From IMG/VR virus record IMGVR_UViG_3300027917_000018, positions 138,976 through 202,975 of that record: a stretch of DNA of 64,000 bases. The stretch is one strand, 5' to 3'. Positions 1 to 64,000 of the stretch are shown one piece after another. The stretch comes from a virus (taxonomy: Duplodnaviria; Caudoviricetes). The notes beneath the pieces were generated by a model. The model ran no database searches, had not been told where the DNA came from, and was given only the letters and a program-made list of their open reading frames with translations. Within the stretch, counting starts at the first letter, position 1; each line of letters begins with the position of its first letter. The position numbers were made by a program, and so were the translations under genes.

Positions 1-24
1 TCGCCAGGGCTGGCTTCAGCAGCG

Positions 25-435
25 CTAGAGCATCCGCACGCCCTTGAGCACTGGAGCGGGCGGGTCTCGCCGGTAAATCAGAATCCCGTACTTCTTCGGG
101 GCCGCTCCCTGGTTGGCGATGGTGTAGCTGAGCGCATTGGTCGAGGCTGAGCGCCCAACCGCGTACCAGCCATCTCCAATGTATTCCAGCAGTAGCAGTT
201 GGTTGGCCTCCGGGTAATTGGTAAACGCTCTGGTGTCGAACGTCTGGTTGAACTGCGTCCTGACAATGACGTTCGTATGGCTGAACGTCCCCGCTTCGCT
301 GGCGAGGGTCGTGATGTTGGTGATGCTGAACACGTTGGTTGCCACAGTTGAGGGGCTGAGCAGCTCAAAATGCTCGTCGGGCCTGGCGACGGCTGTACAC
401 AGCACGGCAAGGCACAGAGGGAGAATCCTTTTCAT
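25..435 (-). CDS. secreted hypothetical protein
   Basis: Likely start MKRILPLCLAVLCTAVA, a Sec-type signal peptide, followed by a T/N-rich beta-like body. Confidence 0.6.
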   Translation of the reverse strand: MKRILPLCLAVLCTAVARPDEHFELLSPSTVATNVFSITNITTLASEAGTFSHTNVIVRTQFNQTFDTRAFTNYPEANQLLLLEYIGDGWYAVGRSASTNALSYTIANQGAAPKKYGILIYRRDPPAPVLKGVRML

Positions 436-482
436 GGGGCTAATCTGCCGAGCCTTGGGCAATCTGTCTAGGTAGTTAGGAC

Positions 483-743
483 GTGAAGAGCTTGCTGGTC
501 ATCGCTCTTGTCCTTCTGGCGGGATGCACGACTTCATCCGAGAAGGGCAAAGTGACCCGGCATTACGTCTTCGGTTTCGGCGTGGTGACAGTTGACAGGG
601 CAGCGGCGCAGGCTGAAGTGCGCTCCGTGCGCGCCTTTGGCGTTTACGGTTCTGCGCAGCAGTTTGCAGCTGGATACGTGGACACCTTGTCGACACTGGT
701 GCCGGACGGAACAACGAACCTATTGATCGAAGTGCGCAAATGA
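483..743 (+). CDS. small lipoprotein
   Basis: MKSLLVIALVLLAG-C lipobox; GTG start preceded by GTAGTTAGG motif. Confidence 0.7.
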   Translation: MKSLLVIALVLLAGCTTSSEKGKVTRHYVFGFGVVTVDRAAAQAEVRSVRAFGVYGSAQQFAAGYVDTLSTLVPDGTTNLLIEVRK

Positions 744-1357
744 AACTGTGGCTTTTTCCACCCATTCTCGCGCTGCTGGCCGCCGGATGCACGACGCGGC
801 ATGCGGTGATCACGTCCACAGGCAACGTCTTTGGCTTTGAGCTGGCGCAGAATCCCTCCAGCGGGATGTACCAAGCCAAGCTGGGCTATGCCAGGACTGA
901 GTTTGCCTACGTGCCCTCCAACCGATCGACCTCCACCAACGAGACCAGCTTTGGGCTCGGGGCCAGGGACGTGCCCGACGTGCTCATGGAACTGAAGTTT
1001 CAAAACGTATTCAAAGGCGGCGGTCTCTATCAGCGCCTGGCCATAGGGACTGTGGCAGTCAGCCAGCCAGGAGCGGCCTTTATGTTCGCCAAGGGGCCTG
1101 ACGGAACCTTGGACCCGGATACGGCTGCGGCGATAGCCAACGTGAAGACGATCCCCGAGGCCAAGCCGGATTTGATGGCGGCCTTGGCTCCGCTGGCCAA
1201 CGCCTACCAGAATTCCATGAACCAGAATGAATTCGACATGGTGGCCGCCGGGCAGGGATACCCCAGCTTTCAAACGTTTCTGACCAACCCCAATTTGACG
1301 CTTGAAGGCGTTTACAAGATGGCCGACGAGCTGCGTAAACAGGGACTGATCGAATGA
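740..1357 (+). CDS. lipoprotein
   Basis: Hydrophobic N-terminus with LAAG-C lipobox; ATGA-coupled to upstream gene. Confidence 0.7.
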   Translation: MKLWLFPPILALLAAGCTTRHAVITSTGNVFGFELAQNPSSGMYQAKLGYARTEFAYVPSNRSTSTNETSFGLGARDVPDVLMELKFQNVFKGGGLYQRLAIGTVAVSQPGAAFMFAKGPDGTLDPDTAAAIANVKTIPEAKPDLMAALAPLANAYQNSMNQNEFDMVAAGQGYPSFQTFLTNPNLTLEGVYKMADELRKQGLIE

Positions 1358-1503
1358 CCACCGTGCTCCGAATCCCACTGACCACCGCCAACCTCGACCA
1401 GGCTATCGCGAACACGTGTGATGTGCAGAAGGCCGCAGGTTATCGGCTGGCAGGATGTTTCTCGGTCGGCGACCAACTTGTCCTCATCTTTCAGAAACCA
1501 TGA
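1354..1503 (+). CDS. 49-aa hypothetical protein (not in ORF track)
   Basis: MTTVLRIPLTTANLDQAIANTCDVQKAAGYRLAGCFSVGDQLVLIFQKP; fills the gap exactly with ATGA overlaps at both ends. Confidence 0.65.
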   Translation: MTTVLRIPLTTANLDQAIANTCDVQKAAGYRLAGCFSVGDQLVLIFQKP

Positions 1504-2417
1504 GCTTAGCCGTTTACGTTTATTTCGACGGATCGAATCTTCAGCAGAAGATCGACTCAGACGACTATGCCTATGCGGGTAGTTGGGCCGCCGCGACGCC
1601 CTACTACGCTGCCTCGCTCGATGTGGTTGATTACGGCGACGCCCGCTACGTCGCGATACGGGACAACACGAATTTCGCCCCGCTCCGCAGACCGCCCAGG
1701 GGTCAAAATGAGGTCTGGTCCATTCTCTCGAAGATTCAGGAAGGTGACGAGCCACCGTGGCCCGCGCCGCCGCAGACCGAGGTCGCCCTGGAAACGGCGT
1801 GGGCAGGCACCGCGCTAGCCCAGCTGGCCTACGACACCGGCACCGTTGCTCTTTATATGGCCTGGCAGGGCACTCAGGATGCCCGCGTGGCCAATGACCT
1901 GGCCTACCTGGCGCTTCAGACTGCCTGGATTGGGACCAGCGCTGCTGGCGTGGACCTGGCGATCCAGGCCCTGGAAACCGCCTGGATGGGTACGGCGACC
2001 GCCAATACGGCGATCGAGACGGCTTGGGCCGCCACCGCCGCAGGCTCCAATTACGTCCAGAAGTCCGGGGACACGATGACGGGTAACCTGGTTGTGCCCC
2101 AGGTCATCATCGGCTACGGCACAGTTCCCTACTCGGCAGCTGCCGCCGGGACGATCCAGTACGACTTCAACGGCCCCGGCTACCAGCACACAACCATCGA
2201 GGGCGCACTGCACATTTCGGTCAAGAACATGACGGCGGGCGCGGAAATCGCCGTTCCGGTCACCTTCAACGGCAGCTTCCAAGTCGGCTTTCCAGGCCAG
2301 TGGACCTGGTACACCGAGCCACCCACGGAGCTGAACGGAGCGGGCGAGACGATTTTTGCCTTTGCCGCCTTTGGAACGGACATGGTGGACGTTCGGGCAG
2401 CCCACGCAACGCGATAG
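1500..2417 (+). CDS. tail fibre-like protein
   Basis: Start at ATG 1500 (ATGA overlap); tandem AL[EQ]TAWxGT repeats, YVQKSGDTMTGNL fibre motif, beta-rich C-terminus. Confidence 0.65.
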   Translation: MSLAVYVYFDGSNLQQKIDSDDYAYAGSWAAATPYYAASLDVVDYGDARYVAIRDNTNFAPLRRPPRGQNEVWSILSKIQEGDEPPWPAPPQTEVALETAWAGTALAQLAYDTGTVALYMAWQGTQDARVANDLAYLALQTAWIGTSAAGVDLAIQALETAWMGTATANTAIETAWAATAAGSNYVQKSGDTMTGNLVVPQVIIGYGTVPYSAAAAGTIQYDFNGPGYQHTTIEGALHISVKNMTAGAEIAVPVTFNGSFQVGFPGQWTWYTEPPTELNGAGETIFAFAAFGTDMVDVRAAHATR

Positions 2418-2423
2418 ACGCTT

Positions 2424-4721
2424 ATGCCAGTTTCAGCATCAGACCAATACGCATACATCAACCTGAGCAGTCAGGTGGTGAATGTCTCGGGCGGTGAAGT
2501 CAACGATCGCGGCGTTTACTCGCAAGCCGAGTTTTACGCGATCAACGACGTGGTGGAGTACTTGAACAGTCTCTACATCTGCCTCACACCCAATTCTGCC
2601 CAGCCGCCGACGGCCATTGTCGATGACAACTGGTCGGCTTTCGTTCAGACCACGGGCGAGGCCCCGCTGACTATCGAGCAGCTCTACGAAATTGTTCTCC
2701 AGAATTATCAGGTGACGCTGTACGGCACCCAGCTGGCCTACACCGCCTTGGAAACTGCTTGGACGGGAACGGCGCTGGCAAATACCGCGATTCAAGTCGC
2801 CTACGACGGGACCAACGCCGCCAACTTGGCGCTTACGCAGGTTAACAACGCGCTCACGGTGGCCTATGCGGGCACCGAGCTGGCCTATACCGCGCTGCAA
2901 ACGGCTTGGACCGGGACCAACACAGCCAACAGCATCAATATCATCAGCGCGGCAGCCAACGGCACCGACATCAGTGCCGGGCGCTCCGGGGACAATCTTC
3001 GGGTCAAGAGCATCATCCCCGGCGTCGACGTTTACATTGAGGACTACGGAACGGCGGTCGAAATCGGCTCGACCGGTCCCAGCGCGGTGCCTGTTGGGCT
3101 GGAAGGCGAGGCGTACATCTTCGTGGGCGGCGACGCCTCGGGGACTGTAAACGGCGACGCGCTCGTGGCGGCCCACACGGCGGCCAAGACCAAGACGCCG
3201 CACGGCCAGGCTCTATCGGCCAACAATCGGTACACCATCTTCCTGCTGCCGGGCAATTATACGCTGACCGACGACGCGCTTCAGTTGGACACCAGCTACA
3301 TCGACCTTATTGGTCTCGGCAAAGGCCGCGAAGCCTATCTGACCTCCAGCGGTAACACGCTGCGCGTAACCTCGTCGACCGGACACAATCGCCTGGCCAA
3401 TCTGACGATTCACACGTCGGCTGCGGCCACCAACAGCAACACCGGCAAGCACGCTTATTCGGGCGAGTTTTCCAGCTCGGCCAGCACGTTTGAGGCGAGG
3501 AACGTTTTGTTTACGTCAAACAACAACTACAACGCGATGAAGGCGCAGGCGGGGATGTACGGGACCTACATCGACTGCGAGTGCGATAAGGAGGGCGGAT
3601 TCAACTGCGCTTTCCAGTCCTGGTCGTCATCCGTCGGCCTCTACGGGAAGTTCATCCGGTGCAAAGCTAAAACGTACTCTTTTGGCGCGACCTTCAACGT
3701 CAACCAAACGGTGACGTTGTCGGGCCAGTTTATCCAGTGCGAGGCGGAAGAAGATTCGTTCGGCAAAAACCAAACCTACGACACGACCATGAGCGGCTAT
3801 TTCCACAGCTGCCGAGTCAATTCCAGCGGAGGGTACTGCTTTGGCCACGTGAGCACGGCGGGCCGGACCCTCACGATGTCGGGCATCTTCATCGGCTGCG
3901 TGGACGTTGGCAATGGGTTCTGTTTCGGCAATGTGATCGTGCATGGGAACGTGACGATGAGTGGCATCTTCATGAACTGCACCACCAACGGCGCAGGGTT
4001 CGGAACAAACAATTACACGTTTGGGTCTTCCACTGGCACCCGGCTTCTGAGCGGCGTGTTCATGGACTGCCGCACTACGGGCTACGGCTTTGGCGGCGGT
4101 ACGACGGCGGGTGGCACAACAACGCTGTCGGGCCGCTTCGTCAACTGTGAAGCCGTTCAAAACGTTTTTTGTTTTGGTTACGGGGCCAACACCGATTGCT
4201 CGGGCTACTTTTTCAACTGCCGGGCAGGCGGAGAGGCTTTTGGCACAGGCGGTGGCGTGGCCTCTGGAACCTTTATTGGCTGTGTGGCAGGCGCTGGCTC
4301 TTTCGGCGGCACCGACACGGGCAGCTCGACGGGAGGCACGGCTTCAGGAACCTTCATCTCCTGCGTTGGCGGTGCCTACAGTTTCGGCGGAGCGGACGTG
4401 AGCGGCTCTCCGGGCACTATGTCGGGCACGATGCAGAACTGCGTGCTCACCGGACTGCTCTATGCCACGGTGACGGGCAAGATTGAGAACATGCGGATCG
4501 AGGCCACAGGCTCCAACCAAAATGCGGTGCTGATCGGCAGCAACGGCAGACTTTACGGTTGCACCTTGATCAAGACCGGAACCGGCTATGCGATCAGCGG
4601 CACAGGCTCGATCACAGCCAAGGTCGCTCACTGCCGGATGAACAGTGGCCCGGACCCAGGTTTCACCTTCACCAACGGAATCGAGACCCCGTACAACGTC
4701 GTGGATAGCGACATCACTTGA
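2424..4721 (+). CDS. tail fibre/spike protein with Gly/Phe/Cys beta-helix-like repeats
   Basis: Same TAWxGT repeats as upstream gene, then many ~21-aa SGxFxxCx..FG repeats. Confidence 0.65.
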   Translation: MPVSASDQYAYINLSSQVVNVSGGEVNDRGVYSQAEFYAINDVVEYLNSLYICLTPNSAQPPTAIVDDNWSAFVQTTGEAPLTIEQLYEIVLQNYQVTLYGTQLAYTALETAWTGTALANTAIQVAYDGTNAANLALTQVNNALTVAYAGTELAYTALQTAWTGTNTANSINIISAAANGTDISAGRSGDNLRVKSIIPGVDVYIEDYGTAVEIGSTGPSAVPVGLEGEAYIFVGGDASGTVNGDALVAAHTAAKTKTPHGQALSANNRYTIFLLPGNYTLTDDALQLDTSYIDLIGLGKGREAYLTSSGNTLRVTSSTGHNRLANLTIHTSAAATNSNTGKHAYSGEFSSSASTFEARNVLFTSNNNYNAMKAQAGMYGTYIDCECDKEGGFNCAFQSWSSSVGLYGKFIRCKAKTYSFGATFNVNQTVTLSGQFIQCEAEEDSFGKNQTYDTTMSGYFHSCRVNSSGGYCFGHVSTAGRTLTMSGIFIGCVDVGNGFCFGNVIVHGNVTMSGIFMNCTTNGAGFGTNNYTFGSSTGTRLLSGVFMDCRTTGYGFGGGTTAGGTTTLSGRFVNCEAVQNVFCFGYGANTDCSGYFFNCRAGGEAFGTGGGVASGTFIGCVAGAGSFGGTDTGSSTGGTASGTFISCVGGAYSFGGADVSGSPGTMSGTMQNCVLTGLLYATVTGKIENMRIEATGSNQNAVLIGSNGRLYGCTLIKTGTGYAISGTGSITAKVAHCRMNSGPDPGFTFTNGIETPYNVVDSDIT

Positions 4722-4722
4722 T

Positions 4723-5106
4723 ATGTCACAGACCAACCAAGGCAACAGGATTCTGACCACCGACCCCTACTGGCAGGGGCCTAGCGTGGGAGCCCACCAG
4801 GTCATCGGCTATGCGGGCACCGTGATGGTTGACTTCGCGGGAAGCATGTCGGCCTACCAAACCGTCACGCTGTCAGGGAACATCCACTTTGACGTGATGA
4901 ATATGGCCGGTGGAGCCAACAACCACGGTGTCAGCATCCGGGTAATCGGGGACGGCAGCGACCGCCTCGTGGGCTACAACACGGACATCAAGTGGCTCGG
5001 CACCGCTCCAGGCACTCAGGCGGCCAATAAGGTTTCGGTTGCGAGCTTCACCGCCTACGGCACGCTGCCGACGGACGTGGTGGCGGTTTATGCGAAGCAG
5101 CGATGA
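4723..5106 (+). CDS. tail-associated hypothetical protein
   Basis: Start MSQTNQG; C-terminal WLGTAP...VASFTAYGT resembles the C-terminus of the 1500 ORF. Confidence 0.55.
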   Translation: MSQTNQGNRILTTDPYWQGPSVGAHQVIGYAGTVMVDFAGSMSAYQTVTLSGNIHFDVMNMAGGANNHGVSIRVIGDGSDRLVGYNTDIKWLGTAPGTQAANKVSVASFTAYGTLPTDVVAVYAKQR

Positions 5107-6374
5107 CCGTAAACGTCAATTTCACGTGGTTTGATCTGCCGTACCTGGCCTACGCCGGAGAGGCGGGGCCGCCGCCCGACGGTTGGGAGCCTTTCTCCGA
5201 CTACGCGATTGACTACTACGCCGTAAACAATCCGTTTCCCTACGGCGGCCAGAATTTTGCGGGCACTTGGTACGCCTCGCCGTCTTCGGAGGGCATCCAA
5301 GCCTGGGAGGGCTGGGAATACACAACCGGAACCTTGGGCCAGGACAAGGGCACAAGCAGCCTGGATCAGCTGGGCATTGGTTTTGAAGGGACTTGGTATG
5401 GCCAGCACAGCGACAGCTATTTCGTCGGCGAGGACCGGTGGAATTACGGAGCGGGCACCGTCTTCCAGGAGTACGCGGGCACTGAGTTTAACGCGGTCGA
5501 CGGATTTAGCGGCACCTGGTACGCCGTGGACAGAGATTACAGCGCCCATGATGACTTTTCCAGCTATGGAACGAGCAGCGGCACGTTTGGCGGCGTTGAG
5601 ATTGAGCAGATGGGAGCCGGTACCGTGCCGCTGGCCGCCGGAGGCGCGTGGGCCGGTACCTGGGCGGTTGGTGAGGGCACCTACCCGTCCTTAAGCCCAA
5701 TTCTGCTCCTGGATTCTGGCTCAGCTTTCTCCGGCAGCCTGTCGGGCACCGCCGCCGTCTGGTTGGATTTTTCAGGATCGGGCAATCACTTCTACGAGTA
5801 CACTGCGGGCGGCGGCCCGGTCATCGACTGGAACAACGCCCTCAACGGCTACCCCGTGCTTTCGTTCGGGACATTCTCCGAGAACCGGCTTTATCGCCAG
5901 CAGTTCGTTCAGGACCGTGGCAGCGTCGAGGCATTCCTGGTCGTGCGAGCGGACGCAGACCCGCCGCCTGCTGGACCAAATGTCGGTGCTTGGGCCAATT
6001 TCAGCCAGAACACACCTTCCAGCCACACACCGTTCTCCGACGGCAACATCTATGAGAACATGTGGTCGGCGACGCGGTTCTCGTTCAACCCGACTACGCC
6101 GCTGAATCAATGGCTGGTGTACAATGTCCGCCATAGCGGCTACCGGGTGCAGGTTGAACTGAACGGCACCGAGTTGGCCTACAATACCACTCAGACCTTG
6201 GACGTGACGGCATCGGTGACAGGGACCTACGTCCTTGGAGCTGGGGTGGCTTCCGGCCCCACCTACTACGCCTGGCTTGGCAAAATGGCCCATGTCCGCG
6301 TTTACGACCACGTGCTTTCACCTTCGGAGCGCGGAGACGTGGTGAAAGAACTCAAAGCCAGGTTTGCGATATGA
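5103..6374 (+). CDS. tail protein with GxW[YA] repeats and C-terminal LamG/concanavalin-like domain
   Basis: Repeats of F/W-x-GTW[YA]; WLDFSGSGNH...W...ELNG...GKMAHVRVYDHVLSPSE LamG pattern. Confidence 0.65.
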   Translation: MTVNVNFTWFDLPYLAYAGEAGPPPDGWEPFSDYAIDYYAVNNPFPYGGQNFAGTWYASPSSEGIQAWEGWEYTTGTLGQDKGTSSLDQLGIGFEGTWYGQHSDSYFVGEDRWNYGAGTVFQEYAGTEFNAVDGFSGTWYAVDRDYSAHDDFSSYGTSSGTFGGVEIEQMGAGTVPLAAGGAWAGTWAVGEGTYPSLSPILLLDSGSAFSGSLSGTAAVWLDFSGSGNHFYEYTAGGGPVIDWNNALNGYPVLSFGTFSENRLYRQQFVQDRGSVEAFLVVRADADPPPAGPNVGAWANFSQNTPSSHTPFSDGNIYENMWSATRFSFNPTTPLNQWLVYNVRHSGYRVQVELNGTELAYNTTQTLDVTASVTGTYVLGAGVASGPTYYAWLGKMAHVRVYDHVLSPSERGDVVKELKARFAI

Positions 6375-7117
6375 GCCTAACCTTTCTGGCAAGAGAAGAC
6401 GTGGTTTCGATTTCATCGGAGGCCCTGGTTCTGCGTTCCTCCAGCGTAGCCCGACAGTTGCCCTGGGGCAGCGACTGGCAGCAGCTTATGATCGGGGTTC
6501 GCTTTAGGATTGATGGTGGCTGGGTCAGTTACGGCGACGCGGTGACGAACATGAACTTTGGAACAGCCACGGCGATCCCCAGGTGGCAGGTGGGCCTTTG
6601 CTCCGGTGGCCAGGCGGTGGTTGATGACGGCATCAATCACTTTTGCGGGGCCATCAGTTTCCTAAACACCTGGGGAAACGCGGGCACGTCCGAAAGCGAC
6701 CGAGGCTACACCGTAGGTCCTGGCGGAATGCTGATCGCGACGCAGATCGGATGGACCAGAACCAGCTACGGCGGTAGCATTTCTGCGGCAAGCGCCGGTT
6801 TTACCGCCACGGAGGGCCTGGCCTGCGCGATTTTCGTGCAGATTACCAAGGGCAGTCCCACCTGGAGTTTGAAGTACGCGATACCCAACGCTTATTCTAA
6901 TGGCGACACGAAGACGGCCCAACAGGTGTCGGTTATGTGCGAGACCGACATCGAGAACGCGCCTACTTGGGATAGCGGCTATCAAAGGTCCAATTCAGCT
7001 GGAACGCCCACCATCGACGAAAGCACCTACGGGCCGCTGGATTCGGTCTGCCTGTACTGGAATTGGCAGATGCCCAGGATGAGGATTTTCGACATCTACG
7101 TACACAAAAGGTACTGA
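6371..7117 (+). CDS. virion-associated protein, paralog family P (1 of 4)
   Basis: Shares PRxxxG[LI]C, IxKGSP and IDESTYGPLDSV motifs with 7119, 23218 and 23997 ORFs. Confidence 0.65.
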   Translation: MSLTFLAREDVVSISSEALVLRSSSVARQLPWGSDWQQLMIGVRFRIDGGWVSYGDAVTNMNFGTATAIPRWQVGLCSGGQAVVDDGINHFCGAISFLNTWGNAGTSESDRGYTVGPGGMLIATQIGWTRTSYGGSISAASAGFTATEGLACAIFVQITKGSPTWSLKYAIPNAYSNGDTKTAQQVSVMCETDIENAPTWDSGYQRSNSAGTPTIDESTYGPLDSVCLYWNWQMPRMRIFDIYVHKRY

Positions 7118-7118
7118 C

Positions 7119-7841
7119 ATGATTGCGATTACAGAAAGGATTATCGGCGGGTCGACGGACCAGAACGTGCGGCTCCAAACTGCCGGGCTGTCCCGGCCCA
7201 TGTCGATCGGAACCGACTGGACCAAAATCCGTGTGGGCATCCGCTACGCGTTTAATCTTGGCACGTACACAGGCAGCCTGTCGGGCACGCCCAGGTTTGG
7301 TTTTGGCATCTGCGCGAATGCCCAGTACGAGATTTTCAGCTACACGAACGTTTCCCACATGTTTGGCATTTTGAGCAATGCCACCACGATGACTCCTGGG
7401 TTGTCCGGTTCTGAGTACGCGATAACGGTAGGCGGCGGTGGCATTCTTTTGGCGGACAAGGTGGGAAGCACGATCACCACAGGGTCGGGATCACTTTCGG
7501 CGGGCACGGCGCTTTCGGCGTCGCCGCAGGATGGCCGAAGCTGTCTGTGGCTCCAAATTCAAAAAGGAAGCCCCAACTTCACCTGCGACATGTGCTATCC
7601 GGGAAGTGCGGCACCGGCAGTGATCGACTTGAGTGAGTCCGAGTTTTTCCTGGGCATGGAAACTGATCCGGGCAGCATTCCCGCTTTGAGCGGTAATTTC
7701 TCGGGCTACCAGTCCAGAACTGCTATTGCCCACGCCTTGGATGAGGCGGCCAACGGCTATTTTAACGGTGTCTGGATCGACTGGAATAGGACAACCTGGT
7801 CGGTCGAGGTTTCGGACGTAGCCGTTTACAAGGTGTCCTAG
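7119..7841 (+). CDS. virion-associated protein, paralog family P (2 of 4)
   Basis: PRFGFGIC, IQKGSPNF, LDEAANGYFNGV motifs. Confidence 0.65.
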   Translation: MIAITERIIGGSTDQNVRLQTAGLSRPMSIGTDWTKIRVGIRYAFNLGTYTGSLSGTPRFGFGICANAQYEIFSYTNVSHMFGILSNATTMTPGLSGSEYAITVGGGGILLADKVGSTITTGSGSLSAGTALSASPQDGRSCLWLQIQKGSPNFTCDMCYPGSAAPAVIDLSESEFFLGMETDPGSIPALSGNFSGYQSRTAIAHALDEAANGYFNGVWIDWNRTTWSVEVSDVAVYKVS

Positions 7842-7864
7842 CGGGCCAGTGTAGTTAGGGGCGT

Positions 7865-8371
7865 ATGAAGACAAAACTAGCTTCGACCCTACTGGCGCTG
7901 ATTGTCGCAGTATCAGCGATTTCGTTTACGACGGGATGCCGGACTACCAACCCGGACACGGGTGAAGTGGTCTTTGATCCTGTGCGCACTGAGAAAGTTC
8001 AGGCCGCGATCAAGCCCGCTATCGCGACGGGTGTCTTGATCGGCATTCGCCAGGAAGCCCAGGCTGCCACGGCTTTTGTCCTGGCGGAGCAGGTCTTGCA
8101 GGACCTGGTAGGCCAGCGGCAGATTGACCCAACGGTGGTCAACGACGCCCTGATAAAACTGAACCTGGCCGCCCTGCAAAGCCAGGACGCCAAGCTTGCG
8201 GCCCAGGTCGGCATCAACACCATGCTGGCCCTGTACAATGCGGCGGTGGCGGATCGCGTTCAGGCAGACATCGCCGAGGACCAGTACCTGTACGCCATTT
8301 TGCAGACTCTGGCCGACGGCGTCTCGATGGGACTGACCCAGGCCAAAGAGGCGGGCTTAATCTCGCCATAA
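7865..8371 (+). CDS. lipoprotein-like helical protein
   Basis: Hydrophobic N-terminus ending TTG-C; GTAGTTAGG motif upstream. Confidence 0.6.
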   Translation: MKTKLASTLLALIVAVSAISFTTGCRTTNPDTGEVVFDPVRTEKVQAAIKPAIATGVLIGIRQEAQAATAFVLAEQVLQDLVGQRQIDPTVVNDALIKLNLAALQSQDAKLAAQVGINTMLALYNAAVADRVQADIAEDQYLYAILQTLADGVSMGLTQAKEAGLISP

Positions 8372-8393
8372 GGCTTTAGCTGGCCATAGGTAC

Positions 8394-8427
8394 CAAGGGG
8401 CGGCCTTCTTGTTTGGGCCGCCCCTTG
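8394..8427. terminator. GC-rich hairpin, possible terminator
   Basis: Perfect 12-bp inverted repeat caaggggcggcc/ggccgccccttg with 10-nt loop, in an intergenic gap. Confidence 0.6.
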
Positions 8428-8461
8428 TATTTAGGGTGGCGACTATCGCCGTCGAAAAACT

Positions 8462-8848
8462 ATGAATACGACAAAAGCACTGAAATGGGCGGTTTTTTGC
8501 GTGTTGACTCTTCCCGTGCTCCTATTCGCGCAGGACGAGACCCCACTCGCCGAGCTGCCTAAAAGCACGCAGGAGTTTTGGGTCCTGGGCATCGCTGTTG
8601 TTTCCCCGCTGATCGTTCAGGGGATCAAGTGGGCGGTTCCCAAGATTCCGAAGCTTCTGCTACCAAGCGTCACACCCTTCATCGGCATGGCTTTGGGCTA
8701 TGGGCTGAATGCCCTGGGCACGGCTGACCTGGGATGGGTGGATGCTGCGCAAGCGGGCGCTCTGGCCGTCTTCGTTCGCGAGGTCGTCAACCAAGCGGTG
8801 AAGTCTCGGCAGGCGGCTGACACACCGGCCCAGCCTCCTTCTGGCTAG
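8462..8848 (+). CDS. small multi-pass membrane protein (holin-like)
   Basis: Signal-like N-terminus plus 2-3 hydrophobic helices; holin function is inference. Confidence 0.5.
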   Translation: MNTTKALKWAVFCVLTLPVLLFAQDETPLAELPKSTQEFWVLGIAVVSPLIVQGIKWAVPKIPKLLLPSVTPFIGMALGYGLNALGTADLGWVDAAQAGALAVFVREVVNQAVKSRQAADTPAQPPSG

Positions 8849-9878
8849 GGATTTCAACTGAACCTTCATCCTCCCCTGCGGGTGGCTCATCCGCAGGGGA
8901 TTTTCGTTTACGGTCTGTTCGGTTCAATTCATCGGCGAGGCTGTACTGCCTGATCTTGTTGTAAAGCGTTTGTCGCCCGATCCGCAGCCGCTGCGCTGCG
9001 TGCTTGATGTTGCCGTGGCAGCCTTGGATGGCCTCGATGATAAGCCTGCGCTCCGCCAGCTCAATCGGCCCCAGTGTATGGCCCTGTTCCGCCTTTTCCT
9101 GCGCCGTTTTGTCGAGGGCAGCCTGGGCGACCGGAGGGCTGAATCCGTCGGGCGGTAGGGAGTGTCGGTAGCCCAAAGCCAGCACGCGTTGTATTTCGTT
9201 CTCCAACTGCCGGACGTTGCCAGGCCATTCGTAAGCCAGTAGAGCTTCCTTGGCTTCCTTACCGAGGTAGACGGGTTCGGTAACAGCCTGTTCCTTAGCG
9301 TACCAATTGAGAAACGTTTCGGCCAGGGGCAGAATGTCATTTCTTCGATTGCGCAGCCGGGGCAGAAAAAGCGTGACGGCACCGATGCGGTAGTAAAGGT
9401 CAGGACGTAAACGTTTTTGTTCGAGCAGCATTTCTGGCAGGTTGCTCACGGCGCAAATCAGCCGAAAGTTAATGGCGTCCTCCTTGGTGCTCCCGACGCG
9501 TCGGACTTTCCTTTCCTGAAGGACCCGCAGCAGCTTTGACTGTGCTCCCAGCGGCATTTCGCTCAGCTCGTCCAGGAAGAGGGTGCCGCCATCCGCTGCC
9601 CCGATCAGGCCCGTGCGGTCGTTGCTGGCCCCAGTGTAGGCACCACGGGCCGCGCCGAACAGCTCGCTCTCGACGAGGTCTTTGGGCAATGCCGCGCAGT
9701 TGACACAGATCATCGGCTGTTTGCGCCGAGGGCTGTTCTCATGGATATGGCGTGCAACGACTTCCTTGCCCGTTCCGGTCTCGCCGCAGAGCAGGATGGG
9801 AATGCCGCTGGCAGCAATCTGGTTGCAGGTGGCTACCAGAGCTTGCATTGCTGAACTGGCGAATACGGGCTTGTACAT
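8787..9878 (-). CDS. sigma54-dependent transcriptional activator (AAA+ plus Fis HTH, no receiver domain)
   Basis: GETGTGKE Walker A, ESELFG, GAYTGA loop, FLDE Walker B, WPGNVRQLEN, C-terminal GNIKHAAQRLRIGRQTLYNK HTH. Confidence 0.95.
   Translation of the reverse strand: MYKPVFASSAMQALVATCNQIAASGIPILLCGETGTGKEVVARHIHENSPRRKQPMICVNCAALPKDLVESELFGAARGAYTGASNDRTGLIGAADGGTLFLDELSEMPLGAQSKLLRVLQERKVRRVGSTKEDAINFRLICAVSNLPEMLLEQKRLRPDLYYRIGAVTLFLPRLRNRRNDILPLAETFLNWYAKEQAVTEPVYLGKEAKEALLAYEWPGNVRQLENEIQRVLALGYRHSLPPDGFSPPVAQAALDKTAQEKAEQGHTLGPIELAERRLIIEAIQGCHGNIKHAAQRLRIGRQTLYNKIRQYSLADELNRTDRKRKSPADEPPAGEDEGSVEIPSQKEAGPVCQPPAETSPLG
8872..8905 (+). terminator. intrinsic terminator
   Basis: tcccctgcgg/ccgcagggga 10-bp stem followed by ttttc, 24 nt after a stop at a convergent junction. 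Confidence 0.65.
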
Positions 9879-9885
9879 AGGTTAA

Positions 9886-10338
9886 ATGATACCGCGAGAC
9901 GTTTTCTACGATCGACTCGGCAAGCACTGCCAGCAGTGTGAGCACTGGGCCAACGTCTGCCTTAAGGGCCATGCGTCCAGCTCGCCGGAGGGCTGCCCGA
10001 TCTACAAGTTTCCGCCGATCCAGGGAGCCCAATACGCGTCCGTGCGCGAAGCCCCGTCGCCACCGGCCTTCGCCAATTGCTGCGGTAACACTATCCAAGA
10101 ACTGGAACCGTTAACCTGGCCGCAAGTTTTGGCGCATTTTGCCGAATCCATGACGAAGTGGATCGCGTCGGGAATGAAGGTCGTCAAGAAGGACACGCAC
10201 ATGAGCCGCTACGGCACCTGCAAGCTCAACACGTGCGGGGAATTCCGGGATTTCTACTGCCACCACTGTAAGTGCATCGCTTACTGCAAGGCCAAGCTGG
10301 CGACGGAAACGTGCCCGAAGAAGCTCTGGCCTACATGA
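9886..10338 (+). CDS. Cys-rich metal-binding hypothetical protein
   Basis: About 14 Cys including CxxC pairs and terminal KxxxxxxCPxxxW. Confidence 0.6.
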   Translation: MIPRDVFYDRLGKHCQQCEHWANVCLKGHASSSPEGCPIYKFPPIQGAQYASVREAPSPPAFANCCGNTIQELEPLTWPQVLAHFAESMTKWIASGMKVVKKDTHMSRYGTCKLNTCGEFRDFYCHHCKCIAYCKAKLATETCPKKLWPT

Positions 10339-11086
10339 CTTCGAGCTGGGTGCCGTCTTCCGTCGGGCTGATGTAGATTTCGCCGTAGGAATGAGCAGCT
10401 GCCGTGAGCCGCTCGCCCGCCTCTTCATCGTCCGTGAAATCGCCATCCCAAAAGCCAGCGCCGTGGCCGTTGCGGGTTAGCCAGAAGTCGTGCCCGGCCC
10501 GTGACGGATCGCCTTCGATGTCCCGCCAGTTTTTCTTCCAGAAGTCTTCGCATTCAGCCCGGAGCGTCTCTCGGGCCGCGTCGGTGAAGTCCCCGGTGTC
10601 GTAATCACGGTCCAGTGGGTGGCCGTGGCCTTCAGGGTCAACGGCGTCGTTGTTGCTGCTCCAGATGGCTGTCTCCAAGTATTGCTCGAAGAATTCTTCG
10701 GGCATTTCGGGCACGTGCGGGGCGTGCTTTTTGAGAAACTCACGGGGCGTTTCGGCCTCTACGACATCGCTGATTTCCCCGACGCCATGTCCGGTTGAGC
10801 TGACGAGAAAGATTTTGTTTACAGAAGGGCCTATAAGCCTTGGGTAGCCAAGCGGCTTGCCTAAGAGATTGTGGGCAATGCTCTTGGCGTCCTTGTAATC
10901 TCGTGTCGACCCATTGTCCGGCGTTCCACGGCCCCAATACCAGTGGGGTATGCCGTAGGTCCAGTAATAGGGAGTGCCTTCAGCCACACCGACCAGGAAA
11001 AACCGTGGATTGCGAAACTTGTGCTTGAGCAAGTCCCTGGGCGATTCCCCGGCCAATCCGTCGATGATAGCCCGTGCCCGGCTCAT
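10331..11086 (-). CDS. leader-family protein A (putative head-packaged), two modules
   Basis: Start MSRARAIIDGLAGESPRDLLK (ATGA overlap); internal VVEAETPREFLKKHAP; acidic C-terminal module with FWLTRNGHGAGFWD. Confidence 0.7.
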   Translation of the reverse strand: MSRARAIIDGLAGESPRDLLKHKFRNPRFFLVGVAEGTPYYWTYGIPHWYWGRGTPDNGSTRDYKDAKSIAHNLLGKPLGYPRLIGPSVNKIFLVSSTGHGVGEISDVVEAETPREFLKKHAPHVPEMPEEFFEQYLETAIWSSNNDAVDPEGHGHPLDRDYDTGDFTDAARETLRAECEDFWKKNWRDIEGDPSRAGHDFWLTRNGHGAGFWDGDFTDDEEAGERLTAAAHSYGEIYISPTEDGTQLEVM

Positions 11087-12093
11087 AGGTCGCGCTCCCG
11101 CTTTACGTCGTGGGCGTAGTAGTCCAGCTTGAAGCCCATCTTTTGCGCCAGCCGCCACGGCGCTTCTTCGCGGGTCTCTGGCGGAAGGTAGCCCCTGTGG
11201 CGCAGCCAGTCGAAGGCGCGGGTCAGGTAGTGGTCGCCGTAGCCTCCGGCCATCGGGAGCGTGTGAACCAACTCGCCGTTTACATAAATGTCCGCCGTGT
11301 TGTAGGTGTTGCCATAGGTTCGGCGAAACCACCGCCTGCCGATGACGGCGACTTCGCGCAGGACAAAGTGCTTTTTCAGAAGGTCGCGGGCCGACACCGC
11401 CTCCTGTTGGGGCCTGGGCGGCAGTAGCGGCGCAAAGATGTTTACGAACTGCTCCTTCGGGAGAAGCCGCGACATCATGCTCATCAGGTCATAAATGTCG
11501 CCCAGCGGGATTGGCTTTTCGCCGGATATGTCGTACCAGACCTTGTCCTTTTTCTCCCAAAAAGAGCCGCCGGATGGCAGATCGATGCGCCGCCCGGTCC
11601 ATTCAGTCTTGCGCTTGAAAAACTCACGAGGATTCACGGCCTCGACGACTTTGGGCCTGGTCTGCTCACGCGGCCAGAGCACGATGCGCCATTCACGAGG
11701 CCCGGCTACGCCGTCCACCCTACCGCTTCGCTGGCCTTTGCTGGCGTTGGGATACATTTTTGAGGTGTACCTGTGCATTTCGTCGGCGATGACCTGCTCT
11801 TCCTCATCCGTGAAATCCAGCAAGTCGGGATGGTTGGGATACCGCTGGAAGGTCTGCTCGAAGCCTAAAGCGTCTTCCACATCGTTGAGCAAACCGTACT
11901 CGCCGTCTTGTGGGAACACCGAGCCGTCGTCCCCAATGCCGACGGGCACGTATTCGGTCTGGTCATCGTCCATCATCGGCGGCTTACGGATCGCCAGATA
12001 GTAGCCTTCTCCGCCAGGTGGCAGCAGACGCGGCAGCCGCTTGATAATGGATCGCGGGCTCTCAGCCTCAATGATGTCGCGTGCCCGGCTCAT
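11083..12093 (-). CDS. leader-family protein B (putative head-packaged), three modules
   Basis: MSRARDIIEAESPR; internal VVEAVNPREFFK and QEAVSARDLLKK. Confidence 0.7.
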   Translation of the reverse strand: MSRARDIIEAESPRSIIKRLPRLLPPGGEGYYLAIRKPPMMDDDQTEYVPVGIGDDGSVFPQDGEYGLLNDVEDALGFEQTFQRYPNHPDLLDFTDEEEQVIADEMHRYTSKMYPNASKGQRSGRVDGVAGPREWRIVLWPREQTRPKVVEAVNPREFFKRKTEWTGRRIDLPSGGSFWEKKDKVWYDISGEKPIPLGDIYDLMSMMSRLLPKEQFVNIFAPLLPPRPQQEAVSARDLLKKHFVLREVAVIGRRWFRRTYGNTYNTADIYVNGELVHTLPMAGGYGDHYLTRAFDWLRHRGYLPPETREEAPWRLAQKMGFKLDYYAHDVKRERDL

Positions 12094-12329
12094 TTTTGAG
12101 CGTAAGCCTTTTTGATCGCGTCCGGCGGATCGGCGGCCATGAGGCGCATGGTGCTGCCATCGTCGAAGGTGACGATGTGCATGACTTCGGGCATCAAGTC
12201 CGAAGCGGGCGTGTTGGGCTGGGCGACCTCGGCGCTTACGGGCCGCCTGGCGCGGCGGGCCGCCTGGCTAAAGCGCTTGATTTTGTCCCGAGCGGACTCA
12301 GCCTCCAGGATGGTGCGCGCACGGCTCAT
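12090..12329 (-). CDS. leader-family protein C
   Basis: MSRARTILEAESARDKIK; ATGA overlaps. Confidence 0.7.
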   Translation of the reverse strand: MSRARTILEAESARDKIKRFSQAARRARRPVSAEVAQPNTPASDLMPEVMHIVTFDDGSTMRLMAADPPDAIKKAYAQK

Positions 12330-12586
12330 TTCCACTTTCCTGGCGTCAGCAGCTTCATGCGCTCGATCGCCTGGATCAGTTCCTCGGGGTCTAGGTTTTC
12401 ACCAAGCGCTTCGAGCCACGACCGGATGCGCTCCCGGTAGTCGGGATTTTTGCCTTTCCAGACCGGCCAGTTGTTCATCCAATCATGCCGTCCGATGACC
12501 TGTTCAACGAAGTCGGCAGCGAGGTCTTCAGCCTCGCTGATGCGCGGCGGGTGATAGTGGAGTGTAGGGTCCATCTGTAGGTACAT
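12326..12586 (-). CDS. hypothetical protein
   Basis: First gene of the leader-family operon; start uncertain (12586 or 12574). Confidence 0.5.
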   Translation of the reverse strand: MYLQMDPTLHYHPPRISEAEDLAADFVEQVIGRHDWMNNWPVWKGKNPDYRERIRSWLEALGENLDPEELIQAIERMKLLTPGKWK

Positions 12587-12588
12587 AC

Positions 12589-13026
12589 GTGAGCGGCGAG
12601 GCACAGACTTGCCCAAGGCGAATGCAGGAAGTAGGGCCTTGGAAGAAGGCAGAAAACGTGGACTCATGGGAAGCCCGCGACGGCCACCGCTTTTGCTCAT
12701 TCTGCGGGTGCCTTCACCCGGACGAGTTCCTGGAGATGGCCGAGTCGGGCGAGCAAATTATCCCGACCGACAAGAGCTACAAGGTCTATGTAAGAACAAT
12801 GGGCACAGGTGTTTGCAGCATGTGCCGTGGCTCGGGCAAAATGGAGGATGGCCGCAAGTGCCCTGTATGCCAGGATGGTCGAGCCTGGAGCGGCCCGCAG
12901 CTCAAAGCCTATTTTCAGCACTTTAGCGAGGAGCAGGCTCAGCGGTTCACACGGTTGCACAATGAGAGACGGCTGATCATGGCGCATCCTGGTCACTTTT
13001 ACGTGAAGCCGTTCTTCTGGAAGTAG
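12589..13026 (+). CDS. zinc-binding hypothetical protein
   Basis: CSFCGCLHP motif plus DnaJ-like CxxCxGxG...CxxC insert. Confidence 0.65.
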   Translation: MSGEAQTCPRRMQEVGPWKKAENVDSWEARDGHRFCSFCGCLHPDEFLEMAESGEQIIPTDKSYKVYVRTMGTGVCSMCRGSGKMEDGRKCPVCQDGRAWSGPQLKAYFQHFSEEQAQRFTRLHNERRLIMAHPGHFYVKPFFWK

Positions 13027-13028
13027 AC

Positions 13029-13814
13029 ATGGCAGCGAACCCTTGTGGCATTTTACAGGCACTGGTCGCGTGGCAGATGTCCGTCATCGCCTCGCTGAAC
13101 AAGAAATTTGCCGCGCTTCAGCGCCTGACTGAGCTGTTGGAGCAGCTGGGCGACATCTCCAACGCCCTGCCCGCCAGCCTCGATGAGCTGGTGCCGGTCA
13201 TCGACATCGACCTCGACGTTTACACGGCGCTTCAGGTCAACTGTCCTTTCCTGAACCTGCCACCGGCCACGACCGAGGACCTCAACGCGCTGAGAAGCCG
13301 CGTAAATGCGGCCTACGCGCTCCTGGCGCGGGACATCCTGAAGCATCCCTGGATCAGAATGAACAAGGTTCAGGCCATGCTCAACGACTATCAGCAGAAG
13401 GTCAATTACCCGTACGGTGAGGACTACATCCGCTGCTTGAACAGCGTATGTGCGGCGATCGGTGCCGTGGGCGGCTTTCTCTCCAACATGAGCCAGGTCA
13501 ACATCGTGAGCGAGCTGGCCAACTTTGGAGAGAACTTCGTGCGAAACAGCGGACGCGTGCTTTCGGACGCGGCCAAGATCAAGGCCGAAGATGCACTCGA
13601 CGTTTACAACGGCCTGCTGGACCTGCGGGACGATACGCTCCAGGACTTCCAGCAGCCCGGCTCGCCGCAGCGGCCTCCGTTGCGCCTGGGCCGTTACGAG
13701 GAGCCCGATTTCACTTTCCAGGACGATGCGTGGCGCACGAGTTTCCCCGATGGTTTTCCGTCTGGCGCGATTACCAACGTGGGCAGCGTGATACCGCCGT
13801 CGGCGCAGCAATAA
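13029..13814 (+). CDS. helical hypothetical protein
   Basis: Long ORF in operon context; no recognised motif. Confidence 0.6.
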   Translation: MAANPCGILQALVAWQMSVIASLNKKFAALQRLTELLEQLGDISNALPASLDELVPVIDIDLDVYTALQVNCPFLNLPPATTEDLNALRSRVNAAYALLARDILKHPWIRMNKVQAMLNDYQQKVNYPYGEDYIRCLNSVCAAIGAVGGFLSNMSQVNIVSELANFGENFVRNSGRVLSDAAKIKAEDALDVYNGLLDLRDDTLQDFQQPGSPQRPPLRLGRYEEPDFTFQDDAWRTSFPDGFPSGAITNVGSVIPPSAQQ

Positions 13815-13851
13815 GTTGAACCGGTTGGAGAAACGAAATAAGGTAAACAGA

Positions 13852-14034
13852 ATGAAGCATCCTGACGATGGAAAATTCGTGGTCGTACAGGGCAGCGAGC
13901 GGATGACCGGCACAATGGACGAAAGCGCGGCCAAGCAAGAGGCTGAGCGCTTGCGCAAGCTCCAGGAGGGCAAGCAGCAGGAAGGCCAGCCGCCCGCCGA
14001 GGCACCGAAAGTAGTGCAGAACCTTTACGGTTAA
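13852..14034 (+). CDS. small hypothetical protein
   Basis: MKHPDDGKFVVVQGS; ATG 13852 chosen as start. Confidence 0.55.
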   Translation: MKHPDDGKFVVVQGSERMTGTMDESAAKQEAERLRKLQEGKQQEGQPPAEAPKVVQNLYG

Positions 14035-14049
14035 TCTGTTCTATGCTTT

Positions 14050-14781
14050 GTGCCCGCCCGACGAAAGAAGGCTAGACGGCCAAGAGAAGTTCAAGGCGCT
14101 CCGGTTCAAGCCGAGCAAGCGCCGCCGCAAGAAGCGCTGCCAGAAGCGCAGAACGTTAATCTTCCGGCCAGGCTACCGGTAGCTCAGCCCGGTGAGCCCA
14201 ACATTCCCCGCAGTGCCGAGGATGTCGTGGCCAACGTCATCAACCGGCAGCTCCTCGACGAAATCGAGAATCCGCCTGAAGCCGACCCGCTCGATCCCGA
14301 AATTATCAGCCTCCAGGAAGTCCTGAAGGCCATCGATGAGGGGCGGCCCGTCGCGGAGCTGACGCCGTTGATTGCCCACGCCACCAGCGGCCAGGACCAG
14401 CTTGACACGCTTGTTTACACCCATTACCGCCGGTACCGAGCTAAGAAGCTTTTGCGGTGGCTGGAGAACGACGCCCACGCAGATCGGTTCCTGAATCGGG
14501 CTTTCCGCCGTGGCGACTTGACGCCCGCCGAGGCCCTTGTCTTCAAGCGCCTGGCCCAGTCCGAAATCAAGGAGCAAGCCATGCAGATTCTAAACGAGCT
14601 TCGCGAAGGTGCCCCGACCGTCGCGCCGGAAGAGGCAGCCACGCGTATCGACTACAACCTCCATCAGACTTCGGATCGCACGGTCATTACCAAGACGTTT
14701 GAGAAGATGACGCCGCAGGGCCGCGAGATTGTGCGCAAGCTGATCTTTCGGGCTAGGACAAAACTGTTTACGAAAAAATGA
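14050..14781 (+). CDS. hypothetical protein (possible small terminase, by position only)
   Basis: Helical, basic termini, upstream of TerL; GTTCT motif 7 nt before GTG. Confidence 0.5.
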   Translation: MPARRKKARRPREVQGAPVQAEQAPPQEALPEAQNVNLPARLPVAQPGEPNIPRSAEDVVANVINRQLLDEIENPPEADPLDPEIISLQEVLKAIDEGRPVAELTPLIAHATSGQDQLDTLVYTHYRRYRAKKLLRWLENDAHADRFLNRAFRRGDLTPAEALVFKRLAQSEIKEQAMQILNELREGAPTVAPEEAATRIDYNLHQTSDRTVITKTFEKMTPQGREIVRKLIFRARTKLFTKK

Positions 14782-15086
14782 TCGCGACGCTGAGCAGTTT
14801 TACTCCGGTCAGCGATTCCACGGACAGCACCTATTACTACTCGATTTCAAATTCCGAGCACACTGCTCCCGAGTTCCTGCCGGGTTTCTATTTGCTGCGT
14901 TACGTGGACAGGTATGCGTCGACGGACGAAATCTATAAGCTGATCCATGCGGCAGAAATGCGCTGCCGTGATTTGAGCGGGCTTTATCGCACGCCGCGTA
15001 AACAATTTCCCCTTCGAGCGTTTCAGGCTCCCCGAGTGATTCGCCAGCCGTGCTGGTCCGCCAGGCGGTGGCGCTCCGTCACGTAA
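14778..15086 (+). CDS. hypothetical protein
   Basis: ATGA-coupled ORF filling the gap. Confidence 0.45.
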   Translation: MIATLSSFTPVSDSTDSTYYYSISNSEHTAPEFLPGFYLLRYVDRYASTDEIYKLIHAAEMRCRDLSGLYRTPRKQFPLRAFQAPRVIRQPCWSARRWRSVT

Positions 15087-15101
15087 TCCGTTCTGTAAGG
15101 C

Positions 15102-15629
15102 ATGAGCACGCAGCCGCCAATCGTGGCGGTCATCGGCGCGCCGACGCTCGTGCCGCGCCTGGTGACCGCGTTGAAAGAGAAGGGCTACCACGACCCCATC
15201 GTGCCTGACGACACTGAGTTGCAGCACGAGCCGTCGATGCGCAAGTTCCTGAGCTACGCCAGTCCCGACGTTTTGGTGATCGCGCAGGACCGTGTTAAGG
15301 CCGAGTCCGCGAGCATGGTTCAGGCACTGCTGACCGGCATCTTCGCGTTCCAGTGTTCAATGGGACTGGCCAAGGTCGTTTTGCTGACCGGCGTATGGCC
15401 GGACCCTGAATTCTGGACGCTCGTCAACATCGGCCAGGTCATGATGAAGGAGGGCAAAATCACGCTCGGCTGGTACCTGAAGCACCCCAAAAGCCCGGCC
15501 ATGCTCGACTGGGCGGAGGAGTCGGTTCTAGCAATGCGTGAGCTTTTACAGGCGCAAGAAGCGAACCAGAAAAGCGCCCAAGGCCAGGACCAAAAAGAGC
15601 AAGTGCGCAACGAAGTGGTGTCGCAATGA
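15102..15629 (+). CDS. hypothetical alpha/beta protein
   Basis: PIVAVIGAP...PDVLVIAQD...KVVLLTG, a Rossmann-like strand pattern. Confidence 0.55.
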   Translation: MSTQPPIVAVIGAPTLVPRLVTALKEKGYHDPIVPDDTELQHEPSMRKFLSYASPDVLVIAQDRVKAESASMVQALLTGIFAFQCSMGLAKVVLLTGVWPDPEFWTLVNIGQVMMKEGKITLGWYLKHPKSPAMLDWAEESVLAMRELLQAQEANQKSAQGQDQKEQVRNEVVSQ

Positions 15630-16032
15630 GCGGGCGGTCAACAATACGGGCCGCCTCCTGCGGCATTGCTGGAAATGCCGATCACGAATGCTCAAGGAGC
15701 GACACCCCGAGACCTACGCCCTTAACGCGATGCGCCAACGCGCCAAGCAGCGCGGCATGCCGTTTACCATTACGCTCAGCGAGTGGCGGGAATTTTGTCG
15801 AAAGACCGGTTACCTCGAAAACAAAGGCAAGGAACCCGATTCCTACACGGTTGACCGGATCGACGACAGCAAGGGCTACCACATCTGGAACATCCGAATT
15901 TTGAGCCATGCCGAAAACAGCAGAGACCAATACCGGAACTTCGAGCCGGGCGAAGAAAGAGAATTCGCCGACGAGGAGGACTTCAGCCAGGACGCCCCGG
16001 CGTACCAGCCAGAGCCAGGCGAGCCTTTTTAA
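15538..16032 (+). CDS. HNH/His-Me finger endonuclease-like protein
   Basis: CxxxxC..CxxC, RAKQRGMPFTIT, TVDRIDDSKGYHIWNIRILSHAEN. Confidence 0.75.
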   Translation: MSFYRRKKRTRKAPKARTKKSKCATKWCRNERAVNNTGRLLRHCWKCRSRMLKERHPETYALNAMRQRAKQRGMPFTITLSEWREFCRKTGYLENKGKEPDSYTVDRIDDSKGYHIWNIRILSHAENSRDQYRNFEPGEEREFADEEDFSQDAPAYQPEPGEPF

Positions 16033-16033
16033 G

Positions 16034-16285
16034 GTGCCAGAAAGCTTACGGATCGGCCAAAGCGAGGCTCAGGTCCTGGTCTTCGTTTACCAAAATCCAG
16101 GGCTGGACCTGGAGGAATGGCCGGACCATGTGCGCCGCCTTCGTGCCGTGGAGAAGCTGCGCAAGGAGCGACGTATCACGCGGAAGTACTTCCCGACCCG
16201 TTATTACTTGAGCCGGTCAGGTTACCCTGTGGCAAGTTGGATTGTACGGTTAAATGGCCTCCAGCAACACAAGTACGCGATCTAA
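16034..16285 (+). CDS. small basic hypothetical protein
   Basis: GTG 16034 directly after upstream stop; overlaps the TerL start. Confidence 0.45.
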   Translation: MPESLRIGQSEAQVLVFVYQNPGLDLEEWPDHVRRLRAVEKLRKERRITRKYFPTRYYLSRSGYPVASWIVRLNGLQQHKYAI

Positions 16286-18341
16286 GCCTCGTCGGCTGTC
16301 CCGGCAGCAGCGGATCGATCGCGTTTTGGAGCTTGGTTTCGCGGGCGAGGACGTTGACAAGCTGTTGGAGGCGCTGAACGAGACCGAGCGCGAATGGCTT
16401 TGGGACGAGCTGGCCACGCTCAAGCGCACCGAGTCCGTTAAGGAGAAGGAATCCAAGCGCTTTGACTTTCTCCACAACCCACCGTTGATGGAACAGTACA
16501 TCAACGACGACTATTACCTGGGAAAAACGCTGCGGCCCAGCGAGGAGAACATCGGCATCTACCCGCGCTGGGCGCAGGTCCTGACCAGGGATTTCAACAT
16601 CGATTCCAGGATTCATAACGCCGTGATCACGGGATCGCTTGGTATCGGCAAAACCTGGATCATGGTGGCGATCCTGCTCTACCGAATCACGGTCACCACG
16701 CTGCTGCGTAACCCGCAGAACTTCTTCGGCCTGGCCCGTGGCTCGAACATCATCTACAACATTCTGTCGGTCACACGAGAAACCGTGCGGCAGACCGCCT
16801 TTGGGGATGCCATCAACTTCATGACGGCCAGCCCCTATTTCCTGGAGGAGCTGCGCTTTGACCCGGAGATGGAGTACTCCAAGTCAATCGTCCCGTTCCG
16901 CAACAACATCTTCCTGACGGCGGGTTCCAAGGGGTGGCACGTCTTAGGACGGAACGTCCTGGGCGTGGGCCTGGACGAGGGGAACTTCCGTTTGGAGCAG
17001 GACCCGGATGAGCGAGCCTACTCGCTTTACGATCAGGTGCGGACCCGTATCAGCAACCGGTTTCAGAAGATCGAGGGCTTTCTGCCCGCCATTTCGCTGA
17101 TCGCTTCCTCGGCAAGTGACGAGTCATCGTTTACGGAAACGGTTATCAAGGACATTGAAAAGGCTGGCAGCCCGTCGACCCAGGCCGTTTACCGGGAGCC
17201 CGTTTACAGAATCAAGCGGCACGAGCTGAAACTGGGCAAGCGCTGGTTTCGAGTCTCCTACGGGCTTAAGAATCAGGAGCCGTCGATCATGCGCGGCTGG
17301 TACTTCGAGAATGGCGAGCCGATTCCCGAGGAAGGGCCGCACGAGGACCCGCCCAAGGGAGCCAAAACAGAGCTGGTGCCGGAGATGTACTTCGCAGACT
17401 TTCGGCGCAATCCTCGGGTAAATCTTCAGTCGGTTTCAGGCATTTCGACCGGTGGCAGCCACCGGTTGTTCTCCTCAATGATCGATGTGGAGCGCTGCAT
17501 CGAGATTTCGGAAATGGAGGGCGTAGTCAACCCCGTCAAGGGCCAGCAGCGTCTTTTGCCCATTTCGGTAGAGGACAACCTGAACCTGTGGGACTACATG
17601 GTTCATTCGACCTTCCTGACCCGCGTTCAGTCGAAGGTTCAGCCCAAGCGGCACCCGAACCGGCTGCGCTACGTTCATTTGGACTTGGCCACGGTCAGCA
17701 AGGCAGGCATCTCGGTCTGCCACTTGGTTGGCGGCAAAAAGGTCGAAGGCGTGATCCGGGACGGCGAGCCTTTCGACGAGTACCGCCTGATTGTCGAGTA
17801 CGACTTCATCCTTACGATCTGCGCAGGGCAGGTCAAAGGCATCAATTTCGACAAGATTTGCCGATTTTTCTTCTGGCTCCGGGACATGTGCGGCTTCCGC
17901 TTCGGGCTGATCACCGCAGACTGGTTTCAGTCGGAAATGCCTCTGCAAACGCTTGAGGCTGCTGGCTTTAAGGTCGACAAGCAGTCGTTGGATAAGGACA
18001 AGGCGGCCTACACCGCCTGGCGGACCGGATTTGAGGACTTGCGAATCCGGCTCTATCGCCAGGATGAGATGCTGGATGAGGCGGAGCAGTTGATGGAAGG
18101 TGACAAGAAGTTTGACCATCCGGCAACCGGCTCGAAGGACACAACCGACGCCTGCGCCGGAGCCTACTTTAACGCCGTCAACAGCGACGAGCGCACGACC
18201 TTGCTGACTCAGGCTGTGCCGAGTATCCACGGCTACACCACCGAGGAGGCGCTGGCTTTGCAAGCCGGTGGCCAGGCCATCATGGAGATTCCGCTACCGT
18301 CGAGAACCTATCGAACCGTCAAGGAGCACCGGCTGAAGTAA
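16254..18341 (+). CDS. terL: terminase large subunit
   Basis: Walker A GSLGIGKT, Walker B GVGLDE, nuclease HLDLA and DHPATGSKDTTDA motifs. Confidence 0.92.
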   Translation: MASSNTSTRSKPRRLSRQQRIDRVLELGFAGEDVDKLLEALNETEREWLWDELATLKRTESVKEKESKRFDFLHNPPLMEQYINDDYYLGKTLRPSEENIGIYPRWAQVLTRDFNIDSRIHNAVITGSLGIGKTWIMVAILLYRITVTTLLRNPQNFFGLARGSNIIYNILSVTRETVRQTAFGDAINFMTASPYFLEELRFDPEMEYSKSIVPFRNNIFLTAGSKGWHVLGRNVLGVGLDEGNFRLEQDPDERAYSLYDQVRTRISNRFQKIEGFLPAISLIASSASDESSFTETVIKDIEKAGSPSTQAVYREPVYRIKRHELKLGKRWFRVSYGLKNQEPSIMRGWYFENGEPIPEEGPHEDPPKGAKTELVPEMYFADFRRNPRVNLQSVSGISTGGSHRLFSSMIDVERCIEISEMEGVVNPVKGQQRLLPISVEDNLNLWDYMVHSTFLTRVQSKVQPKRHPNRLRYVHLDLATVSKAGISVCHLVGGKKVEGVIRDGEPFDEYRLIVEYDFILTICAGQVKGINFDKICRFFFWLRDMCGFRFGLITADWFQSEMPLQTLEAAGFKVDKQSLDKDKAAYTAWRTGFEDLRIRLYRQDEMLDEAEQLMEGDKKFDHPATGSKDTTDACAGAYFNAVNSDERTTLLTQAVPSIHGYTTEEALALQAGGQAIMEIPLPSRTYRTVKEHRLK

Positions 18342-18348
18342 TTAAGGT

Positions 18349-18678
18349 ATGGCTGACCGCGTACAGCTTCCACCTTATTCGATGTGGGCCAAGACTCCCG
18401 CCTATCCGGCGACGGCGGACGGGCAGAACATCGTCGTGTTCGGGATGTTGCAGGACGTGATCGTGCCCGACCCGACGGATGTAACCTACAAGGTGCCGGT
18501 GGGAGCGCGCTACCGCCTCGATTTGATTTCGCAGAGCTTTTACGGCGTTCCCGATCTGTGGTGGGTGATTGCGCGTGTAAACGGAATTCTCGATCCGGTG
18601 GTCGGAGCCACGCCGGGTGCGACTATCCGAGTGCCCACTAAGGCTCGGTTGGCCAGGGAAGGTCTGTTGAGCGTCTGA
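18349..18678 (+). CDS. baseplate wedge LysM-like protein (T4 gp53-like)
   Basis: YKV...RLDLISQSFYGVPDLWWVIARVNGI.DP...G..IRVP. Confidence 0.85.
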   Translation: MADRVQLPPYSMWAKTPAYPATADGQNIVVFGMLQDVIVPDPTDVTYKVPVGARYRLDLISQSFYGVPDLWWVIARVNGILDPVVGATPGATIRVPTKARLAREGLLSV

Positions 18679-18694
18679 GCCAGGAGCAAGCGAT

Positions 18695-19174
18695 ATGGGA
18701 TTACTGACTGAGAACAAGCTGAAATCGGTTATCGAGCTGCCCATTGCCCTGCCCGCCACGAAGGTCAGGCAGGGCGACTGGCTGATCGCCGCCAGCGTTA
18801 AAATCAGCGGTCAGCAGCGGCTATCGATCCGCCACATGACATTCCAGTTGTCGGAGGCGAATGTGGATGTGGGCGACATCGAGCCTGGCAATAAGGTCAT
18901 CCCGAACCTGGGGCTGGCCTACGTCGTTCTGCGCAAGGACTACGTCTCGGGTGTTCCGGGCGGCAGTGGTGCGCTCGATTCACTTTATCTCGACGATATT
19001 GGCTCCACGACAACGAGCACCGTATCGGCGCTCTACAGCGAGGCCGGAACGTACTCGATTCTCGTGGCCAACAACATGCAAGCTGTTTCGGGCGTGACAA
19101 TTCCGACGAGCACGTCGATCGATTTCACGCTGGTTCTAACCGGACACATTCGCCTGGAGCTGATCGGTGCCTGA
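18695..19174 (+). CDS. virion structural protein, paralog of 20021 ORF
   Basis: LPIALPAT...Q.LSIRH.T shared with the 20021 ORF. Confidence 0.6.
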   Translation: MGLLTENKLKSVIELPIALPATKVRQGDWLIAASVKISGQQRLSIRHMTFQLSEANVDVGDIEPGNKVIPNLGLAYVVLRKDYVSGVPGGSGALDSLYLDDIGSTTTSTVSALYSEAGTYSILVANNMQAVSGVTIPTSTSIDFTLVLTGHIRLELIGA

Positions 19175-20024
19175 TCGACCCGTCAAAGCTTTCCTGAGCC
19201 GGGCGCATTACAGCGCCGAGCTTTGGGCGTTCACCGAACATGAGCTGTCCGGCGACAATGCCAGGCGATGCCAGCGGGACGGCCAATTCTTTTACGAGCG
19301 GTTGGGCGGTGAGCCCCTGCGTGTCACTCGCGGTGGCGGGGTGCCGGGCGCAACGGGCCAAGATCAGAAAGCGGTTCAAGAGTTCGACAACGCAATGCGG
19401 GCTCTTTATCGCGGGCGTTCTCAGGGCCAGGAGATTCAGGGGCCGGTGTTGGTTAAGGCTTACGATGACCCCAACAACCTGGCCGAAAATGAAATGGATG
19501 AGCTAGCCACTGAATGGCGCTGGGTAAAGGCCACGCATGACGGTCGGTTCATTGGCTGGTACGCCGCCGAATCCGACCCACGAGCTTTCTTCAGCAAGTT
19601 TTCGCGGGAGCGCGTCGCCGAGCATGTTCAGAAGAATTTGGAAGGCTGGGGATGGACGCAGCAGTACGATCTGATCACCGTTCGCTACGACTTTCCGGGG
19701 CTTTTTATCAACTGGCGCGGTGATGGTGCCCAAGCCCACGCCAGGATTAAGCTCAAGATCAAACCTCCAGCGGTATTTCGGGATTTGTTTGTGAAGCAGA
19801 CCGTCATCGGAATTGGGGACGTGGACCAGGTCTACATTCAGCTGATCGACGTGGACCAGGCTCTTCCGCCGATTGGGGCTTGGACCAAGACCTTCTGCAC
19901 CAACCCCGAAAAGGACGTGCCGACATACGAGCAGGCCCGGTCCGCCTTCGAGATGCTGAGACGCCAACTGGAAATGCGTGCCATCAACAAAGGCCAGATG
20001 ATTTTTGGATGGGGACAAGCATGA
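19167..20024 (+). CDS. hypothetical protein
   Basis: Long ORF coupled within the structural operon. Confidence 0.6.
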   Translation: MPDRPVKAFLSRAHYSAELWAFTEHELSGDNARRCQRDGQFFYERLGGEPLRVTRGGGVPGATGQDQKAVQEFDNAMRALYRGRSQGQEIQGPVLVKAYDDPNNLAENEMDELATEWRWVKATHDGRFIGWYAAESDPRAFFSKFSRERVAEHVQKNLEGWGWTQQYDLITVRYDFPGLFINWRGDGAQAHARIKLKIKPPAVFRDLFVKQTVIGIGDVDQVYIQLIDVDQALPPIGAWTKTFCTNPEKDVPTYEQARSAFEMLRRQLEMRAINKGQMIFGWGQA

Positions 20025-20440
20025 GCCGATACGTTTCAGAGAGCTATTTCGAGACGGTGCGGACGCTACCGGTTGCGCTGGCGCAAACGGAGCTGAAGCG
20101 CGAGAACTCGCTTGTGATCTGTCGGCTGCCGCTGGCGTTGAACCAGACGCTGGAGCTTCGGTCTCTGACACTGCACATTATCAAAATCTTAACCCCAGGG
20201 GTGAAGCCTTTCAGCGAGGTCACCGTCAACGGGATCGCCAGCGTCGGCCTTCAGTTTGCTGGAATGGCCACCGGCATGATTGGCTCGGTCAACCTGGAGA
20301 ATGTTGGGTCGGCGACCTGGAATCCCTACGAGCCGGTGTTGATCACGGCTCCGGGCACTTATCAGGTAACCGTCCGAAACCACACGAACAACGTGGACAT
20401 GGCCATTGCCGTGACCGGCAGCGTGAAGATTTTCAGTTGA
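20021..20440 (+). CDS. virion structural protein, paralog of 18695 ORF
   Basis: LPVALAQT...Q.LELRSLT; ATGA overlap at 20021. Confidence 0.6.
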   Translation: MSRYVSESYFETVRTLPVALAQTELKRENSLVICRLPLALNQTLELRSLTLHIIKILTPGVKPFSEVTVNGIASVGLQFAGMATGMIGSVNLENVGSATWNPYEPVLITAPGTYQVTVRNHTNNVDMAIAVTGSVKIFS

Positions 20441-20441
20441 T

Positions 20442-23216
20442 ATGCCAGCGCCCTATCCACCAGTACCGTCACAGCTCGAAGCCGCCCTGCTGGTTGTCCT
20501 GCGGGATTCGGTGACCTGGGAATCCGCGTTGGCTCCGATGGATTCATCGGGAACCTATTCGGGCACGCTTACTGAGCCCGGTAGCACCGGCCCGTTCAAT
20601 GCCCTGGAGTACCAGCGGCGGGACCGGGAGCTGGCGTGGCTGGACACCCGCAACGCAGCTGCCGTGGTCGAGGTCAGTCTGGAAGTGGCGGACGTGTGGA
20701 ATGCCTCTGCGCTCCGCCCGATCATGCAGGGGCCGCAAATCGGCCACATCACCTACAACGAGCAAGCGTCTGCGCAGGGGCTGCTCAGCAAGGTGGTCCA
20801 CGTCACCAACGCCTCCGTTCCCAGGGATGCGCTCAGCACGGACAAAGACCTAGTAGGGCGTGATCTGCTCGTTTACGAGACCCTTTACAACGCCTGCGCA
20901 AATCTCTTTGTGCCGCCGCCCATCACCAGCAGCGGCTCGGAAATCCCCGGCGTGACGGCCTGGGCGACCGGGTACGGCTCGGCGCAGCGCAAAGACATCA
21001 GTACAGCGCTGCCGCTTGGACGCGGCCTGTTTGAGGACCCGGACAAAAACCTGACCGACCGGGACAACCAGCTTGCCGGGTACGTGGCGCAGCTCTGCGT
21101 GCTTCTTCGCGATCCGTTTGCCTACGCCAATCGGGTCTACATGGCCGTTTACGGTGCCGACAGCCGCGAGGTCGAAACTTACAGCCTGGTCGAGCCCGTA
21201 TTCGTGGCGGGCTACTCGTATCGGGAGGGCGACGAAATCTACTACGAGGGCACGATCTATCGGGTCAAGGCGGGTGTCGGCAGCACGACGGACGTGCCCT
21301 GGACGAGCCCGTGGGCCTGGGAAACGGTTTCCGAGCCCAACCAGCGCATCTGGATCGCGCCGCCCTACCTGGCCGGGCGCAACCGCCTGGTCTACGACGT
21401 GGCCGAGCGCACGCTCCAGTGGATTCCCGAAGGAGGAACAGCGGTTCACGTGCCGCAGCTGGTTGCCCTGTCGATTCCGGGCGTTTTCTCGGGGCAGACG
21501 TTGGCTACTTTGGCCCAGGTGCCGGAGCGCAAGGACGGCCAATACTGGAGGCAGAAGGCGGGCCGCATTATTCCCAGTGGCGGCACGCTGACCGATAGTC
21601 TGTCGATCGAGAATACGGCCAGCTTCCAGGTTCAAGGCTTTACGATTCAGAACACAGGCGCGTCGATGACCGTGCCAGGTCAGGGCACCGTCAATTTCTT
21701 CGACGACAGTAACGCCCAGGCGAACGTCGGCTATGCCAGCGTCAAAGTCGCGGCTATGGTCCAGCCCAATTCGACCGTGGAGATGCCCGGCGGCCAGAAC
21801 GTCGAGGGTGTTTACGGCACGCTGGGCGGCGTTACGTTCGGTGCTCCGAGCAAGGTTTCCTACGACATCGGGCTTCCGGCGACGCAGTGGACCGTGGAGT
21901 TCGACTACACCAATTTGAGCGGTAGCACGAGCGGCTTCAAGATCAAGGCCGACCTGGACGGTGCGTTGGTCTTCGACGACACCACGCCATTTTACTTCAA
22001 CGATCAGGACGGCTTTCCGCTTACCAACGGCGAGCTAGTGACCAGCCGCCCGTTTGTAATTCAGCCAACGGGAGGCAAGCAAAGCTTCGGCGTCGAATGG
22101 ACGGGCGGTGGCGGGGACCTGCACATCCGCAACATTCGGTTCCGCAGCGACGCGACCACCGAGGGCCGCTACCGCATGCTTGGCACGATGGCCGGATCGG
22201 TTTCGGTCTGTGACGTTCACGGGGTCGACGGCGTTTACGACGTGGTCAGTTGGGACTTCCAGGTTATCGAGACTACCCCGGCCACGATGCTGCTCAATTA
22301 CGAGAAGGACCCGGAGCTGCCGATTCGGTTCCTGCGCTTTGACGTGGCCACCTTCGGCACGGCAAGTCCGACGCCCAATGTCGCAGGTTTCGAGCGATAC
22401 CGTAACGACTGCCTGACGCGGGCGATGACCAGCGCCCAGCAGTCCTTTAATGAAAACATGGCCCTGGCCGTCGAAAGCGGCACGATCCCAGCCTTCATGT
22501 CCACGGGCAGCGTGTGGGATACAGCCGCTTCGGAGCGGTGGATGGCCTTCATGGAATCGGCGGAGCCGCGCCTGCGCGAGTTGGAGCCTGTCACCGAGAT
22601 TGTCGAAAATCGGCAGTACGTCGTGTCCACGGGCTCAGTGGTTTATCAAGGTCAGAGCTACGGGGTGGGAGAAACTTTCTACGGAGCGGGAACCTCATGG
22701 TTCTACTTCGCCAGCCAAGGCACACTGACCCAGGTCGGAGCCTGGCGCAGGCCGCGATCCACTAGCATCGGGCGGCCCGCCATTGTTCCGGCGGGCGTAT
22801 ATTGGGACAGCAACGGCGGAACGGTCGCGGTGGCTAACGGGCCAGAAATGACTTATCCGCAATTGGCGTCGCTTCAGCCCTGGATGATTTGGGCTGGATT
22901 TTACGTTTCCCAGTTCGAGTTTTACCTGCCGCTTCCGTCGTACCGTCAGCCGCCCAAGATTTACCCACCGCCGGGGCCTCCGGGTGGCTATATCGAGGGA
23001 TTCGCTGGATTCAGCGACACGTTCGAGGGCAACGACACGGGTGCCGAGACGCTTATCGGCGGCAGTGGTTGGGACGGAAACTGGGCCGCGATCGAAAATA
23101 TCTACCAGTCCCATGTCATCGCGACGGACGACATGGCCTACGCCCACGGTACGCCGCTGGGCAGCATGAGCAGCGCCGAAGGGCTGTCGTCCTCGGGGCC
23201 AACCGCATACCCATAA
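20442..23216 (+). CDS. large tail/baseplate protein
   Basis: 924 aa; YREGDEIYYEGTIYR CBM5/12-like segment, beta-sandwich middle, C-terminal GGSGWDGNW repeat-like segment. Confidence 0.65.
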   Translation: MPAPYPPVPSQLEAALLVVLRDSVTWESALAPMDSSGTYSGTLTEPGSTGPFNALEYQRRDRELAWLDTRNAAAVVEVSLEVADVWNASALRPIMQGPQIGHITYNEQASAQGLLSKVVHVTNASVPRDALSTDKDLVGRDLLVYETLYNACANLFVPPPITSSGSEIPGVTAWATGYGSAQRKDISTALPLGRGLFEDPDKNLTDRDNQLAGYVAQLCVLLRDPFAYANRVYMAVYGADSREVETYSLVEPVFVAGYSYREGDEIYYEGTIYRVKAGVGSTTDVPWTSPWAWETVSEPNQRIWIAPPYLAGRNRLVYDVAERTLQWIPEGGTAVHVPQLVALSIPGVFSGQTLATLAQVPERKDGQYWRQKAGRIIPSGGTLTDSLSIENTASFQVQGFTIQNTGASMTVPGQGTVNFFDDSNAQANVGYASVKVAAMVQPNSTVEMPGGQNVEGVYGTLGGVTFGAPSKVSYDIGLPATQWTVEFDYTNLSGSTSGFKIKADLDGALVFDDTTPFYFNDQDGFPLTNGELVTSRPFVIQPTGGKQSFGVEWTGGGGDLHIRNIRFRSDATTEGRYRMLGTMAGSVSVCDVHGVDGVYDVVSWDFQVIETTPATMLLNYEKDPELPIRFLRFDVATFGTASPTPNVAGFERYRNDCLTRAMTSAQQSFNENMALAVESGTIPAFMSTGSVWDTAASERWMAFMESAEPRLRELEPVTEIVENRQYVVSTGSVVYQGQSYGVGETFYGAGTSWFYFASQGTLTQVGAWRRPRSTSIGRPAIVPAGVYWDSNGGTVAVANGPEMTYPQLASLQPWMIWAGFYVSQFEFYLPLPSYRQPPKIYPPPGPPGGYIEGFAGFSDTFEGNDTGAETLIGGSGWDGNWAAIENIYQSHVIATDDMAYAHGTPLGSMSSAEGLSSSGPTAYP

Positions 23217-23217
23217 T

Positions 23218-23997
23218 ATGTCTAGCAGCCTCATCTGGAAGCGCGAAGTCGGCAGCAAAGTGGTCGCCGAGGGACCGACGCGCAAGTACCTCAAGCTGTC
23301 TCAGGCCGCTGTCACCCGCACGATTGGCAGTGACCATTACCCGTTCAACGAGCTGTGGATGGCTGTGCTCTGGACGTGGGCACCGGCAAGGAATCTTGAA
23401 ACCTTGGGTCCCAGCACCAGCCAAGCCTACCTGCGAAATTCCGCCAATGCGCCGTTCCAGTTTCTGTTTGGCCTCATGTCCGGCACGAACTCGCACTGGA
23501 ACAACGCGTCCACGAACCATTACCTTGGCATCCAAGTTCAGACTTCCGGGTCTGGTCAAATCTCTCAGGCCACAAGCGCTGCCAGCCATTTTTATTGGAC
23601 GCCCGCCATTACGGTTTACAAGGTCGAAAACAGTGTCCCAGCCTACATCTCCTCCGTCACCAATTACATCAACTGTGAGCCAGCAAGACGAACGCTTATC
23701 TTCTTACGGTTTGTCAAATCGACGCCCTGGACGTTCAGCGTGGTCGGCCCGTGGGGCTTCGGTTCCTACCAGGACAACGACTACACCGAGGCCAATATCA
23801 AGGCGGTCCTGGAGGAGCCGGACTGGACAACGCTTAATGCCGCCCTCACGGGCACTTACGGCCTAGTCGCTGCCGTCAATTCAACAGTCAGCATCAACGA
23901 AGCAACGTACGGCAACCTGGATTCGGTGGTGCTTGGGTGCCATTCCTGGACAATGTCTATGGAAGTGGATGTGATCGCTGGAATTAAGAAGTCATAA
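23218..23997 (+). CDS. virion-associated protein, paralog family P (3 of 4)
   Basis: INEATYGNLDSV motif and shared layout. Confidence 0.65.
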   Translation: MSSSLIWKREVGSKVVAEGPTRKYLKLSQAAVTRTIGSDHYPFNELWMAVLWTWAPARNLETLGPSTSQAYLRNSANAPFQFLFGLMSGTNSHWNNASTNHYLGIQVQTSGSGQISQATSAASHFYWTPAITVYKVENSVPAYISSVTNYINCEPARRTLIFLRFVKSTPWTFSVVGPWGFGSYQDNDYTEANIKAVLEEPDWTTLNAALTGTYGLVAAVNSTVSINEATYGNLDSVVLGCHSWTMSMEVDVIAGIKKS

Positions 23998-24824
23998 TGG
24001 CCACTCAATTTGAACAAGCTACGTTCGGCTTTGAAACTCGTGGCGTGATTCGCCTGGAGAGCGGCAAGGGCTTTAAGTGGCTGCTTGACCCAGTTCCGAG
24101 CTGGGAGGCGCTGGCGGTTACGGTTCCGGTGGCGATTACCGGCGGACCCACCACGGGCAACATGACCGGTTGCAGATTTGGCGTGGGCTTCAGCAATTAC
24201 GCGGGAGACCAGTTCAACGAGGCCACGCCGCGCTTCGGTTTTGGCATGACCACGGGCGTCAGCGCGCAAACGCTTACCGGGCTTACCAACCCCAGCACCT
24301 ACCCGACGACAAGCGCCAATTACGGATGGACCTGGACAGCCTGGGCAACGCGGTTCCAGAACGGAGCGGTCGTTGACGGCATTGGCGGCGGCAGCGTTCA
24401 CATGGGAAATTACGACATTGGCTTCGCCTACGACGCCAATTCTTACCCGTCAGCGACCGCGCTGGCCATGACAGTGAATAAGGCTGGTGGAACAACCTGG
24501 CAGGCAAGCTGGGGCTACAAGTACAGCTACGCGGGCGACGTTCCAGACTCGGCCAGAAAAAGCGAGCTGACGTGTTTTGAAAAGAACGCGAGCTACAGCT
24601 TCTCAGCTTGGACGAATCAAAACGGGCAGATGTATCGGTACGGGATTTACGACATTGGTTCGACCGGCTACGCGGGAAACAACTCATCCGCTTCGTTCGC
24701 GAGCACCGACGAAGCTACTTACGGCCCTCTGAACGCGATTTGGGCGTACTGGATTTCCGCTAGCCACCCCGGTTCGGCTATGCTGGTGGGAAGGCCGGTA
24801 GTTATGATGCTGGAGCACGCATGA
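23997..24824 (+). CDS. virion-associated protein, paralog family P (4 of 4)
   Basis: PRFGFG and TDEATYGPLNAI motifs; TAATG overlap. Confidence 0.65.
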   Translation: MATQFEQATFGFETRGVIRLESGKGFKWLLDPVPSWEALAVTVPVAITGGPTTGNMTGCRFGVGFSNYAGDQFNEATPRFGFGMTTGVSAQTLTGLTNPSTYPTTSANYGWTWTAWATRFQNGAVVDGIGGGSVHMGNYDIGFAYDANSYPSATALAMTVNKAGGTTWQASWGYKYSYAGDVPDSARKSELTCFEKNASYSFSAWTNQNGQMYRYGIYDIGSTGYAGNNSSASFASTDEATYGPLNAIWAYWISASHPGSAMLVGRPVVMMLEHA

Positions 24825-25465
24825 AGATCAGGCACGCTATTTTGGGACTGGTCCTGGCCGCCTCAGTTTGCGTCGGCCAGGTCTTCGCAGCGGACGACCG
24901 AAAAGTCACGGTTGCCTGGGACCCTAGCGACACGGGGCCGCCGGTCGCCGGTACCGGCGGCGACGGGGTCATCGGAACCTTCATCTACTTGGGCCAATGG
25001 ACGAATAAGGTCGACGTTTACGGATTGCGTAAGATCGATGTGCCCTACGCGGAGACCAACGGCGTCTGGACCGAGGTCAGCCGTTGCACGATCACCAACT
25101 TGTCGGACACCATGGTTTACGCGGCCTACTGCACGGCGTACAACACCCACGGGCTTGAGAGCGACAATTCAAACACGATCCGCTGGGAGTACCGGGAAAC
25201 GCGGCCCGGTGTGCCGCTGACCTTCGACATGTCCCTCCTCTCGACGAACTGGGTGACCTACACCAACGCGACGGCTCCCTGGTGCGTGACGACCAATGGT
25301 CAGATGCTGACGTTTACGCCGCCGCCCAAGCTCCAGGGCAAGGAAATGGTGCGCATGACGGCGACGGAGACCAATCTTCAGGAAGGCAGGGTCGGCCTCT
25401 ATACCGGAATCACGATCACCAATCGCGACAACTTCTTCGTGTCGGGCATCCAGATCGTGCCCTAG
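24821..25465 (+). CDS. secreted fibronectin type III-like protein
   Basis: Signal peptide; VTVAWDPS...IYLG...YAAYCTAYNTHGLESDNSN FN3 pattern. Confidence 0.7.
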   Translation: MKIRHAILGLVLAASVCVGQVFAADDRKVTVAWDPSDTGPPVAGTGGDGVIGTFIYLGQWTNKVDVYGLRKIDVPYAETNGVWTEVSRCTITNLSDTMVYAAYCTAYNTHGLESDNSNTIRWEYRETRPGVPLTFDMSLLSTNWVTYTNATAPWCVTTNGQMLTFTPPPKLQGKEMVRMTATETNLQEGRVGLYTGITITNRDNFFVSGIQIVP

Positions 25466-25818
25466 CGGGACTGCTGCGTCCGGTAGACTTCGTTGACCTG
25501 CCAGACCTCGGGGTTCCAGCCACGGAAGGTCCAGGTGTCGCTGCCGATCAGCGCTCCAGTCTCGCGTTCGTGGGCGGTGATCGTCACCACGATGCGCTCC
25601 TCCAAAAGGCGCGGCGTGACGGGGACCTGCTGACCGGGCTCCAGTTTCTTGGCGATGGCGACGCCATCCTGGAGGACGCGCAGGTCGTACGGGGTGTTGT
25701 TCAGAACCCACTGGCGGGGATTGACGTTGAGCCAGCTGAGCTTATTGCAATCGCCGTTGTTGTAAACGGTCGTGCAACCGGTCAGGGCCAAGAGCAGGAT
25801 GCAGAGGGCTTTCTTCAT
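25462..25818 (-). CDS. lipoprotein
   Basis: MKKALCILLLALTG-C lipobox. Confidence 0.7.
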   Translation of the reverse strand: MKKALCILLLALTGCTTVYNNGDCNKLSWLNVNPRQWVLNNTPYDLRVLQDGVAIAKKLEPGQQVPVTPRLLEERIVVTITAHERETGALIGSDTWTFRGWNPEVWQVNEVYRTQQSR

Positions 25819-26069
25819 TTCTTTCTCCATTCGTGCTGGTCTTTGGGGATGTCTTCGTAGTGGACCGTGCGGATTACCGGCCAAATGGTAGCCTGCAAAA
25901 GTGATTCCTGGGCCTCGGCGATGTCGATGCGCTTGGGCTCAAGGCTGGCGAAGCCTGGCTTATGTGCCGTGAGGACCTTGATCGCCCGCTCCAACAGGCG
26001 CTGGGCGTGCTTGCCGTAGAGCAGCTGGTCGGTCGATCCCTGGATGATGATTCGGGCGCGGTATCTCAT
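25815..26069 (-). CDS. hypothetical protein
   Basis: MRYRARIIIQG; ATGA overlaps on both sides. Confidence 0.55.
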   Translation of the reverse strand: MRYRARIIIQGSTDQLLYGKHAQRLLERAIKVLTAHKPGFASLEPKRIDIAEAQESLLQATIWPVIRTVHYEDIPKDQHEWRKK

Positions 26070-26254
26070 GCGTCCTCCACGACGGGGTATTTGCGCGTGT
26101 CTTGCGGGCTGGCCGGGCCTTCGTCGACCCAGCCGATGCCGACGTACTGCATCACCCTGCCGCGCATGATGACCTTTGAGTGCTTGGTCTCGTTGCGCCC
26201 GTCGCACATCGCGATGATTGAGCAGTCGCGGGCCTTGACGGTTTTCCTTTTCAT
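26066..26254 (-). CDS. hypothetical protein
   Basis: MKRKTVK...MQYVGIGWVDEG; ATGA overlaps. Confidence 0.55.
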   Translation of the reverse strand: MKRKTVKARDCSIIAMCDGRNETKHSKVIMRGRVMQYVGIGWVDEGPASPQDTRKYPVVEDA

Positions 26255-26373
26255 GACAGGGCTATGTAGGCGCGGTAGCGCCGCTGGTATTTGCGTGTGA
26301 AGGGCCGCAAGTGGCACTGCTGGTCAGCCAGCCACAGGGTCAGCGCACGGAAGTAGCGTTCTTTTCGGTTCAT
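26251..26373 (-). CDS. 40-aa basic hypothetical protein
   Basis: MNRKERYF; fills the gap with ATGA overlaps. Confidence 0.4.
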   Translation of the reverse strand: MNRKERYFRALTLWLADQQCHLRPFTRKYQRRYRAYIALS

Positions 26374-26939
26374 GGGATTCTCATGGTTTTGGCGTAGTGG
26401 CTGTCCCAGCCCGGCTTGCTGCCGACCGGCTCTACGACGGTGCCCTCCTCGACGAGGGCAAAGGGCTGGAAGCAGCCACCGCACTGCGGGTCCTCATGGT
26501 AATAGCCTTCGTCCTTGATGACCATTTGGTTGAACTTGGGCGCAATCGTGAGAAACGTCAGCCGATCCCCGATCTTGGTCCAGAGCGCCACGTTAGCGTT
26601 CCTGCCCCGGCCAATGTACCAGCGGTTTAGGACCAGCTTGTCCTTGGGTATCTGCAAGCGCACGGTGCGCGGCATGCGGCAGGGGCGCAACGGTGTGACG
26701 CCTACAGCCTTGCACAGCTCTCGGTAGCTTACCAATCCGAAGTTATGAAATAGCCTCAAAGCGCCCTTCCGGGGGTACAGATAGCCGCTTTCGATGTCTC
26801 TTTTAACGCGTTCGGCGAACTCGACGGTTGCTATATCAATGGTTTCATCAGCGCTTGCGTAAAGACGCTGAAGCATATTCCAAATCCTCATGGAGGCGCG
26901 GCTATCAACGTGGCTGAACCATTTCTTTGTCAGTTTCAT
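26370..26939 (-). CDS. protein with RNAP alpha-CTD-like N-terminal segment
   Basis: SMRIWNMLQRL...LFHNFGLVSYREL resembles alpha-CTD SVRxxNxL...NxGxKSxxEI. Confidence 0.5.
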   Translation of the reverse strand: MKLTKKWFSHVDSRASMRIWNMLQRLYASADETIDIATVEFAERVKRDIESGYLYPRKGALRLFHNFGLVSYRELCKAVGVTPLRPCRMPRTVRLQIPKDKLVLNRWYIGRGRNANVALWTKIGDRLTFLTIAPKFNQMVIKDEGYYHEDPQCGGCFQPFALVEEGTVVEPVGSKPGWDSHYAKTMRIP

Positions 26940-27445
26940 AGGGCTGGATTTTCCCAGTAAAGGACCTGGCCCGCCTTGTCGTTGGTCGGCGTGTAGCGCA
27001 GCTCATGGCCTTCCAGGCTGCCGTAAACGTACGCGTAGCCGCGCCGCCGGGCGAACCGGACAGCTTCCTCGCACCGCTCGAAGCTCGGGGCCTTGGGCAT
27101 GCCTTCCCAGGCGTGCTTGTAGCGCCGGTTGAGCGTGACGCCGGTCAGGAAGTCGTGCCGCCAGACGCGGTTCTTGGCCTCCCATTGGATGTAGGCGATG
27201 CAGGCAAGGTCGTCCTCTTCGGCCTCGCGCTGCTTGGGCACGCCCCATACGCCGGTCTTGGCGATGGCGTGGAACTCAAGCTCCTCGTTGGCGAAGCGGT
27301 GAAAGGTTTTCAGGTCGACCGCCGCTGGTGATCCGCACGTGTAGCGCGGGGCGACGTTGAAGGAGCAGTGCCGAATCCTGCGGGAGCGCAGGAATTCGTC
27401 GATTTCGTCGAGGGTTATGGTTCGGTGTTCAAGTTCTGCGATCAT
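26936..27445 (-). CDS. hypothetical protein
   Basis: ATGA-coupled early-region ORF. Confidence 0.6.
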   Translation of the reverse strand: MIAELEHRTITLDEIDEFLRSRRIRHCSFNVAPRYTCGSPAAVDLKTFHRFANEELEFHAIAKTGVWGVPKQREAEEDDLACIAYIQWEAKNRVWRHDFLTGVTLNRRYKHAWEGMPKAPSFERCEEAVRFARRRGYAYVYGSLEGHELRYTPTNDKAGQVLYWENPAL

Positions 27446-27624
27446 GGCGAGGCACGGTTAGGGGTTGTCGGTTGGTTCCGGGCCTCGCGGGCCTCACGAT
27501 CTTTCTCCAGCAAATCGGTCACCAGGGCGACCAGTGCCCGGTAGGCCGGGCTGTCGGTCTCAATGCGCGTGTGCTCCTGCACGAAGCGGAGCACAGCGGC
27601 ATCGATCTGGCGGGCGGTCAGCAT
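27442..27624 (-). CDS. small hypothetical protein
   Basis: Coupled early-region ORF. Confidence 0.5.
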   Translation of the reverse strand: MLTARQIDAAVLRFVQEHTRIETDSPAYRALVALVTDLLEKDREAREARNQPTTPNRASP

Positions 27625-27625
27625 G

Positions 27626-27907
27626 TCAATGGTCTCCCGCCGGTCCCCTGCGGTAGCCGATGGAGCGCACGCGCAGCTTGCCGGGTTTGGCTGGGCTGAA
27701 CGAGCAGTCGGTGGCCGTCATGTAGCTGATGGCCCGCTGGACAAGGTCACGGTCGGCTTCGTCGATGACGGCGTTGATGCTGGCTTTCCAGTCTTTGGGG
27801 TTGCAGACCTTGCCGAAGGCTGTCTGCATCTGCTCGCGTGTAAACGGATTGGCTCCGAGAATCGACGCGGGGTCGACCACGGTGAGGGTGATAGGTTCGT
27901 TTGTCAT
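27626..27907 (-). CDS. hypothetical early protein
   Basis: ATG 27907 lies 9 nt after a -10 box. Confidence 0.6.
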   Translation of the reverse strand: MTNEPITLTVVDPASILGANPFTREQMQTAFGKVCNPKDWKASINAVIDEADRDLVQRAISYMTATDCSFSPAKPGKLRVRSIGYRRGPAGDH

Positions 27908-27916
27908 AGCAGGGTC

Positions 27917-27945
27917 AAAGTAAGCCCTGGCCCTGCCGAAGTCAA
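27917..27945 (-). promoter_or_regulatory. sigma70-type promoter
   Basis: TTGACT-N17-TACTTT with an upstream A/T tract (UP-like). Confidence 0.75.
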
Positions 27946-27953
27946 AACCTTTT

Positions 27954-28406
27954 TTAAGAATTTTGTGAACCAACAACCGCCTGAGCCCGTTTGACATGCT
28001 GAGCCATTTCCCAGCTCGTGGCCTTGGCCCGTTGGCGGTCGTAAAGCATGTGCCGAGCCTTGTCCTGGAGCTGGAACAGCCAGTCCTTGTCCTGTTCGGC
28101 GCGGCCCAGGGCTTTCTGGACTGCGTCGGGGTAATCCCGCCTCAGCTCGTGGCAAAAGGCGTTGATGGCCTGTTTCTTGGAATCGGGCAGATTCCAGTGA
28201 AAGCCTGGACTGAGCCCGGCCTTGGCCTGGGCGCGATCCGCAATGCTTTGCTCGATGCGGCGGGCGAGCTTCTTATCCCGGATGCGCCGGGACAGCTCGG
28301 CGTACTCCTGCTTCCACTGGGCCGTCCATGCCAGGTAGGAGGTTTTGTCGGTGAAGGGCGGGCTTGGCCACGTCCCGAACTTTTCCATGCGTTCTTCGTG
28401 TGTCAT
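27954..28406 (-). CDS. helical hypothetical protein coupled to pth2
   Basis: SYLAWTAQWKQEYAELSRRIR; ATGA overlap with the pth2 stop. Confidence 0.65.
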   Translation of the reverse strand: MTHEERMEKFGTWPSPPFTDKTSYLAWTAQWKQEYAELSRRIRDKKLARRIEQSIADRAQAKAGLSPGFHWNLPDSKKQAINAFCHELRRDYPDAVQKALGRAEQDKDWLFQLQDKARHMLYDRQRAKATSWEMAQHVKRAQAVVGSQNS

Positions 28407-28840
28407 AGGAGGTTCAACCGCCGGGTGATGTGTTGGACTTCGTGCTTCAATGAAGGACCGAACCCAAGGGCGGTGATCGTGGGACGGCCTTCAAAGAAAT
28501 CGGGGCAGCCGCTGTCGACTACCAGGAAGTGGGGCACGCCCGCCTCGGCCAGGGCATCCCTGGTCTTCAGCAGGCGTTGCAGGGAGGCTCCCAGGCAGAC
28601 TTTGGTGCCGGGGAGGTCCTGGGCATAGGCCCTGGCCGCCTCCGAGCCCTCAGTGGCCAAATACGCGCCGAGGTAGGCATGTCCTGCCTGCGAGGCGATC
28701 TTGCCTGGAGCCATACCCAGGTCGGTACGCACGACGGCGTACAGACGGAGGACGGGGTCGGGGATTTACGTGAAGTCGGAAGACACGTCACCCGAGGGGA
28801 TCGGGGACGGGGAACGGTCGGATACTTACGTGAATTTCAC
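28403..28840 (-). CDS. pth2: peptidyl-tRNA hydrolase (Pth2 family); frame holds two in-frame TAA (28826-28828, 28766-28768)
   Basis: RLYAVVRTDLGMAPGKIASQAGHA, VVDSG, TITALGFGP, ITRRLNLL. Family call is strong; start (28840, 28786 or 28732) is uncertain. Confidence 0.85.
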
Positions 28841-28879
28841 TGGGATGATCCTTAAGCTATCAGGCTGTCTTTGTCAAGC

Positions 28880-28954
28880 TGGCGCTGCTGGCGGGAGTTG
28901 AACCCGCAACACGGGAGGTTAAAGCTCCCTGCTCTGCCGTTGAGCTACAGCAGC
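28880..28954 (-). tRNA. tRNA with UUA anticodon (ochre-suppressor type), CCA encoded
   Basis: 75 nt: acceptor GCTGCTG/CAGCAGC-G-CCA; D stem GCTC/GAGC; anticodon stem GGGAG/CTCCC with loop CT-TTA-AC; T stem GCGGG/CCCGC with loop TTCAACT. Confidence 0.92.
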
Positions 28955-29406
28955 TTCAAAATCCTGGTTGTGCTGAAACCGGTCATGAGCGGGATGAAGC
29001 GGATTTCGCCGCCATTCTTGAGGACCACGTCGCGCTCCCCTTTGTCCACCGTGTCGATGTTGTAGTCGTCGCCCTTGACCCAAATGGCCGGGCAAACCGT
29101 ATCCAGAAAGCGCGTGGCGCGTTTACCGCGAAAGACATACACCCAGTCGACGCATTCAAGTCCGGCCACCACGAAGGCGCGCAGAGCGGCTGGAAAAATC
29201 GGGCGGTCCGGCCCCTTGAGCATCCTGACCGACCGGTCGTCGTTGATACCGACCACCAGCTGCATCCCAAGTTTACGGGCCTCCTGAAGGAAGTGGACGT
29301 GGCCTGGGTGGAGGATGTCGAAGCAGCCGTTGGTGGCGACAGTTGCATGCCGGGCGCTATTGAGGCGCAGTTCCCGCACGTTCGTCAGCAGCTTTGGATT
29401 GTCCAT
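28945..29406 (-). CDS. cytidylyltransferase-family protein (HldE/RfaE domain II-like adenylyltransferase)
   Basis: TNGCFDILHPGH, GINDDRSV, KGPDRP, KGDDY, GFSTTRI. Confidence 0.9.
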   Translation of the reverse strand: MDNPKLLTNVRELRLNSARHATVATNGCFDILHPGHVHFLQEARKLGMQLVVGINDDRSVRMLKGPDRPIFPAALRAFVVAGLECVDWVYVFRGKRATRFLDTVCPAIWVKGDDYNIDTVDKGERDVVLKNGGEIRFIPLMTGFSTTRILKLL

Positions 29407-29671
29407 GCTGACTAGAACGCGCCTCGTTGGCTAACCGCGTGTAAACGCGGGTGAAGTCCGGGTAGCCGTAGTCTCGTGGTTCTGTCACAGTCTTGGCTTG
29501 GCCGCACACACCGCACGTGCCTTCGTGCATGGTGGATGTGTTGAGTTGGCTAAAGCGGCCTCGGGCTTCGTGGGCGCATTCCGCGCACACCCAGCTAGGA
29601 TATGGTTTGTCCATGATGTCGTCGGTGGGGTTTGTATGAAGCAAGTCGTCGCAGTAAATCCAGGCGGACAT
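29357..29671 (-). CDS. small zinc-ribbon protein
   Basis: CAEC...GTCGVCG...TEPRDYGYP; start uncertain. Confidence 0.55.
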   Translation of the reverse strand: MSAWIYCDDLLHTNPTDDIMDKPYPSWVCAECAHEARGRFSQLNTSTMHEGTCGVCGQAKTVTEPRDYGYPDFTRVYTRLANEARSSQHGQSKAADERAGTAPQ

Positions 29672-29873
29672 AAGAGCCGCGCCGATTGCTCACAACGATG
29701 GCCTCGCGCATGGCGTTTACGAATTTGATTCGTGGATCGTCAGTCATCAAAGGATTGGTTGTCAGGACCAGCTCGATCAGGGCCACGAGGCTCTCGTAAT
29801 CTAGCTTGTAGGTTTCCTCGATCAGGACACCGTCCGGGATTACTTCAATGGACGTTCCGTTAGGCAATTTCAC
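29595..29873 (-). CDS. hypothetical protein
   Basis: GTG start with AAGGA 5 nt upstream. Confidence 0.5.
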   Translation of the reverse strand: MKLPNGTSIEVIPDGVLIEETYKLDYESLVALIELVLTTNPLMTDDPRIKFVNAMREAIVVSNRRGSYVRLDLLRRLASYKPHRRHHGQTIS

Positions 29874-29907
29874 GATATTCCTTACAATTGCAATGATTTA
29901 ACCGAAG

Positions 29908-30195
29908 TCAAGTCGCGAATCCCAGCGCTCGGGCCGTCTCCCTGGCCCTTTGTTTCGCTTCCCGTATTTCGCGCTGAGTCCACGGTTTTAGCCGCAAGAA
30001 CCGCCAGGTGCCTCCCTTAAGCAGTTGCAGGTAGGCACCCACGGTCAGTAGCCGCCGCTCGCGCTCCGGCAGCTTGGCGATGGCGACCTGCGCCTCGACC
30101 TCGTCCTGGGTGTCACACATCTTGAGGCGGCACCAGAAGCTCTTGCTGCCGACTGAGAGCACGTAGCCTTTAGCGATTGGCTTCATGGTTTCCAT
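29908..30195 (-). CDS. hypothetical OB-fold-like protein
   Basis: GYVLSVGSKSFWCRL beta pattern. Confidence 0.5.
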   Translation of the reverse strand: METMKPIAKGYVLSVGSKSFWCRLKMCDTQDEVEAQVAIAKLPERERRLLTVGAYLQLLKGGTWRFLRLKPWTQREIREAKQRARETARALGFAT

Positions 30196-30685
30196 TCAAA
30201 GAACGCCATCGGTCGACGGCGTCCCACTCGACAAGCTCGCAGTCGTACTCCTGGGCCTTGCCGTTGGGCGCGGGGCTCCAGCGGTGCCAAAGCTCGTGCG
30301 CCGTCAGCCCGACCAGCTGCTCACGCCAGTTGTTGATCCAGAATTCCGGCATTTCCTTGAAGCGAGGGTACCGCTGCAAAACGGGCTCTTCGTGGAGATT
30401 TCCGATGAAGACTTTGGCATGATAGCCGCAGGCGCGGCCCCACCAGCTTCTTGAGGACTTTCCGATCCGTAACACATGGGGCCAGCGCTGCTGGCGTCGC
30501 ACATATTCCGGGCCGTGCTGCCGCAGCGCTTCGCGCTTCACGTGGACAAAGGCGCAGGCAATCAGGGGTCGCACAGTCCTCCAGGGTAGGCGCACCGTGC
30601 GCTCATTGTAGTCGACAAGCAGCGTGTCCTTCGGAGCCACGAAGCCGCGCACCTTCATCTTGGGAGCTGTGACGCGGTATCTCAT
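30170..30685 (-). CDS. putative zinc metallopeptidase-like protein
   Basis: AHELWH HExxH motif plus downstream E in AQEYDCE. Confidence 0.55.
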   Translation of the reverse strand: MRYRVTAPKMKVRGFVAPKDTLLVDYNERTVRLPWRTVRPLIACAFVHVKREALRQHGPEYVRRQQRWPHVLRIGKSSRSWWGRACGYHAKVFIGNLHEEPVLQRYPRFKEMPEFWINNWREQLVGLTAHELWHRWSPAPNGKAQEYDCELVEWDAVDRWRSLNGNHEANR

Positions 30686-31074
30686 TTGCCAAAGAGCCGC
30701 TTTTCGGCGCGGCGCATGCGGGCGCTTTCGCGCTGGCGCGATTTGCTGGCTTTTCGTTTACGCGCTCGTTCCAGGACACGAATGTTGGCCGCGCACCGAA
30801 GCATGTAGGCGTAAACGTCAGAGAGCTTCATGCTGCTGGCTTGGCGAGTTCCCTCCGGGCGAAGCTCCAACAGGTCGCCGTCGCGGAGCGCAACCACCAA
30901 CCTTCGGCGTTTGTCCCGGCCATAGCAGCCGCCCAGGGGCTCGCGGGTGACGCGAACGACCTCGCTGGCGACGAGCCTGGTAACCGGCTGGTCGCGCTCG
31001 TCAAAGACTGGCACCAGCTTCCCGTTATGCCGCTTCTTCACGGCCCGCAGTTTTTTCGATCCAATGACTATCAT
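30682..31074 (-). CDS. basic early hypothetical protein
   Basis: ATG 31074 lies 10 nt after TATAAT; RLVVALRDGDLLELRPEGTR. Confidence 0.65.
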   Translation of the reverse strand: MIVIGSKKLRAVKKRHNGKLVPVFDERDQPVTRLVASEVVRVTREPLGGCYGRDKRRRLVVALRDGDLLELRPEGTRQASSMKLSDVYAYMLRCAANIRVLERARKRKASKSRQRESARMRRAEKRLFGK

Positions 31075-31084
31075 AGCGTAAATC

Positions 31085-31112
31085 ATTATACACGATATAC
31101 TTAGCCTGTCAA
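31085..31112 (-). promoter_or_regulatory. consensus sigma70 promoter
   Basis: TTGACA-N16-TATAAT in an AT-rich divergent gap. Confidence 0.85.
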
Positions 31113-31168
31113 CAATAATCTTTAAGCACGAAGACAGCAGCAGACCCGAAGCGCGGCCCGTAAGTAGT

Positions 31169-31495
31169 GTGATGGCAGACGAAGTCCAGGATTCCCGGTA
31201 CAAGGAACTGACTGTGCCGGACTTTAAGAGCACGATCCCAGCTCACCTTCTAGGGCGGCTGACGGACTCAGAGCGCTATCTTGTCGAGACGCTGTCCAAG
31301 ATGGAGCAGCAAAACACCTTCTTGATCGGCGCGGTATTGGAGCACCGGCTGGCGATCCGGGATGGGGACATTCGGCTCGGCAAGGTTGAAAAATGGAAAG
31401 CGAACCTGAGCAGCAAGTGGGCGGTCATCGCCGTGATCCTGGCCATCATCGTGCCTGTAGCCCTGAAAGAGATATTCGATCACTGGTTCCCATGA
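31169..31495 (+). CDS. coiled-coil protein with C-terminal membrane anchor
   Basis: KWAVIAVILAIIVPVAL transmembrane segment. Confidence 0.6.
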   Translation: MMADEVQDSRYKELTVPDFKSTIPAHLLGRLTDSERYLVETLSKMEQQNTFLIGAVLEHRLAIRDGDIRLGKVEKWKANLSSKWAVIAVILAIIVPVALKEIFDHWFP

Positions 31496-31938
31496 CAGCG
31501 CTTGACCTGGCCCGGCGATGGGCAGCGCCAACGCCTGTGCTCGTAGTAGACGATGACGCTGCGGTGAGACGACTGTTCCGTCGCCTAGCCGAGAACTTCG
31601 GCCTGGCTGTAGTGGAGGCCGACGGTGTCGAGGAGGCAAGGGCGGCGTTGGCCGCCCACAATTTCAGAGCAGTTTTCCTGGACCTTCATTTGGGTGAACA
31701 AAGCGCCCTTGATCTTATGCCTTGGGTCGGCAAGGAAACTCCGGTTGTCCTCATGACCGGGCATCTGGACAGCCCGCTTCTGGAACGCGCCTTAGACGAA
31801 GGCCCGTACGCCCTGCTGCGGAAGCCTGACGATTTTCAAGTCGAAAGGATCGGACAAGTGCTTCAGCTTTTGAATATCCGGCATTTGACGCCCAGCGGCA
31901 TGCCGCAGCTCAAGCCAGCGCAGCATGTCGTTCCTTAG
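31492..31938 (+). CDS. stand-alone response-regulator receiver domain (CheY-like)
   Basis: VLVVDDD, VFLDLHL (phospho-Asp), VVLMTG, LRKP. Confidence 0.9.
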   Translation: MTALDLARRWAAPTPVLVVDDDAAVRRLFRRLAENFGLAVVEADGVEEARAALAAHNFRAVFLDLHLGEQSALDLMPWVGKETPVVLMTGHLDSPLLERALDEGPYALLRKPDDFQVERIGQVLQLLNIRHLTPSGMPQLKPAQHVVP

Positions 31939-32300
31939 CCGAAGATGCGCAGGGCCGTGTTGCTGAGCTGCGGGTTTTTCGTCTCGATCACGTAAACGCG
32001 GCCAAAAGTCAGGAACGGGCCTTCAACGAGATTCTTTTTGGCGTCGGTGAGGCCCGTAAGCTGAATGTACAGACCAGTCTCTTCATCAGTCACCGTCGCG
32101 GCGATAGCAATGTGCCCTTTTTCCAGGTCCTTTCGCATAATGGGCTGTGTCGTCCTGGTGCGCAGCACTTTGGTCGCGGTGGATGACTGTTCGTGAAAAA
32201 GCCGTTCAGCTTCAAGGTACAGGGTTTCTACAAGACCTTTGCTGGTTGGAAGGTGCTTGCTGGTGACCGTTTGCAGTGGCATGGCATGTTTCTGGTCCAT
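31935..32300 (-). CDS. hypothetical protein
   Basis: MDQKHAMP; GTTCT 7 nt upstream. Confidence 0.55.
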   Translation of the reverse strand: MDQKHAMPLQTVTSKHLPTSKGLVETLYLEAERLFHEQSSTATKVLRTRTTQPIMRKDLEKGHIAIAATVTDEETGLYIQLTGLTDAKKNLVEGPFLTFGRVYVIETKNPQLSNTALRIFG

Positions 32301-32304
32301 AGCC

Positions 32305-32793
32305 TTAAGAACCGGATTCAATGCGGCAGCTGCATTCAAGCTTGGTTTCCACTGCAAAGGAGGCCACTGCCAGGGCGCTCCACAAATCCTTGCGGATGCC
32401 GTATAACGGGCCGGGTTTTTTCTTGGTTCCGACCTCGCCGTACTTGTCGAGCAGGGCGCGGCGGATGTTGGGGTCCTTGGCCCTGGCCACGCCGCAGTGA
32501 TGGACACAGACCGGTTTGCGAAAGACCAGGTGCCACGGATTTTGCAGGACGTTCCAGACCTCAACAAACCGCCCGATCCAAAGCACCGTTTCAAAAACCT
32601 CCTTGCCGACCGGCATGCCGTAGCTGGCGATCATCTCGATGTAGAGCGGCGGCCCATTATCTTCGCCCTGGCAAAGTTTCGCATGCAGGTCCGCGTTGGG
32701 ATAAATTTCAGCTTCCAGTACTTTGGAGCCGTCCCAAAGGACGTAAGCACTTTCGGTTGTCCCAGGATCGATGCCGATGATAGGTAGCTGCAT
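32305..32793 (-). CDS. RuvC-like Holliday junction resolvase
   Basis: IIGIDPG, LYIEM and DLWSALAVA RNase H-fold acidic motifs. Confidence 0.75.
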   Translation of the reverse strand: MQLPIIGIDPGTTESAYVLWDGSKVLEAEIYPNADLHAKLCQGEDNGPPLYIEMIASYGMPVGKEVFETVLWIGRFVEVWNVLQNPWHLVFRKPVCVHHCGVARAKDPNIRRALLDKYGEVGTKKKPGPLYGIRKDLWSALAVASFAVETKLECSCRIESGS

Positions 32794-32866
32794 ACTGGTA
32801 AGAACGGGCACGATCGTTTAAGATTTACGTTGACCATTCCTCCCGTTTCCGTGTTCTTAAGCGCGT

Positions 32867-34087
32867 ATGGGGCGCATTGCGGATGTCGTCAGGAAGTATC
32901 GTCTCGACGTTGAAACGGACGTGAAGTCCGAGAGCCTGGGACTCGGCCCTATCATGGAAAAGGCCGCCCTGGAGACTTTTCTCGCGCACGATCCAAGCGG
33001 AAGCGCCAAATACCTGGAATGGATGATTTTTCAGGCGGGCGGCGGACAGGTCCTGATGCAGAAGATGCACGATATGTGGAACGGCCTTGGCCCGTCCGAC
33101 CAGCTTGCCCAGTGTCCCAACGTCAAGAAGGAATACCTCGAAGAAGTCATGCGGCCCTACTTCGGCGTTGACGGCAAGCAGCATCCGCCCATGACGAGAG
33201 AGCAGGCTCTTTGTGCGTGGCCTGACGCGGAGCGCCACTATTACCACGAGTTCTTGATGGGCGACCAGGACCTGGCGGTCGGCGGCGGTTACGGCTTCTT
33301 CCGTCATTGGAATGAGCGCTACGATCGGATTGTTGAAGCCATCAAGTTCTGGCACCAGCAGCTGCCCGCGCTCAAAGCCCTGAACGAGGAGGCTGACATT
33401 ACGGATCGCGTGGAGCTGGACATCTACGCGAAATGGTCATTTGGCGGTTTCAACCAGCCCGACGCCGTTTACGGAACCGTCGAGAAACTGGAGGAGGCTT
33501 TTCATTCCGTGCGCTGGCGGCGCGTGCTGCTGGACGTGCGCTACGACACCGTTTACGAAGATGCGTTGCTTCTGGTGGTCGCGCCGCTGACGATCGGGGC
33601 CAGCATGAAGTACGGCGTTTCCAAGTGGTGTACGAGCAACGAGACCAACCTGCGCCATTCGCTAAACCCGAGCTATCCGGCGGAATCGCATTGGACGAAC
33701 TACCTTTCCAGAGGACCGGTGGTCTACTGGTGCTGGAAAATTCCAATGCCGCCTTATTTGTGGCGGCTGGCCATCCACATCAGCAACGAGAACCTGGCCC
33801 GGTGTCGGCCCCAGTTCCTTGCAGATCAGGCGTTCATCAACGCCTTTAACGACCCCAAGACAACGACCTACGCCGCGATCCGTGAGGAGATGCTCAAGGA
33901 GCACCTTCGGATGAATGCGCCGCCTTCCGACCAGTGGCCGCTGGCCTTCGGGCGCAAGGACGCCAATCGGGCTTGGGACTCGAAGAAGCAGGGCAAGGAG
34001 GTCGTGGCCGTGTTTGACAAGTCGCTCAAAGCGGTGTCCAACTGGGCCAACGGGTTTGATACGCGCCGCATCGTCAAGCGCCTGTAG
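32867..34087 (+). CDS. jumbo-phage hypothetical protein, paralog Q1
   Basis: KYLEWMIFQAGGG and YED.LLLVVAPLTIGASMKYGVSKWCTSN shared with the 34096 ORF. Confidence 0.7.
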   Translation: MGRIADVVRKYRLDVETDVKSESLGLGPIMEKAALETFLAHDPSGSAKYLEWMIFQAGGGQVLMQKMHDMWNGLGPSDQLAQCPNVKKEYLEEVMRPYFGVDGKQHPPMTREQALCAWPDAERHYYHEFLMGDQDLAVGGGYGFFRHWNERYDRIVEAIKFWHQQLPALKALNEEADITDRVELDIYAKWSFGGFNQPDAVYGTVEKLEEAFHSVRWRRVLLDVRYDTVYEDALLLVVAPLTIGASMKYGVSKWCTSNETNLRHSLNPSYPAESHWTNYLSRGPVVYWCWKIPMPPYLWRLAIHISNENLARCRPQFLADQAFINAFNDPKTTTYAAIREEMLKEHLRMNAPPSDQWPLAFGRKDANRAWDSKKQGKEVVAVFDKSLKAVSNWANGFDTRRIVKRL

Positions 34088-34095
34088 TTACGGTG

Positions 34096-35343
34096 ATGGC
34101 ACGGCCAAGACGAAAGAAGGCGGAAGAGCCACCCGAACCGCCCAAGGCAGCGCAGTACGATCCCGCAACGATCGCCAAACTGCGCAAGTACCGGCTCGCC
34201 AACGAGGACGGGACGCTCCGCGAAACGGACGTACCCGGCAAAGGCACTGGGCCGGTCATGTCGCCGGAGGTCATCGACCGATTTCTGGAGCTGGACACCA
34301 GCCGCAAGAAAAACCTGCTCGATTGGATGCTTTACGCGGCTGGCGGCGGCAAGCCCGCGATGGAGACAAGCGAGCGCACGCTGGAGCTGGCCAAGCAGTA
34401 CGTGAAGGGTCAGCGCATGAAGGGGCTCGACCGCAACAATGCCCAAATCGACCCCATGACCGAGGAGCAGGCTGAGGCGGACTGGGCCAAGGACGAGCCT
34501 GGCTACCGGGAAGCTTACTTCTACGGCGACGAAGACCTGTCGAATGATCCCCAATACCCGATCTTTGGGTACTTCCGGGACTGGCCTGGCCGTGCTGGCG
34601 TTTACAAAAAGGTTTACGAAGCGGTCAAAGGTTTCCTGGAAATCCTGAACAACAAGCAGCTGTTGCAGCAGTACAACAAGCTCTTTCCCACCGCGCCTTT
34701 CCAAACTGACCTCAATCAGTACCAAAGCATCGACGACTTGCTGCGCGTGGTCAGCCAGTTCAAGCGCAAGATCGCGCAGCGGCGGGCCGAGAAGGACGTT
34801 CAGTTCATGGGCCACGGCGGCGCACGCGGTTCTGACGAGGTCCTCTATGAGGACGACTACATGAAGGTCGTCGCTCCAGCGACGGTAGCCGCGTCCATGA
34901 AGACCGGTTTTCCGAACTGGTGTATCTCCAACATGACGCGCTTCCAGAGCTATTTCAGCAGCGGGAGCACCGCCGACCTCCTGTGGGGCTCAAACTGCGA
35001 AAGAGGCCCCTTTGTCTTCTGGCTGTTCAAGGTCAACTTTCAGGACCGGAACCTCAAAAAGCTCGCAGGCCATATCTTGCTTAACCGAGTTGGCGCGCAT
35101 GAGCTTGAAGTAGGGCAGATTCAATTTTGGGACGGTGAAAACCGTCAGGCTTTCGACTACCCGACAATCGTGGCGAGGTTGACTAGCGAGATGCCTGAGA
35201 TTCAGGGACCGTTTGCCCGATCCATAGAGGCCGTGAAGAATTGGTTCGGCCAGTGGGACCCCGAGCAGCTGGAGAAATATCCGCCTTTGGAAAGCATCCG
35301 CCAGGCGGCAAAGCGGTTAGCCGCGCAGCTGCTTGCCGGTTAG
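34096..35343 (+). CDS. jumbo-phage hypothetical protein, paralog Q2
   Basis: NLLDWMLYAAGGG and YEDDYMKVVAPATVAASMKTGFPNWCISN. Confidence 0.7.
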   Translation: MARPRRKKAEEPPEPPKAAQYDPATIAKLRKYRLANEDGTLRETDVPGKGTGPVMSPEVIDRFLELDTSRKKNLLDWMLYAAGGGKPAMETSERTLELAKQYVKGQRMKGLDRNNAQIDPMTEEQAEADWAKDEPGYREAYFYGDEDLSNDPQYPIFGYFRDWPGRAGVYKKVYEAVKGFLEILNNKQLLQQYNKLFPTAPFQTDLNQYQSIDDLLRVVSQFKRKIAQRRAEKDVQFMGHGGARGSDEVLYEDDYMKVVAPATVAASMKTGFPNWCISNMTRFQSYFSSGSTADLLWGSNCERGPFVFWLFKVNFQDRNLKKLAGHILLNRVGAHELEVGQIQFWDGENRQAFDYPTIVARLTSEMPEIQGPFARSIEAVKNWFGQWDPEQLEKYPPLESIRQAAKRLAAQLLAG

Positions 35344-36026
35344 CGGCACCGGTCGAACAGGTCCACGATCAGCCGTTCCAAGGCTTCCGCCAGGGACTTT
35401 TCCCGCACGTGGCGCATTTTCCACACCACAACTTCCGCCAGCCCCACACCCGGACAGTCCGCCAAGTCTTCGTAGCCGTAGGCGGTCACGAACGGCACGA
35501 GCGGGTGGTACCGGCGGCAGTTGCAGTAATCCATCGTCGATCCGTAGGTCCGCAGCTCGATGTTCCGTGAGTTGGCCCGGTGGACATGGCTGACCCGGAT
35601 CAAGGCGTTGGCGATGTTGGCCGCCACGAATCGATCCATGAGCGTGCTGAAGCTCAAGACCAGCTCCTTGTAGGTCTCGTGCTCCGGGCTGGAGACGGCG
35701 GCCTGGATGGCGTCGATTTGGGCCGCCAGGGGCAGGCAGAGCTTCTTTTCCCACCGGGTCTTGACCTTGTCCCCGGCTTTGCGAAAAAGCAGCTTGCCGA
35801 ATTCGCGCACGAGGACAGCCTGCTGGCGCTCCGGGTCCAGCTTGGCGAAACTGGGGTAGACGTTGACCTCCGGCTTACCCGCCACATTGAGCGAGGCGTC
35901 GGCCCCGCTGGACACCTTGCTGGGCTTCCACTGCATCTCGCCCCATTGGCGGGTTACGTGGTTGCATCGCCCGACCTGGGATTGGTTCAGGGCGGTTCCG
36001 GCTGCTTGGACTGCTTCTTCGTACAT
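35340..36026 (-). CDS. hypothetical protein with degenerate zincin-like motif
   Basis: VLVREFGK in place of HExGH. Confidence 0.55.
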   Translation of the reverse strand: MYEEAVQAAGTALNQSQVGRCNHVTRQWGEMQWKPSKVSSGADASLNVAGKPEVNVYPSFAKLDPERQQAVLVREFGKLLFRKAGDKVKTRWEKKLCLPLAAQIDAIQAAVSSPEHETYKELVLSFSTLMDRFVAANIANALIRVSHVHRANSRNIELRTYGSTMDYCNCRRYHPLVPFVTAYGYEDLADCPGVGLAEVVVWKMRHVREKSLAEALERLIVDLFDRCR

Positions 36027-36820
36027 CAGTTGACCCTCATGATCACCGCTCCGCTGTGGAGGGTATCGTAGTTGCCGTCATAAGTATTCAGGAAGTGGGC
36101 GAAGCCGTCTGTGCTGACCGCCTCTTTGGCCGCTGCGTCGATGTCGATGCCGACCAGTTCGATGGCCTGTTTTCCAGCGTCCTCCTTGCCGTAGATGTCC
36201 TCCAGGTATTCCATACCGTCGAAACGGTCTTCCTGGGAGCTAATCCAGCTTTCCTTGGCTTCGTCGACCAGCTCTGAGTAGTTTTCGACCTTCACAAGCT
36301 CGGGATCGCCGTCCTCGTCTTCCTGCTCGGTCCAAAGGTCATCCTCATCCAGATAGCCCTCTTTTTGCAGGAACTCAGCCCACTCGTCCTCGTCGTCGTA
36401 CATCTGCTCCAGGTTGTGATCCCGGTAGTCGCTCCAAAGAAGGCTGTCGAGCCTTTTGGTATCGATGTGGCTGCGCAGCCAGTCTTGGTTGAACAGTTCG
36501 GGCTCGTCCCTGAGCTGCTGTTCGACGTAGCGGAGCGCGGTTGTTTCTGCTTCGTCCTCGTCCTTGTAGATTTCCCATTCCATGTTGCCGCTGGACACGC
36601 GCATCATGGCATCATCGTGGGTCTCGGGTTCGACTTTGGTCTCCAGGGAGACCTGGGCTTCTCTAGCGGCCACCTGCTGCCAGTCCTCCAAGTCGTCCCA
36701 AATCTCGTTCCACGCGTCCGACATGACGGTGTAGCTTTTGGCTACCCGCTTGATGAAGTCTCGCGGGCTTTCCTTGCCCTCCAGGACGGCGGTGGCTAGC
36801 TCTTTGGCTAGTAGCTCCAT
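36026..36820 (-). CDS. leader-family protein D, very acidic
   Basis: LAKELATAVLEGKESPRDFIK; D/E-rich; DGFAHFLNTYDG. Confidence 0.7.
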   Translation of the reverse strand: MELLAKELATAVLEGKESPRDFIKRVAKSYTVMSDAWNEIWDDLEDWQQVAAREAQVSLETKVEPETHDDAMMRVSSGNMEWEIYKDEDEAETTALRYVEQQLRDEPELFNQDWLRSHIDTKRLDSLLWSDYRDHNLEQMYDDEDEWAEFLQKEGYLDEDDLWTEQEDEDGDPELVKVENYSELVDEAKESWISSQEDRFDGMEYLEDIYGKEDAGKQAIELVGIDIDAAAKEAVSTDGFAHFLNTYDGNYDTLHSGAVIMRVN

Positions 36821-37335
36821 ACCAAGCTCCTGTTTTGTACGTCCCACAGCGCCTTGTCATTGTCGTCGTTGCGCACGAGAACGTAGCGGGTTTGGATGCC
36901 GTCAAAGTTAGGAGGTTCGTTCGGGTCGCCGCTGACGATCGAAAGTTTACCTTCAGCCTCCGCGCCCTCCAGGTCCATGTCTTCCCAAGGCCATACGCCG
37001 ATGTCGGCGGTACTTCCTGGATGGCTGCCCAAAAATGTAAACGGCGGGCAATACTTGCGTTGGATATAACTGTACAGGTCCGTCTCAACTTCGACCAGGT
37101 CCCAGTCCTGTGCCTTGGCCTCGTCGTAGTTCGCTTGGTATTCGGAGGCGGCTCCGGGGTCAAGCTCCTTGAGCAAACCGAGCCCAGCGTCGATCAAGTC
37201 GTCGGTGTCTAAGGTGCCCCTAGAAAGCTCCCATCCTACGGGCAGGTAGTTGACGCGGGGCAGCTTGCCCAAGACCCGCTTAGGCGATTCTCCGTCCTCC
37301 AGGACTGCCCTGGCCAATTGTTCGGCAGGTCTCAT
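36808..37335 (-). CDS. leader-family protein E, acidic
   Basis: MRPAEQLARAVLEDGESPKRVL. Confidence 0.7.
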   Translation of the reverse strand: MRPAEQLARAVLEDGESPKRVLGKLPRVNYLPVGWELSRGTLDTDDLIDAGLGLLKELDPGAASEYQANYDEAKAQDWDLVEVETDLYSYIQRKYCPPFTFLGSHPGSTADIGVWPWEDMDLEGAEAEGKLSIVSGDPNEPPNFDGIQTRYVLVRNDDNDKALWDVQNRSLVWSY

Positions 37336-38165
37336 CGACGTTCCGGTGCGTACTTCCAGGGTTTGGCCTTGCGGATGGCTTTGGGGTCGGTTTCCCGCTT
37401 GAGGCGTTCGGCGTCGGCCATCAGCTCATGCTTGCGCTGGACCCGTTTGAGCCAATGAAGTCGATCGAGGTAGCTTTCGGACAGCAGTCCGAGTCGAACC
37501 AAGTGCTCCAAATTAAGCAGCATCTGGTTGGGGTCGCGCATGCCACGACGCCAGCGGCGCGGCGGATCGTAAGTCAGAATCCGAATAGCGCGCTCGGGCG
37601 TGATCACATCCTTGCCATCCAGGTGAATCGTGCCGTCGGGCTTGGCGGTGCCGCCGTGAAACTCCAAGGTGCCGTCGGGTTTGATCTTGTCCCCGTTGCC
37701 GAAAGGAATAGCGAACCAGCGTGGGTGCTTTCGCTTGTACTCCGTCCAAATCTTGCCCCGCATTTCATCCGGCCAATGGTAGTTGGCCCAGTGCCAATCC
37801 CCGCCACCGAAGCCGTGCCATCCGCTGATGTTTCTGCCGTAAACAAACCAGTTGTGGGGCAGGAAGGAATTAAGGTGCTGCTTGGTGGTGACGGTCTGCC
37901 ACCGGCCCACGTTGACTTCGACCGTACCGTCCGGCTCATAGGACAGGATGTCGGTTTCGTGGTAGCGCAGCGCGTACTTTCGCTCGGCAGGCCAGTACAG
38001 GTGCCTGATGTTGCGGTGTTCGCCTCTGCGGAATTTGGCCCCGTATCGGTCCCAATCGCGCCAGCGCTTAAACTGGGGCCAGGCGTGCGGGTAGCGAGGC
38101 GCGTGCTTCTTCAGAAACTCGCGGGGCGTCAGCTCGGCTTCCAGAATGTCGAAAGCGCGGCTCAT
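37332..38165 (-). CDS. leader-family protein F, basic
   Basis: MSRAFDILEAELTPREFLKKHAP; YHETDILSYEPDG...GRWQTVTTKQHLN. Confidence 0.7.
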   Translation of the reverse strand: MSRAFDILEAELTPREFLKKHAPRYPHAWPQFKRWRDWDRYGAKFRRGEHRNIRHLYWPAERKYALRYHETDILSYEPDGTVEVNVGRWQTVTTKQHLNSFLPHNWFVYGRNISGWHGFGGGDWHWANYHWPDEMRGKIWTEYKRKHPRWFAIPFGNGDKIKPDGTLEFHGGTAKPDGTIHLDGKDVITPERAIRILTYDPPRRWRRGMRDPNQMLLNLEHLVRLGLLSESYLDRLHWLKRVQRKHELMADAERLKRETDPKAIRKAKPWKYAPERR

Positions 38166-38686
38166 CAATCCAAATCCGGGTTGTACTCGCGCAAGTAGAG
38201 CGCGACATAGTAATAAAGGTTGAAGTCGCCCATCTCGACCATTTCAGCGACCTTTTCCTGGACGGCTTCATTGTACTCCTCGTCGGTCTCGAAGTCGTCT
38301 CGATCCAGTTCGCCCTGAGCTTCTTGGTCCAGCTGACGAACAATTTCGTCGTGGGCGCTGGGCTCGGTGTCTTCAATCTCCTCGACAGTGTCGAGCTTCC
38401 AGTAGGAGGCGGCTTGCTCCAGGGCGTCAGAAGCGGCTTCCGCCGGGTTGTCCCCGGCCCCGACGTAAACATCGTCCCAGTTAGTGAAGGCGGTACCGCG
38501 TCCCTGAAAGTAGTCGGAATTGCATAGGCCGATCTGTTCCCACTCGTATTCCTGCGGGACTTTGTCGTAGCGCTGGTGATGAGGCGTGTGGGGCGCGTGC
38601 TTTTTGAGGAAGTCACGTGGGTTTTCGCCCTCGTCGGCTTCCAACACGGCCCTGGCTAACTGTCGGGCTGCGCTACGGACATCCAT
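38165..38686 (-). CDS. leader-family protein G, acidic
   Basis: ARQLARAVLEADEGENPRDFLKKHAP. Confidence 0.7.
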   Translation of the reverse strand: MDVRSAARQLARAVLEADEGENPRDFLKKHAPHTPHHQRYDKVPQEYEWEQIGLCNSDYFQGRGTAFTNWDDVYVGAGDNPAEAASDALEQAASYWKLDTVEEIEDTEPSAHDEIVRQLDQEAQGELDRDDFETDEEYNEAVQEKVAEMVEMGDFNLYYYVALYLREYNPDLD

Positions 38687-39267
38687 TAAGCTGTTTGCGA
38701 CCGCTGCAATTCCTCGGGCCGGTAGGCGCGGGCAACGGCGGGCTTTTCCGTGCCAAAGCTCAGCTCGTAGGTTCCGTCGTCGCGCACAGCCTTGACCTTG
38801 GCCTGGTAGGCTTTGCCCTCTTCGGCCACCGTCACGTCCTCGCCCACGACCAGCTTCTGGTTGTCGGCAGCTGGAGTCGGATTGGTCGACTGGGGCGTAG
38901 TCGCTGGCGTGGCGGGCTGAGGCGGAGCAGCGGCCTGGCCACTGCCATAGGCGGCAACCTCATTCAACCGGCGGGAGGCATGCTGAAGGGCCACGTCACG
39001 TGGGTCGATCGACTCGGCCTGGCCTTCGGCCTTCTCGGCGGGCTTTTCCTCCGGCACGTCGGCGGCCAGCTCCTGCATCTCGTGGATGCGGGTCTGTTCG
39101 GTCGTGATCATGAGGTAACCGGTTTCAGTGTCCGGCGTGATCCAGCCACGGTTCAAGGCTTCACCGACAGCGTCAGGGCCGATGTCGGCGGTCAAGGCAC
39201 CGGGCATCACCAGACCGGAGGCGCGACGGTAGTTCAGGATTTTGGCGGCAAGTTCGTTCGGCGTCAT
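38686..39267 (-). CDS. hypothetical protein with C-terminal SH3/Tudor-like barrel
   Basis: VGEDVTV...YQAKVKAVRDDGTYELSF after a Pro/Ala linker. Confidence 0.6.
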   Translation of the reverse strand: MTPNELAAKILNYRRASGLVMPGALTADIGPDAVGEALNRGWITPDTETGYLMITTEQTRIHEMQELAADVPEEKPAEKAEGQAESIDPRDVALQHASRRLNEVAAYGSGQAAAPPQPATPATTPQSTNPTPAADNQKLVVGEDVTVAEEGKAYQAKVKAVRDDGTYELSFGTEKPAVARAYRPEELQRSQTA

Positions 39268-39842
39268 AAGTTCGTTGGTGTTTCAGGTTCTCGTTCTCCC
39301 GGAGCGGCAGCAGGAGCCGCAGGGGTGGGCTCTGCGACTCCCGCCTCGGCACCCGGCGCAGCTTCAGGAGATTCTTCACCCGGAGGCGCTTCCTCTTCTG
39401 GACCGAAATCAGTGCCCAGGGGTGGCGTGCTTGCCCCGGCTCCGCCCATAAAGGGCTCGTTTTGGGCCGCGTTTCCGGCGGCGGTAGGCGAGCTGGTAAT
39501 CTCCGTCTTGGCCGAATCCAGGGTGGTGATCAGCCCTTGGAAAAAGGACGCATCGGGCCAGTCCAGCCGGGCGGCGGTGTTGGCCGCTCCGATCAGGTAC
39601 TCGTAGGCGTCAGTGTTCTGGTCCTTGATGTCTTGGGCCTTGAGCCGCCACTGAATCCAGTAATCCCGGATCATCTTGGCGTATTCCGGGTTGGTCTGCT
39701 CGTACTTCTTGGCCAGCTTGTCCAACCGGAAATCCATCTGGTTGTACCAGCGGCTCATCGCGACCGGATTGATGGCTTCCAGGACCTCCTGGGCCTCCGG
39801 GGCGGCGTGCGCCACCGCCAAGTCTTCGTAGCTGTGGTTCAT
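39264..39842 (-). CDS. hypothetical protein with acidic Pro-rich tail
   Basis: Coupled ORF in the same operon. Confidence 0.6.
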   Translation of the reverse strand: MNHSYEDLAVAHAAPEAQEVLEAINPVAMSRWYNQMDFRLDKLAKKYEQTNPEYAKMIRDYWIQWRLKAQDIKDQNTDAYEYLIGAANTAARLDWPDASFFQGLITTLDSAKTEITSSPTAAGNAAQNEPFMGGAGASTPPLGTDFGPEEEAPPGEESPEAAPGAEAGVAEPTPAAPAAAPGEREPETPTNL

Positions 39843-40672
39843 TGGCCAAAAACAGGCGGCTTGGGAATTCGGTGCTTCTTGGGCATACCGGCTATCGGCA
39901 TGTCGACGATCCGGCGGGGTCGCCCGCGCCTGCGAGCGAGGTTCTCGGGCATTGGCGGCTTTTCAGGCTCGGCGGGCTTTTCGGTCGCCCGGCGTTGGTT
40001 GATGGCCTGAATCTGTCCCTTGTTCTTGCAAAATCCGCAGTTGCAGCCGGGAGCGTGCTGCTCCTGGACCAACAGGCGGCTGACGATTTCCTTGGCTTCC
40101 TTGCGGGCCGAGCCTTTGGGCGTGCCGGTTGGACCGGTGCCCGCACTGGGTTTGCCGACGCCCATCGTCTTCTTCCAGGGAGCTTCCGGGTGGGTGACCG
40201 GGTTGTTCGGGTCAGGCTCCATCGGGGTGGTGGCAAACTCGCGGCCTTTCTTGATGACGGCGTCCAGCCCAGCCGAGGGTTTGTCGGCGTCGGTCGTGTC
40301 GGCGAGAGCGATGTCGATGAATCGGATGCGGTAGTCGGTGGGTTCTCCAGTCATGCCCTGGTCGCCCAGGCAAGCGGCCACCCAGCCCTGCTCTGCCAAC
40401 TTCTCCATCGCGTCGGGCTGCGTAAGAACGTTTACGTGGCTGCGGTACTCTTCACCGTCGTTGCAAAGCAATGCCATGCCCTCCGGGTCCAGCTCCAGGC
40501 CGTCGCCGACCTCGATGCCCAGGGACTTAAGCGCCTTGGCCAGGGGTGTTTTCTTGGCCCGCAATGGATTTTCCTCGGCCTGCTCGAAGATTCGCTCCAT
40601 CGCCTCGCGACATTCTTCCAGCTCGGCCTCCATCTGTGAGTCGCCGAACAGGTATGCCAGCATCTTGTTCAT
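39839..40672 (-). CDS. hypothetical protein (possible prohead core-type)
   Basis: E-rich N-terminus, HxxGCxCGFC, Pro/Lys tail; GTAGTTAGG motif upstream. Confidence 0.6.
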   Translation of the reverse strand: MNKMLAYLFGDSQMEAELEECREAMERIFEQAEENPLRAKKTPLAKALKSLGIEVGDGLELDPEGMALLCNDGEEYRSHVNVLTQPDAMEKLAEQGWVAACLGDQGMTGEPTDYRIRFIDIALADTTDADKPSAGLDAVIKKGREFATTPMEPDPNNPVTHPEAPWKKTMGVGKPSAGTGPTGTPKGSARKEAKEIVSRLLVQEQHAPGCNCGFCKNKGQIQAINQRRATEKPAEPEKPPMPENLARRRGRPRRIVDMPIAGMPKKHRIPKPPVFGQ

Positions 40673-40678
40673 TTGTTC

Positions 40679-41182
40679 CTAACTACTCTCCTTGCGTCGG
40701 CGTTCAGCCTCGGCGATCTGAGCCTGGATAATCGGGGCTAGGCGCGGCGGATCGTAGCTTGGCCCTTTCATCCATTTGCCGTCCTCCCGCAGGAACCCGT
40801 CGATGAACTTGGTCATGTTGGAGCGGTGGACCTCTTCCCAGCCAGGTTCCAGCTCCAGCCCCAGGGCGATGGCTGTGCCGACGGCGAAAACGAGGATGTC
40901 CAGGACGGCGTCGTAGGCGTCGCGGAGGTTTGTCTCGGGTTCCAGCTGAACGGACGCGTAGGGCGATGGGTTGGCGTCCACGCCGTAAAAGCGGACCCCA
41001 TTGGCCCGGTTTCGTTCCATCCGAATGTCCACGTCCAGGGCGTCGCACAGCTCCAGCAGCTCTTCAGCAAGCGTGCGGCAGCGCAGAGCGCAGACATCGC
41101 GGCTGGGCATGCCGGGCATGTCCGGCACGTCCTGGTGGGCGTTTCGCATGAATTCTCGGATTTGTTCTTGGGCTTTTTTCAT
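40679..41182 (-). CDS. MazG-like / PRA-PH nucleoside triphosphate pyrophosphohydrolase
   Basis: LAEELLEL, DAVLDILV, EEVHRSNMTK, REDGKWMKG. Confidence 0.88.
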   Translation of the reverse strand: MKKAQEQIREFMRNAHQDVPDMPGMPSRDVCALRCRTLAEELLELCDALDVDIRMERNRANGVRFYGVDANPSPYASVQLEPETNLRDAYDAVLDILVFAVGTAIALGLELEPGWEEVHRSNMTKFIDGFLREDGKWMKGPSYDPPRLAPIIQAQIAEAERRRKESS

Positions 41183-42807
41183 TGGCGTATCCATTTCAGG
41201 GCTGCCCGCCACCAGGCGGGAAACATCTCTTCGTAGTCTCTCCACAGCATGCGGAAATCGCTGTCGGTCACGTAGGTCGTTCCGTAGTCCTCTTCGCTGC
41301 GACAGATTCTACCGGACGCCTGGACGATGGTCATAACCGTGCGCATGGCGTACCAGGCCGGGTCCACGTCCCGTTTGGCGGCGACCTGCCGGTCCCCTAG
41401 ATACGGGTAGGGCACCTTGGCGATGACCTGCCAGCGCGCTGAGTCGCCGATGAAGTCAAAGCCTTCCGTAAACGAGGGACTGATGATGACCGTGGGCTGA
41501 GGGCTCGTCAGATGAAATTTGTAAACGTTGTCGCGTTCCTGCGCTTTGGTCGGGAACAAGACGCGATCCGTGGTTGCCGACAAGTGCTCGTAAATCGCCT
41601 TGCCTAGCTTGTAGCTGTTGCAGTGGATGATGCCTTTTTCGTCCTTGTGCGTGTTCAAAATCTTCACCAGGACTTTGAGCAGCCTGGGCAATGTCGCTTC
41701 CTGCTCACGGCGTCCCATGCTGCCTATGGGCGCGATAAAAATGGGTCTATGTTCCACAGGGAACACGCTGCCCAGGGTCAGCATGGCCGTCCGGCTGGGG
41801 TCAAGTCCAAGGGTCCGGCAGAAGACATCCTTTGATCCTGGGTAGGCGCTCATGTAGATGCGGACCTTGGCGGCACTTTCGATCAGCTGCTGAAAAAATC
41901 CGGCGGCGTAGAGCGGTTTGGCGAAAGCCGTGCGATTTCCGTAGCCGGTCCATGCCCCTTCCTCGGTCCAGAAAACCCAGTTGTCGGGGTCCTCCACGAA
42001 GCTTTTCACCGCGTTGAGCACCTTGCCCGCTTGTGATTGGAGTTCCTGCTTTTCCCGAGCCTGCGCGCTGGTCAGGTTTTTACCGAATTTCTCCAGCGTG
42101 GATTCCAAGTCAGGCAAATAGGCTTCGGCCAGCCATTGCCCAAATTCATCCAGGTCGCGCAAGTTGGGCACCGGCCCTGCGGTTCTGGCGTACTTTTCCA
42201 ACTGGTCAGGCCCGACAACGACCTCGACGAACTGGAGAAGCTGATTCTCCAGCGTGTGGCACTCGTCGGCGATGAGCAGCCGCCGTGTGGGGAGCTGATC
42301 CTCATTAAAGGTTCTGCACGTGAAAAACCACGGATAGTTGGTGATGCCGCAATCCGAAACCAGAAACCTGGCCAGTTGATTACTGTACGTGCATTGGCGC
42401 TCCCGGAATTTTTGGCAAATTGGTTGGTGGCTGAGCCCGGCGGCGCAGCTACCGTGAGCGCGGCATTCGTAGGAGGTTGAGCTTTTGATGGAAACCGCCC
42501 GGCTTAAGTGCGGCGGGTAGCGCGTGATGTCATTTTCCAGTTGGTCCTGGAGCATCTTCTGCGTGCAAAGATAGTAAGCGCCTTTGGCTGCCTCGACAGG
42601 GAACGGCTCCTGGGCCGCCCAAAGCCCTGCGGCGATCCCGATGGCCGACTTCCCGACGCCGGTAGGGGCGCTGACGATGATGTCCTTGAACCCGCGTTCG
42701 ACCATGCGCCCGATGAAGTCCAGGGCCTTTGCTTGCTTGTTACGGATCGCGGGCAAAGGAAAGAAATCCTCCGGGCACTGTCTCGGCATCACTACGGGCG
42801 CGCTCAT
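41179..42807 (-). CDS. DinG/Rad3-family helicase with 4-Cys FeS region
   Basis: APTGVGKS, DECH, IIHCNSY, TEGFDF, QASGRICRS; C..C..C..C cluster. Confidence 0.9.
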   Translation of the reverse strand: MSAPVVMPRQCPEDFFPLPAIRNKQAKALDFIGRMVERGFKDIIVSAPTGVGKSAIGIAAGLWAAQEPFPVEAAKGAYYLCTQKMLQDQLENDITRYPPHLSRAVSIKSSTSYECRAHGSCAAGLSHQPICQKFRERQCTYSNQLARFLVSDCGITNYPWFFTCRTFNEDQLPTRRLLIADECHTLENQLLQFVEVVVGPDQLEKYARTAGPVPNLRDLDEFGQWLAEAYLPDLESTLEKFGKNLTSAQAREKQELQSQAGKVLNAVKSFVEDPDNWVFWTEEGAWTGYGNRTAFAKPLYAAGFFQQLIESAAKVRIYMSAYPGSKDVFCRTLGLDPSRTAMLTLGSVFPVEHRPIFIAPIGSMGRREQEATLPRLLKVLVKILNTHKDEKGIIHCNSYKLGKAIYEHLSATTDRVLFPTKAQERDNVYKFHLTSPQPTVIISPSFTEGFDFIGDSARWQVIAKVPYPYLGDRQVAAKRDVDPAWYAMRTVMTIVQASGRICRSEEDYGTTYVTDSDFRMLWRDYEEMFPAWWRAALKWIRQ

Positions 42808-42833
42808 CGCTGCGTTAGAACGGTATTTAGAGC

Positions 42834-43238
42834 GTGAATCGGCTGTACCCGAACGCAAAAGAGCTTTTCGCGACCAAGCAGCTTAGCTGGACGAACGACG
42901 CCATCGTCTGCATCCTGGTAGACACTGGCGTTTACACCTACAGCGACGCGCACCAAACCCTGGCCGATATTCCCTCCACAGGAACCGTGGCGGTTTCTGG
43001 CACAATGACCGGTCGCGTAGCACCTTTAGGGGTGTGTGATGCCGACGACGTGTCATACCCGATTGTCCCCATCGGCCCGAATGTTGAGGCGTGTGTGCTG
43101 GCTGTTAATAGCGGCACGGTCGCGACGAGTTTCCTTGTGGCCTACCTGGATCAGGCCGCCGGTCTGCCCTTCAGCCCGGACGGCGGCCCGGCGGTCATCG
43201 CGTGGGACAACGGGACGAACCGCCTCTTTGCCTTGTAA
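42834..43238 (+). CDS. tail-associated structural protein
   Basis: ILVD..Y...H..LADI...GVCDADD...LVAYLD..GLP..P.G...W pattern typical of phage tail genes. Confidence 0.6.
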   Translation: MNRLYPNAKELFATKQLSWTNDAIVCILVDTGVYTYSDAHQTLADIPSTGTVAVSGTMTGRVAPLGVCDADDVSYPIVPIGPNVEACVLAVNSGTVATSFLVAYLDQAAGLPFSPDGGPAVIAWDNGTNRLFAL

Positions 43239-43254
43239 TGCCGTTCTAAAACGC

Positions 43255-43482
43255 ATGCCTCGCGAGAGCTATGAATTGCAGGCGGCTGCGCTAAAAAAGC
43301 TGTTGGAGAAGGCCGACGTGGATTCCTCGGACCTTCGCCACTTGCGCAACGCGGTCCGTAATCTTGAGCATCTGGCTGCGCTGCGGAGGGCCATCGTGGA
43401 AGGTGAAATGGACCCCGACGTGCTTTCCGACAAGATCATCCATATTCTGCACTTGCCGCGAGAGGACGTAGTTAAGGCGTGA
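43255..43482 (+). CDS. small helical hypothetical protein
   Basis: MPRESYELQ; GTTCT 7 nt upstream. Confidence 0.55.
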   Translation: MPRESYELQAAALKKLLEKADVDSSDLRHLRNAVRNLEHLAALRRAIVEGEMDPDVLSDKIIHILHLPREDVVKA

Positions 43483-43910
43483 CCGGCAAAGAACTGGCTG
43501 GACGTGTCCTCGAAGGCGAATCTCCCCGCGAGATTTTGCGCCGGATTGCGCGTACCAACCCGCCCCAGCCGCCGATGTCCGAGGTCGATTTTGATGTGGA
43601 GGCTGAAGAGGAATATGACCGGCCTGAAGGGCACTTCACCGAACCCGAAGACGTTGAGTGGGTTCGGGACCAGATCGAGGCAGGCAATGAGTGGGGCTGG
43701 TGTTCCGCGCACGTGATCGCGACCTGGACTGATCCCCTCACTTACCGGACCTATCAGGGCGACCAGTACCTGGGCGGCTGTTCCTACCGCAGCAAGCAGG
43801 ACTTCATGGAGCCTGGCGGCTACTATGACGACATGAAGGAAGAGGCTTACCAGGACCTGTTGCGCAACATCGAGGACACCTGGGAGCCGCCCGAGGACGA
43901 CGAGGAATAG
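43479..43910 (+). CDS. leader-family protein H, acidic
   Basis: MTGKELAGRVLEGESPREIL; YLGGCSY...GGYYDDM. Confidence 0.7.
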   Translation: MTGKELAGRVLEGESPREILRRIARTNPPQPPMSEVDFDVEAEEEYDRPEGHFTEPEDVEWVRDQIEAGNEWGWCSAHVIATWTDPLTYRTYQGDQYLGGCSYRSKQDFMEPGGYYDDMKEEAYQDLLRNIEDTWEPPEDDEE

Positions 43911-43913
43911 ATT

Positions 43914-46274
43914 ATGGCCACTGAGAGCACACTTCGATACCTCAAGTACGACTACCAGTCGCACAAGGACGCGCTGCTCCAGCGAGTCCGAAGCCGATGG
44001 CCGCTTGTCTGGAACGACTTCCTGAACAACAGCTTTGGCATCGTCCTGGTGGACATCATGGCCTGGTGTACGGCCACGATCGCTTTTCTGATTAACCGCG
44101 TGGCGGGCGAGCTTTTTGTCGGCTCGATGACGCTCCGTGAGTCCGCCGTGGCGCTAGGCCAGAATTACGGGTATCAGCTGCGCGGCCCGACTCCGGCTAC
44201 CGTGGCCTGTGAAGCGACGTTGACCAGCGTCCAGGCCGCCACGGTGACCATTCAGAAGGGCACACTTTTGCGGACCGCAGACGACAACGCGCTGCCCTTT
44301 GAGGTCGTTGAAGACTACATTATCGAGCCCGGCGAGCTTTCGCCCAAAGAGGTTGTTGTTCAGATCGCTCCCGGCCTCGCGGGCGCGAATACGCTGGCAA
44401 CCACGGCGGTCGTGACCAACGGCTCCAGCAACGTGGACCTGACAGACAGTGCCATTGACCTCAACCAGTACGTCGAGGCGGGCCAGACTTTCCAGGTCGA
44501 TGGCAGCGCCGACGAATACACAATCTACGCCGTTGAGGCGGCACCCGGCGCGGTCAGCAACAACCGTATCGTCCTGGCGGAGCCCTATACCGGGGCTTCG
44601 TCGGTTGTGAACGCTGCGGTCTACGACAAGCGCATCCTGCTGGTTCAAGGCCAAACCGTTAACGACCAGTACGTGTCCCCGGCGGGCGAAACGCCAAACT
44701 ACGCGGTTAAGCTCAGCCGGACGCCGGTCATCCAGGGCAGTGTTGAGGTTTTGGTCAACGATGAGGCGTGGAGCGAAACGCAGAACATCGCCGCCGAGGA
44801 CAGCGACGCGAAGGTGTTTGTCGTCAAGACCTTCGCCACGGGCGAGACGGTGATCGAGTTTGGCGACGATTCCTTTGGCGCGCAGATTCCGCCCGAGGCG
44901 GCGGTGGACATCGACTACCGGGTTGGCGGCGGAATCGACGGCAACGTTGAGCTGAACGCCATCAGTACCAGCGTTACGGGCCTGATCCAGAGCACGGCCA
45001 GCCCCGTCACCATCACCGTCATCAACAGCACGTCGCCCGGCCAGGGCGGGCGCGACGCCGAGACGCTGGAGGAAGCCCGGACCAACATCCCCTATTACGT
45101 CCGCACCAACGACCGGGCGGTCACGCTGGACGACTATCAGACGGTTACTCAGGGCTTCACGAGCGCCCAGTACGGCAGCGTGGCCTACGCCAGGGCCACG
45201 GTCAGGACCGAGAACGCGCTGCTGGAGGGCAATGTAGTCAGCATCTACGCTTGGACCACGGGGAGCGCGGGCGGCTTGGTGTCGCTGTCTCCGCAGCTCA
45301 AGCAGGCCGTGAAGGACTTCGTCCAAGGCAAGGCGGTGGGCACCGACTACGTGCAGATTTTGGACGGATCGGCGGTGCCGGTTCCGCTAAGCCTGCGCTT
45401 CAAAGTTCTGAGCGGCTTCAGTGTCACGGACACGGCGCAGCTCGTAAACGATACCATCACAGCCACCGTCAATACGCTTCGGCCAGGCCAGCCGCTCATC
45501 TACTCGAACTTTGTCCGCAGCCTCGATGAGGTCTTTGGTGTCGATACGGTCAACATGGCCACGCCGACCAGCGACCTTTATCCCAGCACGTCAACGGAGC
45601 TGTTTACGATTCCGCAGCCGGATTACGTTTACACACTGACGCGTGACGGTGTGGGAAATCCCGTTTACAGCGCCACCGACGGAACAAACATCAGCCTCTA
45701 CCAGGCGCAGCTCCCGGTGTTCCCGCTGGAGGCGTGGTCTTTCAGGCTGTTCCTCGGCAGCAATGAGCTGACTGTTGTGCCCGGTTTGATCCCCGGCGAG
45801 GCGTTGCTCCTGGGCAGTAACCTGAGCGTAAACACCACACGGGTCGACGGTGTTTACATTTACAGCTCCACGGTCAACTTGCTCACAGGCAGGGTAAATC
45901 TCTGGCTGGTCGGTGCTCCGGGCGATCTGACGATGAAGCTCGTGCCGGTGACGGGCTATGCCACCGAGCGTGTGGTCGACGTTTACGTTGGCTACGAGGG
46001 AGACAACAGCCAGACCAAGCGCCGCGAGATTCGCGCCGCGATCCGGGCTTGGAGCGACGGCCTCACTGTGGGCGGCACGATGTACGGCGTTCAGGTGGCT
46101 GGCGTAACCAGCAGCCGGTCCTGTATCGAGGAGGTTGTTTCGTCCGTGGACGGTGTTGATGTGGTCAACCGTGTGGCCTTGGATACCCCGGCCAATACCG
46201 CTGACCGGATCACGGCCATCGATTTTGAGCTGTTGCGCGTTGGAAACGTCGTTCTCAATAATCAGATCGACTGA
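43914..46274 (+). CDS. baseplate wedge protein (T4 gp6 / baseplate J-like)
   Basis: N-terminal DYQSHK...WNDF...E.F..S..LRES...GY; FGDDSFG; YRVGGG; GGRDAETLEEAR; RAVTLDDY. Confidence 0.88.
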   Translation: MATESTLRYLKYDYQSHKDALLQRVRSRWPLVWNDFLNNSFGIVLVDIMAWCTATIAFLINRVAGELFVGSMTLRESAVALGQNYGYQLRGPTPATVACEATLTSVQAATVTIQKGTLLRTADDNALPFEVVEDYIIEPGELSPKEVVVQIAPGLAGANTLATTAVVTNGSSNVDLTDSAIDLNQYVEAGQTFQVDGSADEYTIYAVEAAPGAVSNNRIVLAEPYTGASSVVNAAVYDKRILLVQGQTVNDQYVSPAGETPNYAVKLSRTPVIQGSVEVLVNDEAWSETQNIAAEDSDAKVFVVKTFATGETVIEFGDDSFGAQIPPEAAVDIDYRVGGGIDGNVELNAISTSVTGLIQSTASPVTITVINSTSPGQGGRDAETLEEARTNIPYYVRTNDRAVTLDDYQTVTQGFTSAQYGSVAYARATVRTENALLEGNVVSIYAWTTGSAGGLVSLSPQLKQAVKDFVQGKAVGTDYVQILDGSAVPVPLSLRFKVLSGFSVTDTAQLVNDTITATVNTLRPGQPLIYSNFVRSLDEVFGVDTVNMATPTSDLYPSTSTELFTIPQPDYVYTLTRDGVGNPVYSATDGTNISLYQAQLPVFPLEAWSFRLFLGSNELTVVPGLIPGEALLLGSNLSVNTTRVDGVYIYSSTVNLLTGRVNLWLVGAPGDLTMKLVPVTGYATERVVDVYVGYEGDNSQTKRREIRAAIRAWSDGLTVGGTMYGVQVAGVTSSRSCIEEVVSSVDGVDVVNRVALDTPANTADRITAIDFELLRVGNVVLNNQID

Positions 46275-46279
46275 CGCGC

Positions 46280-47020
46280 ATGCCAAAAACGTTTACGCCA
46301 AGACAGGACTGCCAAATCAAGGGATTGGGCGGCATTTACGACGAGTACTTTTACCAGCGGACCAACGGGCAGTTCGTTGAGGTTGGTGCCTTTGACGGGG
46401 CCAGCTACAGCAACACGGTCTTTCTGGCTGAGTGTGGCTGGAAGGGCCTTTACATCGAGGCCCATCCTGAGTTCGCCAAGGTCTGCGCCAACAACCACAA
46501 GGACCGGCCCAACGTCAAAGTGCTGTCATGTGCGGTCGGTGATCGAACCACTGAGGTCAAGCTTTACGAAATCGGGGAATGCTCCACGGTGAAGTGGGAC
46601 AAAAGCGCCGTGGATTGGGGCGGCTCCAAGGAGCGGTTTGTGCGGGTCCAAATGCGCAAGCTGGACGACATCCTTAAGGAAGAGCAGATCGAGCCTGATT
46701 TCGAGCTGCTGATCATCGACGTGGAGCAGGCCGAATTGGAGGTTTTGGCCGGTTTTGACCTCAAACGGTGGCACCCGCAAATGGTGATCGTCGAAACCCA
46801 CGAGCAGGACCCAGCGCCGGAACGCAACTGGAAGGCTAGGCCCATCCGCAAGCTTTTCATCGAGGCCGGTTACCGGGTGATCTATACCGACGCGATCAAC
46901 AGCGTGTTCGTACAGGGCCTCTCCTATGTGAAGCCCGGCACCACAACCAGCATCATCAGCATAGGCCCTGACGGGCGGCAGGAATGGCACGCGTCAGAAG
47001 ACGACGCCGGGGTGAAGTGA
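46280..47020 (+). CDS. FkbM-family methyltransferase
   Basis: FVEVGAFDG..YSNT, GWKGLYIEA, LIIDVE. Confidence 0.88.
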   Translation: MPKTFTPRQDCQIKGLGGIYDEYFYQRTNGQFVEVGAFDGASYSNTVFLAECGWKGLYIEAHPEFAKVCANNHKDRPNVKVLSCAVGDRTTEVKLYEIGECSTVKWDKSAVDWGGSKERFVRVQMRKLDDILKEEQIEPDFELLIIDVEQAELEVLAGFDLKRWHPQMVIVETHEQDPAPERNWKARPIRKLFIEAGYRVIYTDAINSVFVQGLSYVKPGTTTSIISIGPDGRQEWHASEDDAGVK

Positions 47021-47734
47021 GTTGAGCCGGGTGTTGTCGCGCTTGGAGATTTCGGACGTGTAAAAGGTGGTGTCGATGATGCGCCCGAACTTGGCGTGGG
47101 TCAGATCGGTGCCCAACGCTCCGTTTACGAAACCCAGCTTGGTGGCCCTGGCCCCGTAGTCATCCCACACGTAGAAAGCATGGTAGTTCTGGTCCAGCAT
47201 GCCGACCGTTTCGACCAGGCGCTTGTGGTAGATGACGGGGCCGCTGTTTAGGAATGGCCTCGGAGCGAATTCACCGATGGCCAGCTTGCGGTGAACAGCG
47301 GACGCGGTCCACGGGCTCCCGACAAAGTCGGCGTAGCCCTTGCGGTAACCGTCCCGGCCCGTGACAACGCCCAGGCGTTCGCCGTGCTCTTTCCAAGCTT
47401 CCTCCAGGCCCACCAGCGGGCCGTTCAGGTGCTGGTCGTCCTGGATGACCACCAGCAGCTCGCTCGGGTCATGCTTGAAGAAAGCCTTGAGCAGCTCATT
47501 GTGCCCGCCGACCTCGCGCACTTCCGTTTCGGTCTCGATGAAGTCGAACGTATGCCCGCGATTGCTAATCCAGAACTCGGTCATCGCCTCGAAGGCCCTG
47601 GCCGAGCCGTCCTGGCAGGCGTCGAAGCAAAAGACGATGTGGGAATTGGGCGGAGCGGCCAGGCTGATGCCGTCGAGCAGCCACGCAATCATGTCCACCT
47701 TGTTCCAAACCACGCACCCGAACATCAGTTTCAT
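46994..47734 (-). CDS. glycosyltransferase (GT-A fold, GT2-like)
   Basis: FDACQDGS, IQDD, YVWDDY. Confidence 0.8.
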   Translation of the reverse strand: MKLMFGCVVWNKVDMIAWLLDGISLAAPPNSHIVFCFDACQDGSARAFEAMTEFWISNRGHTFDFIETETEVREVGGHNELLKAFFKHDPSELLVVIQDDQHLNGPLVGLEEAWKEHGERLGVVTGRDGYRKGYADFVGSPWTASAVHRKLAIGEFAPRPFLNSGPVIYHKRLVETVGMLDQNYHAFYVWDDYGARATKLGFVNGALGTDLTHAKFGRIIDTTFYTSEISKRDNTRLNSLHPGVVF

Positions 47735-47737
47735 ACC

Positions 47738-48289
47738 CTACTTCTTCCTGGCTAAGGTTAAGGAGAAAACCTCGCCGACGATTTCCCACGCGGCGGGGTC
47801 ACCGTAAACGTAACGGGCCGCCACCTGGCTAGGCCCTGGGTGGAAGTTGGCCGCGTTGGGCCGTCCCATCCGGCTATCGTGCATTGCCAGCAGTGCGCCC
47901 GATTTGAGAAGCGGCGTCCATTGCTGGTAGTCGCGCTCCACTGCTGTAAAGATGTGGTCGCCGTCAAGGAACAGAAAGTCCAGCGGGCGGTCCCAGGTGA
48001 TCACAACGTTCTGGCTGTAGCCTTCGATCAAGGTAAACCGGCTGTTCCACGGCAAAACGTTTCGCAGCACGCGGTCTTTGTGGCCGATGAGGCTGGCCTC
48101 CATTGAATCCGGGATGAAGGGATCGATGCTGGTTAGACGCAGGTTGGAGCATTCAAGAATGACGCTGGTGCTGAAGCCGTCGAGGCAGCCGATTTCCACG
48201 GCCTCGCCCTCCATTCCGGCCAGGTGTTTACGAAAAAGCTCGGTCTCGGGATCGGCGAGCCCTACGAAGGTGTCAGGTGCAAGTTCCAT
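47738..48289 (-). CDS. class I SAM methyltransferase (Methyltransf_24-like)
   Basis: VEIGCLDGFS, DFLFLDGDH, LLKSGALLAMHD. Confidence 0.85.
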   Translation of the reverse strand: MELAPDTFVGLADPETELFRKHLAGMEGEAVEIGCLDGFSTSVILECSNLRLTSIDPFIPDSMEASLIGHKDRVLRNVLPWNSRFTLIEGYSQNVVITWDRPLDFLFLDGDHIFTAVERDYQQWTPLLKSGALLAMHDSRMGRPNAANFHPGPSQVAARYVYGDPAAWEIVGEVFSLTLARKK

Positions 48290-48307
48290 TTTTAGTTGCA
48301 AGTTTCA

Positions 48308-48898
48308 CTAGGTAACGGTCGGTTCGCCCTGTTGGGACAGGGAGGTTTTGGAGTTTTGACGGTAGTAGCGAAGGACCTTGTCGATGCGGTGCTGGAGCTT
48401 CACCTTGGGCAAAAGCTCGCGGACCCAATACCAGTCGTCGTCGATGTAGCCGTCGGGAAAGGAAGCCTGTACGGCCAAGCCTCGATGCCAGACGCACCAG
48501 TGCCACGGCTTGCGTTTGATGTCCACCCACACGCCATCCTCCTTGTGGACGCCTTCGTTGTCGTACTCGATGCCGGGCCGGACGACGAACGGGTTTTCGC
48601 CGTTGAGGGTGCTTTCCTCGTTGAACACGATCACGTCCGCGTTAGGATTTTCCCTGATGGCCTTAAGAATTTCCCCGATGTAGTCGTCCGAGACCATGTC
48701 ATCGTCATCCATGTGGGTAATGAACCGGCCTTTGGACATGCTGAGCAGCGCCTGGCGCTTGAGCCCTGTGGACCGTTGCCGGTTGTCAGTGAGAACCAGC
48801 AGCTCGACCGGCTCGTCCCCGATTTGAGCGAGCAGCTTATTGAACAGCTCGCTTGGGTCGCGCTCGAAAACAGAAGGGATGAGGATGGAAAGGAGCAT
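48308..48898 (-). CDS. glycosyltransferase family 2
   Basis: LSILIPS, TGLKRQ, GRFITHMDDDD. Confidence 0.85.
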   Translation of the reverse strand: MLLSILIPSVFERDPSELFNKLLAQIGDEPVELLVLTDNRQRSTGLKRQALLSMSKGRFITHMDDDDMVSDDYIGEILKAIRENPNADVIVFNEESTLNGENPFVVRPGIEYDNEGVHKEDGVWVDIKRKPWHWCVWHRGLAVQASFPDGYIDDDWYWVRELLPKVKLQHRIDKVLRYYRQNSKTSLSQQGEPTVT

Positions 48899-48899
48899 A

Positions 48900-49106
48900 T
48901 CAGGGCAGGATGAAAGGCATCGTGTGCCGAATGATAGGCGGCAGATTTTGCTGGATAGCGTCGATTAGCTTAGTTTCCAGGGTAAGTCTACGAGGAATGC
49001 GGCGCAGACCTTTTGCCAAGATGTCCATGTAAACGGCCCCGGCGGTTGTGCTCTCCAGCATGTTCAAGTTTTGCAGGGCTTCCAGTTGGTGCTTCTTGAT
49101 GTTCAT
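48900..49106 (-). CDS. small hypothetical protein
   Basis: Fills the gap in the operon; ATGA overlap. Confidence 0.45.
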   Translation of the reverse strand: MNIKKHQLEALQNLNMLESTTAGAVYMDILAKGLRRIPRRLTLETKLIDAIQQNLPPIIRHTMPFILP

Positions 49107-49822
49107 TTGATCCAGTAGATGGAATCGCCGCCGTCCTTGAGCCCTTTATCGATGAGGATTTCGGGTTCGGGGACTTGTTGGACTTCCTTCAGAAACTGCC
49201 AGAATTCCCGCACAGCCTTTTGGCAGCCGCCAAGGCCCCAATCATCGATGAAGATGATGCCGCCCGGCGACACGCGACTGTACAGGTTTTCCAGGCAGCA
49301 CCAGGTCGATTCGTACAGGTCACCGTCAAGCCGAAGAAAAGCGATCGATTCCAGTGTACAGGATGGAAGCGTGTCTTGGAACCATCCTTTGTGCCACTCG
49401 ATCTTGACCTTAAAATTCCACCGTTTCCACAGGTCCTTGACGGTGTCCAGCGGACAGCCGCTGATGCCGGTCGACGTGAGCCGCGTTTCCAGGGGCAAAT
49501 TCCGATCCATCAAAAAGTGGGCAAGGCCAGGCTGTTGGTCGTCGTGCGGCCCGGCATGAGGGATGCCGTCGAATGAATCGTAGCCGTGCAGCTGGCGGTC
49601 GTAAGCGCCCAGGTCAGCCACTGCCTGGGCCATTGCCCCGAGCTGTGCCCCAGCGGCCACCCCGCATTCGACCAAGTCTCCGGGCACTTTCCGCTCAAGC
49701 AGATAGCGCGTCAGCAGGTAGGTTTGTGCGGTCGATTGGTAGGTGTTAAAGGCGTGTGCGCAGAACATCCTGATGCGGGTCTGCGCGGCCTCCGAAATCT
49801 GCGTAAAGTCACATAGCCCCAT
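49103..49822 (-). CDS. TylF/MycF-family sugar O-methyltransferase
   Basis: GDLVECGV, YDSFDG.P, KGWFQDTLP, LRLDGDLYES, GGIIFIDD. Confidence 0.9.
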   Translation of the reverse strand: MGLCDFTQISEAAQTRIRMFCAHAFNTYQSTAQTYLLTRYLLERKVPGDLVECGVAAGAQLGAMAQAVADLGAYDRQLHGYDSFDGIPHAGPHDDQQPGLAHFLMDRNLPLETRLTSTGISGCPLDTVKDLWKRWNFKVKIEWHKGWFQDTLPSCTLESIAFLRLDGDLYESTWCCLENLYSRVSPGGIIFIDDWGLGGCQKAVREFWQFLKEVQQVPEPEILIDKGLKDGGDSIYWIK

Positions 49823-49823
49823 G

Positions 49824-50546
49824 TCACATTCCTTGCGCCACCATCAGAATGTAGGGGTGGATGTTGTCGAAGTTGGGATTTTGCATGAACGTGGTGTTTT
49901 GCGGATTCGAGTAGTACTGAAAGTAGGTCTCGTGCGCGATCACGGTCTCCATGCCTAGTTGCCAGGCGAGGATGCTGCCGACAGCTTGGTCGTGACGGTG
50001 CCCCTTGACCTTCGGATGCTTGGAAACTTCCTGATTGTTGTTCGTCCAGGAGCCAGGGAAGCTGACGCCGTCGTTGGCCTTCTCGAACCAGCGGTCGAGA
50101 AATACCTGGCACTTAGGTCGGCGCATGTCCCAGCCCATGCAAATGCCCATCAAGTGCGGCGTGATGGCCAGCTGCTCCCGGCACATGCCGAAAGCCTCCA
50201 TACAGGCGTCGCTGGTCCACACATCACACCAGCCATTGTAGAAAAACAGGTGGCCGTGCTTCTCGATGTGCTCAAAGATGCGCTGGACGTTACGGATCGC
50301 CCAAACCGAGGCATCAGCCCACAGGACGATTTCGTAGCCGCGCCTGACCGCTTCCCTGAGCGCATAGGGCTTAAACGCGTAAGGAGCGTCCTGATGGGTT
50401 GGGCAGCCTTCCAGTTCTGACTCGTCGCGCCAGGTCAAGATGTCGTGCGTGAATCCGACCTGCCGCAGCGTGTCGACGAGGCGCTGCTGCCCGGTGGTGT
50501 ACCAGCTGCCCTTGGCGAAGTTTATGACACAGGTTTTTGCGCTCAT
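49824..50546 (-). CDS. putative glycosyltransferase (HRHDQ family), paralog 1
   Basis: PYAFKPYA, VLWADAS, HRHDQAV. Confidence 0.7.
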   Translation of the reverse strand: MSAKTCVINFAKGSWYTTGQQRLVDTLRQVGFTHDILTWRDESELEGCPTHQDAPYAFKPYALREAVRRGYEIVLWADASVWAIRNVQRIFEHIEKHGHLFFYNGWCDVWTSDACMEAFGMCREQLAITPHLMGICMGWDMRRPKCQVFLDRWFEKANDGVSFPGSWTNNNQEVSKHPKVKGHRHDQAVGSILAWQLGMETVIAHETYFQYYSNPQNTTFMQNPNFDNIHPYILMVAQGM

Positions 50547-51043
50547 GCCTTGATAGAACGGTACCAGCACGTGCCCATGACCGAGACCTCCTCGAAATGC
50601 TCGTCAACGGCCTGCTTGACCCCGCAGTCTTCTCCGTAGTCGTGGCCAGCGATCATGCCGCCTGGCCGGATCGTTGGCAGCCAAACGGCGATGTCCGTGC
50701 TGACCCACTTGTAGTCGTGATTGGCGTCGATGAAAACAAAGTCCAGGCTGGCTCTCGGGAACTGGAACGCGGCGTTGATGGATGTCTCCCGGATGATCTT
50801 GGCGTCGGCCTCCACGCCCTCGGAGCGCAGCCGCTTCAGGAAGTGCTGGTAGTGCTCTTCGTTTACGGGAAGGCCAAATTCGGTGTACTCGCTGTCCCAC
50901 AGATCGACGGCGTAAAACTCGAACGGTGTGCCCCTGGCCTTGAGGCGCTTGAGCAGGTAGACATAGGAAGTGCCCGTGTAAACGCCAACTTCCACGAATC
51001 GAGTCCAGCCCTTCTGTTGGGCGACCATGCCGTAAAATGGCAT
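50543..51043 (-). CDS. class I SAM methyltransferase (Methyltransf_24-like)
   Basis: FVEVGVYTG, DFVFIDANHDY, GGMIAGHDY; start uncertain. Confidence 0.85.
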   Translation of the reverse strand: MPFYGMVAQQKGWTRFVEVGVYTGTSYVYLLKRLKARGTPFEFYAVDLWDSEYTEFGLPVNEEHYQHFLKRLRSEGVEADAKIIRETSINAAFQFPRASLDFVFIDANHDYKWVSTDIAVWLPTIRPGGMIAGHDYGEDCGVKQAVDEHFEEVSVMGTCWYRSIKA

Positions 51044-51069
51044 GAAATTGAAAAAGGCGTCCGGGTGGA

Positions 51070-51558
51070 CTACAGGAACGGAAACTTTTCCCTTAGCTCT
51101 TGTAGGCTGAACACCTTGGAGAAGCGCGCCGGGTTGCCCCTCACGCATGTCCGAGGAGGGACATCGCGTGTGGCGACGGAGCCGCATCCGATCATACAAA
51201 ACTCGCCGAGTTCGATCCCACATAGCACGGTGGCGTTCGCGCCGACTGAAGCGCCCCGCCGTAAATAAGTAGGTTCCAGCTTCCAGGGACCGCACGCCCT
51301 CGGGTTCCGGTCGTTTGTAAACACCGCATGCGGCCCGATGAAGCAGTAGTCCTCGACGAACAGCCCCTCGTACAGGCTGACACCGTTCTGGACCCGGACA
51401 TTGTCTCCAATGACGACGTTGCTGGCAACGTAAACGTTTTGGCCGAAGGAACAATTTTGGCCGATCCGTGCTCCCGCGCAGATGTGGCACCAGTGCCAAA
51501 TCTTGGTATTTTCCCCGATAATCGCGCCCTCTTCAACGATGGCTGTGGGGTGGATCAT
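51070..51558 (-). CDS. hexapeptide-repeat N-acyltransferase (sugar acetyltransferase type)
   Basis: [14 protein letters not shown]...QNGVSLYEG...FTND..PR...GNPAR. Confidence 0.9.
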
Positions 51559-52361
51559 TGCCATTTGTAAACGGGAATTGCTTCCTTGAGCTTTGCGACG
51601 TGCTGGCTTTGAGGATCGAAAGGCCGGTCGCCGTGCCACTCGCTGTAGCGTCCGGCCCGGATGCCCTCCCAATCAAAGGTGGCCAGCTTATCCTTTCCCC
51701 GGTAGAGCCGGTTTGGATTTAAGTGCTCCCAAAAGAAACGCATCAGGACCACGTCGGTATGCGGTGATAGCGCCCGGCGGCGCAGGATGTCGGAGGAGTA
51801 TTCTTCGTCGAGTCCCCAAAAGACGTTGGAAGTCTTGAAGTCGTTCCGACGGTTGAAGACTTTGACAACCTCCTCGTCCCACGATCCGTTTAGGCCAAAA
51901 ACCTCTTTGAATTTAGTCCCGGTGGCGACGTGGTGGCTGCTTGGGAACGTCGCCCTGGGATCGCTGGGATTCGGGTAGTAGGCGTCGGCCAGGCCGACGG
52001 TGTACTTCGATCGGACTTCGTTCGTGCGGAAGCTGTCGAAGAAAGCGCCGTTCAGCGGAACCTGGTCGATGCCGCTGAGCATGCAGAGGTCTTGTGGAAA
52101 CAACGTGGCCCCATAGAAAAGCGCCCATGTACAGGCCCATTCCTGCTGCCGGTCGACGGTTACCGAGTCGACGCGATGGAGCCGGTGAATTTCGCCGAAC
52201 TGTGCTGAGAGCCGACAGTCTTCCAGTTCCTTCTCCGATCCGTAGAAGATCAAGGTGGGAAGGATGTCGTATTTCGTCCGCCAAACCTCGGACACGAAGT
52301 TCCAATAAGCGGTATAGAGCGGGTTCGCCGTGAGTGTCAGGATAACGCGATCAATCTTCAT
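51555..52361 (-). CDS. putative glycosyltransferase-like protein
   Basis: Located in the glycan cluster; SGID, WGLDEEY, HGDRP. Confidence 0.5.
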
Positions 52362-53088
52362 TGTAGCGGTCGATCAGGCTTTTCCAAGTCGGCGAGTAGA
52401 CCTGGTCGACCACGCGAGGCTCGCCCTCCAGGGCAAAACCACAATGATCGCAGTGTGAATAGAGCGTTTTGAGCCGCTCAGCCGTTATGTCTTGGACGTG
52501 CTTGACTGGGGCGTCGTAGCCGAACACGCGGGCCGCCGCTGCCGCCGGGGCGCAAGGCCAAAAACCTTGTTTATTGAGTGCGATGCCGCAGTCCTGGGCG
52601 ATGTAGCAGCCGGATGGTGCGGGCACCCCGAGGTCCTTCGGGCTCTTGTTTACGGGCACGTAGGGGAGCGGCACGAGCTTTCCCTTGTCGTCGGGAGCGG
52701 CGTTGGTGCCGATTTTGACCGAAACCAAGTCGGTAAAACCATGCTCCATTGCGAACCTGACCAGCTCCGGTGAGCGCCCGTTGGAGACCACCGACAGCCG
52801 CGTGCCGGGGCTGCTGGCGTTTCTCCAGGCGGCCAGCGCCGTGACGATTTCCTTGTACTGCGGGTGCAAAGTCGGCTCGCCGCCGTGGAGCTTGACCCAC
52901 GACCACCGGTAGTTGGCCTGGACAGTTTCGTGGATGAACCTGGTGATGTCGTCCAGATTCATGTCCTCGGTCTTTCGGTCTTTGGGAGGGGCTTGCGGGC
53001 TTAGAGCGCAGCAGTTTGCGCAGGCGACGTTGCAAAGGTACGTCAGCGCGACTTCAAGGTACTCCAGATTTGGCTCAAATGCCTGCAT
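52351..53088 (-). CDS. radical SAM protein
   Basis: CNVACANC, LHGGEPTLHP, SNG, C-terminal C...CG...PC...CxxC. Confidence 0.9.
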   Translation of the reverse strand: MQAFEPNLEYLEVALTYLCNVACANCCALSPQAPPKDRKTEDMNLDDITRFIHETVQANYRWSWVKLHGGEPTLHPQYKEIVTALAAWRNASSPGTRLSVVSNGRSPELVRFAMEHGFTDLVSVKIGTNAAPDDKGKLVPLPYVPVNKSPKDLGVPAPSGCYIAQDCGIALNKQGFWPCAPAAAAARVFGYDAPVKHVQDITAERLKTLYSHCDHCGFALEGEPRVVDQVYSPTWKSLIDRYNED

Positions 53089-53093
53089 ATAGA

Positions 53094-53792
53094 TTATCTA
53101 CCCCAGGCGAAAGGTCCGTGGTGCCCTGTTGCCGCATGTTCGTCGTAGCCTTTGGGCACCGCGCCGGAGCTGTTGGTTCCTTCGGCTCCGATGTTGCGAG
53201 CCCGGTTTAGCCGTGGCCGCCACATTTCCAGCTCCATGTCGCCGATCAGTTGGCCAAGGGTCCAGTCCCACTCATCCGGTCTCCAGGTCGTTTCCCACCA
53301 GTACCGGGCGTAGAATCGGTGCCACTGCTCCGGGGTGCAGCAAAATCCGCAGCCGAGCAGGCCCTGGGCTTGGCCATCCAGGTAAACCTCACTAGGCTTT
53401 GAGGGATCGCTGTCCATGCTGTTCAGAGCCAAGCCGACCGCCTTTGGCGTATGCAGTGCGGTTCGTGTCAGGTAATCCGAGCACAGCGCGAGCGCGTCCG
53501 GCGAAAGAAGCACGTCGTCCTCCAGGTAAAGGACCCCGCTGGGCCAGCGGCTGAACGCTTCGGCCAATAGACAGTAAGCATTCCGGCGAAGTCCAAAGGG
53601 CCGCGTGTTGACTGTGGCCGTGAACTCGTGCGCGAAAGAGCCTATCAGCTCCTTGACCTCCGGGTCGTAGCCGTGCTCCAGGCGGACTAGAACTTCCCAG
53701 TCAGGGGCAGCGTCTATGGCGGCTGAAAGGTGCTTCAGCGTGTTTTCCAGATAGCGCGGTCGGTTATAGGCAAGCAGAGCGACCGTGTTCAT
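53094..53792 (-). CDS. glycosyltransferase (GT-A fold)
   Basis: LAYNRP, LYLEDD, EWDW, RARNIG. Confidence 0.8.
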   Translation of the reverse strand: MNTVALLAYNRPRYLENTLKHLSAAIDAAPDWEVLVRLEHGYDPEVKELIGSFAHEFTATVNTRPFGLRRNAYCLLAEAFSRWPSGVLYLEDDVLLSPDALALCSDYLTRTALHTPKAVGLALNSMDSDPSKPSEVYLDGQAQGLLGCGFCCTPEQWHRFYARYWWETTWRPDEWDWTLGQLIGDMELEMWRPRLNRARNIGAEGTNSSGAVPKGYDEHAATGHHGPFAWGR

Positions 53793-54475
53793 GCTGGGTT
53801 GATGTTGAAGACCGCCGTTTCGGGCATCTCCATTGTGTTGAGGTAGGCAATATAGGTCCGAAATGGGTGGCTGGGCCATTTCTGCTGCCAAACCAGCCCT
53901 GAGAGTACGGACTGATCATGCCGGTGCCCCAGCACGCGAAGGTCAGAGCTGACTTGCTGCCGATCGTTTACCCACGCTCCCTGGAAGCTCGTGCCGTCAT
54001 TGGCTCGTTGCATCCAGTCCGAAAGGAGCTGGCGGGCGCGCTGGTTGGTAAAGTCAAATCCTACGCATCCAGCGATCAAGCAGGGAATACCGAAGGCAAC
54101 TTCACGGTCGATGCCAAGGTTAGCCAGGCAAATGTCGCTGGACCAGGCACCGAGCGAGTGCTTTGGCTCAAGTTGCTCCAGAAACACGCCGTCTTTTTGA
54201 ATCAGGTTCCATACTGGCTCCATCGACTTGATGGGGTAGACGCTGGCGTCGCAGTAAATCGCCATGTCGTAACCGTGCATCATCGCGTTCCAAAGCGCGT
54301 AGACCTTGAATCCGTACGGAATCTTGTCGTGGGGCGGTGCGCCGACAGCCTCAAAGGTGGTGTAGCAAAGGAAGTCGCTTTCCGGGCTGTGTTGGCCAAC
54401 CAAAACCTTCAGCCTGTCCTGGCCGCGTCGGTACCATCCGGCCTCGTTGGCGAAGTTGACTATGACCGTTCTCAT
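53789..54475 (-). CDS. putative glycosyltransferase (HRHDQ family), paralog 2
   Basis: PYGFKVYA, IYCDAS, HRHDQSV. Confidence 0.7.
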   Translation of the reverse strand: MRTVIVNFANEAGWYRRGQDRLKVLVGQHSPESDFLCYTTFEAVGAPPHDKIPYGFKVYALWNAMMHGYDMAIYCDASVYPIKSMEPVWNLIQKDGVFLEQLEPKHSLGAWSSDICLANLGIDREVAFGIPCLIAGCVGFDFTNQRARQLLSDWMQRANDGTSFQGAWVNDRQQVSSDLRVLGHRHDQSVLSGLVWQQKWPSHPFRTYIAYLNTMEMPETAVFNINPA

Positions 54476-55098
54476 CGAGCGATTATCAGGTTTTCGTTGT
54501 TGTGCCAGACGTGTTTGAAACCGAATTCTCCGGCCCGTTGGAGAATCTCGTCTCCACGGTTGTCGTGTTCGACGCACACGCAGCGCAGGTCGTCCAAGCG
54601 GTGGAACGGCAGTAGCATGAAAAGTTTGGCGCTTGTTGCCTCGGCGTCGAGATTGATGAACTCAAAGTTGTAGCCCAGGCGGTCAAACAGGGTGGCCGGG
54701 CTTATGGCCCAAGTGTTGAAGGCTCGGTAGGGCACGTTGAAGCCCGCTTTCCAGCGCTGAACGTGGGCCATGTCGGTCGACGAAACGGCGTCGCCGCCGC
54801 TGTCGTGGAATTCGACCCAGCCGTCGTAGAGGCCCACCACGGCCTGGACCAGCAGAACCTTCGGGTTGTCGCGGTAATGGTCGATGAGCTGCTTGAATGG
54901 GCCTGGCGAAGGCTCGACGAGGACGCCTTCCCATCCCGCGTCGAGCAGGGCGCGGGTGTTGCTGAATGTATCCGGCACCCAAGCTCCTATGTCCAGCAGC
55001 CGCCGCGTGGGTCCTGTGCTGCCAGGCTTTCCTGCTCCGAGCGTTTTGAGGATAATCTCTTGCTCCCCGTGTTGGCTGTAGTCGCGCTGTTGGTCCAT
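54472..55098 (-). CDS. FkbM-family methyltransferase
   Basis: YSQHGEQ, LDIGA, SNTRAL, GWEGVLVEP, INLDAE. Confidence 0.88.
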   Translation of the reverse strand: MDQQRDYSQHGEQEIILKTLGAGKPGSTGPTRRLLDIGAWVPDTFSNTRALLDAGWEGVLVEPSPGPFKQLIDHYRDNPKVLLVQAVVGLYDGWVEFHDSGGDAVSSTDMAHVQRWKAGFNVPYRAFNTWAISPATLFDRLGYNFEFINLDAEATSAKLFMLLPFHRLDDLRCVCVEHDNRGDEILQRAGEFGFKHVWHNNENLIIAR

Positions 55099-55204
55099 GC
55101 CCCTATAGAACCAGGAATTGTGCTTAAAAACCTTGTAGACGGGTGAATCAAAAGCGTTTACGTTTCTGATGCCCGCCGTTCCTCAATCTGTCATAGCTGG
55201 CGGG

Positions 55205-55238
55205 TGAAGCCCGGTTGGCCTCGGCTGGCCGGGCTTCA
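55205..55238 (-). terminator. hairpin at the dnaB stop
   Basis: tgaagcccgg/ccgggcttca 10-bp inverted repeat overlapping the TGA. Confidence 0.5.
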
Positions 55239-56693
55239 TGCGTGTGGGTCCTCGGTCATCTTGCTCGACGGTGCTCCTTTTTGGCGATTGCTGGACCACG
55301 TTTTATGGGAGACTTCTTCCTCGTACTCCTTCATGGCTGCGGCATAGCTCATAGTTTCATCGAGGGTCATCCTCATCGTCTTCTTGGTGACCTGCCCCAG
55401 GTAGTAGCCGCAGGGCTCGCCGTGGCGGTTGAGGAAGATGAAGTAACGGATCGGCACCACAGCCTTGTTCTCTGCTTCGGCCCGCTCCTCGTCGCTCTGG
55501 CAGAGCCCGATGGCCACGTCCACGACACCGGCCTTCTCGAAACTTCCTTGAAACGATTTCATGCTGGGCAGCTTGCCGACGGTGTCCCGGTTGCACCGGT
55601 CGGGCATGACCACCGTCGCATTCAGCTCCGCTCCCAGTGCTCGCGCCTCGGCGTAAATGTCGGCCTGCTGCCGCCAGTCGCTGGCCCGTTCGGACCGCTT
55701 GCTGGTTCGGACGGTCTCGGCATGGTCGATGAAGATGACCCGTGGGTGGAAATCGTAATACTCCACGGCCTGGAGCGCGTGCGCCCGGATGTCGGCGATC
55801 GTCGCCTCCTTGGCGGCGAAGCCTTTGGCCAGGATCGCGCCGCCACCCCGTTTCCAGCGCTTGGCGAGCGCCTTTTCGGTTTGGGCGATGAACTTCTTGG
55901 GCTCCCGGTACATCAGCGACATCTCCTGTCCGCTGGCCGCACAGTAGGCCCTGGCCAACGTCAGCTGGGCGCTGATTTCGCAGGCGTAGTAAAGCACGTC
56001 GACCGGCTGCTCGTTGGCGCGGTCCGCCCCGCCCTCGGTCATATTGAGCGCGAGGTTGGTGCAGAACGTCGATTTATACGATTTGGGCGGGGCCAGCGGC
56101 ACCACCAGCCAGCCAGGTCCCCATCCGTTGTACCAGTTCTCGTCCAGCTTTTGCCAGCCGGTCTTGACACCGAAGTAGGAGCTGGTCAGCTCGGTGACGA
56201 CTTTCTCCACGTCGTCCGAAAACGAGAATCCGAGGTCCTCGACATTGTGGCCGATACGCACGGCCTGGTCAAAGACCGGGGCGAATCCACCGTCCGGCCA
56301 CTTGCCGGTCTTGATGGCCTCCCAGGATTCCTTGATGGCGTTCATCAGCGCCCGCTCCCGGCAGAAATGGACGACGCGGTCGCGGATGTAGGGAACATTG
56401 CGGACGGTTAGCTTGCTCAGCTTCTTGACGTACTCCAGGACCTCCTTGGCCTTCTGCTTGTCCTCGGGCGGGAACCGGTCGTCGACGTACTGCCCCAGTT
56501 CGATGAAGGTGGGGAACTTTCTCCACTTGGCGTGGAAGTCCTTGAGCTGCTCCATCGCAACGAATGCTTCTAGGCCGAAGAAGTACTCGGGCTGGAGCAA
56601 TTCATGGACGGCGGCAAACTCGCTCGGTTTACGGCACAGCGCTGCCAGGATCAAATCCTGAAAGTCATTCGTGTAGTAGTACGATTCGTTCAT
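55236..56693 (-). CDS. DnaB-like replicative helicase
   Basis: N-terminal FQDLIL, Walker A APPKSYKS, YYACEIS, IFIDHAE, K.RHG-like FLNRHG. Confidence 0.88.
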   Translation of the reverse strand: MNESYYYTNDFQDLILAALCRKPSEFAAVHELLQPEYFFGLEAFVAMEQLKDFHAKWRKFPTFIELGQYVDDRFPPEDKQKAKEVLEYVKKLSKLTVRNVPYIRDRVVHFCRERALMNAIKESWEAIKTGKWPDGGFAPVFDQAVRIGHNVEDLGFSFSDDVEKVVTELTSSYFGVKTGWQKLDENWYNGWGPGWLVVPLAPPKSYKSTFCTNLALNMTEGGADRANEQPVDVLYYACEISAQLTLARAYCAASGQEMSLMYREPKKFIAQTEKALAKRWKRGGGAILAKGFAAKEATIADIRAHALQAVEYYDFHPRVIFIDHAETVRTSKRSERASDWRQQADIYAEARALGAELNATVVMPDRCNRDTVGKLPSMKSFQGSFEKAGVVDVAIGLCQSDEERAEAENKAVVPIRYFIFLNRHGEPCGYYLGQVTKKTMRMTLDETMSYAAAMKEYEEEVSHKTWSSNRQKGAPSSKMTEDPHA

Positions 56694-56732
56694 GGCAGAG
56701 GGTGAGAACCTCCAAAGTTGGTCGAAATTCGT

Positions 56733-57686
56733 TTATTTTTCTCGGCTCGTGTAAACCTGAAAAACTTCGCGGTGTTGAATGGCCAGGCCAATCCAGTACC
56801 ACATCTTAAGTGGGTCGGTTACGGTGTCCTGCTTGAGCAGTAAGTCATCAGCGCTGAGCCGATATTTGTAGAGCACGCTGTCCACCGCTTCAGCCATGAT
56901 CGTCTCCCTGGCGTGGAAGCTGGCCAGCGCGATTTTGGGCCGCCGCTTCATCTGCTTGAAGGCTCCAGCTACTTCGTACAGCAGCTCGTTGACGCCCTGC
57001 CGCCCACACAGGCGGCGGCTCCTGTCGAGGATTCGACTTTCGTAATGAGGCTCAATCGCCAGCCAACTGCTGTCCAAGTTGAGCTGCTCGGCCTCAAAGA
57101 AAGGCTCAAACGGTGTCCCCTCGTTTTCGAGTTTGAACTGAATGATCCAGTGGCCCGCGATCTTTTCACAGCGGAGCATGCGACGCTTCAGATCGTAAGC
57201 GCTGTCCTGGCGGCCCGTTATTTTGTCGAGGGCCACCACGTCAAGCGATCCGTAAGTTGTGCGGCAGGCGTCAACCCACACACGGACCCTCTTCGGGGCC
57301 ATGCGCAGTAGGTGCGTGAGCGTAAACGCCTGATCCGGCCAGGTCATTGCATGCCCAGCCATTGCCACCAGGATGAATTGTTCGGGCTTGAGTTTGAGCT
57401 TTTTAGCCGCCCGTTTCAGTTCATGTTCCTGGCGCTGAAGCCCGACGCTGCCGGGGTCTGTGCCGAAAACCTGCAAATGCGCTGCCCGGTAAACGGTGTC
57501 CAAGTCGATGTCGTTTTCGAGGCTTCGGTTTTGGCGCATCAAGGCCGCAGGTGTGATCCGATAGCTGACTTTGGATAATGGCGTTCTCCCATCTCGGATG
57601 CCCATATACACGGCACAGGCGTCGAAGTGGGGACATTCAAGGCAAGCGCGGCTTTTCGGATCGCGGTCGAGTCCGAAGCACAGCAT
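56733..57686 (-). CDS. replication-associated hypothetical protein
   Basis: Start MLCFG...CLECPHFDAC, divergent from pol; the longer track ORF is antisense to pol. Confidence 0.55.
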   Translation of the reverse strand: MLCFGLDRDPKSRACLECPHFDACAVYMGIRDGRTPLSKVSYRITPAALMRQNRSLENDIDLDTVYRAAHLQVFGTDPGSVGLQRQEHELKRAAKKLKLKPEQFILVAMAGHAMTWPDQAFTLTHLLRMAPKRVRVWVDACRTTYGSLDVVALDKITGRQDSAYDLKRRMLRCEKIAGHWIIQFKLENEGTPFEPFFEAEQLNLDSSWLAIEPHYESRILDRSRRLCGRQGVNELLYEVAGAFKQMKRRPKIALASFHARETIMAEAVDSVLYKYRLSADDLLLKQDTVTDPLKMWYWIGLAIQHREVFQVYTSREK

Positions 57687-57737
57687 CGGAGATTGAATGG
57701 CCCTGCGCACGCTACCAAGAACACGTTCTCTATACCG

Positions 57738-60700
57738 ATGGCCGCCAAAGCAAAAACACCAGCCAAGACAAAAAGGGCCAAGCACGCTTTCGTTGACGCG
57801 GAGGGCGCTCCGCTCGACGTAGCCAAAATCAAGGCGGCCTACCGGCGCGTCCTCAAGCATCATCTTGGGGAAGTCGACGGGCAAACCGTTTACGACCCAG
57901 CGAACCCCTGCGGCGGCGTGCCGTTTGCCGCAGGGGAGGGCTCGCCGATCTGCAATGAGTGCTCGTTGCGCAATGCCGCGAGCGTAACGCCTTTCATACA
58001 TGCCACGGGCAGCGACGAGCCGAAGGTAACCGTCGTTTTTGATGGTGTCGGTAAATCCGAGGACAAAGCCGGTGCCCTGGGCGTCAGTGGGTGGATGAAG
58101 CACCTGAAGGACTCCGTGGAGCCGTACGCCATGAAAACCGGCGTGACGCTGGATGAAGTCCGGTGGGTGACCCTTACACGCTGCTGCAACCAGACCGGAA
58201 AGGCGATCGATCTGCGGAGCGCCGGGCAGCACTGCAAGCTTTTCTTCATGCAAGACCTTCAGAAGCATCCTCCCAAGGTCATCATACCGGTGGGCACCAC
58301 GGCGCTGGGGCTTCTGAATTACAAGAGCAACGCCCAGGATTGGCAAAACCGGGTGCTCCATTGGCGGGGCTGGCCGGATGATTGGCTGGTCAATCCAGAT
58401 TACGTCTTGCCGAGGCCCTACAGCAAGGACCCCAATGATCCGCGCACGATCACAGGCCACCCGCTTTTCGGGCCGCCGCCCGGACATAACGCCAAGATTC
58501 TGCTCTACCCGGTTCAGCATCCGCGCATTCCCTACATGATCAACAGCAAGGGAATCCTGAGAGACTATTACGATGGATTTGCCGATGGCTTGGCGCTCGC
58601 TTGCAAGGGCTACGTGGAGCCCAATTTTCTCCTACCGCACTACCGGCTCCTCACCGACCCTGACGAGGTTGAGCGGGAGCTGGCGTTCCTGATCGATCAT
58701 CCCGGTATCCGCGTCAGCTACGACACTGAAACGGAGGGTCTGCACCCTTGGACGGGCCAGAAGATCGTCTTCATGATGTTTCGCTACGACCATCCGGTGA
58801 CCGGGGAGCCGGTTGCCTTTGGATTTCCGTGGGACTACGGGGCCACCGACACCAGTCCGGCCAGTGAGCTGCGGCCTTATTTGGAGGACCTGAAGCCTGT
58901 AGTGTTGGAGGCGCTGTGCGCGTCTAAGATCATGGGGCATAACCTGACCTTCGACGTTTTGTTCACGCTGATCAGCCTCCATCGTATTGAGGATTTTGAC
59001 GCCATCGACAGCAAGGGCCGCGTTCGCGATTCATGGCGCGACCTCATGCGCATTCTGGAGGGCCTGGCCGACGCTGTGGATTACGATACGTGGCACATGG
59101 CCTATTGCCGCTTGCAGACGCGGGGAAGCCTCGGCTTGGAGATGCTCGCCTACGATTACGCCAAGCACCTGGCAGGCTACGAGGAGGAGATGTCGCTGCT
59201 GATCAAGCTCATGCCCGAGCTTCAGCCGGACAAAGGCGGCCATTACGCCCGATGCCCGAAGGACAAATGGGACAGCCATTTCAAGTCGTACGTGATGGGT
59301 GATGTCGAAGTGGTCCACGTCGCGCAGAAGAATCTGAAGCGGGAGCTGGAGCAGTCCGACGTTTACAGGATACCGCTGGCGCATCCGAAGATGCGCGGTT
59401 ACTTCCGGCGGTTCCGCACGCCGAATCGCGATTGGGTTTACGAAAACATCATGCGGCCTGCCAACCGGACCCTCATCAAAATGATGGGTCGGGGCGTGCG
59501 GATCGACACCAAGGAGCTGAAAACCTTGGAGGGCCAGCTTCCGCGTGAAATCCGTAAACTCAGGGACAAGATACGGGGCATCAAAGGCGGCGTGGTCGAT
59601 ACCTGGTGCGAGCAGATGCGGGCGGAGGACCCGCACAAAAACGACACCGAGCACCCGGAAAAGCAGTGGGACTTGGACTTGGAGAGCAAGGAGCAGCTTC
59701 GGCACATTCTGTTTGATCTGCTGGACATGCCCGTTCAACGGCTGACCAAGACGGGCCGCAAACTTTACGGTGAGGAGCCGCTGCGATGGCGCGAGAAAAT
59801 CTGCGCCGCCCTCAATATCGACCGGAATCACCAGTCCGAGGACCCATTGGACGCTGACAGCCAACAGGTCACCGAGACGCTTCGCAACAACGCTGCGGTC
59901 GACAAATTCACGCTGAACAAGCTCGCTGTGGATTTTCCAGATGCCCGCGTGCTGCTGGAGTACCGGAAGGTCCACAAGCTCTATACGACCTATGTCCGGC
60001 CTTTGCGAAACTACCGGTCGGCACTCGACAAGAAGGCCCGCACCGCTTTCCAGCACCTGTGCCCGGACGGCAACATCCACGCGCAGTTCATGCTGACGGG
60101 AACGCGGGGAGGCCGCTTGAGCTGCCGCGATCCCAACCTCCAACAGCTGCCCAAAAAGGGCGACGTGAAGAAGATGTACACCAGCCGGTTTGGCAAGGAC
60201 GGCTGCCTGTACGGCGCGGACTTCAGCCAGATTGAGCTGCGGCTGTTGGCAGCGGCCAGCGGCGACGCGGCAATGGTCGAAGCCTATGAGAAGGACATCG
60301 ACCTCCACACCCTGACAACAAGCCGGATTTTCAAACTGCCCTACGAGCACTTCAGCAAAGACCACATGAAGTGGCTGGTCGAACAGGGCAAGAGCGAAGA
60401 GTCCAAAGAGCTGTCGCTCAAGCGTGACATCGGCAAGACTGTGAACTTCTTGACGGGCTACGGCGGCGGGGCGATGGGGCTGCAAACGGTGCTGGCCGGT
60501 CGGGAGATTTACCGATCGATCGACGAATGCACGGAAATCATCGAGCTTTTCTTCGAGAGCTATCCAGCCGTCCGAGACCTGCTGGCTTTCTACAAGCAGT
60601 TCATCGAGGACAACCAGTGCGCCGTTTCGATTTTCGGGCGGGTCCGTCAGTTTAGCGAAGTCACCAGCGCCGATCGCCAGATTCGCTCCAAGGCGCTCCG

Positions 60701-61070
60701 GGCGGGCTGCAACCACCTGATCCAGTCCACAGCCTCGGACATGCTCTTGGTCTGCCTGGGTGTCATCGAGGAATGTATGCGCGAGGAGGGCCTGGATTCG
60801 ATCCTGACCCTGACGGTTCACGACAGCTTGGCCATTGACGCCCGGCGCTCGGAGCTGGACGCGATCCACGACATCGTCATGACCGTGCTGAACGACATGC
60901 CCAGCGTCTTCAAGGCGGTTTTCGGGGATGCCTACGACACAACCTGGATGATCGTGCCGTTCGTTGGGGACGCGGATGTAGGGCTCAACTACGGCCAAAT
61001 GCGGCCCATTGGCCGGGCGATGGACGTGGATTGGGACGAGGTTTTAGACCCGAGGACCAAGGCGGAGTAA
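57738..61070 (+). CDS. family A DNA polymerase with N-terminal UDG-like domain and 3'-5' exonuclease
   Basis: C..C.L / TRCC / PKVIIPVG UDG-like; YDTET exo I; DFSQIELR, RxxGKxxNF..GYG and VHDS pol motifs. Confidence 0.95.
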   Translation: MAAKAKTPAKTKRAKHAFVDAEGAPLDVAKIKAAYRRVLKHHLGEVDGQTVYDPANPCGGVPFAAGEGSPICNECSLRNAASVTPFIHATGSDEPKVTVVFDGVGKSEDKAGALGVSGWMKHLKDSVEPYAMKTGVTLDEVRWVTLTRCCNQTGKAIDLRSAGQHCKLFFMQDLQKHPPKVIIPVGTTALGLLNYKSNAQDWQNRVLHWRGWPDDWLVNPDYVLPRPYSKDPNDPRTITGHPLFGPPPGHNAKILLYPVQHPRIPYMINSKGILRDYYDGFADGLALACKGYVEPNFLLPHYRLLTDPDEVERELAFLIDHPGIRVSYDTETEGLHPWTGQKIVFMMFRYDHPVTGEPVAFGFPWDYGATDTSPASELRPYLEDLKPVVLEALCASKIMGHNLTFDVLFTLISLHRIEDFDAIDSKGRVRDSWRDLMRILEGLADAVDYDTWHMAYCRLQTRGSLGLEMLAYDYAKHLAGYEEEMSLLIKLMPELQPDKGGHYARCPKDKWDSHFKSYVMGDVEVVHVAQKNLKRELEQSDVYRIPLAHPKMRGYFRRFRTPNRDWVYENIMRPANRTLIKMMGRGVRIDTKELKTLEGQLPREIRKLRDKIRGIKGGVVDTWCEQMRAEDPHKNDTEHPEKQWDLDLESKEQLRHILFDLLDMPVQRLTKTGRKLYGEEPLRWREKICAALNIDRNHQSEDPLDADSQQVTETLRNNAAVDKFTLNKLAVDFPDARVLLEYRKVHKLYTTYVRPLRNYRSALDKKARTAFQHLCPDGNIHAQFMLTGTRGGRLSCRDPNLQQLPKKGDVKKMYTSRFGKDGCLYGADFSQIELRLLAAASGDAAMVEAYEKDIDLHTLTTSRIFKLPYEHFSKDHMKWLVEQGKSEESKELSLKRDIGKTVNFLTGYGGGAMGLQTVLAGREIYRSIDECTEIIELFFESYPAVRDLLAFYKQFIEDNQCAVSIFGRVRQFSEVTSADRQIRSKALRAGCNHLIQSTASDMLLVCLGVIEECMREEGLDSILTLTVHDSLAIDARRSELDAIHDIVMTVLNDMPSVFKAVFGDAYDTTWMIVPFVGDADVGLNYGQMRPIGRAMDVDWDEVLDPRTKAE

Positions 61071-61077
61071 TTAAGGC

Positions 61078-61314
61078 ATGAGCAGAGCGCGCCGTTTACT
61101 GGAACGAATCCTGGCCAGCCCGACCGAGGCCCCTCCAAAGCCAGGGGTCAAGCCGGGTAAGCCGGAGACCAAGCCTGAGCGGCCTGTTCGTCCACCGCAA
61201 CCAGGCCGCCCCGATCCCTGGCGTCGCCGCGAAATCAAGCCTGGCGAAGAACCGCGTCCCCGCGCCAAGGGCTGCATGTTTACGGTAGGGGACCAAATCA
61301 CCCGACAGTCATGA
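61078..61314 (+). CDS. leader-family Pro/Lys-rich small protein I
   Basis: MSRARRLLE; PKPGVKPGKPETKP; GTAATTAAGG upstream. Confidence 0.6.
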   Translation: MSRARRLLERILASPTEAPPKPGVKPGKPETKPERPVRPPQPGRPDPWRRREIKPGEEPRPRAKGCMFTVGDQITRQS

Positions 61315-61487
61315 CCGGAACTGGAACAGGAGCCATCCCGACCGTTGAGCGCCCAATGCTCGTGGGGCTGTCCTTCTTGGCGCAAAAGAAGCGCAAAAAG
61401 CGCCGGGAGCAGGCCGAGGCGTTGGCCAAGGCTGTCCTGGAAGGCGATATTTCCAAGAGCAATGAGACGGGCAAGAGCGATAGTTGA
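61311..61487 (+). CDS. 58-aa ORF J with leader-like segment (not in ORF track)
   Basis: MTGTGTG...EQAEALAKAVLEGD; ATGA overlap. Confidence 0.45.
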   Translation: MTGTGTGAIPTVERPMLVGLSFLAQKKRKKRREQAEALAKAVLEGDISKSNETGKSDS

Positions 61488-62628
61488 AATGGCGCTAGGT
61501 CTCGGCGGTCTGCCGGACATCATCCACCCAAGCCACAAGCAAAAGCTGGCGACCGGCGAGCATGCCTTGGGCGGTAATCCGGCATTCTCTGATCCCTCCA
61601 AGCACGAGAAGCACGCGGGCCAGACCTACCAACAGGTCATGCGCAACGCGGAGCGCTACTACGGGCAGATGCCCCGTTCTCAGCGCGACGCCGTGATGAT
61701 GGCCGTTGAGGTCATGCAGGCGCTGGGCAGGATACAGCAGACCGAGGCCGAGCACCGGCCCGAGCTGGAACACCTGGCGGTCGAGACCGTGCTGCGAATG
61801 GACGAATTCAAGTCCCTCCGGCGAGCCCTGGAGCAGGGCAACTTGAAGATCGACGCGAAGCTCCAGCCGCAGCTTGAAATTCAGGGCACGGCGTTCTCCG
61901 ACGAGCCGCAGGAGGAGCCCGAGGAAATGGAGATTCCGCAGATTCGCCAGGAAATCGATCAGGCCATTCACAAGCGCAATTTCGTAAACGCATTGATTCA
62001 GGGCGCGGCCCTGACGAACAACTACGCTTGGTCCTATCACAGTCGCGACGAGCTTTCACAAATCGATCCCGACCTGCTGCGTGATTACGGGAAGCTGATG
62101 TCGGCCACCGAAGTCGGTTACTGGGTCCAAGGCGAGGAAGCCGTGCGCCAGGCGATGCAGGCGGGCGGCGAGCAGGCCCAGGTGGGTGATGCCAGGCTCA
62201 AATCCAATCCAGACGGCTCAGTGACCGTCCAGGCCCGTGGCGTGGCCTTTCCCATTCTCGTTCAGGAGCTGATCAAAGGCTTGATGGAGTACCTGTCGTT
62301 CGACGACGAGGAGGACCCTGAGACCCGCAAGCTTGTTCACAGCAAGTCTGATTTCATCGATGCCGAGACAATCCAAATGATGCTGGGGCCGAGTCTTTGG
62401 AAGGAATTCTTGGATGCGGTCGGTGGTGATGCGCGGGAGGTCGTGCCCCACGTTTACGACCACATTGTCCGCATGCCCACCACCGAGTTCAACCAGCTCA
62501 TGCGCGGTCTGGTGGACGGCGACCCGGCAGCCAAGCGCCAGATGCACGACCTAGCCCAGCAGATAAAGCGGGAGGTCGGCGGTCAGGAAGAGGCGTTACG
62601 GATCGCCAAGAGGCTTCTTGGAGGTTAG
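61462..62628 (+). CDS. leader-family protein K (putative virion protein)
   Basis: MRRARAIVE; ARGVAFPILVQELIKG; MMLGPSLW. Confidence 0.7.
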   Translation: MRRARAIVEMALGLGGLPDIIHPSHKQKLATGEHALGGNPAFSDPSKHEKHAGQTYQQVMRNAERYYGQMPRSQRDAVMMAVEVMQALGRIQQTEAEHRPELEHLAVETVLRMDEFKSLRRALEQGNLKIDAKLQPQLEIQGTAFSDEPQEEPEEMEIPQIRQEIDQAIHKRNFVNALIQGAALTNNYAWSYHSRDELSQIDPDLLRDYGKLMSATEVGYWVQGEEAVRQAMQAGGEQAQVGDARLKSNPDGSVTVQARGVAFPILVQELIKGLMEYLSFDDEEDPETRKLVHSKSDFIDAETIQMMLGPSLWKEFLDAVGGDAREVVPHVYDHIVRMPTTEFNQLMRGLVDGDPAAKRQMHDLAQQIKREVGGQEEALRIAKRLLGG

Positions 62629-63110
62629 CCCTCGACCGACACCCTTTGGTTGCAGGTCTCACACAGGTAGATCAGCGTCATCCGCCCATCGCGCAGTTCC
62701 GAATGGATGGGCTGTGACTTGATCATGTTGTGGCAGTGGCCGCATTCGATCAGGTCTGTGCCGGGAGCCGGAGCGACGGGTGGCGCTGGCACAGGCTTTG
62801 GTGCTGGTTTTGCTGGCACTGGGGCGGGCTTGGGCTTGGGCCTCTCGAATATCTCCGGGCTTTTGGTCGCCCAAACGTTTTCGCCCTCGATGGTGTAGCT
62901 GGCGATGTTGGTGGCGGTCGTGGTCGCCATAGGTCCTCCCATCGTATGGGTGCCAGAGCCTGCCGGAAAGGTGATCGCGTAGTTCCAGGTTGTGTTTACG
63001 CTTTTGCGGAAGCGATTGATCGCCACCGCAAGGCAGCATAACATGAACGCAGCTGAAAGCTTCAGTAGAATGGTGCAAATAGCGTCAGCGTAAGGTATTA
63101 GCTCGTTCAT
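62625..63110 (-). CDS. membrane-anchored protein with C-terminal zinc ribbon
   Basis: N-terminal hydrophobic helix, Pro-rich linker, CGHC...CETC. Confidence 0.6.
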   Translation of the reverse strand: MNELIPYADAICTILLKLSAAFMLCCLAVAINRFRKSVNTTWNYAITFPAGSGTHTMGGPMATTTATNIASYTIEGENVWATKSPEIFERPKPKPAPVPAKPAPKPVPAPPVAPAPGTDLIECGHCHNMIKSQPIHSELRDGRMTLIYLCETCNQRVSVEG

Positions 63111-63143
63111 AAATTTTTTCAAAAATTGTTCAAAAGCCCTTGA

Positions 63144-64000
<857 letters not shown>

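Follow-up and report, generated by a model that had tools for sequence, protein, structure and literature searches.

In phage T4, the internal proteins IPI, IPII, IPIII and Alt carry a 10-residue capsid-targeting peptide (CTS), which is removed by gp21 and is the sole part conserved among these diverse proteins (PMC3012670, PMC9026906). In the phiKZ-like giant phages SPN3US and 201phi2-1, ejection and inner-body propeptides are cut at A/S/G-x-E; many head-internal proteins of the phiKZ-like phages are processed by a gp21-related protease, and diverged paralogues have conserved N-termini (PMC5694885). Polyvalent proteins, as described by Iyer, Burroughs, Anand, de Souza and Aravind (2017, PMC5512222), string unrelated conflict-type domains in one polypeptide; the same paper predicts that they are packaged, travel into the host along with the DNA and are split into units. 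The Dar antirestriction proteins of phage P1, another anti-defence set, enter the head via N-terminal determinants and are injected (PMC9024508, PMC5512222).

We analyzed an uncultured T4-like phage with a 203-kb genome from marine sediment (G000), starting from a stretch of 64,000 nucleotides, here called the window. About 25 otherwise unrelated proteins of this phage begin with a common leader of ~25 residues, and the same peptide also joins modules within longer proteins. The earlier note on the window had counted about eleven such leaders and suggested a scan with a leader HMM. This HMM, built from G000 itself and searched against all stop-to-stop ORFs, found 20 full copies in the whole genome, plus copies of the first half only. 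The count of eleven was therefore too low for the genome and too high for the full copies in the window, where eight of the claimed leaders are full copies at ORF start codons (domain E 1e-7 to 1e-12) and the other three, near 61 kb, carry the first half only.

The leader opens with an amphipathic helix (MSRARxILE or xLAxxVLE) ending in hydrophobic-hydrophobic-Glu, followed by a short loop with an invariant Glu and a second short helix beginning with Ser/Thr-Pro-Arg/Lys. The rough consensus proposed previously was confirmed, with Glu in 19 of the 20 copies, Pro in 18, and Arg/Lys directly after the Pro. Ser/Thr precedes the Pro in 18 copies, and the best-conserved stretch is E-[ST]-P-[RK]-x-h-h-K. 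Most copies have the I/V-L/I-E element, and the invariant Glu sits 2-6 residues past it. The P3 residue of this Glu is E, A, G, D or K, with no Leu/Ile and no consistent hydrophobic residue, and the Glu fitting L/I-x-E is only ~60% conserved, being D, N or A in some copies. Two versions of the second half, ESPRDFLKK and ETPREFLKK, resemble the n-region motif of Tat export signals (S-P-R-x-F-L-K versus the twin-arginine S-R-R-x-F-L-K). A Tat-type signal was rejected on sequence and has next to no probability, with Pro in place of the first Arg and no twin arginine, and with polar, His/Pro-rich or acidic sequence instead of a hydrophobic h-region after the motif; the motif also lies inside ORFs, and the relatives' variants lack it.

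Compared with the T4 CTS, the leader is likewise a short N-terminal peptide which alone is common to otherwise diverse, fast-evolving accessory proteins. The earlier claim that it resembles a CTS or prohead-protease signal is supported as regards an N-terminal add-on with a hydrophobic-x-Glu element, in a genome with gp21-type protease and gp23-type capsid genes. It does not extend to the conserved half, which lies at or after the supposed cut, while T4 conserves only the removed propeptide, nor to the invariant Glu, which has no hydrophobic P3. The leader also differs from the T4 peptide in its two-part layout and ~25 residues instead of 10, in joining modules within long ORFs, in having one variant per lineage, and in its 20-30 tagged genes per genome versus 4-5 in T4. 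Over so short a length, it shares with the T4 sequence MKTYQEFIAE only a general pattern (amphipathic, ending in Glu). The propeptides of phiKZ-like phages, unlike this short leader on unrelated bodies, have at least 100 residues and belong to paralogous families. To our knowledge, no common short tag has been described for the P1 Dar proteins, whose loading is hierarchical.

The full copies of the window lie in three operons, and their ORFs mostly overlap neighbours in the ATGA style typical of operons. On the minus strand at 10-12 kb, a 251-aa ORF (10331-11086) bears two leader copies, N-terminal (11012-11086) and internal (10718-10798; domain E 3e-10, 1e-9). The internal copy, absent from the earlier list, directly precedes the second module of the ORF, and a phrog_1915 match is confined to residues 130-245, just past it. 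The adjacent 336-aa ORF (11083-12093, minus) has the canonical leader MSRARDIIEAESPRSIIKR at 12028-12093 (HMM E 8e-12); it had no match in Pfam, while matches to phrog_6246 and to small viral proteins cover its C-terminal 90 aa. In the 79-aa ORF at 12090-12329 (minus), the leader (12264-12329, E 1e-11) has ESAR replacing ESPR. Four more minus-strand ORFs carry leaders at 36-39 kb: a 264-aa ORF (36026-36820; b-type leader at 36737-36820, E 2e-7), a 175-aa ORF (36808-37335; b-type, 37255-37335, E 2e-7), a 277-aa ORF (37332-38165; 38097-38165, E 6e-11), in which one residue is inserted (AELTPRE), and a 173-aa ORF (38165-38686; b-type with a longer acidic spacer, 38591-38686, E 6e-9). The eighth, on the plus strand, is a 143-aa ORF with a GTG start (43479-43910; b-type, 43479-43553, E 2e-7).

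The downstream bodies are unrelated, as had been stated before: BLAST among the leader-bearing bodies at E<0.01 gave no similarity except one 16-residue match. The body of the 36026-36820 ORF belongs to a widespread, mostly leaderless family of ~230 aa; the majority of its 60 homologues start directly at the body, and a leader of the same design is found on its nearest relatives, P0028 and P0029, and on P0034. In the AF2 model of this ORF, the body has pLDDT >90 and residues 1-40 have pLDDT 57-75, with a helix at 2-13, a loop holding the invariant Glu, and a second helix at 19-31. These comparisons indicate that the leader is an add-on to bodies that elsewhere occur without it.

Selection on the leader acts on the peptide and not on the DNA, because the codons at conserved residues are scrambled over their synonymous families (Ser by TCN and AGC, Arg by CGN and AGG, Glu by GAA in 10 cases and GAG in 9). 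This pattern speaks against a nucleic-acid feature, either a downstream-box-like translation aid on near-leaderless mRNAs or a recombination site for cassette shuffling, as do the copies inside ORFs, distant from any start. Such a feature would fit the many genes whose start codon has a promoter-like box 8-25 nt away, and the mosaic cargo sets of the related phages, and we consider it very improbable.

The five relatives studied (G001-G005) have capsid proteins 70-83% identical to that of G000, and no cultured relative was found, the best capsid-protein identity among cultured phages being 29%. The G000-type HMM had no matches in the five relatives, each of which has its own variant of the same leader design. 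A clade HMM gave 99 matches versus 3 decoy matches at >=6 bits, each of the six genomes contributing 11-30. Homologous bodies bear the leader type of their own genome, for example module 3 of a 726-aa G000 ORF with three leader copies and its counterpart G001_55367; the HAD-PNKP module has the local leader type in G000, G001 and G002 and is leaderless in G004. Within each related genome, the leaders thus change in concert. The tag is clade-wide and specific in form to each genome, and it occurs at N-termini and module junctions alongside a T4-type head protease.

The variants of G001, G002, G004 and G005 contain no Ser/Thr-Pro. This result bears on whether the leader might be recognized by a modifying enzyme, such as a RiPP-like radical-SAM maturase, or a kinase or glycosyltransferase acting on Ser/Thr-Pro, as the Ser/Thr before Pro in G000, a radical-SAM gene at 52351-53088 in the window, and a glycosyltransferase-like gene within the head module would allow. 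G001 (96% complete) and G004 (100% complete) both have leader families but lack radical SAM, and the G000 enzyme, of 245 aa, had no SPASM-type match above any cut-off. Recognition by a modifying enzyme is accordingly improbable.

Among 1.84 billion representative proteins searched, only 25 match the leader, nearly always at residue 1. In many of these its core recurs inside the protein at intervals of 100-330 aa, with as many as 5-6 occurrences in one 1603-aa protein. In the multi-module ORFs the junction motif occurs 2-6 times, and InPase and DUF6166 modules were identified. The tagged modules include InPase, 2H phosphoesterase, HAD-PNKP phosphatase, DMP19 and a weak PRTase match. This cargo, like that of the T4 CTS, resembles counter-defence proteins (PMC3012670, PMC9026906, PMC5694885), and InPase, 2H and PRTase are domains in common with the phage-type polyvalent proteins, predicted to be virion-packaged, in the domain lists of PMC5512222. 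Unlike polyvalent proteins, which usually embed a zincin-like MPTase for self-processing, the multi-module proteins had no peptidase domain in Pfam, zincin-like ones included; a repeated junction peptide separates their modules, and most modules here are separate small genes, each tagged.

The prohead protease that the earlier note expected elsewhere in the genome was found in a T4-type head module, which encodes an S77/gp21 protease (PF03420, E 1e-21) and a gp23 capsid protein (PF07068, E 7e-28); a gp21-type head protease is present in all six genomes. The protease N-termini read MQQLLEG, MSKMLLED and PRILLED, in parallel with the LIE-9 site of T4 gp21, for which a CTS-like role has been proposed (PMC9026906), and small acidic proteins encoded directly upstream of the protease start with M-x-x-x-h-x-+-h-L-G-E. 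The clade leader HMM matched neither the protease nor the head-core N-termini, so their likeness to the leader is a pattern seen by eye only.

Taken with the T4 analogy, these circumstantial features suggest, with about an even chance in our judgment, that the leader is a two-part, T4-CTS-like capsid address and cleavage tag, that is, an add-on address tag doubling as a junction peptide. The first helix would dock the tagged protein on the prohead core, a scaffold-like tail fused to the gp21-type protease. The protease would then cut at one of the two loop Glu residues, removing a propeptide of 8-11 residues, and by cutting at the tag would also split the modules of fused ORFs. The freed modules would be kept inside the head and pass into the host along with the DNA. 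We infer docking, cutting, packaging and ejection by analogy with the T4 CTS. A point against a CTS-type reading is the position of the conserved E-[ST]-P-[RK]-x-h-h-K, at or past the proposed cut. The genomic context also counts against head cargo, for the leader genes have replication genes (helicase, DnaB, DNA polymerase) and accessory genes as neighbours. Some bodies, the HAD-PNKP phosphatase among them, act in the cytoplasm in T4, which again counts against packaging. Head cargo moreover implies that ~10% of all genes are packaged, which is a lot.

The same observations bear on whether the leader could be a docking or linker peptide for some other common partner, with no packaging in the head and with junctions cut in the cytoplasm or not at all; the partner might be a hub of the phage or of its host, for example a chaperone, a protease, the phage tubulin apparatus or a replication factory. 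With a cut at the Glu, the mature protein would retain the second helix (P-R-x-F-L-K), the gene neighbourhood fits, and the concerted, genome-specific leader types show only that some partner co-evolves, not which one. No candidate hub was found, and another partner leaves unexplained the hydrophobic-hydrophobic-Glu, the protease in six of six genomes and its LLE N-terminus. We regard it as unlikely, though more probable than the other alternatives.

Expression signals were also compared, the earlier note having stated that several leader operons start with a putative late motif. The TAGTTA box lies 8-25 nt before a start codon at 23 of its 37 genome sites, and it precedes tail sheath, baseplate hub, portal, tail fibre and adaptor genes; we infer from this that it may mark late expression. 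In the window it heads two of the three leader operons, which would fit a CTS-like tag. One box (43469-43474, plus) lies 10 nt upstream of the leader gene at 43479, and another (40680-40685, minus) precedes gene 39839-40672 (minus), which heads a tightly packed gene run including the four leader genes at 36026-38686. The operon at 10331-12586 (minus) has no TAGTTA box, so the statement was right for two operons and not for the third; such operons without a late-type box would suit a partner outside the head. Leader genes in box-headed operons numbered 26/71 versus 205/1194 of all genes (Fisher p = 6e-5), an enrichment in structural-gene-box operons which that alternative does not explain and which was absent in G001 and G004.

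For the capsid address and cleavage tag, a broader picture can be drawn, which we hold as a possibility somewhat short of even. In this clade of uncultured T4-like jumbo phages, a lineage-specific, two-part helix-loop-helix "zip code", co-evolving with a fast-evolving protease-fused scaffold tail, would load into the capsid 20-30 counter-defence modules per genome, interchangeable and amounting to about one gene in ten, some as polyproteins cut by the head protease at the repeated tag. If true, polyvalent proteins would have a distributed counterpart based on a tag, in which a repeated protease-site junction replaces the embedded peptidase, and the T4 CTS principle would no longer cover only a few internal proteins but a system that is large, modular and lineage-specific. 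The injected effector set could then be read through the tag, giving a list, from sequence only, of proteins injected ahead of gene expression. Counter-defence functions abound among injected proteins, and the candidate set here comprises InPase, 2H, PNKP-phosphatase and DMP19-like modules and at least one body family of unknown fold. The genome-specific variants are a natural experiment on the co-evolution of tag and receptor, and a possible tool for packaging chosen proteins in phage heads.

The three sites near 61 kb, all on the plus strand, lack the E-[ST]-P-[RK] half, and none is significant with the full HMM. The weakest of the eleven claimed sites is a b-type helix match, ALAKAVLEGD (61422-61445), at the C-terminal end of a 58-aa ORF (61311-61487) and thus not N-terminal; it fits only the pattern LA..VLE[GDAE], which has 7 matches versus ~0.15 expected. 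The first half alone also begins a Pro/Lys-rich 78-aa ORF (MSRARRLLE, 61078-61314; full-HMM E only 0.02-0.05, below significance), left uncalled by the gene caller used and of uncertain coding status, and a 388-aa ORF (MRRARAIVE, 61462-62628) which possibly starts at 61489 instead. These two sites match the strict N-terminal nonamer [MVL][STGRK]RA[RFK]x[ILV][ILV][EDN], which occurred 15 times in six frames of the genome, always at start codons, and never in 20 Markov-1 random genomes. The half-leaders at 61078 and 61462, judged by this control, are beyond chance.

A leader HMM was built from the copies of G000, the whole source record, and run on all of its stop-to-stop ORFs. This genome scan, proposed in an earlier note that had read about eleven sites of the window as a capsid-targeting or prohead-protease signal, returned 20 significant copies (E-values of 1e-7 to 2e-13, plus one at 8e-4), which were confined to 124-183 kb of G000, nine of them within the window. 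All except five occupied a start-codon position; of those five, a 726-aa ORF that lies immediately upstream of the window holds two internally, and window ORF 10331-11086 holds one. A six-frame regular expression recovered the eight full sites already claimed, and it added a further leader core at window 10742-10765(-). For the three sites near 61 kb, the claim held in the first half of the leader at 61078 and 61462 and failed in the second half, which all three lack. The starts at 61078 and 61462 both fit a strict N-terminal pattern of nine residues with 15 occurrences in G000, every one at a start codon, versus 0 in 20 random genomes, while 61422 is not N-terminal and fits only a looser helix pattern (7 matches versus about 0.15 expected).

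The bodies behind the leader are unrelated, as had been supposed, with no BLAST similarity among them. Conserved residues are encoded by a mixture of synonymous codons (TCN and AGC for Ser, CGN and AGG for Arg, and for Glu GAA in 10 cases and GAG in 9), which places the selection on the peptide rather than on DNA or RNA; an element at the DNA or RNA level fails on sequence. Three minor observations concern further copies. A 53-aa ORF at G000 134356-134517, holding little beyond the leader and 30 residues, directly precedes the 726-aa ORF, which has three modules and is itself leader-bearing; the small ORF could be a remnant, or else a module that has undergone a frameshift. A 343-aa gene at G000 118903-119934, behind a TAGTTA box, contains two internal helices of the second leader form described below (LAASVLEG) without the conserved ESPR half. 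A closer relative, a 7.5-kb JGI contig, has the G000-type leader on two or more neighbouring genes, of which one is a homologue of window 11083-12093.

The leader has two N-terminal forms, MSRARxI[LI]E-A-E and x-L-A-x-x-V-L-E-[GD]-x-E, and either is followed by an invariant Glu and then by [ST]-P-[RK]-x-h-[LI]-K-[KR]. The 264-aa protein at 36026-36820(-) was modelled with AlphaFold2 using 22 homologues, which gave a mean pLDDT of 89, with body residues 41-264 above 90. Residues 1-40 had a pLDDT of 57-75 and were modelled as a helix (2-13), a loop (14-18) containing the invariant Glu and the Ser preceding Pro, and a second helix (19-31); this predicted helix-loop-helix suggests that the leader stands ahead of the fold as a detached element. 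The leader is an add-on. In the ESM Atlas, residues 47-264 align with viral proteins of 218-227 aa, and most of 60 sequence homologues begin directly at the body, the leader being borne only by the nearest relatives and by one protein with a clade-type leader. The body itself is a member of a phage protein family that is widespread, very acidic and about 230 aa long. Foldseek found no match to the model in the PDB at E<=0.001, and the body fold, as modelled, is uncharacterised.

When 1.84 billion representative proteins were searched exhaustively with a leader profile, only 25 matched, about 15 of them from outside G000; a word-index search with leader residues 1-40, limited by its method, returned the protein itself and one relative only. 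Nearly all of the 25 matches begin at residue 1, and many repeat the core E-A-E-[SDNT]-P-K-x-F-L-[KR] internally at a spacing of 100-330 residues, five to six times in one 1603-aa protein that has AcrVA2-like and cpYpsA genes nearby. Likewise, phrog_1915 matches window ORF 10331-11086 only downstream of its internal leader copy. The leader proteins of the window had no Pfam or PADLOC match, and their PHROGs matches were only to families of unknown function. Elsewhere in the clade, modules that carry the leader include InPase, 2H phosphoesterase, HAD-PNKP phosphatase, DMP19 and DUF6166, as well as a weak match to PRTase. Phage-type polyvalent proteins, for which packaging and injection have been predicted, are described as containing InPase, 2H and PRTase domains (PMC5512222).

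A capsid protein search led to 62 related viral contigs, from which five large relatives (G001-G005; capsid protein 70-83% identical) were taken whole and analysed with HMMER. Neither a match to the G000 leader HMM nor a homologue of the G000 leader-protein bodies was found in these five genomes by the searches. Clustering of N-termini revealed a separate leader family in every genome, all of common design: x-x-I-L-x-H-L-L-E-D-D-E-E-D-F-D-L-K-D-L in G001, M-x-A-x-x-L-V-x-x-L-L-E-x-x-P-D-E-V-x-P-K in G002, x-Q-L-V-x-x-L-L-G-E in G003, M-K-P-x-x-L-V-E-x-L-L-x-E in G004 and M-x-A-R-x-x-I-D-E in G005. A clade-wide HMM at 6 bits or more gave 99 matches versus 3 on reversed decoys, with 11-30 per genome; the division of these matches into N-terminal and internal ones is unreliable, as the simple gene caller often puts starts too far upstream. 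Module 3 of the 726-aa ORF is preceded by a G000-type copy and its G001 homologue by a G001-type leader, and the leader on a conserved HAD-PNKP phosphatase module is the local one in G000, G001 and G002, the module being leaderless in G004. Homologous bodies bear the leader type of their own genome, and such concerted change points towards a partner that varies from genome to genome.

The source record is 202,975 bp long, the window being its final 64 kb, with a GC content of 60% and an estimated completeness of 89%; the sequencing runs containing its DNA are marine sediment metagenomes. Judged by its genes, G000 is a T4-type phage. Pfam gave a Gp23 match at G000 19314-20438 (E 7e-28), and the prohead protease that the earlier note expected elsewhere in the genome was found as a Peptidase_S77 (gp21) match at G000 17418-17888 (E 1e-21). 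No close cultured phage was found: the best capsid protein identity among cultured phages was 29%, and 7.9 kb compared with cultured phages by blastn gave no match.

The protease lies in a frame of 554-555 codons (G000 17334-18995) comprising a gp21-type protease fused to a Lys/Glu-rich linker and to a helical, scaffold-like tail of some 300-340 residues. All six genomes have one S77 protease with a long fused tail (open frames of 507-612 aa in the relatives), whereas gp21 and gp22 of T4 are separate genes. Identity between genomes is 55-65% in the protease domain and only 31-46% in the tail. The protease N-termini include MQQLLEG, MSKMLLED and PRILLED, and in four genomes small acidic proteins just upstream begin with M-x-x-x-h-x-+-h-L-G-E, a start also seen on other scattered genes; the likeness of both to the leader is a by-eye pattern that the clade HMM misses. 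In T4 gp21, LIE-9 near the N-terminus fits the logo of the sites that gp21 itself cleaves, and a CTS-like action has been proposed for it (PMC9026906). The start of the capsid protein is probably 58 codons ahead of its Pfam match (extension G000 19041-19214). This extension holds GSPRGLW, which resembles the leader core and is kept in G001, G002 and G005; as evidence for a link to the leader it was discounted, because G003 and G004 do not share it. The capsid protein had no phmmer match among PDB sequences and aligns by profile with T4 gp23 from residue 110 onward only; MLE/N and LDE/V (cut at the slash) are both candidates for its maturation site.

By analogy, the best-supported reading is that the leader is a tag like the T4 capsid-targeting sequence (CTS). 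The leader helix would dock onto the prohead core, the prohead protease would cut within the loop, and the modules would remain in the head. The ten-residue CTS of T4 is enough for targeting, its processing is controlled by residues 8 and 10, and nothing else is conserved among the diverse internal proteins (PMC9026906, PMC3012670). The leader differs from a simple T4 copy in that its best-conserved half lies at or after the proposed cut, there is no hydrophobic residue at P3 of its invariant Glu, many genes are tagged, and some leader operons have no late-type box. A tag for another hub is a serious alternative. Our literature search found no paper on expanded, two-part, junction-forming tags of this kind.

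With regard to timing, TAGTTA occurs at 37 sites in G000 versus about 39 expected from composition, so there is no overall excess. Of these, 23 are placed 8-25 nt ahead of a start codon, in most cases that of a virion gene; the genes concerned include tail sheath, baseplate hub, portal, tail fibre and head-tail adaptor. The earlier claim that several leader operons start with a putative late motif holds for gene 43479, with a box at window 43469-43474, and for the run containing four leader genes at 36026-38686, headed by gene 39839-40672(-) with a box at window 40680-40685; it does not hold for operon 10331-12586(-), where no box was found. Pooled over G000, G002, G003 and G005, box-headed operons contain 26 of 71 leader genes versus 205 of 1194 genes overall (odds ratio 3, p = 6e-5). 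No enrichment was seen in G001 and G004, which have few such boxes.

Recognition by a radical-SAM enzyme fails as an explanation of the leader, since G001 and G004 have no radical SAM, and a Tat signal fails on sequence. The window does encode a 245-aa radical-SAM protein at 52351-53088(-) (PF04055, E 3e-9); it received no specific NCBIfam assignment, with MoaA, viperin and peptide maturase matches far below the cut-offs. Other N-termini are shared as well. At 192-199 kb of G002, about 35 tandem small genes (70-110 aa) start with MIPE-x-G-[ST]-x-x-E-F-K-[RH]-x-V-L; many of their proteins have CxxC motifs, and the family is unrelated to the leader. A four-member paralogue family, found at window 6371-7117(+) and 7119-7841(+) and at G000 101281-102768, has the common N-terminal region G-[ST]-[ND]-W-x-x-[IL]-R-[IV]-G, and G001 carries seven tandem copies of this family and one member elsewhere in its genome.

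What the first reader, a model, noticed from the sequence alone, without database searches (positions are those of the whole stretch)
10331..12093. Leader motif recurs inside ORFs: candidate protease-processed polyproteins and a module-shuffling hotspot
Seen in sequence: ORF B carries the motif three times (N-terminal IIEAESPR, internal VVEAVNPREFFK, QEAVSARDLLKK) and ORF A twice (internal VVEAETPREFLKKHAP). TPREFLKKHAP is identical in A (DNA ~10715-10755) and F (~38095-38130) and nearly so in G (~38590-38625), with similar DNA 27 kb apart. Inference: formerly separate cargo genes fused or swapped by recombination at the leader, then separated again by the head protease.
Basis: partly seen in the sequence, partly recalled or inferred. 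Interest (0 to 1): 0.7.

Follow-up and report, generated by a model that had tools for sequence, protein, structure and literature searches.

The report
Leader-tagged module proteins of T4-like phage
Two genes of an uncultured 203-kb T4-like phage are chains of small protein modules, each preceded by a short peptide that also starts about 16 other genes of the phage; the peptide looks like phage T4's "load into the head and cut here" tag, but neither cutting nor packaging has been measured.

Summary
ORF A (10331-11086, minus, 251 aa) has the motif at its start and once inside. ORF B (11083-12093, minus, 336 aa) has it at its start and twice inside.

The consensus is MSRARxILEAE(S/T)PRxFLKK. 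It is conserved as a peptide, not as DNA. About 20 strong copies lie in the genome, 16 at gene starts.

A's internal copy is highly significant. B's two internal copies are weak by a leave-out profile, but they sit exactly at module borders defined by homology.

Three of the five modules occur as separate genes elsewhere: A2 and B1 with the same leader, B3 with or without one. A1 and B2 are orphans. Structure models show independent domains joined by low-confidence linkers at the motifs. Related phages carry the A2 and B1 cassettes at other loci.

Most likely (about 0.45) the peptide is a T4-style capsid-targeting and prohead-protease site, and the fused forms are cleavable precursors. This is inferred only: the phage has a T4-type S77 protease, and some leader operons carry the box found before structural genes.

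Recombination at the leader has no DNA support. This scan reported the same leader before in neighbouring windows of this genome and similar systems in many other T4-like phages. It is a new variant of a known kind.

The parts
10331..11086 (-). ORF A, 251 aa: leader, module A1, internal leader, module A2
   Evidence: ATGA overlap with the ORF B stop
11015..11086 (-). ORF A N-terminal leader MSRARAIIDGLAGESPRDLLKHKF (residues 1-24; Asp where the other copies have Glu)
   Evidence: 36.4 bits
10769..11014 (-). Module A1 (residues 25-106), basic, no relatives found
   Evidence: pLDDT mostly below 60
10715..10768 (-). Internal leader copy DVVEAETPREFLKKHAPH (residues 107-124)
   Evidence: 31.5 bits with a profile of N-terminal copies only; modelled as two short helices of middling confidence
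10334..10714 (-). Module A2 (residues 125-251), acidic, widespread domain (phrog_1915)
   Evidence: (pLDDT above 90)
11083..12093 (-). ORF B, 336 aa: leader, B1, internal leader, B2, internal leader, B3
12034..12093 (-). ORF B N-terminal leader MSRARDIIEAESPRSIIKRL (residues 1-20)
   Evidence: 42.1 bits
11653..12033 (-). Module B1 (residues 21-147); separate genes with the same leader exist in relatives
11608..11652 (-). Internal leader-like copy KVVEAVNPREFFKRK (residues 148-162)
   Evidence: weak by profile (6.7 bits); lies where B1 relatives end; inside the pLDDT<50 stretch 118-163
11410..11607 (-). Module B2 (residues 163-228), small domain, no separate relatives found
   Evidence: (pLDDT 72-77)
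11365..11409 (-). Internal leader-like copy QQEAVSARDLLKKHF (residues 229-243)
   Evidence: weak by profile (8.6 bits); same peptide at the same distance before B3 in many relatives
11086..11364 (-). Module B3 (residues 244-336), widespread domain (phrog_6246)
   Evidence: (pLDDT 97-98)
12090..12329 (-). ORF C, small leader-bearing gene upstream in the same operon (the ATG at 12329 gives MSRARTILEAESARDKIKRF)
37332..38165 (-). Gene F, leader with TPREFLKKHAP identical to A's internal copy
38165..38686 (-). Gene G, leader-bearing acidic protein (NPRDFLKKHAP)
36026..37335 (-). Genes H2 and H, leader-bearing acidic proteins in the same operon as F and G
43479..43910 (+). Gene I, leader-bearing acidic protein preceded by a TAGTTA box
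40680..40685 (-). TAGTTA box 7 nt before gene Lx, the first gene of the operon that holds G, F, H2 and H
   Evidence: the same box precedes portal, baseplate hub, tail fibre and a head-module gene

Best explanation
ORF A and ORF B are chains of 'leader plus module' cassettes. The leader has two parts. The first is about nine residues ending in (I/V/L)-x-E: M-S-R-A-R-x-I-L-E. After 2-6 variable residues comes (S/T/N)-P-(R/K)-x-(F/I/L)-(L/I)-K-(K/R).

The leader starts about 16 genes of this T4-like phage and sits between modules in A, B and some larger proteins. The most likely mechanism follows phage T4. The N-terminal leader takes the protein into the assembling prohead core. The phage's T4-type (S77) prohead protease then cuts after the Glu of each copy, which frees the modules. 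The modules travel in the head and enter the next host with the DNA.

Shown: the motif, its positions, the independence of A2, B1 and B3, the cassette shuffling between related phages, and the presence of the protease.

Inferred: targeting, cutting, packaging and injection.
For: - Twenty strong copies lie in the genome, all between 122 and 183 kb. Sixteen are at gene starts on otherwise unrelated proteins.
- Synonymous differences between copies show selection on the peptide.
- The first part ends in I/V/L-x-Glu in 17 of 20 copies and is about as long as T4's 10-residue CTS. T4 gp21 cuts after L/I-x-E (PMC9026906).
- The phage encodes an S77 prohead protease fused to a scaffold-like tail, next to the major capsid protein.
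- Module borders coincide with the motifs. B1 relatives end at query residues 149-156, B3 relatives start at 226-248, and A2 starts at about 125.
- Separate genes carry the same leader: A2 in P0002, P0008 and P0059; B1 in five proteins.
- A2 and B3 fold as confident independent domains, with low-confidence linkers at the motifs and low pTM.
- About 25 of 61 fused B3 relatives from other phages keep 'LEAEDPKxFL' directly before B3, in proteins up to 1097 aa. The internal copy is therefore retained repeatedly.
- A's internal copy has lost MSRAR but keeps VVEAETPREFLKKHAP almost perfectly.
- The TAGTTA box that precedes portal, baseplate hub, tail fibre and a head-module gene also precedes gene I and the operon with G, F, H2 and H.
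- A2 relatives occur in proteins with InPase (PF18823), a domain of phage polyvalent proteins thought to be virion-packaged (PMC5512222).
Against: - There are no protein data of any kind.
- The D-C-B-A operon that holds ORFs A and B has no TAGTTA box and no recognisable promoter, so late expression is not shown for these two genes.
- Both internal copies in B have Val in place of the second Glu and score weakly. One has Q-Q-E instead of a hydrophobic P3. ORF A's own leader has I-I-D, and in T4 an Asp at that position blocks processing (PMC9026906).
- The best-conserved part (xPRxFLKK) lies after the presumed cut and would stay on the product. T4's CTS does not explain this.
- Many leader-bearing modules are very acidic (A2 -23, G -29, H -48), unlike T4's basic internal proteins.
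- In cultured phages A2 and B3 are small leaderless genes in early-type regions.
- The head-module gene and the capsid protein only look as if they share the leader; the profile score is at noise level.
Confidence: 0.45

Rival explanations
1. Fusion relics without processing. The leader works only at the N-terminus, whatever its role. The internal copies are leftovers of gene fusions that now serve as flexible linkers, and ORFs A and B act as intact multi-domain proteins.
For: - B's internal copies score at noise level against the N-terminal profile and have lost the conserved Glu.
- All internal copies lack the MSRAR part.
- Adjacent leader genes overlap by ATGA, so small indels can fuse them.
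- The linkers are modelled as disordered, as any fusion joint would be.
Against: - A's internal copy is kept almost perfectly over 16 residues (31.5 bits).
- Many unrelated fused B3 proteins from other phages keep the same peptide before B3. Neutral relics would not persist that way.
Confidence: 0.25
2. A shared docking peptide that is not a capsid address. The peptide tethers many host-takeover or anti-defence modules to one hub protein of host or phage. The proteins act in the cytoplasm and are not packaged.
For: - The most conserved part (xPRxFLKK) is not needed for a T4-type cut.
- The modules are acidic, like DNA-mimic anti-restriction proteins.
- Their relatives in cultured phages lie in early-type gene arrays or terminal repeats.
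- There is no structural-gene box before the A/B operon.
Against: - The structural-gene box precedes gene I and the G-F-H2-H operon.
- The first part has the length and the I/L-x-E ending of T4's CTS.
- In L011 the B1 cassette directly follows, with overlap, a large conserved gene in a same-strand block.
Confidence: 0.2
3. Internal translation starts. The internal motifs mark nested genes translated separately from GTG codons inside ORF B.
For: Both internal copies in B have GTG at the 'EAV' position, with GGAGG or GAGG just upstream.
Against: - The spacing from the purine run to the GTG is only 2-3 nt.
- A's internal copy has no start codon nearby (GTC GTA).
- The frames are continuous and codon bias is uniform.
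Confidence: 0.03

Closest known systems
Phage T4 capsid-targeting sequence (CTS) on internal proteins IPI, IPII, IPIII and Alt, removed by prohead protease gp21 (PMC9026906, PMC3012670, PMC12373910)
   Same: - A short N-terminal peptide is the only thing shared by otherwise unrelated small proteins.
- It has similar length and ends in I/L-x-Glu.
- The phage has a T4-type S77 protease beside scaffold and capsid genes.
- The gene sets vary between related phages.
   Different: - No sequence similarity to MKTYQEFIAE.
- The leader here has two parts, and the better-conserved second part lies after the presumed cut.
- About 16-20 tagged genes instead of a handful.
- Copies also lie between modules of one protein.
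- Many modules are strongly acidic rather than basic.
- Nothing has been measured.
Processed head and ejection proteins of giant phages phiKZ, 201phi2-1 and SPN3US (PMC5694885, PMC10052503)
   Same: Many head-internal proteins, some in paralogous families with conserved N-termini, are cut after Glu by a T4-related protease, sometimes at several sites.
   Different: - Their propeptides are mostly longer than 100 residues.
- Their motif is S/A-x-E.
- All reported substrate cuts other than the protease's self-cleavage remove N-terminal propeptides, rather than separating modules.
Polyvalent proteins of phages and conjugative elements (Iyer et al. 2017, PMC5512222)
   Same: - Unrelated effector-type domains are strung in one polypeptide and predicted to be delivered with the DNA.
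- A2 relatives are fused to InPase, one of their domains.
   Different: - ORFs A and B have none of the hallmark domains by Pfam.
- They have no peptidase of their own.
- A repeated, conserved linker peptide is not part of that description.
Mobile promoter/stem-loop cassettes (PeSLs) that mediate modular shuffling in T4-type genomes (PMC2839356, PMC4122927)
   Same: Small variable genes are swapped between related T4-type phages at recurring boundary sequences.
   Different: The recurring boundary here is a coded peptide with synonymous variation, not a conserved DNA element. Flanking DNA is unrelated.

Membership tests
T4-type CTS / internal-protein system | A short N-terminal peptide shared by otherwise unrelated proteins | tested here: met
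   Sixteen N-terminal copies on unrelated proteins. The modules have different or no PHROG families.
T4-type CTS / internal-protein system | The peptide ends in the prohead-protease motif L/I-x-E | tested here: inconclusive
   Strict L/I-x-E in about 11 of 20 copies, or 17 of 20 if Val is allowed at P3. ORF A's own leader has I-I-D and B's second internal copy has Q-Q-E. This protease's specificity is unknown.
T4-type CTS / internal-protein system | The genome encodes a T4-type (Peptidase_S77) prohead protease in the head module | tested here: met
   PF03420 at 73.8 bits and phrog_207 at E 1.4e-31, genome 17334-18998, next to the Gp23-type capsid gene.
T4-type CTS / internal-protein system | Late expression together with head proteins | tested here: inconclusive
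   The TAGTTA box of structural genes precedes gene I and the Lx-to-M operon, but not the operon with ORFs A and B. No RNA run holds the sequence.
T4-type CTS / internal-protein system | The protein is present in the head and the propeptide is removed | not testable with these tools
   This needs virion mass spectrometry. The phage is uncultured.
T4-type CTS / internal-protein system | Sequence similarity to the T4 CTS | not tested
   No T4 sequence was fetched for alignment. From the CTS quoted in the literature there is no evident similarity beyond length and the x-E ending (own knowledge plus PMC9026906).
Polyvalent proteins (Iyer et al. 2017) | Two to 15 unrelated domains in one polypeptide of a phage or plasmid | tested here: met
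   A has 2 modules and B has 3. A2, B1 and B3 are independent by homology and by fold.
Polyvalent proteins (Iyer et al. 2017) | Hallmark domains (MuF, MPTase, ART, ParB-like, InPase, LPD families) | tested here: not met
   No Pfam family in ORF A or B at E 0.1. Only relatives of A2 carry PF18823 or PF18789.
PeSL-type DNA shuffling cassettes | A conserved DNA element at cassette borders | tested here: not met
   Identity is confined to 33 coded bases with synonymous differences. Flanks are 18/60 and 14/60, and the longest exact run is 8-14 nt.

The most novel reading that the evidence does not exclude
The leader may be a two-part address used by a wide clade of uncultured T4-like phages. The first part would load the protein into the prohead and then be cut off. 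The second part (xP(R/K)xFLKK) stays on every released module and is the best-kept part of internal copies. It would be a separate signal, for example for holding the module on the core or DNA or for release through the tail. With this tag the phages would turn ordinary early anti-defence genes such as A2 and B3 into pre-made, injected proteins, singly or as cleavable chains.
Probability: 0.2. Interest if true: 0.75.

Novelty: new variant of a known kind. Interest (0 to 1): 0.55.

Why it matters
If the reading is right, T4's small set of injected internal proteins is a minimal case. Here the repertoire would be much larger and modular: a portable peptide converts any small gene into head cargo, and fused cassettes are cut apart again.

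That would give a sequence rule for predicting injected proteins, likely anti-defence factors, in uncultured phages. It would also supply a second, unrelated targeting tag for engineering phage heads.

It is directly testable by virion mass spectrometry in any cultured relative, or by co-expressing the protease with ORF A or B.

Tried and rejected
- Complex prediction of the protease domain (residues 1-215) with ORF A residues 92-135 gave no verdict (score 0.00). It is no evidence either way.
- Fold searches found nothing meaningful. Foldseek on the ORF A model gave no match at E <= 0.001, and VIA-align gave best Z 4.9 for A2 and 4.5 for B3, below the level of a meaningful match. A profile of A2 has no relative among solved structures. 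Module functions therefore stay unknown.
- A scan of viral contigs with whole ORF B found no close relatives.
- Searches for separate A1 and B2 found none, though these were word-index searches with limited length ranges.
- No sigma-70-like promoter lies in 9800-13200.
- Sigma-54 promoter-like sites number 73 in the window against 80 expected, and none lies upstream of the A/B operon.
- The GTTCTT at 12792-12797 (minus strand) is 91 nt from the nearest start. The word occurs at roughly the number I estimated for chance genome-wide, so I do not read it as the operon's promoter.
- A profile of the first half of the leader alone is too short to discriminate: real copies score <= 7.2 bits and shuffles reach 6.2. 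The resemblance of the head-module gene at genome 15828 (MNKSAIVAKLLGEAE) and of the capsid protein N-terminus (VLE...SPRGLWEAK) is therefore not evidence.
- No RNA holder was listed for the stretch.
- The second PF07068 hit (genome 111348) did not look like a vertex protein gene.

Full report
**Setting.** The window is bases 138976-202975 of a 202,975-bp virus record, estimated 89% complete. It is a T4-like phage. It has a baseplate wedge protein, a family A DNA polymerase and a DnaB-type helicase in the window. Elsewhere it has a Peptidase_S77 prohead protease fused to an acidic scaffold-like tail, next to a Gp23-type capsid gene. The runs that hold the sequence are marine sediment metagenomes.

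**The observation.**
- ORF A is 10331-11086 on the minus strand (251 aa). The longer GTG-started frame in the ORF list is an artefact. The real start, MSRARAIID, overlaps the ORF B stop by ATGA.
- ORF B is 11083-12093 (336 aa). A small leader-bearing ORF C and an ORF D lie upstream on the same strand.
- A regular expression finds ten copies of the motif in the window. An iterated profile finds 20 strong copies in the genome, all between 122 and 183 kb.
- Sixteen copies are at gene starts. The internal ones are one in A, two in B and one in a 756-aa protein just after a NUDIX module.
- The consensus is M-S-R-A-R-x-I-L-E-A-E-(S/T)-P-R-x-F-L-K-K, with 2 to 6 variable residues between the I-L-E part and the S-P-R part.

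**Peptide or DNA.** Copies differ freely at synonymous sites. A's internal copy and F share TPREFLKKHAP exactly, yet 5 of 11 codons differ, all at third positions. The 60 bases on either side are unrelated. The repeat is therefore kept by selection on the peptide. Nothing in the DNA points to recent recombination at this place.

**How strong are the internal copies.**
- With a profile made only from the 16 N-terminal copies, A's internal copy scores 31.5 bits (E 1.8e-8).
- B's internal copies score 6.7 and 8.6 bits. The best score in ten shuffled copies of the six-frame set was 13.1.
- On sequence alone, B's internal copies are not significant. Both have Val where the others have the second Glu.
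- Their support comes from position. An exhaustive search with whole ORF B found separate proteins of 149-164 aa that match residues 1-151 and end there. It also found hundreds of proteins that match from residue 226-248 to the end.
- B3 relatives that have an N-terminal extension carry the same kind of peptide at the same distance before the GRRWF core.

**Modules.**
- A2 (residues 125-251) matches phrog_1915 over its full length. It has more than 1,300 relatives. Many are 140-150 aa proteins on their own and others are fused to various N-terminal parts.
- P0002 is a 145-aa A2 protein that starts MSRARAIIEGISPRELLKN. P0059 and P0008 carry related leaders.
- B1 occurs alone, always with the leader, in five representative proteins.
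- B3 matches phrog_6246. About half of the separate B3 proteins have no extension at all. Of those with 18-60 extra residues, 17 of 36 start with a leader of the type M-x-x-x-x-I-V-x-x-L-L-E, then an acidic stretch, then D-P-x-x-F-(L/V)-K.
- About 25 of 61 longer B3 proteins, up to 1097 aa, have 'LEAEDPKxFL' or 'DDPxxFVK' directly before B3.
- A1 and B2 have no relatives that I could find.

**Structure.**
- With alignments of relatives, AlphaFold gives A2 at pLDDT above 90 and B3 at 97-98. B2 is a small domain at 72-77. A1 and B1 have low confidence, as expected from their thin alignments.
- In ORF B the first internal motif lies inside a stretch below pLDDT 50 (118-163) and the second begins at another (227-232). 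In ORF A the internal motif is modelled as two short helices of middling confidence.
- pTM is 0.63 for A and 0.38 for B. There is no continuous fold across a motif.
- Neither A2 nor B3 resembles a solved structure convincingly.

**Comparison with related phages.**
- L008 is syntenic with window 35340-46274. It has orthologues of Lx, K, J, F, H2, H and M in order. It carries a separate, leader-bearing A2 gene between the F and H2 orthologues and lacks G.
- In this phage A2 is instead the second half of ORF A, 27 kb away.
- In L011 and L013 the separate B1 gene follows the orthologue of the 924-aa protein (window 20442-23216) and precedes a glycosyltransferase-like gene.
- Leader-plus-module units therefore behave as cassettes that move between loci and are sometimes fused. 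The mechanism of movement is not shown.

**Expression class.**
- The word TAGTTA, usually followed by A-G-G-C and a start codon 2-8 nt later, precedes the portal gene, a tail fibre gene, the baseplate hub, the large baseplate wedge gene and the first gene of the head module.
- The same box precedes gene I. It also precedes gene Lx, which opens the operon containing G, F, H2 and H.
- It is absent before the D-C-B-A operon, for which I found no promoter of any kind.

**Mechanism.**
- In T4 the first 10 residues of IPIII suffice for loading into the prohead core. Protease gp21 cuts after L/I-x-E. The internal proteins share nothing but this leader (PMC9026906, PMC3012670, PMC12373910).
- The first part of the present leader has the same length and the same ending, and the phage has the same protease family. 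This is the best available explanation, and it makes the fused forms cleavable precursors.
- It is an inference. Several things do not fit neatly:
  - The conserved second part would stay on the products.
  - Many modules are very acidic.
  - ORF A's own leader has Asp at the cut position, and in T4 an Asp there blocks processing.
  - A2 and B3 in cultured phages are leaderless small genes in early-type arrays or terminal repeats.
- That last point can also be read the other way. This lineage may have added an address to ordinary early genes so that the proteins arrive ready-made.

**Relation to earlier work in this scan.** The same leader was reported before from two neighbouring windows of this genome, and similar systems from at least 70 other genomes. 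I did not rely on those notes. My tests agree with them on the motif and its distribution, and they leave cutting and packaging untested as before.

**Verdict.** This is a new variant of the T4 capsid-targeting theme, of moderate interest, and testable by virion proteomics.

Noticed in passing
window 8787-9878 (-): The phage encodes a sigma-54 enhancer-binding protein (Sigma54_activat at E 5.8e-62, AAA lid, Fis-type HTH) without a receiver domain. Sigma-54 promoter-like sites are not enriched in the window (73 found, 80 expected).
   Followed up: partly
genome 17334-18998 (outside the window; locus L025): The S77 prohead protease (residues 30-185) is fused to a ~350-residue acidic, Lys/Glu-rich tail that looks like a scaffold. 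Protease and scaffold may be one gene here.
   Followed up: partly
genome 120992-123259 (locus L027) and 134373-136622 (locus L028): Two larger leader-bearing proteins. The 756-aa one has a NUDIX module (229-338) right before an internal leader copy. The 750-aa one has an N-terminal leader, a DUF6166 module and two weaker internal copies (residues 381 and 630).
   Followed up: partly
window 61075-61311 (+) and 61345-62628 (+): Two frames after the DNA polymerase gene begin MSRARRLLERIL and MRRARAIVEMAL. They have only the first half of the leader, without the SPRxFLKK part.
   Followed up: no
window 32867-34087 and 34093-35343 (+): Two adjacent paralogous genes (406 and 416 aa) without family matches are conserved as a pair in the related phage L008. 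One is preceded by GTTCTT and the other by TAGTTA.
   Followed up: no
L011:1-3360: In the related phage L011, the large gene upstream of the orthologues of window 18349-23216 carries an intein (Hom_end_hint, Intein_splicing, HNH_3).
   Followed up: no
window 36026-38686 and 43479-43910: Leader-bearing proteins G, H2, H and I are extremely acidic (net charge -29, -17, -48, -24; pI about 4.1-4.25). This is the opposite of T4's basic internal proteins.
   Followed up: partly
window 11001-11108 and 11238-11388: A 2025 sediment metagenome from a different study holds short contigs identical to these stretches, so the phage or a very close relative occurs outside the source samples.
   Followed up: no
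window 12326-12700 (-) versus 12589-13026 (+): ORF D as listed overlaps the start of the divergent zinc-ribbon gene by about 110 nt. Its real start is probably the Met at 12586 or 12574, which leaves almost no intergenic space for a promoter of the D-C-B-A operon.
   Followed up: partly

Follow-up and report, generated by a model that had tools for sequence, protein, structure and literature searches.

An ochre version of a phage cassette in which a start-less Pth2 gene is probably translated by suppressor tRNA read-through

Introduction

The bar minigenes of phage lambda are free-standing, very short start-to-stop reading frames that are toxic in hosts deficient in peptidyl-tRNA hydrolase (Pth), the host Pth being rap. 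In stop-codon-recoded phages, suppressor tRNAs accompany the reassignment of TAG to Gln (‘code 15’) or of TGA to Trp (‘code 4’), so that in-frame stops are translated in a standard-code host, and a regulatory role has been proposed there (Borges et al., bioRxiv 10.1101/2021.08.26.457843; Peters et al., PMC9523058); the recoded stops are TAG or TGA only, they are numerous and fall in many late genes, and a standard-code reading of such genomes gives a low coding density. The gene for release factor 2, prfB, is autoregulated by an early in-frame UGA, which ties production of this translation factor to termination efficiency; the product itself recognises the stop, and a +1 frameshift bypasses it (PMC12421855). 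In a synthetic feed-forward ‘leak dampener’, a stop-carrying gene needs a co-regulated suppressor tRNA, which makes a low-leak AND gate (PMC7969014). Finally, the jumbo phages XacN1 and Atu_ph07 use the standard code and carry CUA or UCA suppressor tRNAs as well as Pth2 genes (PMC5852040, PMC6102473); the XacN1 authors found no target for the suppressor tRNA (PMC5852040), and the Atu_ph07 paper reports a single suppressor tRNA, with anticodon UCA, whose specific target is not named (PMC6102473).

The locus described here lies in the last 64 kb, hereafter the window, of a single 202,975-bp viral contig from marine sediment (GC 0.60; completeness 89% by CheckV), and it resembles each of these systems in part. 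Unlike the recoded phages, the window phage uses the standard code and has a single client gene with a fixed N-terminal stop, TAA, beside the tRNA. Whereas prfB shifts frame, the stops here would be passed in the same frame by a dedicated tRNA and the product is a putative hydrolase that would not act on stop codons. With the lambda bar minigenes it shares a start-to-stop frame of few codons linked to Pth biology (M-K-F-T-stop, four sense codons, in the window and M-T-stop in most relatives), but the minigene is fused in frame to the putative hydrolase gene. The leak dampener is engineered, whereas the window cassette is natural and appears to share its logic. Our literature searches found no published description of a stop-gated Pth2. 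We consider it probable that the window locus is the ochre version of a phage cassette consisting of a nonsense-suppressor tRNA and a start-less Pth2 gene, in which Pth2 would be made through tRNA read-through.

Results

Architecture of the locus

On the minus strand, one frame runs from GTG 28840-28838 through a first TAA (28828-26), the segment VSDRSPSPIPSGDVSSDFT, a second TAA (28768-66) and IPDPVLRLYAVVRTDLGMAPGK to TGA 28405-03 (Table 1). Each TAA is part of a copy of the 9-mer TTCACGTAA, the two being 60 nt apart; the 203-kb genome has 4 such copies, every one on the minus strand, where base composition would predict ~0.7. No ATG, GTG or TTG is present between the second TAA and GTG 28732, and the two identical in-frame FT-TAA stops with no start before that GTG are thus as the initial annotation had described them.

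Table 1. Features of the suppressor tRNA/Pth2 locus, in window coordinates
Feature	Position	Strand	Basis or remark
Suppressor tRNA, anticodon UUA	28880..28954	-	ARAGORN; Rfam RF00005, 66 bits
Promoter-like stretch: TTGACA 28877-72, 17 nt, TAAGGA 28854-49, 8 nt, GTG	28849..28877	-	Direct reading and L067 alignment
Leader GTG AAA TTC ACG TAA (M-K-F-T-stop) with first gating stop	28826..28840	-	Direct reading
Inter-stop linker, 19 codons, VSDRSPSPIPSGDVSSDFT	28769..28825	-	10/19 identical to L067 linker
Second gating TAA	28766..28768	-	13 codons before anchor Arg of VVR.DL, the family's modal position
Pth2-family domain, 120 codons, no start codon of its own	28403..28765	-	PF01981; TGA overlaps ATG of next gene
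Gene X, conserved helical protein	27954..28406	-	ATGA overlap with Pth2 stop

The stretch that contains the locus is identical in two assemblies from different samples. A third study supplied a variant strain in which 7 substitutions and a 4-nt insertion are confined to the spacer between tRNA and leader, its tRNA and its GTG-AAA-TTC-ACG-TAA leader being unchanged. Both TAAs are therefore real and not assembly errors, a possibility that the initial annotation had listed among those that would refute it. Two nonsense codons near a 5′ end are also the usual sign of a decaying pseudogene; yet about 100 loci have the same arrangement and the domain is intact with family-invariant residues present, which, together with the agreement of the assemblies and the conserved leader of the variant strain, makes decay or sequencing error a very improbable source of the stops.

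The stop-to-stop frame matches Pfam PF01981 (E 8.8e-20, 71.5 bits against a cut-off of 23) over profile positions 2-115 of 115, with position 2 falling on residue 7, the R of RLY. Its profile matches in the PDB are Pth2 structures (2zv3, 1rlk, 1xty, 1q7s), and the AlphaFold2 model (pLDDT 94) has the Pth2 alpha/beta fold including the N-terminal core strand, beta1, formed by residues 6-13 (LRLYAVVR), with TM scores of 0.80-0.88 to archaeal Pth2 and human Bit1 (Foldseek). Across 68 aligned homologues, conservation reaches at least 90% at R7, L8, Y9 and A10. Profile position 7 aligns with residue 2 of M. jannaschii Pth2, so the phage protein takes up again after the stop at precisely the point where archaeal enzymes have their N terminus. 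Beyond the second TAA no canonical start occurs before GTG 28732, which is V12, and as judged from the frame the Pth2 domain has no means of initiating by itself. In the S. solfataricus protein (1xty), whose catalytic residues we take to be K18, D86 and T90, the counterparts of the invariant K22 and D84 are K18 and D86; the T90 column holds Pro in the window Pth2 and is variable across the family, so that hydrolase activity, as predicted from sequence, is likely but not assured.

These features bear on the alternative that Pth2 is made without read-through, from GTG 28732 or from a non-canonical codon (ATC 28765, CTG 28744), while the tRNA serves other purposes. Such a GTG does exist, in several relatives a conserved Val or Leu is encoded by GTG or TTG, and gene callers choose starts of this kind, Atu_ph07 and Sinorhizobium phage Phosso being annotated from internal ATGs. 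A start at V12, however, would remove 6/8 residues of the core strand beta1, the residues upstream of it are conserved as protein, about 20 of the related loci offer neither ATG nor GTG nor TTG in the interval from stop to domain, and the co-variation of stop and anticodon described below would be left unexplained. We accordingly give internal initiation a slim chance.

The promoter-like stretch corresponds by homology to a consensus promoter found in relatives ahead of the leader ATG; in L067, the locus with the closest relative of the window Pth2, it reads CTTGACA-17-TAGATT-7-ATG, the TTGACA being common to both. The AAGGA that the initial annotation had proposed as a Shine-Dalgarno sequence is present, but it occupies the site of the −10 hexamer in the relatives' TTGACA-17-TATAAT promoter, which has its +1 at or near the ATG, so that its role as Shine-Dalgarno or as part of a −10 element is ambiguous on sequence grounds. 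The −10 element of the window is poor and the leader start is GTG; a strict sigma-70 promoter scan of the window gave no call, and the z-score for leader RNA structure, −1.1, was not significant.

A canonical tRNA with an ochre anticodon

ARAGORN and Rfam (66 bits against a gathering score of 29) agree on the UUA-anticodon tRNA that the initial annotation had placed directly upstream, with its 3′ end 39 nt before GTG 28840. It is a canonical tRNA with a stop-complementary anticodon, an encoded CCA, discriminator G73 and a 7-bp acceptor stem, and its client gene, which is conserved, has the cognate stop in frame. A UUA anticodon reads UAA and, through U34 wobble, UAG. Its sequence is also unchanged in the variant strain, and its 76-77% identity to the CUA tRNAs of related cassettes puts it in the same tRNA family. 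In a nearest-neighbour comparison with phage tRNAs, the anticodon arm of the CUA family bore a resemblance to the tRNA-Trp of Atu_ph07. We rejected a reading as initiator tRNA, with the stop as start codon, as the tRNA has a G1-C72 pair and lacks the three anticodon-stem G-C pairs; the ‘tRNA-Pyl’ label that ARAGORN attaches to the CUA tRNAs is only a naming default, these being canonical cloverleafs. When IMG/VR was scanned by pattern for other family members with a UUA anticodon, only unrelated tRNAs came up, with no Pth2.

The tRNA is the sole one that ARAGORN calls in the 203-kb genome. A search of the genome found no class Ib or Ic aminoacyl-tRNA synthetase, so that charging would need a host enzyme. 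Upstream, a cytidylyltransferase-like gene (28945-29406, PF01467) ends in a TAG that coincides with tRNA positions 8-10 (window 28945-28954), and its ribosomes would thus terminate within the 5′ part of the tRNA.

Standard genetic code

Since the phage encodes a TAA-reading tRNA, TAA could be a sense codon throughout. To assess recoding we used a codon-usage score trained on long ORFs and applied at every stop codon, and genome-wide no TAA had coding signal on both sides. Genes end with TAA in ~43 cases, TAG in 50 and TGA in 96, at normal lengths, TAA thus closing about 23% and TAG 26% of phage genes. A scan of the genome for N-terminal gating (a start, a few codons, a stop, then a long start-less coding ORF) gave Pth2, present in one copy only, as the only true match; one other TAA-gated candidate, at genome 41018+, lies antisense to a gene on the minus strand and is only its shadow. 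Among the relatives, ORFs of at least 120 codons under the standard code cover 89-97% in 7/8 extra regions that were sampled (72% in L013). The idea that TAG is recoded in relatives was also discarded, treating TAG as sense adding 0-2 points of coverage in seven regions and 7 in L013. The many recoded in-frame stops and low standard-code density that mark recoded phages were found neither in this genome nor in the relatives, and a changed code has next to no probability when set against ~43 normal-length genes ending at TAA, gating confined to Pth2 and the absence of any TAA flanked by coding signal. No release factor gene was found in the phage genome.

At six gene junctions (window 2415, 43908 and 47740; genome 34522, 38058 and 130511) a TAG is followed after 1-2 codons by ATG or GTG in the same frame, and a UUA tRNA reading UAG by wobble could fuse the neighbouring products there at low frequency.

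A widespread cassette

A search of IMG/VR (twice), JGI metagenomes and GTDB genomes gave about 100 loci, of which the 84 that could be anchored by script on the VVR.DL motif formed the scored set. An in-frame stop lies 8-27 codons (mode 13) before the anchor Arg, with no ATG after it, in 82/84 loci, and the cognate suppressor tRNA stands just upstream on the same strand in 67/84; where the tRNA is missing, the upstream sequence is mostly absent as well, and a non-cognate suppressor tRNA was found upstream in 0/84 loci. The check that the initial annotation had suggested, for gating stops and a matching tRNA in homologues, was thus borne out, mostly with TAG and CUA in place of TAA and UUA. The arrangement is not unique to the window phage, whose locus is an ochre version of a widespread module.

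The leaders of relatives consist of ATG, 1-14 further codons and the cognate stop, which is preceded by Thr in 66/82 loci and followed by Val in 65/82. Past the stop, third codon positions vary among relatives while the amino acids are constant, which argues that the stretch is translated. In the commonest form, tRNA(CUA) is followed by ~45 nt containing TTGACA-17-TATAAT, then by 6-8 nt and ATG ACN TAG GTN, and from its sequence we read this form as a minigene of two codons, nearly leaderless, that is joined in frame to Pth2. Pth2 is ungated despite the presence of a suppressor tRNA in XacN1 and Xoo-sp13. The cassette is also present in four Verrucomicrobiota MAGs, a hint as to which hosts the clade infects.

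In six loci (L055, L057, L059, L110, L113 and L130), tRNA(CUA) lies in an open frame between the leader TAG and a second TAG. In L111, tRNA(CUA) likewise lies in an open frame after the leader TAG but the second TAG is missing, so that translation would have to cross the tRNA sequence. Read-through across the tRNA precursor in these seven loci could exert feedback on tRNA maturation.

Co-variation of stop and anticodon

Stop and anticodon occur in three matched pairs: TAG with CUA in nearly all loci, TGA with UCA in Atu_ph07, and TAA with UUA in the window. The homologue in Atu_ph07, an Agrobacterium phage, reads M-I-G-E-H-F-TGA, then 22 codons, then LRIYSIVR (L017:1420-1869, MF403008); its UCA tRNA, which we located at 430713-430784, is 230 kb from the Pth2 gene and unlinked to it. 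In Phosso, which is related to Atu_ph07, the leader is M-K-Y-TAG (L156:~530-969, PV764938). This predicts a CUA suppressor, and ARAGORN found two CUA tRNAs, one of them 4.6 kb upstream on the same strand; of the 55 tRNAs that it called, out of 59 Rfam matches, none has a UCA or UUA anticodon. In both phages the leader stop is a matching target for the suppressor, unlike the situation in XacN1, and it was missed because the deposited Pth2 CDSs (AUZ95035 in Atu_ph07, XYS97424 in Phosso) begin at an ATG inside the gene and lack the first strand. As we read the sequences, the true Pth2 frame opens upstream of the TGA in Atu_ph07 and of the TAG in Phosso.

L067 (GC 0.55), whose Pth2 is 62% identical to that of the window, carries tRNA(CUA) and the leader M-Q-D-T-TAG-VFDSVSSPIPTVELSSNFT-TAG-VPDPTLRLYAVVR, which aligns with M-K-F-T-TAA-VSDRSPSPIPSGDVSSDFT-TAA-IPDPVLRLYAVVR in the window. 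With two TAGs and CUA in one and two TAAs and UUA in the other, this lineage has undergone a joint change of the anticodon and both stops. Given what is established about ochre suppressors, CUA may plausibly have changed to UUA first and TAG to TAA afterwards, a step that could follow because UUA still reads UAG by wobble. The two linkers are identical at 10/19 residues and differ synonymously at GTA/GTT, GAC/GAT, ATC/ATA and TCC/TCA, and L067 has no start codon at the place where the initial annotation had seen a second sensor minigene, MSSDFT. That part of the proposal finds no support; the inter-stop stretch has the signature of, and in our reading is, a conserved, translated linker. By contrast, the view that full-length Pth2 is made only by read-through via the phage suppressor tRNA is strengthened by the kept position of the stop, the three-way co-variation, the Phosso prediction and the conservation of the upstream residues as protein; the phage thus very probably relies on a suppressor tRNA of its own to make Pth2.

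The same data can be asked whether the dependency is neutral, a suppressor tRNA having made a nonsense codon in the leader tolerable that was then inherited, with read-through playing no regulatory role. Phages do keep suppressor tRNAs whose other targets are unnamed, and one ancestral event could account for the shared stop position. A single point mutation would erase the stop, yet 82/84 lineages, at 40-60% protein identity, retain it; second stops have been gained repeatedly, and the stop type has switched with the anticodon in three lineages. A stop that is kept, duplicated and retuned with the anticodon makes a purely neutral dependency unlikely.

Gene X

A homologue of gene X follows Pth2 in 67/80 loci and is missing from cassettes of the Atu_ph07 type. 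Its AlphaFold2 model is all-helical (pLDDT 86), and two conserved helices, F..KE.YLAYR..WK..Y..LS..IR and AT.ML.ELK.AK.EAQRQYLA, flank a variable insert; no match was found in Pfam, PHROG or Atlas, nor any fold match in the PDB. The ATGA overlap suggests translational coupling from Pth2 to gene X.

Discussion

Taken together with the relatives, the window locus can be pictured as follows. Ribosomes would initiate at GTG 28840, make M-K-F-T, meet UAA and normally terminate. Only when host-charged tRNA(UUA) outcompetes release factors at both UAAs would translation go on across the 19 linker codons to give the complete Pth2 fold, and probably continue by ATGA coupling into gene X. With two UAAs to pass, Pth2 output would scale approximately as the squared ratio of suppressor to release-factor activity. 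Minigene work has established that termination on very short nascent chains is inefficient, and inefficient termination at the short leader may favour the tRNA there over ordinary gene ends. Roughly half of the phage genes end in TAA or TAG, so an efficient UUA suppressor would be costly and suppression should be weak or site-selective; weak suppression through two stops in turn implies a very low yield of Pth2.

As to purpose, we tentatively prefer, while regarding it as more probably wrong than right, that the hydrolase dose is slaved to the suppressor and clears peptidyl-tRNA by-products of read-through and drop-off only while the suppressor is at work. Nearly as likely, the cassette could act as a leak-proof, coherent feed-forward AND gate, with a potentially harmful enzyme made solely during active transcription of the cassette, or as a delay timer set by tRNA accumulation. 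The arrangement may also, as the initial annotation supposed, work as a switch or as a sensor of scarce release factors, and the short leader may promote drop-off. A fuller and doubtful, if possible, picture is that of a portable translational lock and sensor, in which an orthogonal tRNA serves Pth2 (with the coupled gene X) as its single client, a short and often leaderless leader favours the tRNA only there, the hydrolase dose reports and corrects termination failure or suppressor load, and the anticodon can be retuned from CUA to UUA to UCA with the lock following. If that were true, the cassette would be an evolvable tRNA-keyed gene switch.

The ‘orphan’ suppressor tRNAs of standard-code phages gain a concrete and conserved candidate target, and the cassette would represent gene-specific programmed read-through in bacteria and phages by way of a dedicated tRNA and not a code change. 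Its logic matches that of engineered amber-suppression gene switches, and the three-way co-variation of stop and anticodon offers a rare natural case of tRNA-codon co-evolution at one site. The corrected Pth2 annotation concerns cultured jumbo phages (AUZ95035, XYS97424), so that the idea is open to direct test in the laboratory.

Other tRNA genes occur around the related cassettes. Just downstream of the cassettes in L002, L057, L059 and others we observed tRNA-like genes with four-base (gcaa) or A34 (aat, ata) anticodons. In one subclade (L085, L095, L101, L103, L107, L116, L134, L137 and others), tRNA-Thr(CGU) and tRNA-His(GUG) lie within 1 kb of the cassette, tRNA-Thr(CGU) reading ACG, the codon that precedes the gating stop, and tRNA-Val genes accompany other cassette subclades. 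In L151 (Bosea massiliensis NZ_JBHSLU010000017, about 1319-1530), a Pth2 homologue that adjoins an odd tRNA called Ile(AAU) has no canonical start after three close in-frame TGAs, an arrangement that may be another kind of gating.

Follow-up and report, generated by a model that had tools for sequence, protein, structure and literature searches.

Suppressor tRNAs recur in large phages that use the standard genetic code, and their targets have been an open question. The locus studied here raises this question for a UUA anticodon. ARAGORN found a single tRNA in the window (the whole 64,000-nt stretch of DNA that was analyzed), at 28880-28954 on the minus strand with anticodon tta, and both ARAGORN and Rfam indicate that it is the sole tRNA of the 203-kb phage record. 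The source phage comes from sediment and has a standard code. We were interested in whether this tRNA is functional, and which stop codons it would read.

A well-formed and conserved UUA tRNA

The tRNA was placed as follows.

28880..28954, minus strand: tRNA, anticodon UUA (ochre-suppressor type), G73, CCA encoded (ARAGORN, Rfam, covariation)

The 75-nt tRNA has a canonical fold and scored 66 bits against Rfam RF00005 (gathering threshold 29, E 3.8e-12, model positions 1-71). The stems of the 7/4/5/5-bp cloverleaf are Watson-Crick paired in 21/21 pairs: acceptor stem GCUGCUG/CAGCAGC, D stem GCUC/GAGC (D loop AACGGCA), anticodon stem GGGAG/CUCCC and T stem GCGGG/CCCGC (T loop UUCAACU), with GUGUU as the variable loop. 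Within its 7-nt loop, the UUA anticodon follows U33, and position 37 is a purine, which is the arrangement of an ochre suppressor. The tertiary nucleotides U8, A14, G18-G19, U33, G53-U54-U55-C56 and A58 were all present, and T8, A14, TTC and A57/58 were invariant across the aligned tRNAs of related loci (termed cassette tRNAs below). The preliminary description had claimed a suppressor-type UUA tRNA, and this was borne out by ARAGORN, the Rfam score and direct reading, the tRNA being well formed and the phage not recoded; the details of the description (a perfect 5-bp anticodon stem, the loop C-U-UUA-A-C, G73 and an encoded CCA) could likewise be read directly in the sequence. The range it gave, 28872-28954, was too wide, taking in a TTGACA hexamer beyond the tRNA proper (28880-28954).

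Covariation was measured over 34 cassette tRNAs. Paired cells made up 96.8%, and two-sided (compensatory) changes were observed in 20/21 pairs; in the controls, slid pairings were 34-46% paired and 0/500 shuffles matched the result. The tRNA of a relative, L084, kept the loop CUUUAAC, G73 and CCA while showing compensatory changes in the acceptor, anticodon and T stems. A contig from another sample and study was identical over 28380-29000. A variant strain from a third study carried 8 differing positions and a 4-nt insertion, all of them in the spacer 28851-28879, with the tRNA unchanged. An assembly slip is excluded, because the independent contig is identical and the variant strain changes only the spacer. 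The anticodon given in the preliminary description holds as well, since ARAGORN returned tta and the contig from the independent sample is identical over the tRNA. The Rfam score, the compensatory changes in L084, the covariation over 34 tRNAs and the spacer-only strain variation indicate that the UUA tRNA is real and under selection.

The amino-acid identity had been called unclear, and it proved unreadable from the sequence. A nearest-neighbor comparison drew on 252 unique phage tRNAs, of which 193 were non-suppressor; the closest of the latter were Asn (0.75 identity), Arg (0.74) and Gln (0.70), a split that gives no isotype call. Blastn against phage genomes gave matches of only about 75%, to tRNA-Gly, Asn, Thr, Arg and Trp, and the tRNA core had no exact match in viral contigs. 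The discriminator base in cassette tRNAs was A in 29, G in 19 and U in 1.

Two in-frame UAA codons precede the neighboring PTH2 gene

The features downstream of the tRNA are listed below.

28849..28854, minus strand: TAAGGA, a Shine-Dalgarno-like word 8 nt upstream of the leader GTG (sequence)
28826..28840, minus strand: leader mini-ORF GTG-AAA-TTC-ACG and first in-frame TAA, 28828-28826 (sequence, translation, homologous leaders in L084 and L166)
28769..28825, minus strand: 19 codons between the stops (VSDRSPSPIPSGDVSSDFT), the last two TTC-ACG (in-frame translation)
28766..28768, minus strand: second in-frame TAA, 60 nt past the first (sequence)
28403..28765, minus strand: body of a PTH2-family peptidyl-tRNA hydrolase, 120 codons from ATC 28765, with TGA at 28405-28403 (Pfam PF01981)
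27954..28406, minus strand: 150-aa gene, its ATG overlapping the PTH2 stop as ATGA (ORF list)

The leader starts 39 nt downstream of the tRNA end on the same strand, and past the second TAA its frame runs straight into PTH2, ending in UGA. Each of the two stops ends its own copy of the 9-mer TTC-ACG-TAA, followed by G or A. The inter-stop segment VSDRSPSPIPSGDVSSDFT aligns with the TAG-gated leader of L166, VFDSVSSPIPTVELSSNFT, and L084 has the same two TAA stops in frame, 57 nt apart versus 60 nt in the source phage. The stop-bearing linker is variable and non-conserved and holds no catalytic position; the identity of the inserted residue is probably immaterial.

PTH2 matched Pfam PF01981 at 64.5 bits (cut-off 23), and its GK..SQ..HA and VDSG motifs were invariant in 34 homologues. 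It is predicted to be a Pth2-type peptidyl-tRNA hydrolase, matched over its whole length. For the ORF called from GTG 28732, the PF01981 match begins only at profile position 7. Residues 2-115 of M. jannaschii Pth2 (2zv3) align with residues 7-120 of the frame that opens after the second TAA, so that the two proteins align end to end once the residues upstream of GTG 28732 are counted. A start at GTG 28732 could give a truncated protein without most of strand 1. Past the second TAA, no ATG, GTG or TTG lies ahead of the first beta-strand in the source phage, and full-length, ungated homologues begin MSSDPTLRLYAVV. Because the Pth2 fold starts at residue 7 after the second TAA, ungated homologues begin as above and start codons are absent, production of PTH2 would require read-through. 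GTG 28787-28785 is a potential start. It precedes the second TAA by six codons and has no good Shine-Dalgarno word; if it were used, just one UAA would have to be read. Translational bypassing from ACG to ACG, in the style of T4 gene 60, was considered and rejected, since a ribosome landing on the second ACG would directly meet another TAA, and the leader has just one stop in most relatives.

The 150-aa gene is probably translationally coupled to PTH2. Its N-terminal motif was found directly 3' of PTH2 in 43 related loci, and the protein gave no family lead in Pfam, PHROG or Atlas.

Leader stop and anticodon co-vary among related loci

Related loci were collected, and 94 distinct ones share one layout: a short leader (usually Thr-final), an in-frame stop followed by a purine, and PTH2. 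A TAG leader with a CUA tRNA was found in 58 loci, and a TAA leader with a UUA tRNA in two, the source phage and L084. In the cultured phage Phosso, the leader stop is TAG and a CUA tRNA lies 4.6 kb upstream; in the cultured phage Atu_ph07, a UCA tRNA accompanies a TGA leader. In L166, the same two-stop leader occurs as TAG/TAG, together with a CUA tRNA. Where both leader stop and anticodon were known, there were no mismatches. A suppressor tRNA lay on the PTH2 strand within the fetched flank in 60/94 distinct loci, mostly 150-800 nt before the conserved GK motif, with a few just downstream of it. For another 30 TAG-gated loci, the fetched flank held no suppressor tRNA, either because the contig is short or because the tRNA is encoded elsewhere in the genome.

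The leaders are 2 to 5 codons long in most loci. Thr precedes the stop in 82/108 cases (ACG 61, ACA 20) and a purine follows it in 106/108. Nearly every post-stop codon is GTT (the form in most relatives), GTA, ATT or ATC (the form in the source phage); GTG and ATG never occur there. Two stops of the same type stand in series in 14 loci, the source phage among them. In 80/94 distinct loci, there is no ATG, GTG or TTG between the last stop and the first strand. The PTH2 body is open and conserved throughout, with 27 invariant columns.

A PTH2 tree recovered the two TAA loci as sister to a TAG-gated locus (L085) within a supported clade of 22 TAG rows. This placement indicates that the UUA tRNA descends from a CUA-type cassette tRNA. 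Since the source phage and L084 are sisters, their change to TAA and UUA is one evolutionary event; the co-variation thus rests on few independent switches plus a large TAG/CUA majority. Normal-start, ungated PTH2 genes were observed in XacN1, Xoo-sp13, phiCbK, phiM12 and Myrna, indicating that gating is not universal among phage PTH2 genes.

Other routes to relatives gave little. No cultured phage matched when 10 kb of the window was searched by megablast, and single-sequence queries with PTH2 or the DNA polymerase found nothing among viral contigs. The cytidylyltransferase-like gene upstream of the tRNA led to 80 loci, with a suppressor tRNA in 0 and close kin in 0. A full-text literature search found no paper linking PTH2 to a suppressor tRNA and no published description of the cassette.

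Proposed role of the UUA tRNA

We consider it likely, from comparative sequence data, that the UUA tRNA is a functional ochre suppressor kept for a specific client, the neighboring PTH2 gene. A host synthetase would charge the tRNA, with Gln or Lys as the likeliest inserted residues on account of U35, although this is a guess. At both UAA codons, the charged tRNA would compete with release factors and insert a residue in the non-conserved linker. The output of full-length PTH2 would then be conditional on active UUA tRNA and, with two stops, approximately proportional to the square of the read-through efficiency. The 150-aa gene, which overlaps the PTH2 stop, is probably gated together with PTH2. 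The preliminary description had also tied the tRNA to peptidyl-tRNA hydrolase, proposing that, as a decoy, it would generate substrates for this enzyme. The link appears real, while the direction is reversed: PTH2 would be the client gene of the tRNA, not a mere cleaner of its by-products.

As to why PTH2 should be gated, our preferred guess is that the leader stops gauge the competition between release factor and suppressor, so that a peptidyl-tRNA hydrolase acting off the ribosome would be made in step with read-through or poor termination. A stronger form of this idea, which we hold only tentatively and think rather unlikely, is that the cassette is a self-contained sensor of termination capacity, in which PTH2 and its 150-aa partner restore tRNA recycling. 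The phage tRNA would then act as a fixed competitor of release factors at the leader stops, and read-through would rise whenever release slowed down or was blocked, as it might be under a host defence or a toxin that targets translation. As a counterpoint, an efficient UUA suppressor should be costly to the phage, because TAA terminates 66-68 phage genes and TAG, which UUA perhaps also reads, about 65.

Alternative explanations

The same gene ends bear on the possibility that the UUA tRNA is a general-purpose suppressor, reading through many normal phage and host stops, with the PTH2 leader as one target or a safety device. Such reading could extend proteins at the C-terminus, fuse genes, sabotage the host or mark a first step to recoding. 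UUA would meet the TAA ends, and perhaps the TAG ends, of all these genes; 8 TAG-ended genes have the next gene in frame after 3 nt; and a standard-code phage with a suppressor tRNA has been reported as a possible precursor of recoding (Borges et al., 10.1101/2021.08.26.457843). However, read-through extensions of at least 60 codons were no commoner after TAA (14/66) than after TGA (25/128), and in-frame gene junctions numbered 11/21, an enrichment that is not significant. No conserved internal TAA was found in any other gene of the phage, so PTH2 is the only clear client, and the close linkage and co-variation with PTH2 over 94 loci also suggest a specific one. A general suppressor is therefore unlikely. 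The longest ORFs preceded in frame by TAG-ended genes were separately tried as read-through junctions; they have their own ribosome-binding sites and start codons, and were rejected. If TAA, or both TAA and TAG, had been reassigned to an amino acid throughout the genome, as happens in recoded phages and in codes of the ciliate type, a suppressor as the phage's sole tRNA would fit. Against such a reassignment, coding density was highest under code 11, at 0.935, compared with 0.917 if TAA and 0.915 if TAG is taken as a sense codon. TAA serves as the end of 66-68 genes, and just 1 TAA genome-wide is flanked on either side by sequence that looks coding over 50 codons, versus 6 TAG and 4 TGA. The 203-kb record (about 89% complete) also has no gene for release factor RF-1. 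We give this explanation next to no weight. The recoded-phage class was rejected for the source phage on the same grounds, namely no density gain with TAA as sense and PTH2 as the only clear client. When 260 genes were ranked for coding-like sequence that lies behind an in-frame stop upstream, PTH2 came first. This rank, the high code 11 density, the many TAA-ended genes and the presence of a sole tRNA suggest that the UUA tRNA is dedicated, with no sign of a code change.

The remaining explanations dispense with stop reading at the leader. The leader might be an ordinary upstream mini-ORF, with termination followed by re-initiation at a non-canonical post-stop codon and the tRNA uninvolved. 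The leaders are indeed very short, and the usual post-stop codons are one base from a start codon. Nevertheless, the stop type should then be irrelevant, yet it tracks the anticodon through three stops with no mismatch; serial stops of one type in 14 loci would have no explanation; and GTG or ATG never occupies the position after the stop. Re-initiation is thus improbable. The proposal in the preliminary description of an uncharged decoy fares slightly worse. An uncharged or poorly charged tRNA at the A site would slow release factors and raise drop-off, which PTH2 would clear. This would agree with PTH2 adjoining the tRNA and with identity elements that are incomplete for any single synthetase; by the E. 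coli identity rules, the UUA tRNA has G73 and U35 without the matching tRNA-Gln acceptor pairs. EF-Tu brings aminoacylated tRNA to the ribosome, however, so an uncharged tRNA competes poorly, and the cloverleaf, T loop and CCA end are retained as in working elongator tRNAs. Moreover, with a decoy, ribosomes could not pass two UAA codons into a gene without another start codon, and the matching in-frame stops of the adjoining PTH2 in the phage and its relatives would be left unexplained. The decoy is not supported, because productive stop reading needs an inserted residue, and we judge it very unlikely. Decay is more doubtful still: nonsense codons would have turned PTH2 into a pseudogene, and the tRNA would be a leftover, or a sense tRNA altered by mutation. 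The 103-109 aa genes given by gene callers in many records could suggest such truncation, but across 94 distinct loci the stops share one position and one context, the PTH2 body has stayed open and conserved, the TAA-TAA spacing differs between relatives by a whole codon, and the tRNA shows compensatory evolution. The comparative data contradict decay.

Comparison with known systems

Recoded phages read TAG as Gln and TGA as Trp with phage-encoded suppressor tRNAs; TAA suppressors have been tallied, with no TAA recoding described (Borges et al., bioRxiv 10.1101/2021.08.26.457843). As in those phages, a phage-borne tRNA would read a stop in a standard-code host, making some genes tRNA-dependent through in-frame stops. 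Recoded phages have hundreds of in-frame stops in late genes and a low code-11 density, whereas the source phage has a standard code, one client operon, two stops in a non-conserved leader, and UUA. Two cultured, standard-code jumbo phages also have suppressor tRNAs and no sign of recoding. XacN1 carries two CUA suppressor tRNAs, whose target genes the authors were unable to identify (PMC5852040), and Atu_ph07 carries a UCA suppressor tRNA (PMC6102473); a peptidyl-tRNA hydrolase gene is listed for both (PMC5852040; PMC6102473). The Atu_ph07 PTH2 (gp256) is preceded by an in-frame MIGEHF-TGA that matches its own UCA tRNA. In XacN1, PTH2 has a normal start and is ungated, so that it does not account for the XacN1 suppressors.

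The prfB gene autoregulates release factor 2 through an in-frame UGA early in its own sequence. As in prfB, an early in-frame stop would tie the output of a peptide-release enzyme to termination efficiency at that stop. prfB passes its stop by a +1 frameshift with no special tRNA, whereas the PTH2 cassette would keep the frame and the phage supplies the tRNA; furthermore, the gated enzyme acts off the ribosome, unlike the prfB product. If the sensor proposed above were true, it would amount to prfB-like feedback in a phage, with a tRNA, two stops and PTH2 as its components, and the free switching among UAG, UAA and UGA would show that the act of reading a stop matters, not the codon.

tRNA-Sec reads UGA and tRNA-Pyl reads UAG in select genes. 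Similarly, a dedicated tRNA would here read an in-frame stop in few clients, while the codon still ends other genes. Unlike the Sec and Pyl systems, the 203-kb record (about 89% complete) gave no match to the three synthetase profiles sought (tRNA-synt_1c, tRNA-synt_2 and tRNA-synt_1b), and the codon would be read in a variable linker, off the catalytic site. We know of no special elongation factor or cis element for the PTH2 cassette.

The E. coli laboratory ochre suppressors supB (tRNA-Gln), supC (tRNA-Tyr) and supG/supL (tRNA-Lys) read UAA, and UAG by wobble, and their low efficiency makes them tolerated in cells that use TAA. The phage tRNA resembles them in having a UUA anticodon in an otherwise normal tRNA. 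Those suppressors are single mutants of host sense tRNAs, whereas the phage tRNA is a natural conserved gene without a close sense-tRNA parent, its best match being 75% to a phage tRNA-Asn.

Phage PTH2 matches archaeal and eukaryotic Pth2 (PF01981; 2zv3, 1rzw, 1wn2, 1xty, 1q7s) over its whole length. It forms its own branch with motifs such as VVDSGC and TALGFGP, and is about 30-38% identical to solved or cultured-phage Pth2 forms.

The UUA tRNA would thus have a concrete and conserved client. The match of anticodon to leader stop over UAG, UAA and UGA resembles a natural compensatory-mutation experiment and favors a partnership of tRNA and gene. Since the layout occurs in two cultured phages, Atu_ph07 and Phosso, it is testable at the bench, and the compact unit of tRNA and leader could work as a small orthogonal translational gate. 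A suppressor tRNA by itself should not count as evidence for an alternative genetic code. In public records, PTH2 genes of the cassette type are miscalled short, being cut at an internal Met.

Sequences flanking the tRNA

Two further features adjoin the tRNA.

28945..29406, minus strand: cytidylyltransferase-like gene, 153 aa (Pfam PF01467, CTP_transf_like, 63.4 bits)
28872..28877, minus strand: TTGACA hexamer, possible -35 box (sequence; 2 nt past the tRNA CCA)

The TTGACA hexamer was confirmed at 28877-28872, 2 nt after the CCA as previously described, and a TTGACA precedes the leader GTG by 31 nt in the source phage and by 30 nt in L084. It is a possible -35 box; a scan for consensus sigma-70 promoters around the tRNA found no full promoter, as TTGACA has no acceptable -10 partner. 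The reported 10-nt overlap between the tRNA and the end of the upstream coding sequence was also found: the last three codons of the cytidylyltransferase-like gene, including the TAG stop, fall within the first 10 nt of the tRNA, and the TAG at 28947-28945 corresponds to U8-A9-G10. RNase P processing, as the preliminary description proposed, may therefore cut within the end of the upstream gene. The same overlap occurs in L084. Because it was observed in only 6/56 distinct cassette tRNAs, the overlap is a lineage quirk and no part of the cassette design.

Suppressor tRNA and stop-containing leader of the PTH2 gene

A suppressor tRNA, a short leader with in-frame stops and a gene of the peptidyl-tRNA hydrolase family PTH2 (Pfam PF01981) are adjacent on one strand of the window and are conserved together, and the leader stops match the tRNA anticodon. 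The features of this cassette are as follows.

Upstream, end shared with tRNA nt 1-10, minus strand: cytidylyltransferase-like gene, 153 aa (Pfam PF01467)
28880-28954, minus strand: tRNA-Stop, anticodon UUA, 75 nt (ARAGORN)
Between tRNA and leader, 8 nt ahead of GTG 28840, minus strand: TAAGGA (direct reading)
From 28840, minus strand: leader GTG-AAA-TTC-ACG-TAA, first TAA at 28828-28826 (direct reading and in-frame translation)
Between the two TAAs, minus strand: inter-stop segment of 19 codons ending TTC-ACG (in-frame translation)
28768-28766, minus strand: second in-frame TAA (direct reading)
27954-28406, minus strand: 150-aa gene, its ATG overlapping the PTH2 stop (ATGA)

The tRNA scored 66 bits with Rfam (threshold 29), and all of its stems were perfect (acceptor GCUGCUG/CAGCAGC, D GCUC/GAGC, anticodon GGGAG/CUCCC, T GCGGG/CCCGC). 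The preliminary description had reported a perfect anticodon stem with the loop C-U-UUA-A-C, G1-C72, discriminator G73, a short variable loop (read here as GUGUU) and an encoded CCA, as well as a 10-nt overlap with the upstream gene and a TTGACA starting 2 nt past the CCA. Because ARAGORN, the program it named, Rfam and direct reading of stems, loop, overlap and TTGACA agree, these observations were all correct. The overlap places the final codons and TAG of the cytidylyltransferase-like gene in the initial 10 nt of the tRNA, the TAG being U8-A9-G10. It recurs in L084, the sister of the window phage, but just 6 of the 56 distinct cassette tRNAs have it, and it is probably incidental because most tRNAs carry TAG at U8-A9-G10. 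Were the two genes co-transcribed, the predicted RNase P cut would fall 7 nt ahead of the TAG. The distance from TTGACA to the leader GTG is 31 nt in the window and 30 nt in L084, a conserved position that hints at a promoter; a promoter scan around the tRNA found no acceptable -10 box to partner it.

Past the second TAA, the frame continues as ATC-CCC-GAC-CCC-GTC-CTC-CGT-CTG-TAC-GCC-GTC-GTG... into the PTH2-family hydrolase, which ends in TGA. The Pfam match to the ORF called from GTG 28732 begins only at profile position 7, residues 2-115 of M. jannaschii Pth2 (PDB 2zv3) align with residues 7-120 of the frame opening right past the second TAA, and ungated homologues, those without leader stops, start MSSDPTLRLYAVVR... 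or MSSSPVPDPTLRLYALVR..., indicating that the first beta-strand (LRLYAVV), upstream of the called start, is coding. No ATG, GTG or TTG occurs between the second TAA and this strand, and no start codon other than that of the leader serves PTH2. Among 260 genes, PTH2 ranked first for coding-like sequence in the interval from an in-frame upstream stop to the called start, and it was the phage's only gene preceded in frame by AC(G/A)-TA(A/G)-purine-T. Translation from a GTG six codons ahead of the second TAA could leave only one stop to be read. A second candidate client outside the window (G000:C1:40990-41296 of the whole record) consists of MSTGTT-TAA, 24 open codons and a weakly scored 67-aa ORF, which may be a spurious call.

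The first ~40 residues of the 150-aa gene (MTHEERMEKFGTWPSPPFTDKTSYLAW...) recur immediately behind PTH2 in 43 related loci. The gene gave no Pfam, PHROG or Atlas lead; it is a conserved partner of the cassette.

Conservation of the tRNA and its amino acid

Cloverleaf pairing over 34 cassette tRNAs was 96.8%, compared with 34-46% for a slid-partner control. Two-sided changes were seen in 20 of 21 pairs, and none of 500 shuffles reached the observed values. A contig of another sample and study was identical to the window over 28380-29000; a 2025 sediment-metagenome variant carried 8 substitutions and a 4-nt insertion within the 29-nt spacer, with the tRNA and first TAA unchanged. The amino acid had been described as unclear, and so it proved: the nearest non-suppressor tRNAs were a Vibrio-phage tRNA-Asn (75%, similar in the 5′ half), tRNA-Arg(UCU) (74%) and tRNA-Gln (70%). 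The discriminator among cassette tRNAs was A in 29, G in 19 and U in 1. By the identity rules of E. coli, GlnRS or LysRS tend to charge amber and ochre derivatives that have U35. G73 favours Gln, but G1-C72, C2-G71 and U3-A70 are not tRNA-Gln-like. We put about a third of the weight on insertion of Gln and about a fifth on Lys. The identity of the residue may be immaterial, since the stops fall in a non-conserved linker.

Related loci and stop/anticodon co-variation

A database search with the 120-aa PTH2 frame returned 280 homologues that fell into two size groups: short ones of 103-109 aa, whose start is the internal Met of DLGM, and full-length ones of 117-126 aa. Scanning viral and metagenome contigs with profile guidance added 109 loci; after removal of duplicates, 94 gated loci remained. 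Leader lengths of 2 (M-T), 4 and 5 codons were found in 34, 22 and 13 loci, respectively. Thr preceded 82 of 108 leader stops (ACG 61, ACA 20), the 3′ base was G in 85, A in 21 and C in 2, and the following codon was GTT (51), GTA (13) or ATT (9), with neither GTG nor ATG at any locus. This conserved ACR-stop-purine context agrees with the classical observation that suppression is favoured by a purine 3′ of the stop. In 80 of the 94 loci, the stretch from the last stop to strand 1 had no canonical start, and two serial stops of the same type were present in 14. In several relatives, ARAGORN called tRNA-like genes beside PTH2 whose "anticodons" have 4 or 2 bases (gcaa, gtaa, ct) (L090:3880-3959, L098:2281-2357, L108:2852-2929, L109:2902-2980).

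L084, a JGI sediment contig, is the closest diverged relative (PTH2 80% identity, same gene order). Its UUA tRNA shows compensatory changes in the acceptor, anticodon and T stems and retains the loop, G73 and CCA, and two ACG-TAA stops 57 nt apart (60 in the window) are in frame with PTH2, with no start past them. Ahead of its first TAA, the leader consists of a zinc-ribbon-like (CxxC...CxxC) ORF of 69 aa (L084:2683-2892), which read-through would join to PTH2; the PTH2 of phiM12 (L163) has a Cys-rich N-terminal extension without a stop. A response-regulator receiver-domain gene (PF00072; window ~31.4-31.9 kb, plus strand; L083:1-241; L084:1-85) is kept a few genes from the cassette in the window phage and L084.

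Among distinct loci with leader stop and nearby suppressor tRNA both readable, TAG was paired with CUA in 58 and TAA with UUA in 2, without mismatch. Three records (G003, G005, G001) had a TAG leader and no tRNA in the flank, but a CUA tRNA elsewhere. L166 (PTH2 62% identity, CUA tRNA upstream) has a homologous leader written with TAG, MQDT-TAG-VFDSVSSPIPTVELSSNFT-TAG-VPDPTLRLY versus (M)KFT-TAA-VSDRSPSPIPSGDVSSDFT-TAA-IPDPVLRLY in the window. In the PTH2 tree, the window and L084 formed a pair (99/77), sister to the TAG-gated L085 (91/83), nested in a supported clade (97/85) of 22 TAG rows. TAA/UUA is therefore derived from TAG/CUA, and the switch comprised three transitions, affecting the anticodon once and each stop once.

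Two cultured jumbo phages extend this match rule. The frame ahead of Atu_ph07 gp256 reads MIGEHF-TGA-INYEELGYETEEQFVEASDKLRIYSIVRDD (L162:1501-1545), and the single suppressor tRNA of this phage, with anticodon UCA (PMC6102473), was confirmed here in sequence. Its relative Phosso reads MKY-TAG-VEEK...NKLRIYSIIRGD (protein 267, L280:650-740), with a CUA tRNA 4.6 kb upstream. Both proteins are annotated from an internal Met, and their true frames begin upstream. XacN1, Xoo-sp13, phiCbK, phiM12 and Myrna carry more canonical PTH2 genes with ordinary starts.

A full-text literature search found no paper linking PTH2 to suppressor tRNAs. The targets of the XacN1 suppressors were not found by its authors (PMC5852040), and Borges et al. 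(10.1101/2021.08.26.457843) discussed suppressors in relation to genome-wide recoding. Among known kinds of system, we place the window cassette with dedicated tRNAs that read stop codons in particular genes. The window contributes a clean two-stop ochre case and the derivation of the ochre form from an amber ancestor; once Atu_ph07 and Phosso are included, the co-variation spans all three stop codons.

Genetic code and proposed mechanism

The window is the final 64 kb of a 202,975-bp IMG/VR record (estimated completeness 89%), of which this tRNA is the sole tRNA. An in-house codon-model gene caller under the standard code called 260 genes, which take up 93% of the DNA, with stops TGA 128, TAG 66 and TAA 66. 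A recoded phage was rejected: coding density fell from 0.935 to 0.917 with TAA and to 0.915 with TAG as sense, and only one TAA in the whole genome was flanked on both sides by 50 codons of coding-like sequence. Outside the cassette, the genome thus uses the standard code. Neither a synthetase domain (glutamyl/glutaminyl, aspartyl/asparaginyl/lysyl or tryptophanyl/tyrosyl) nor a release-factor domain was found in the ~89% complete record.

In the proposed mechanism, the tRNA would be charged by a host enzyme and would insert a residue at both UAA codons of the leader, confining PTH2 production to periods of tRNA activity; two stops would make this dependence steeper. The 150-aa gene overlapping the PTH2 stop would probably be gated along with it. 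Such a gate could, by a prfB-like logic, couple a peptidyl-tRNA hydrolase to how much read-through or poor termination occurs, or it could time the operon, or both. Suppression efficiency is probably low, because about half of the phage's own genes have TAA or TAG as their stop, which would expose them to the UUA tRNA.

Eight TAG-ended genes of the whole record have an in-frame start exactly 3 nt later (e.g. window 43908-43916). Short TAG junctions were in frame in 11 of 21 cases, an excess that is not significant; low-level fusion proteins are conceivable there if the UUA tRNA wobbles on UAG. The motif GTAGTTA(A/G)G stands directly ahead of many start codons genome-wide, in any frame (e.g. 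window 483-500, G000:C1:59840-59860), and in places provides the stop of the preceding gene.
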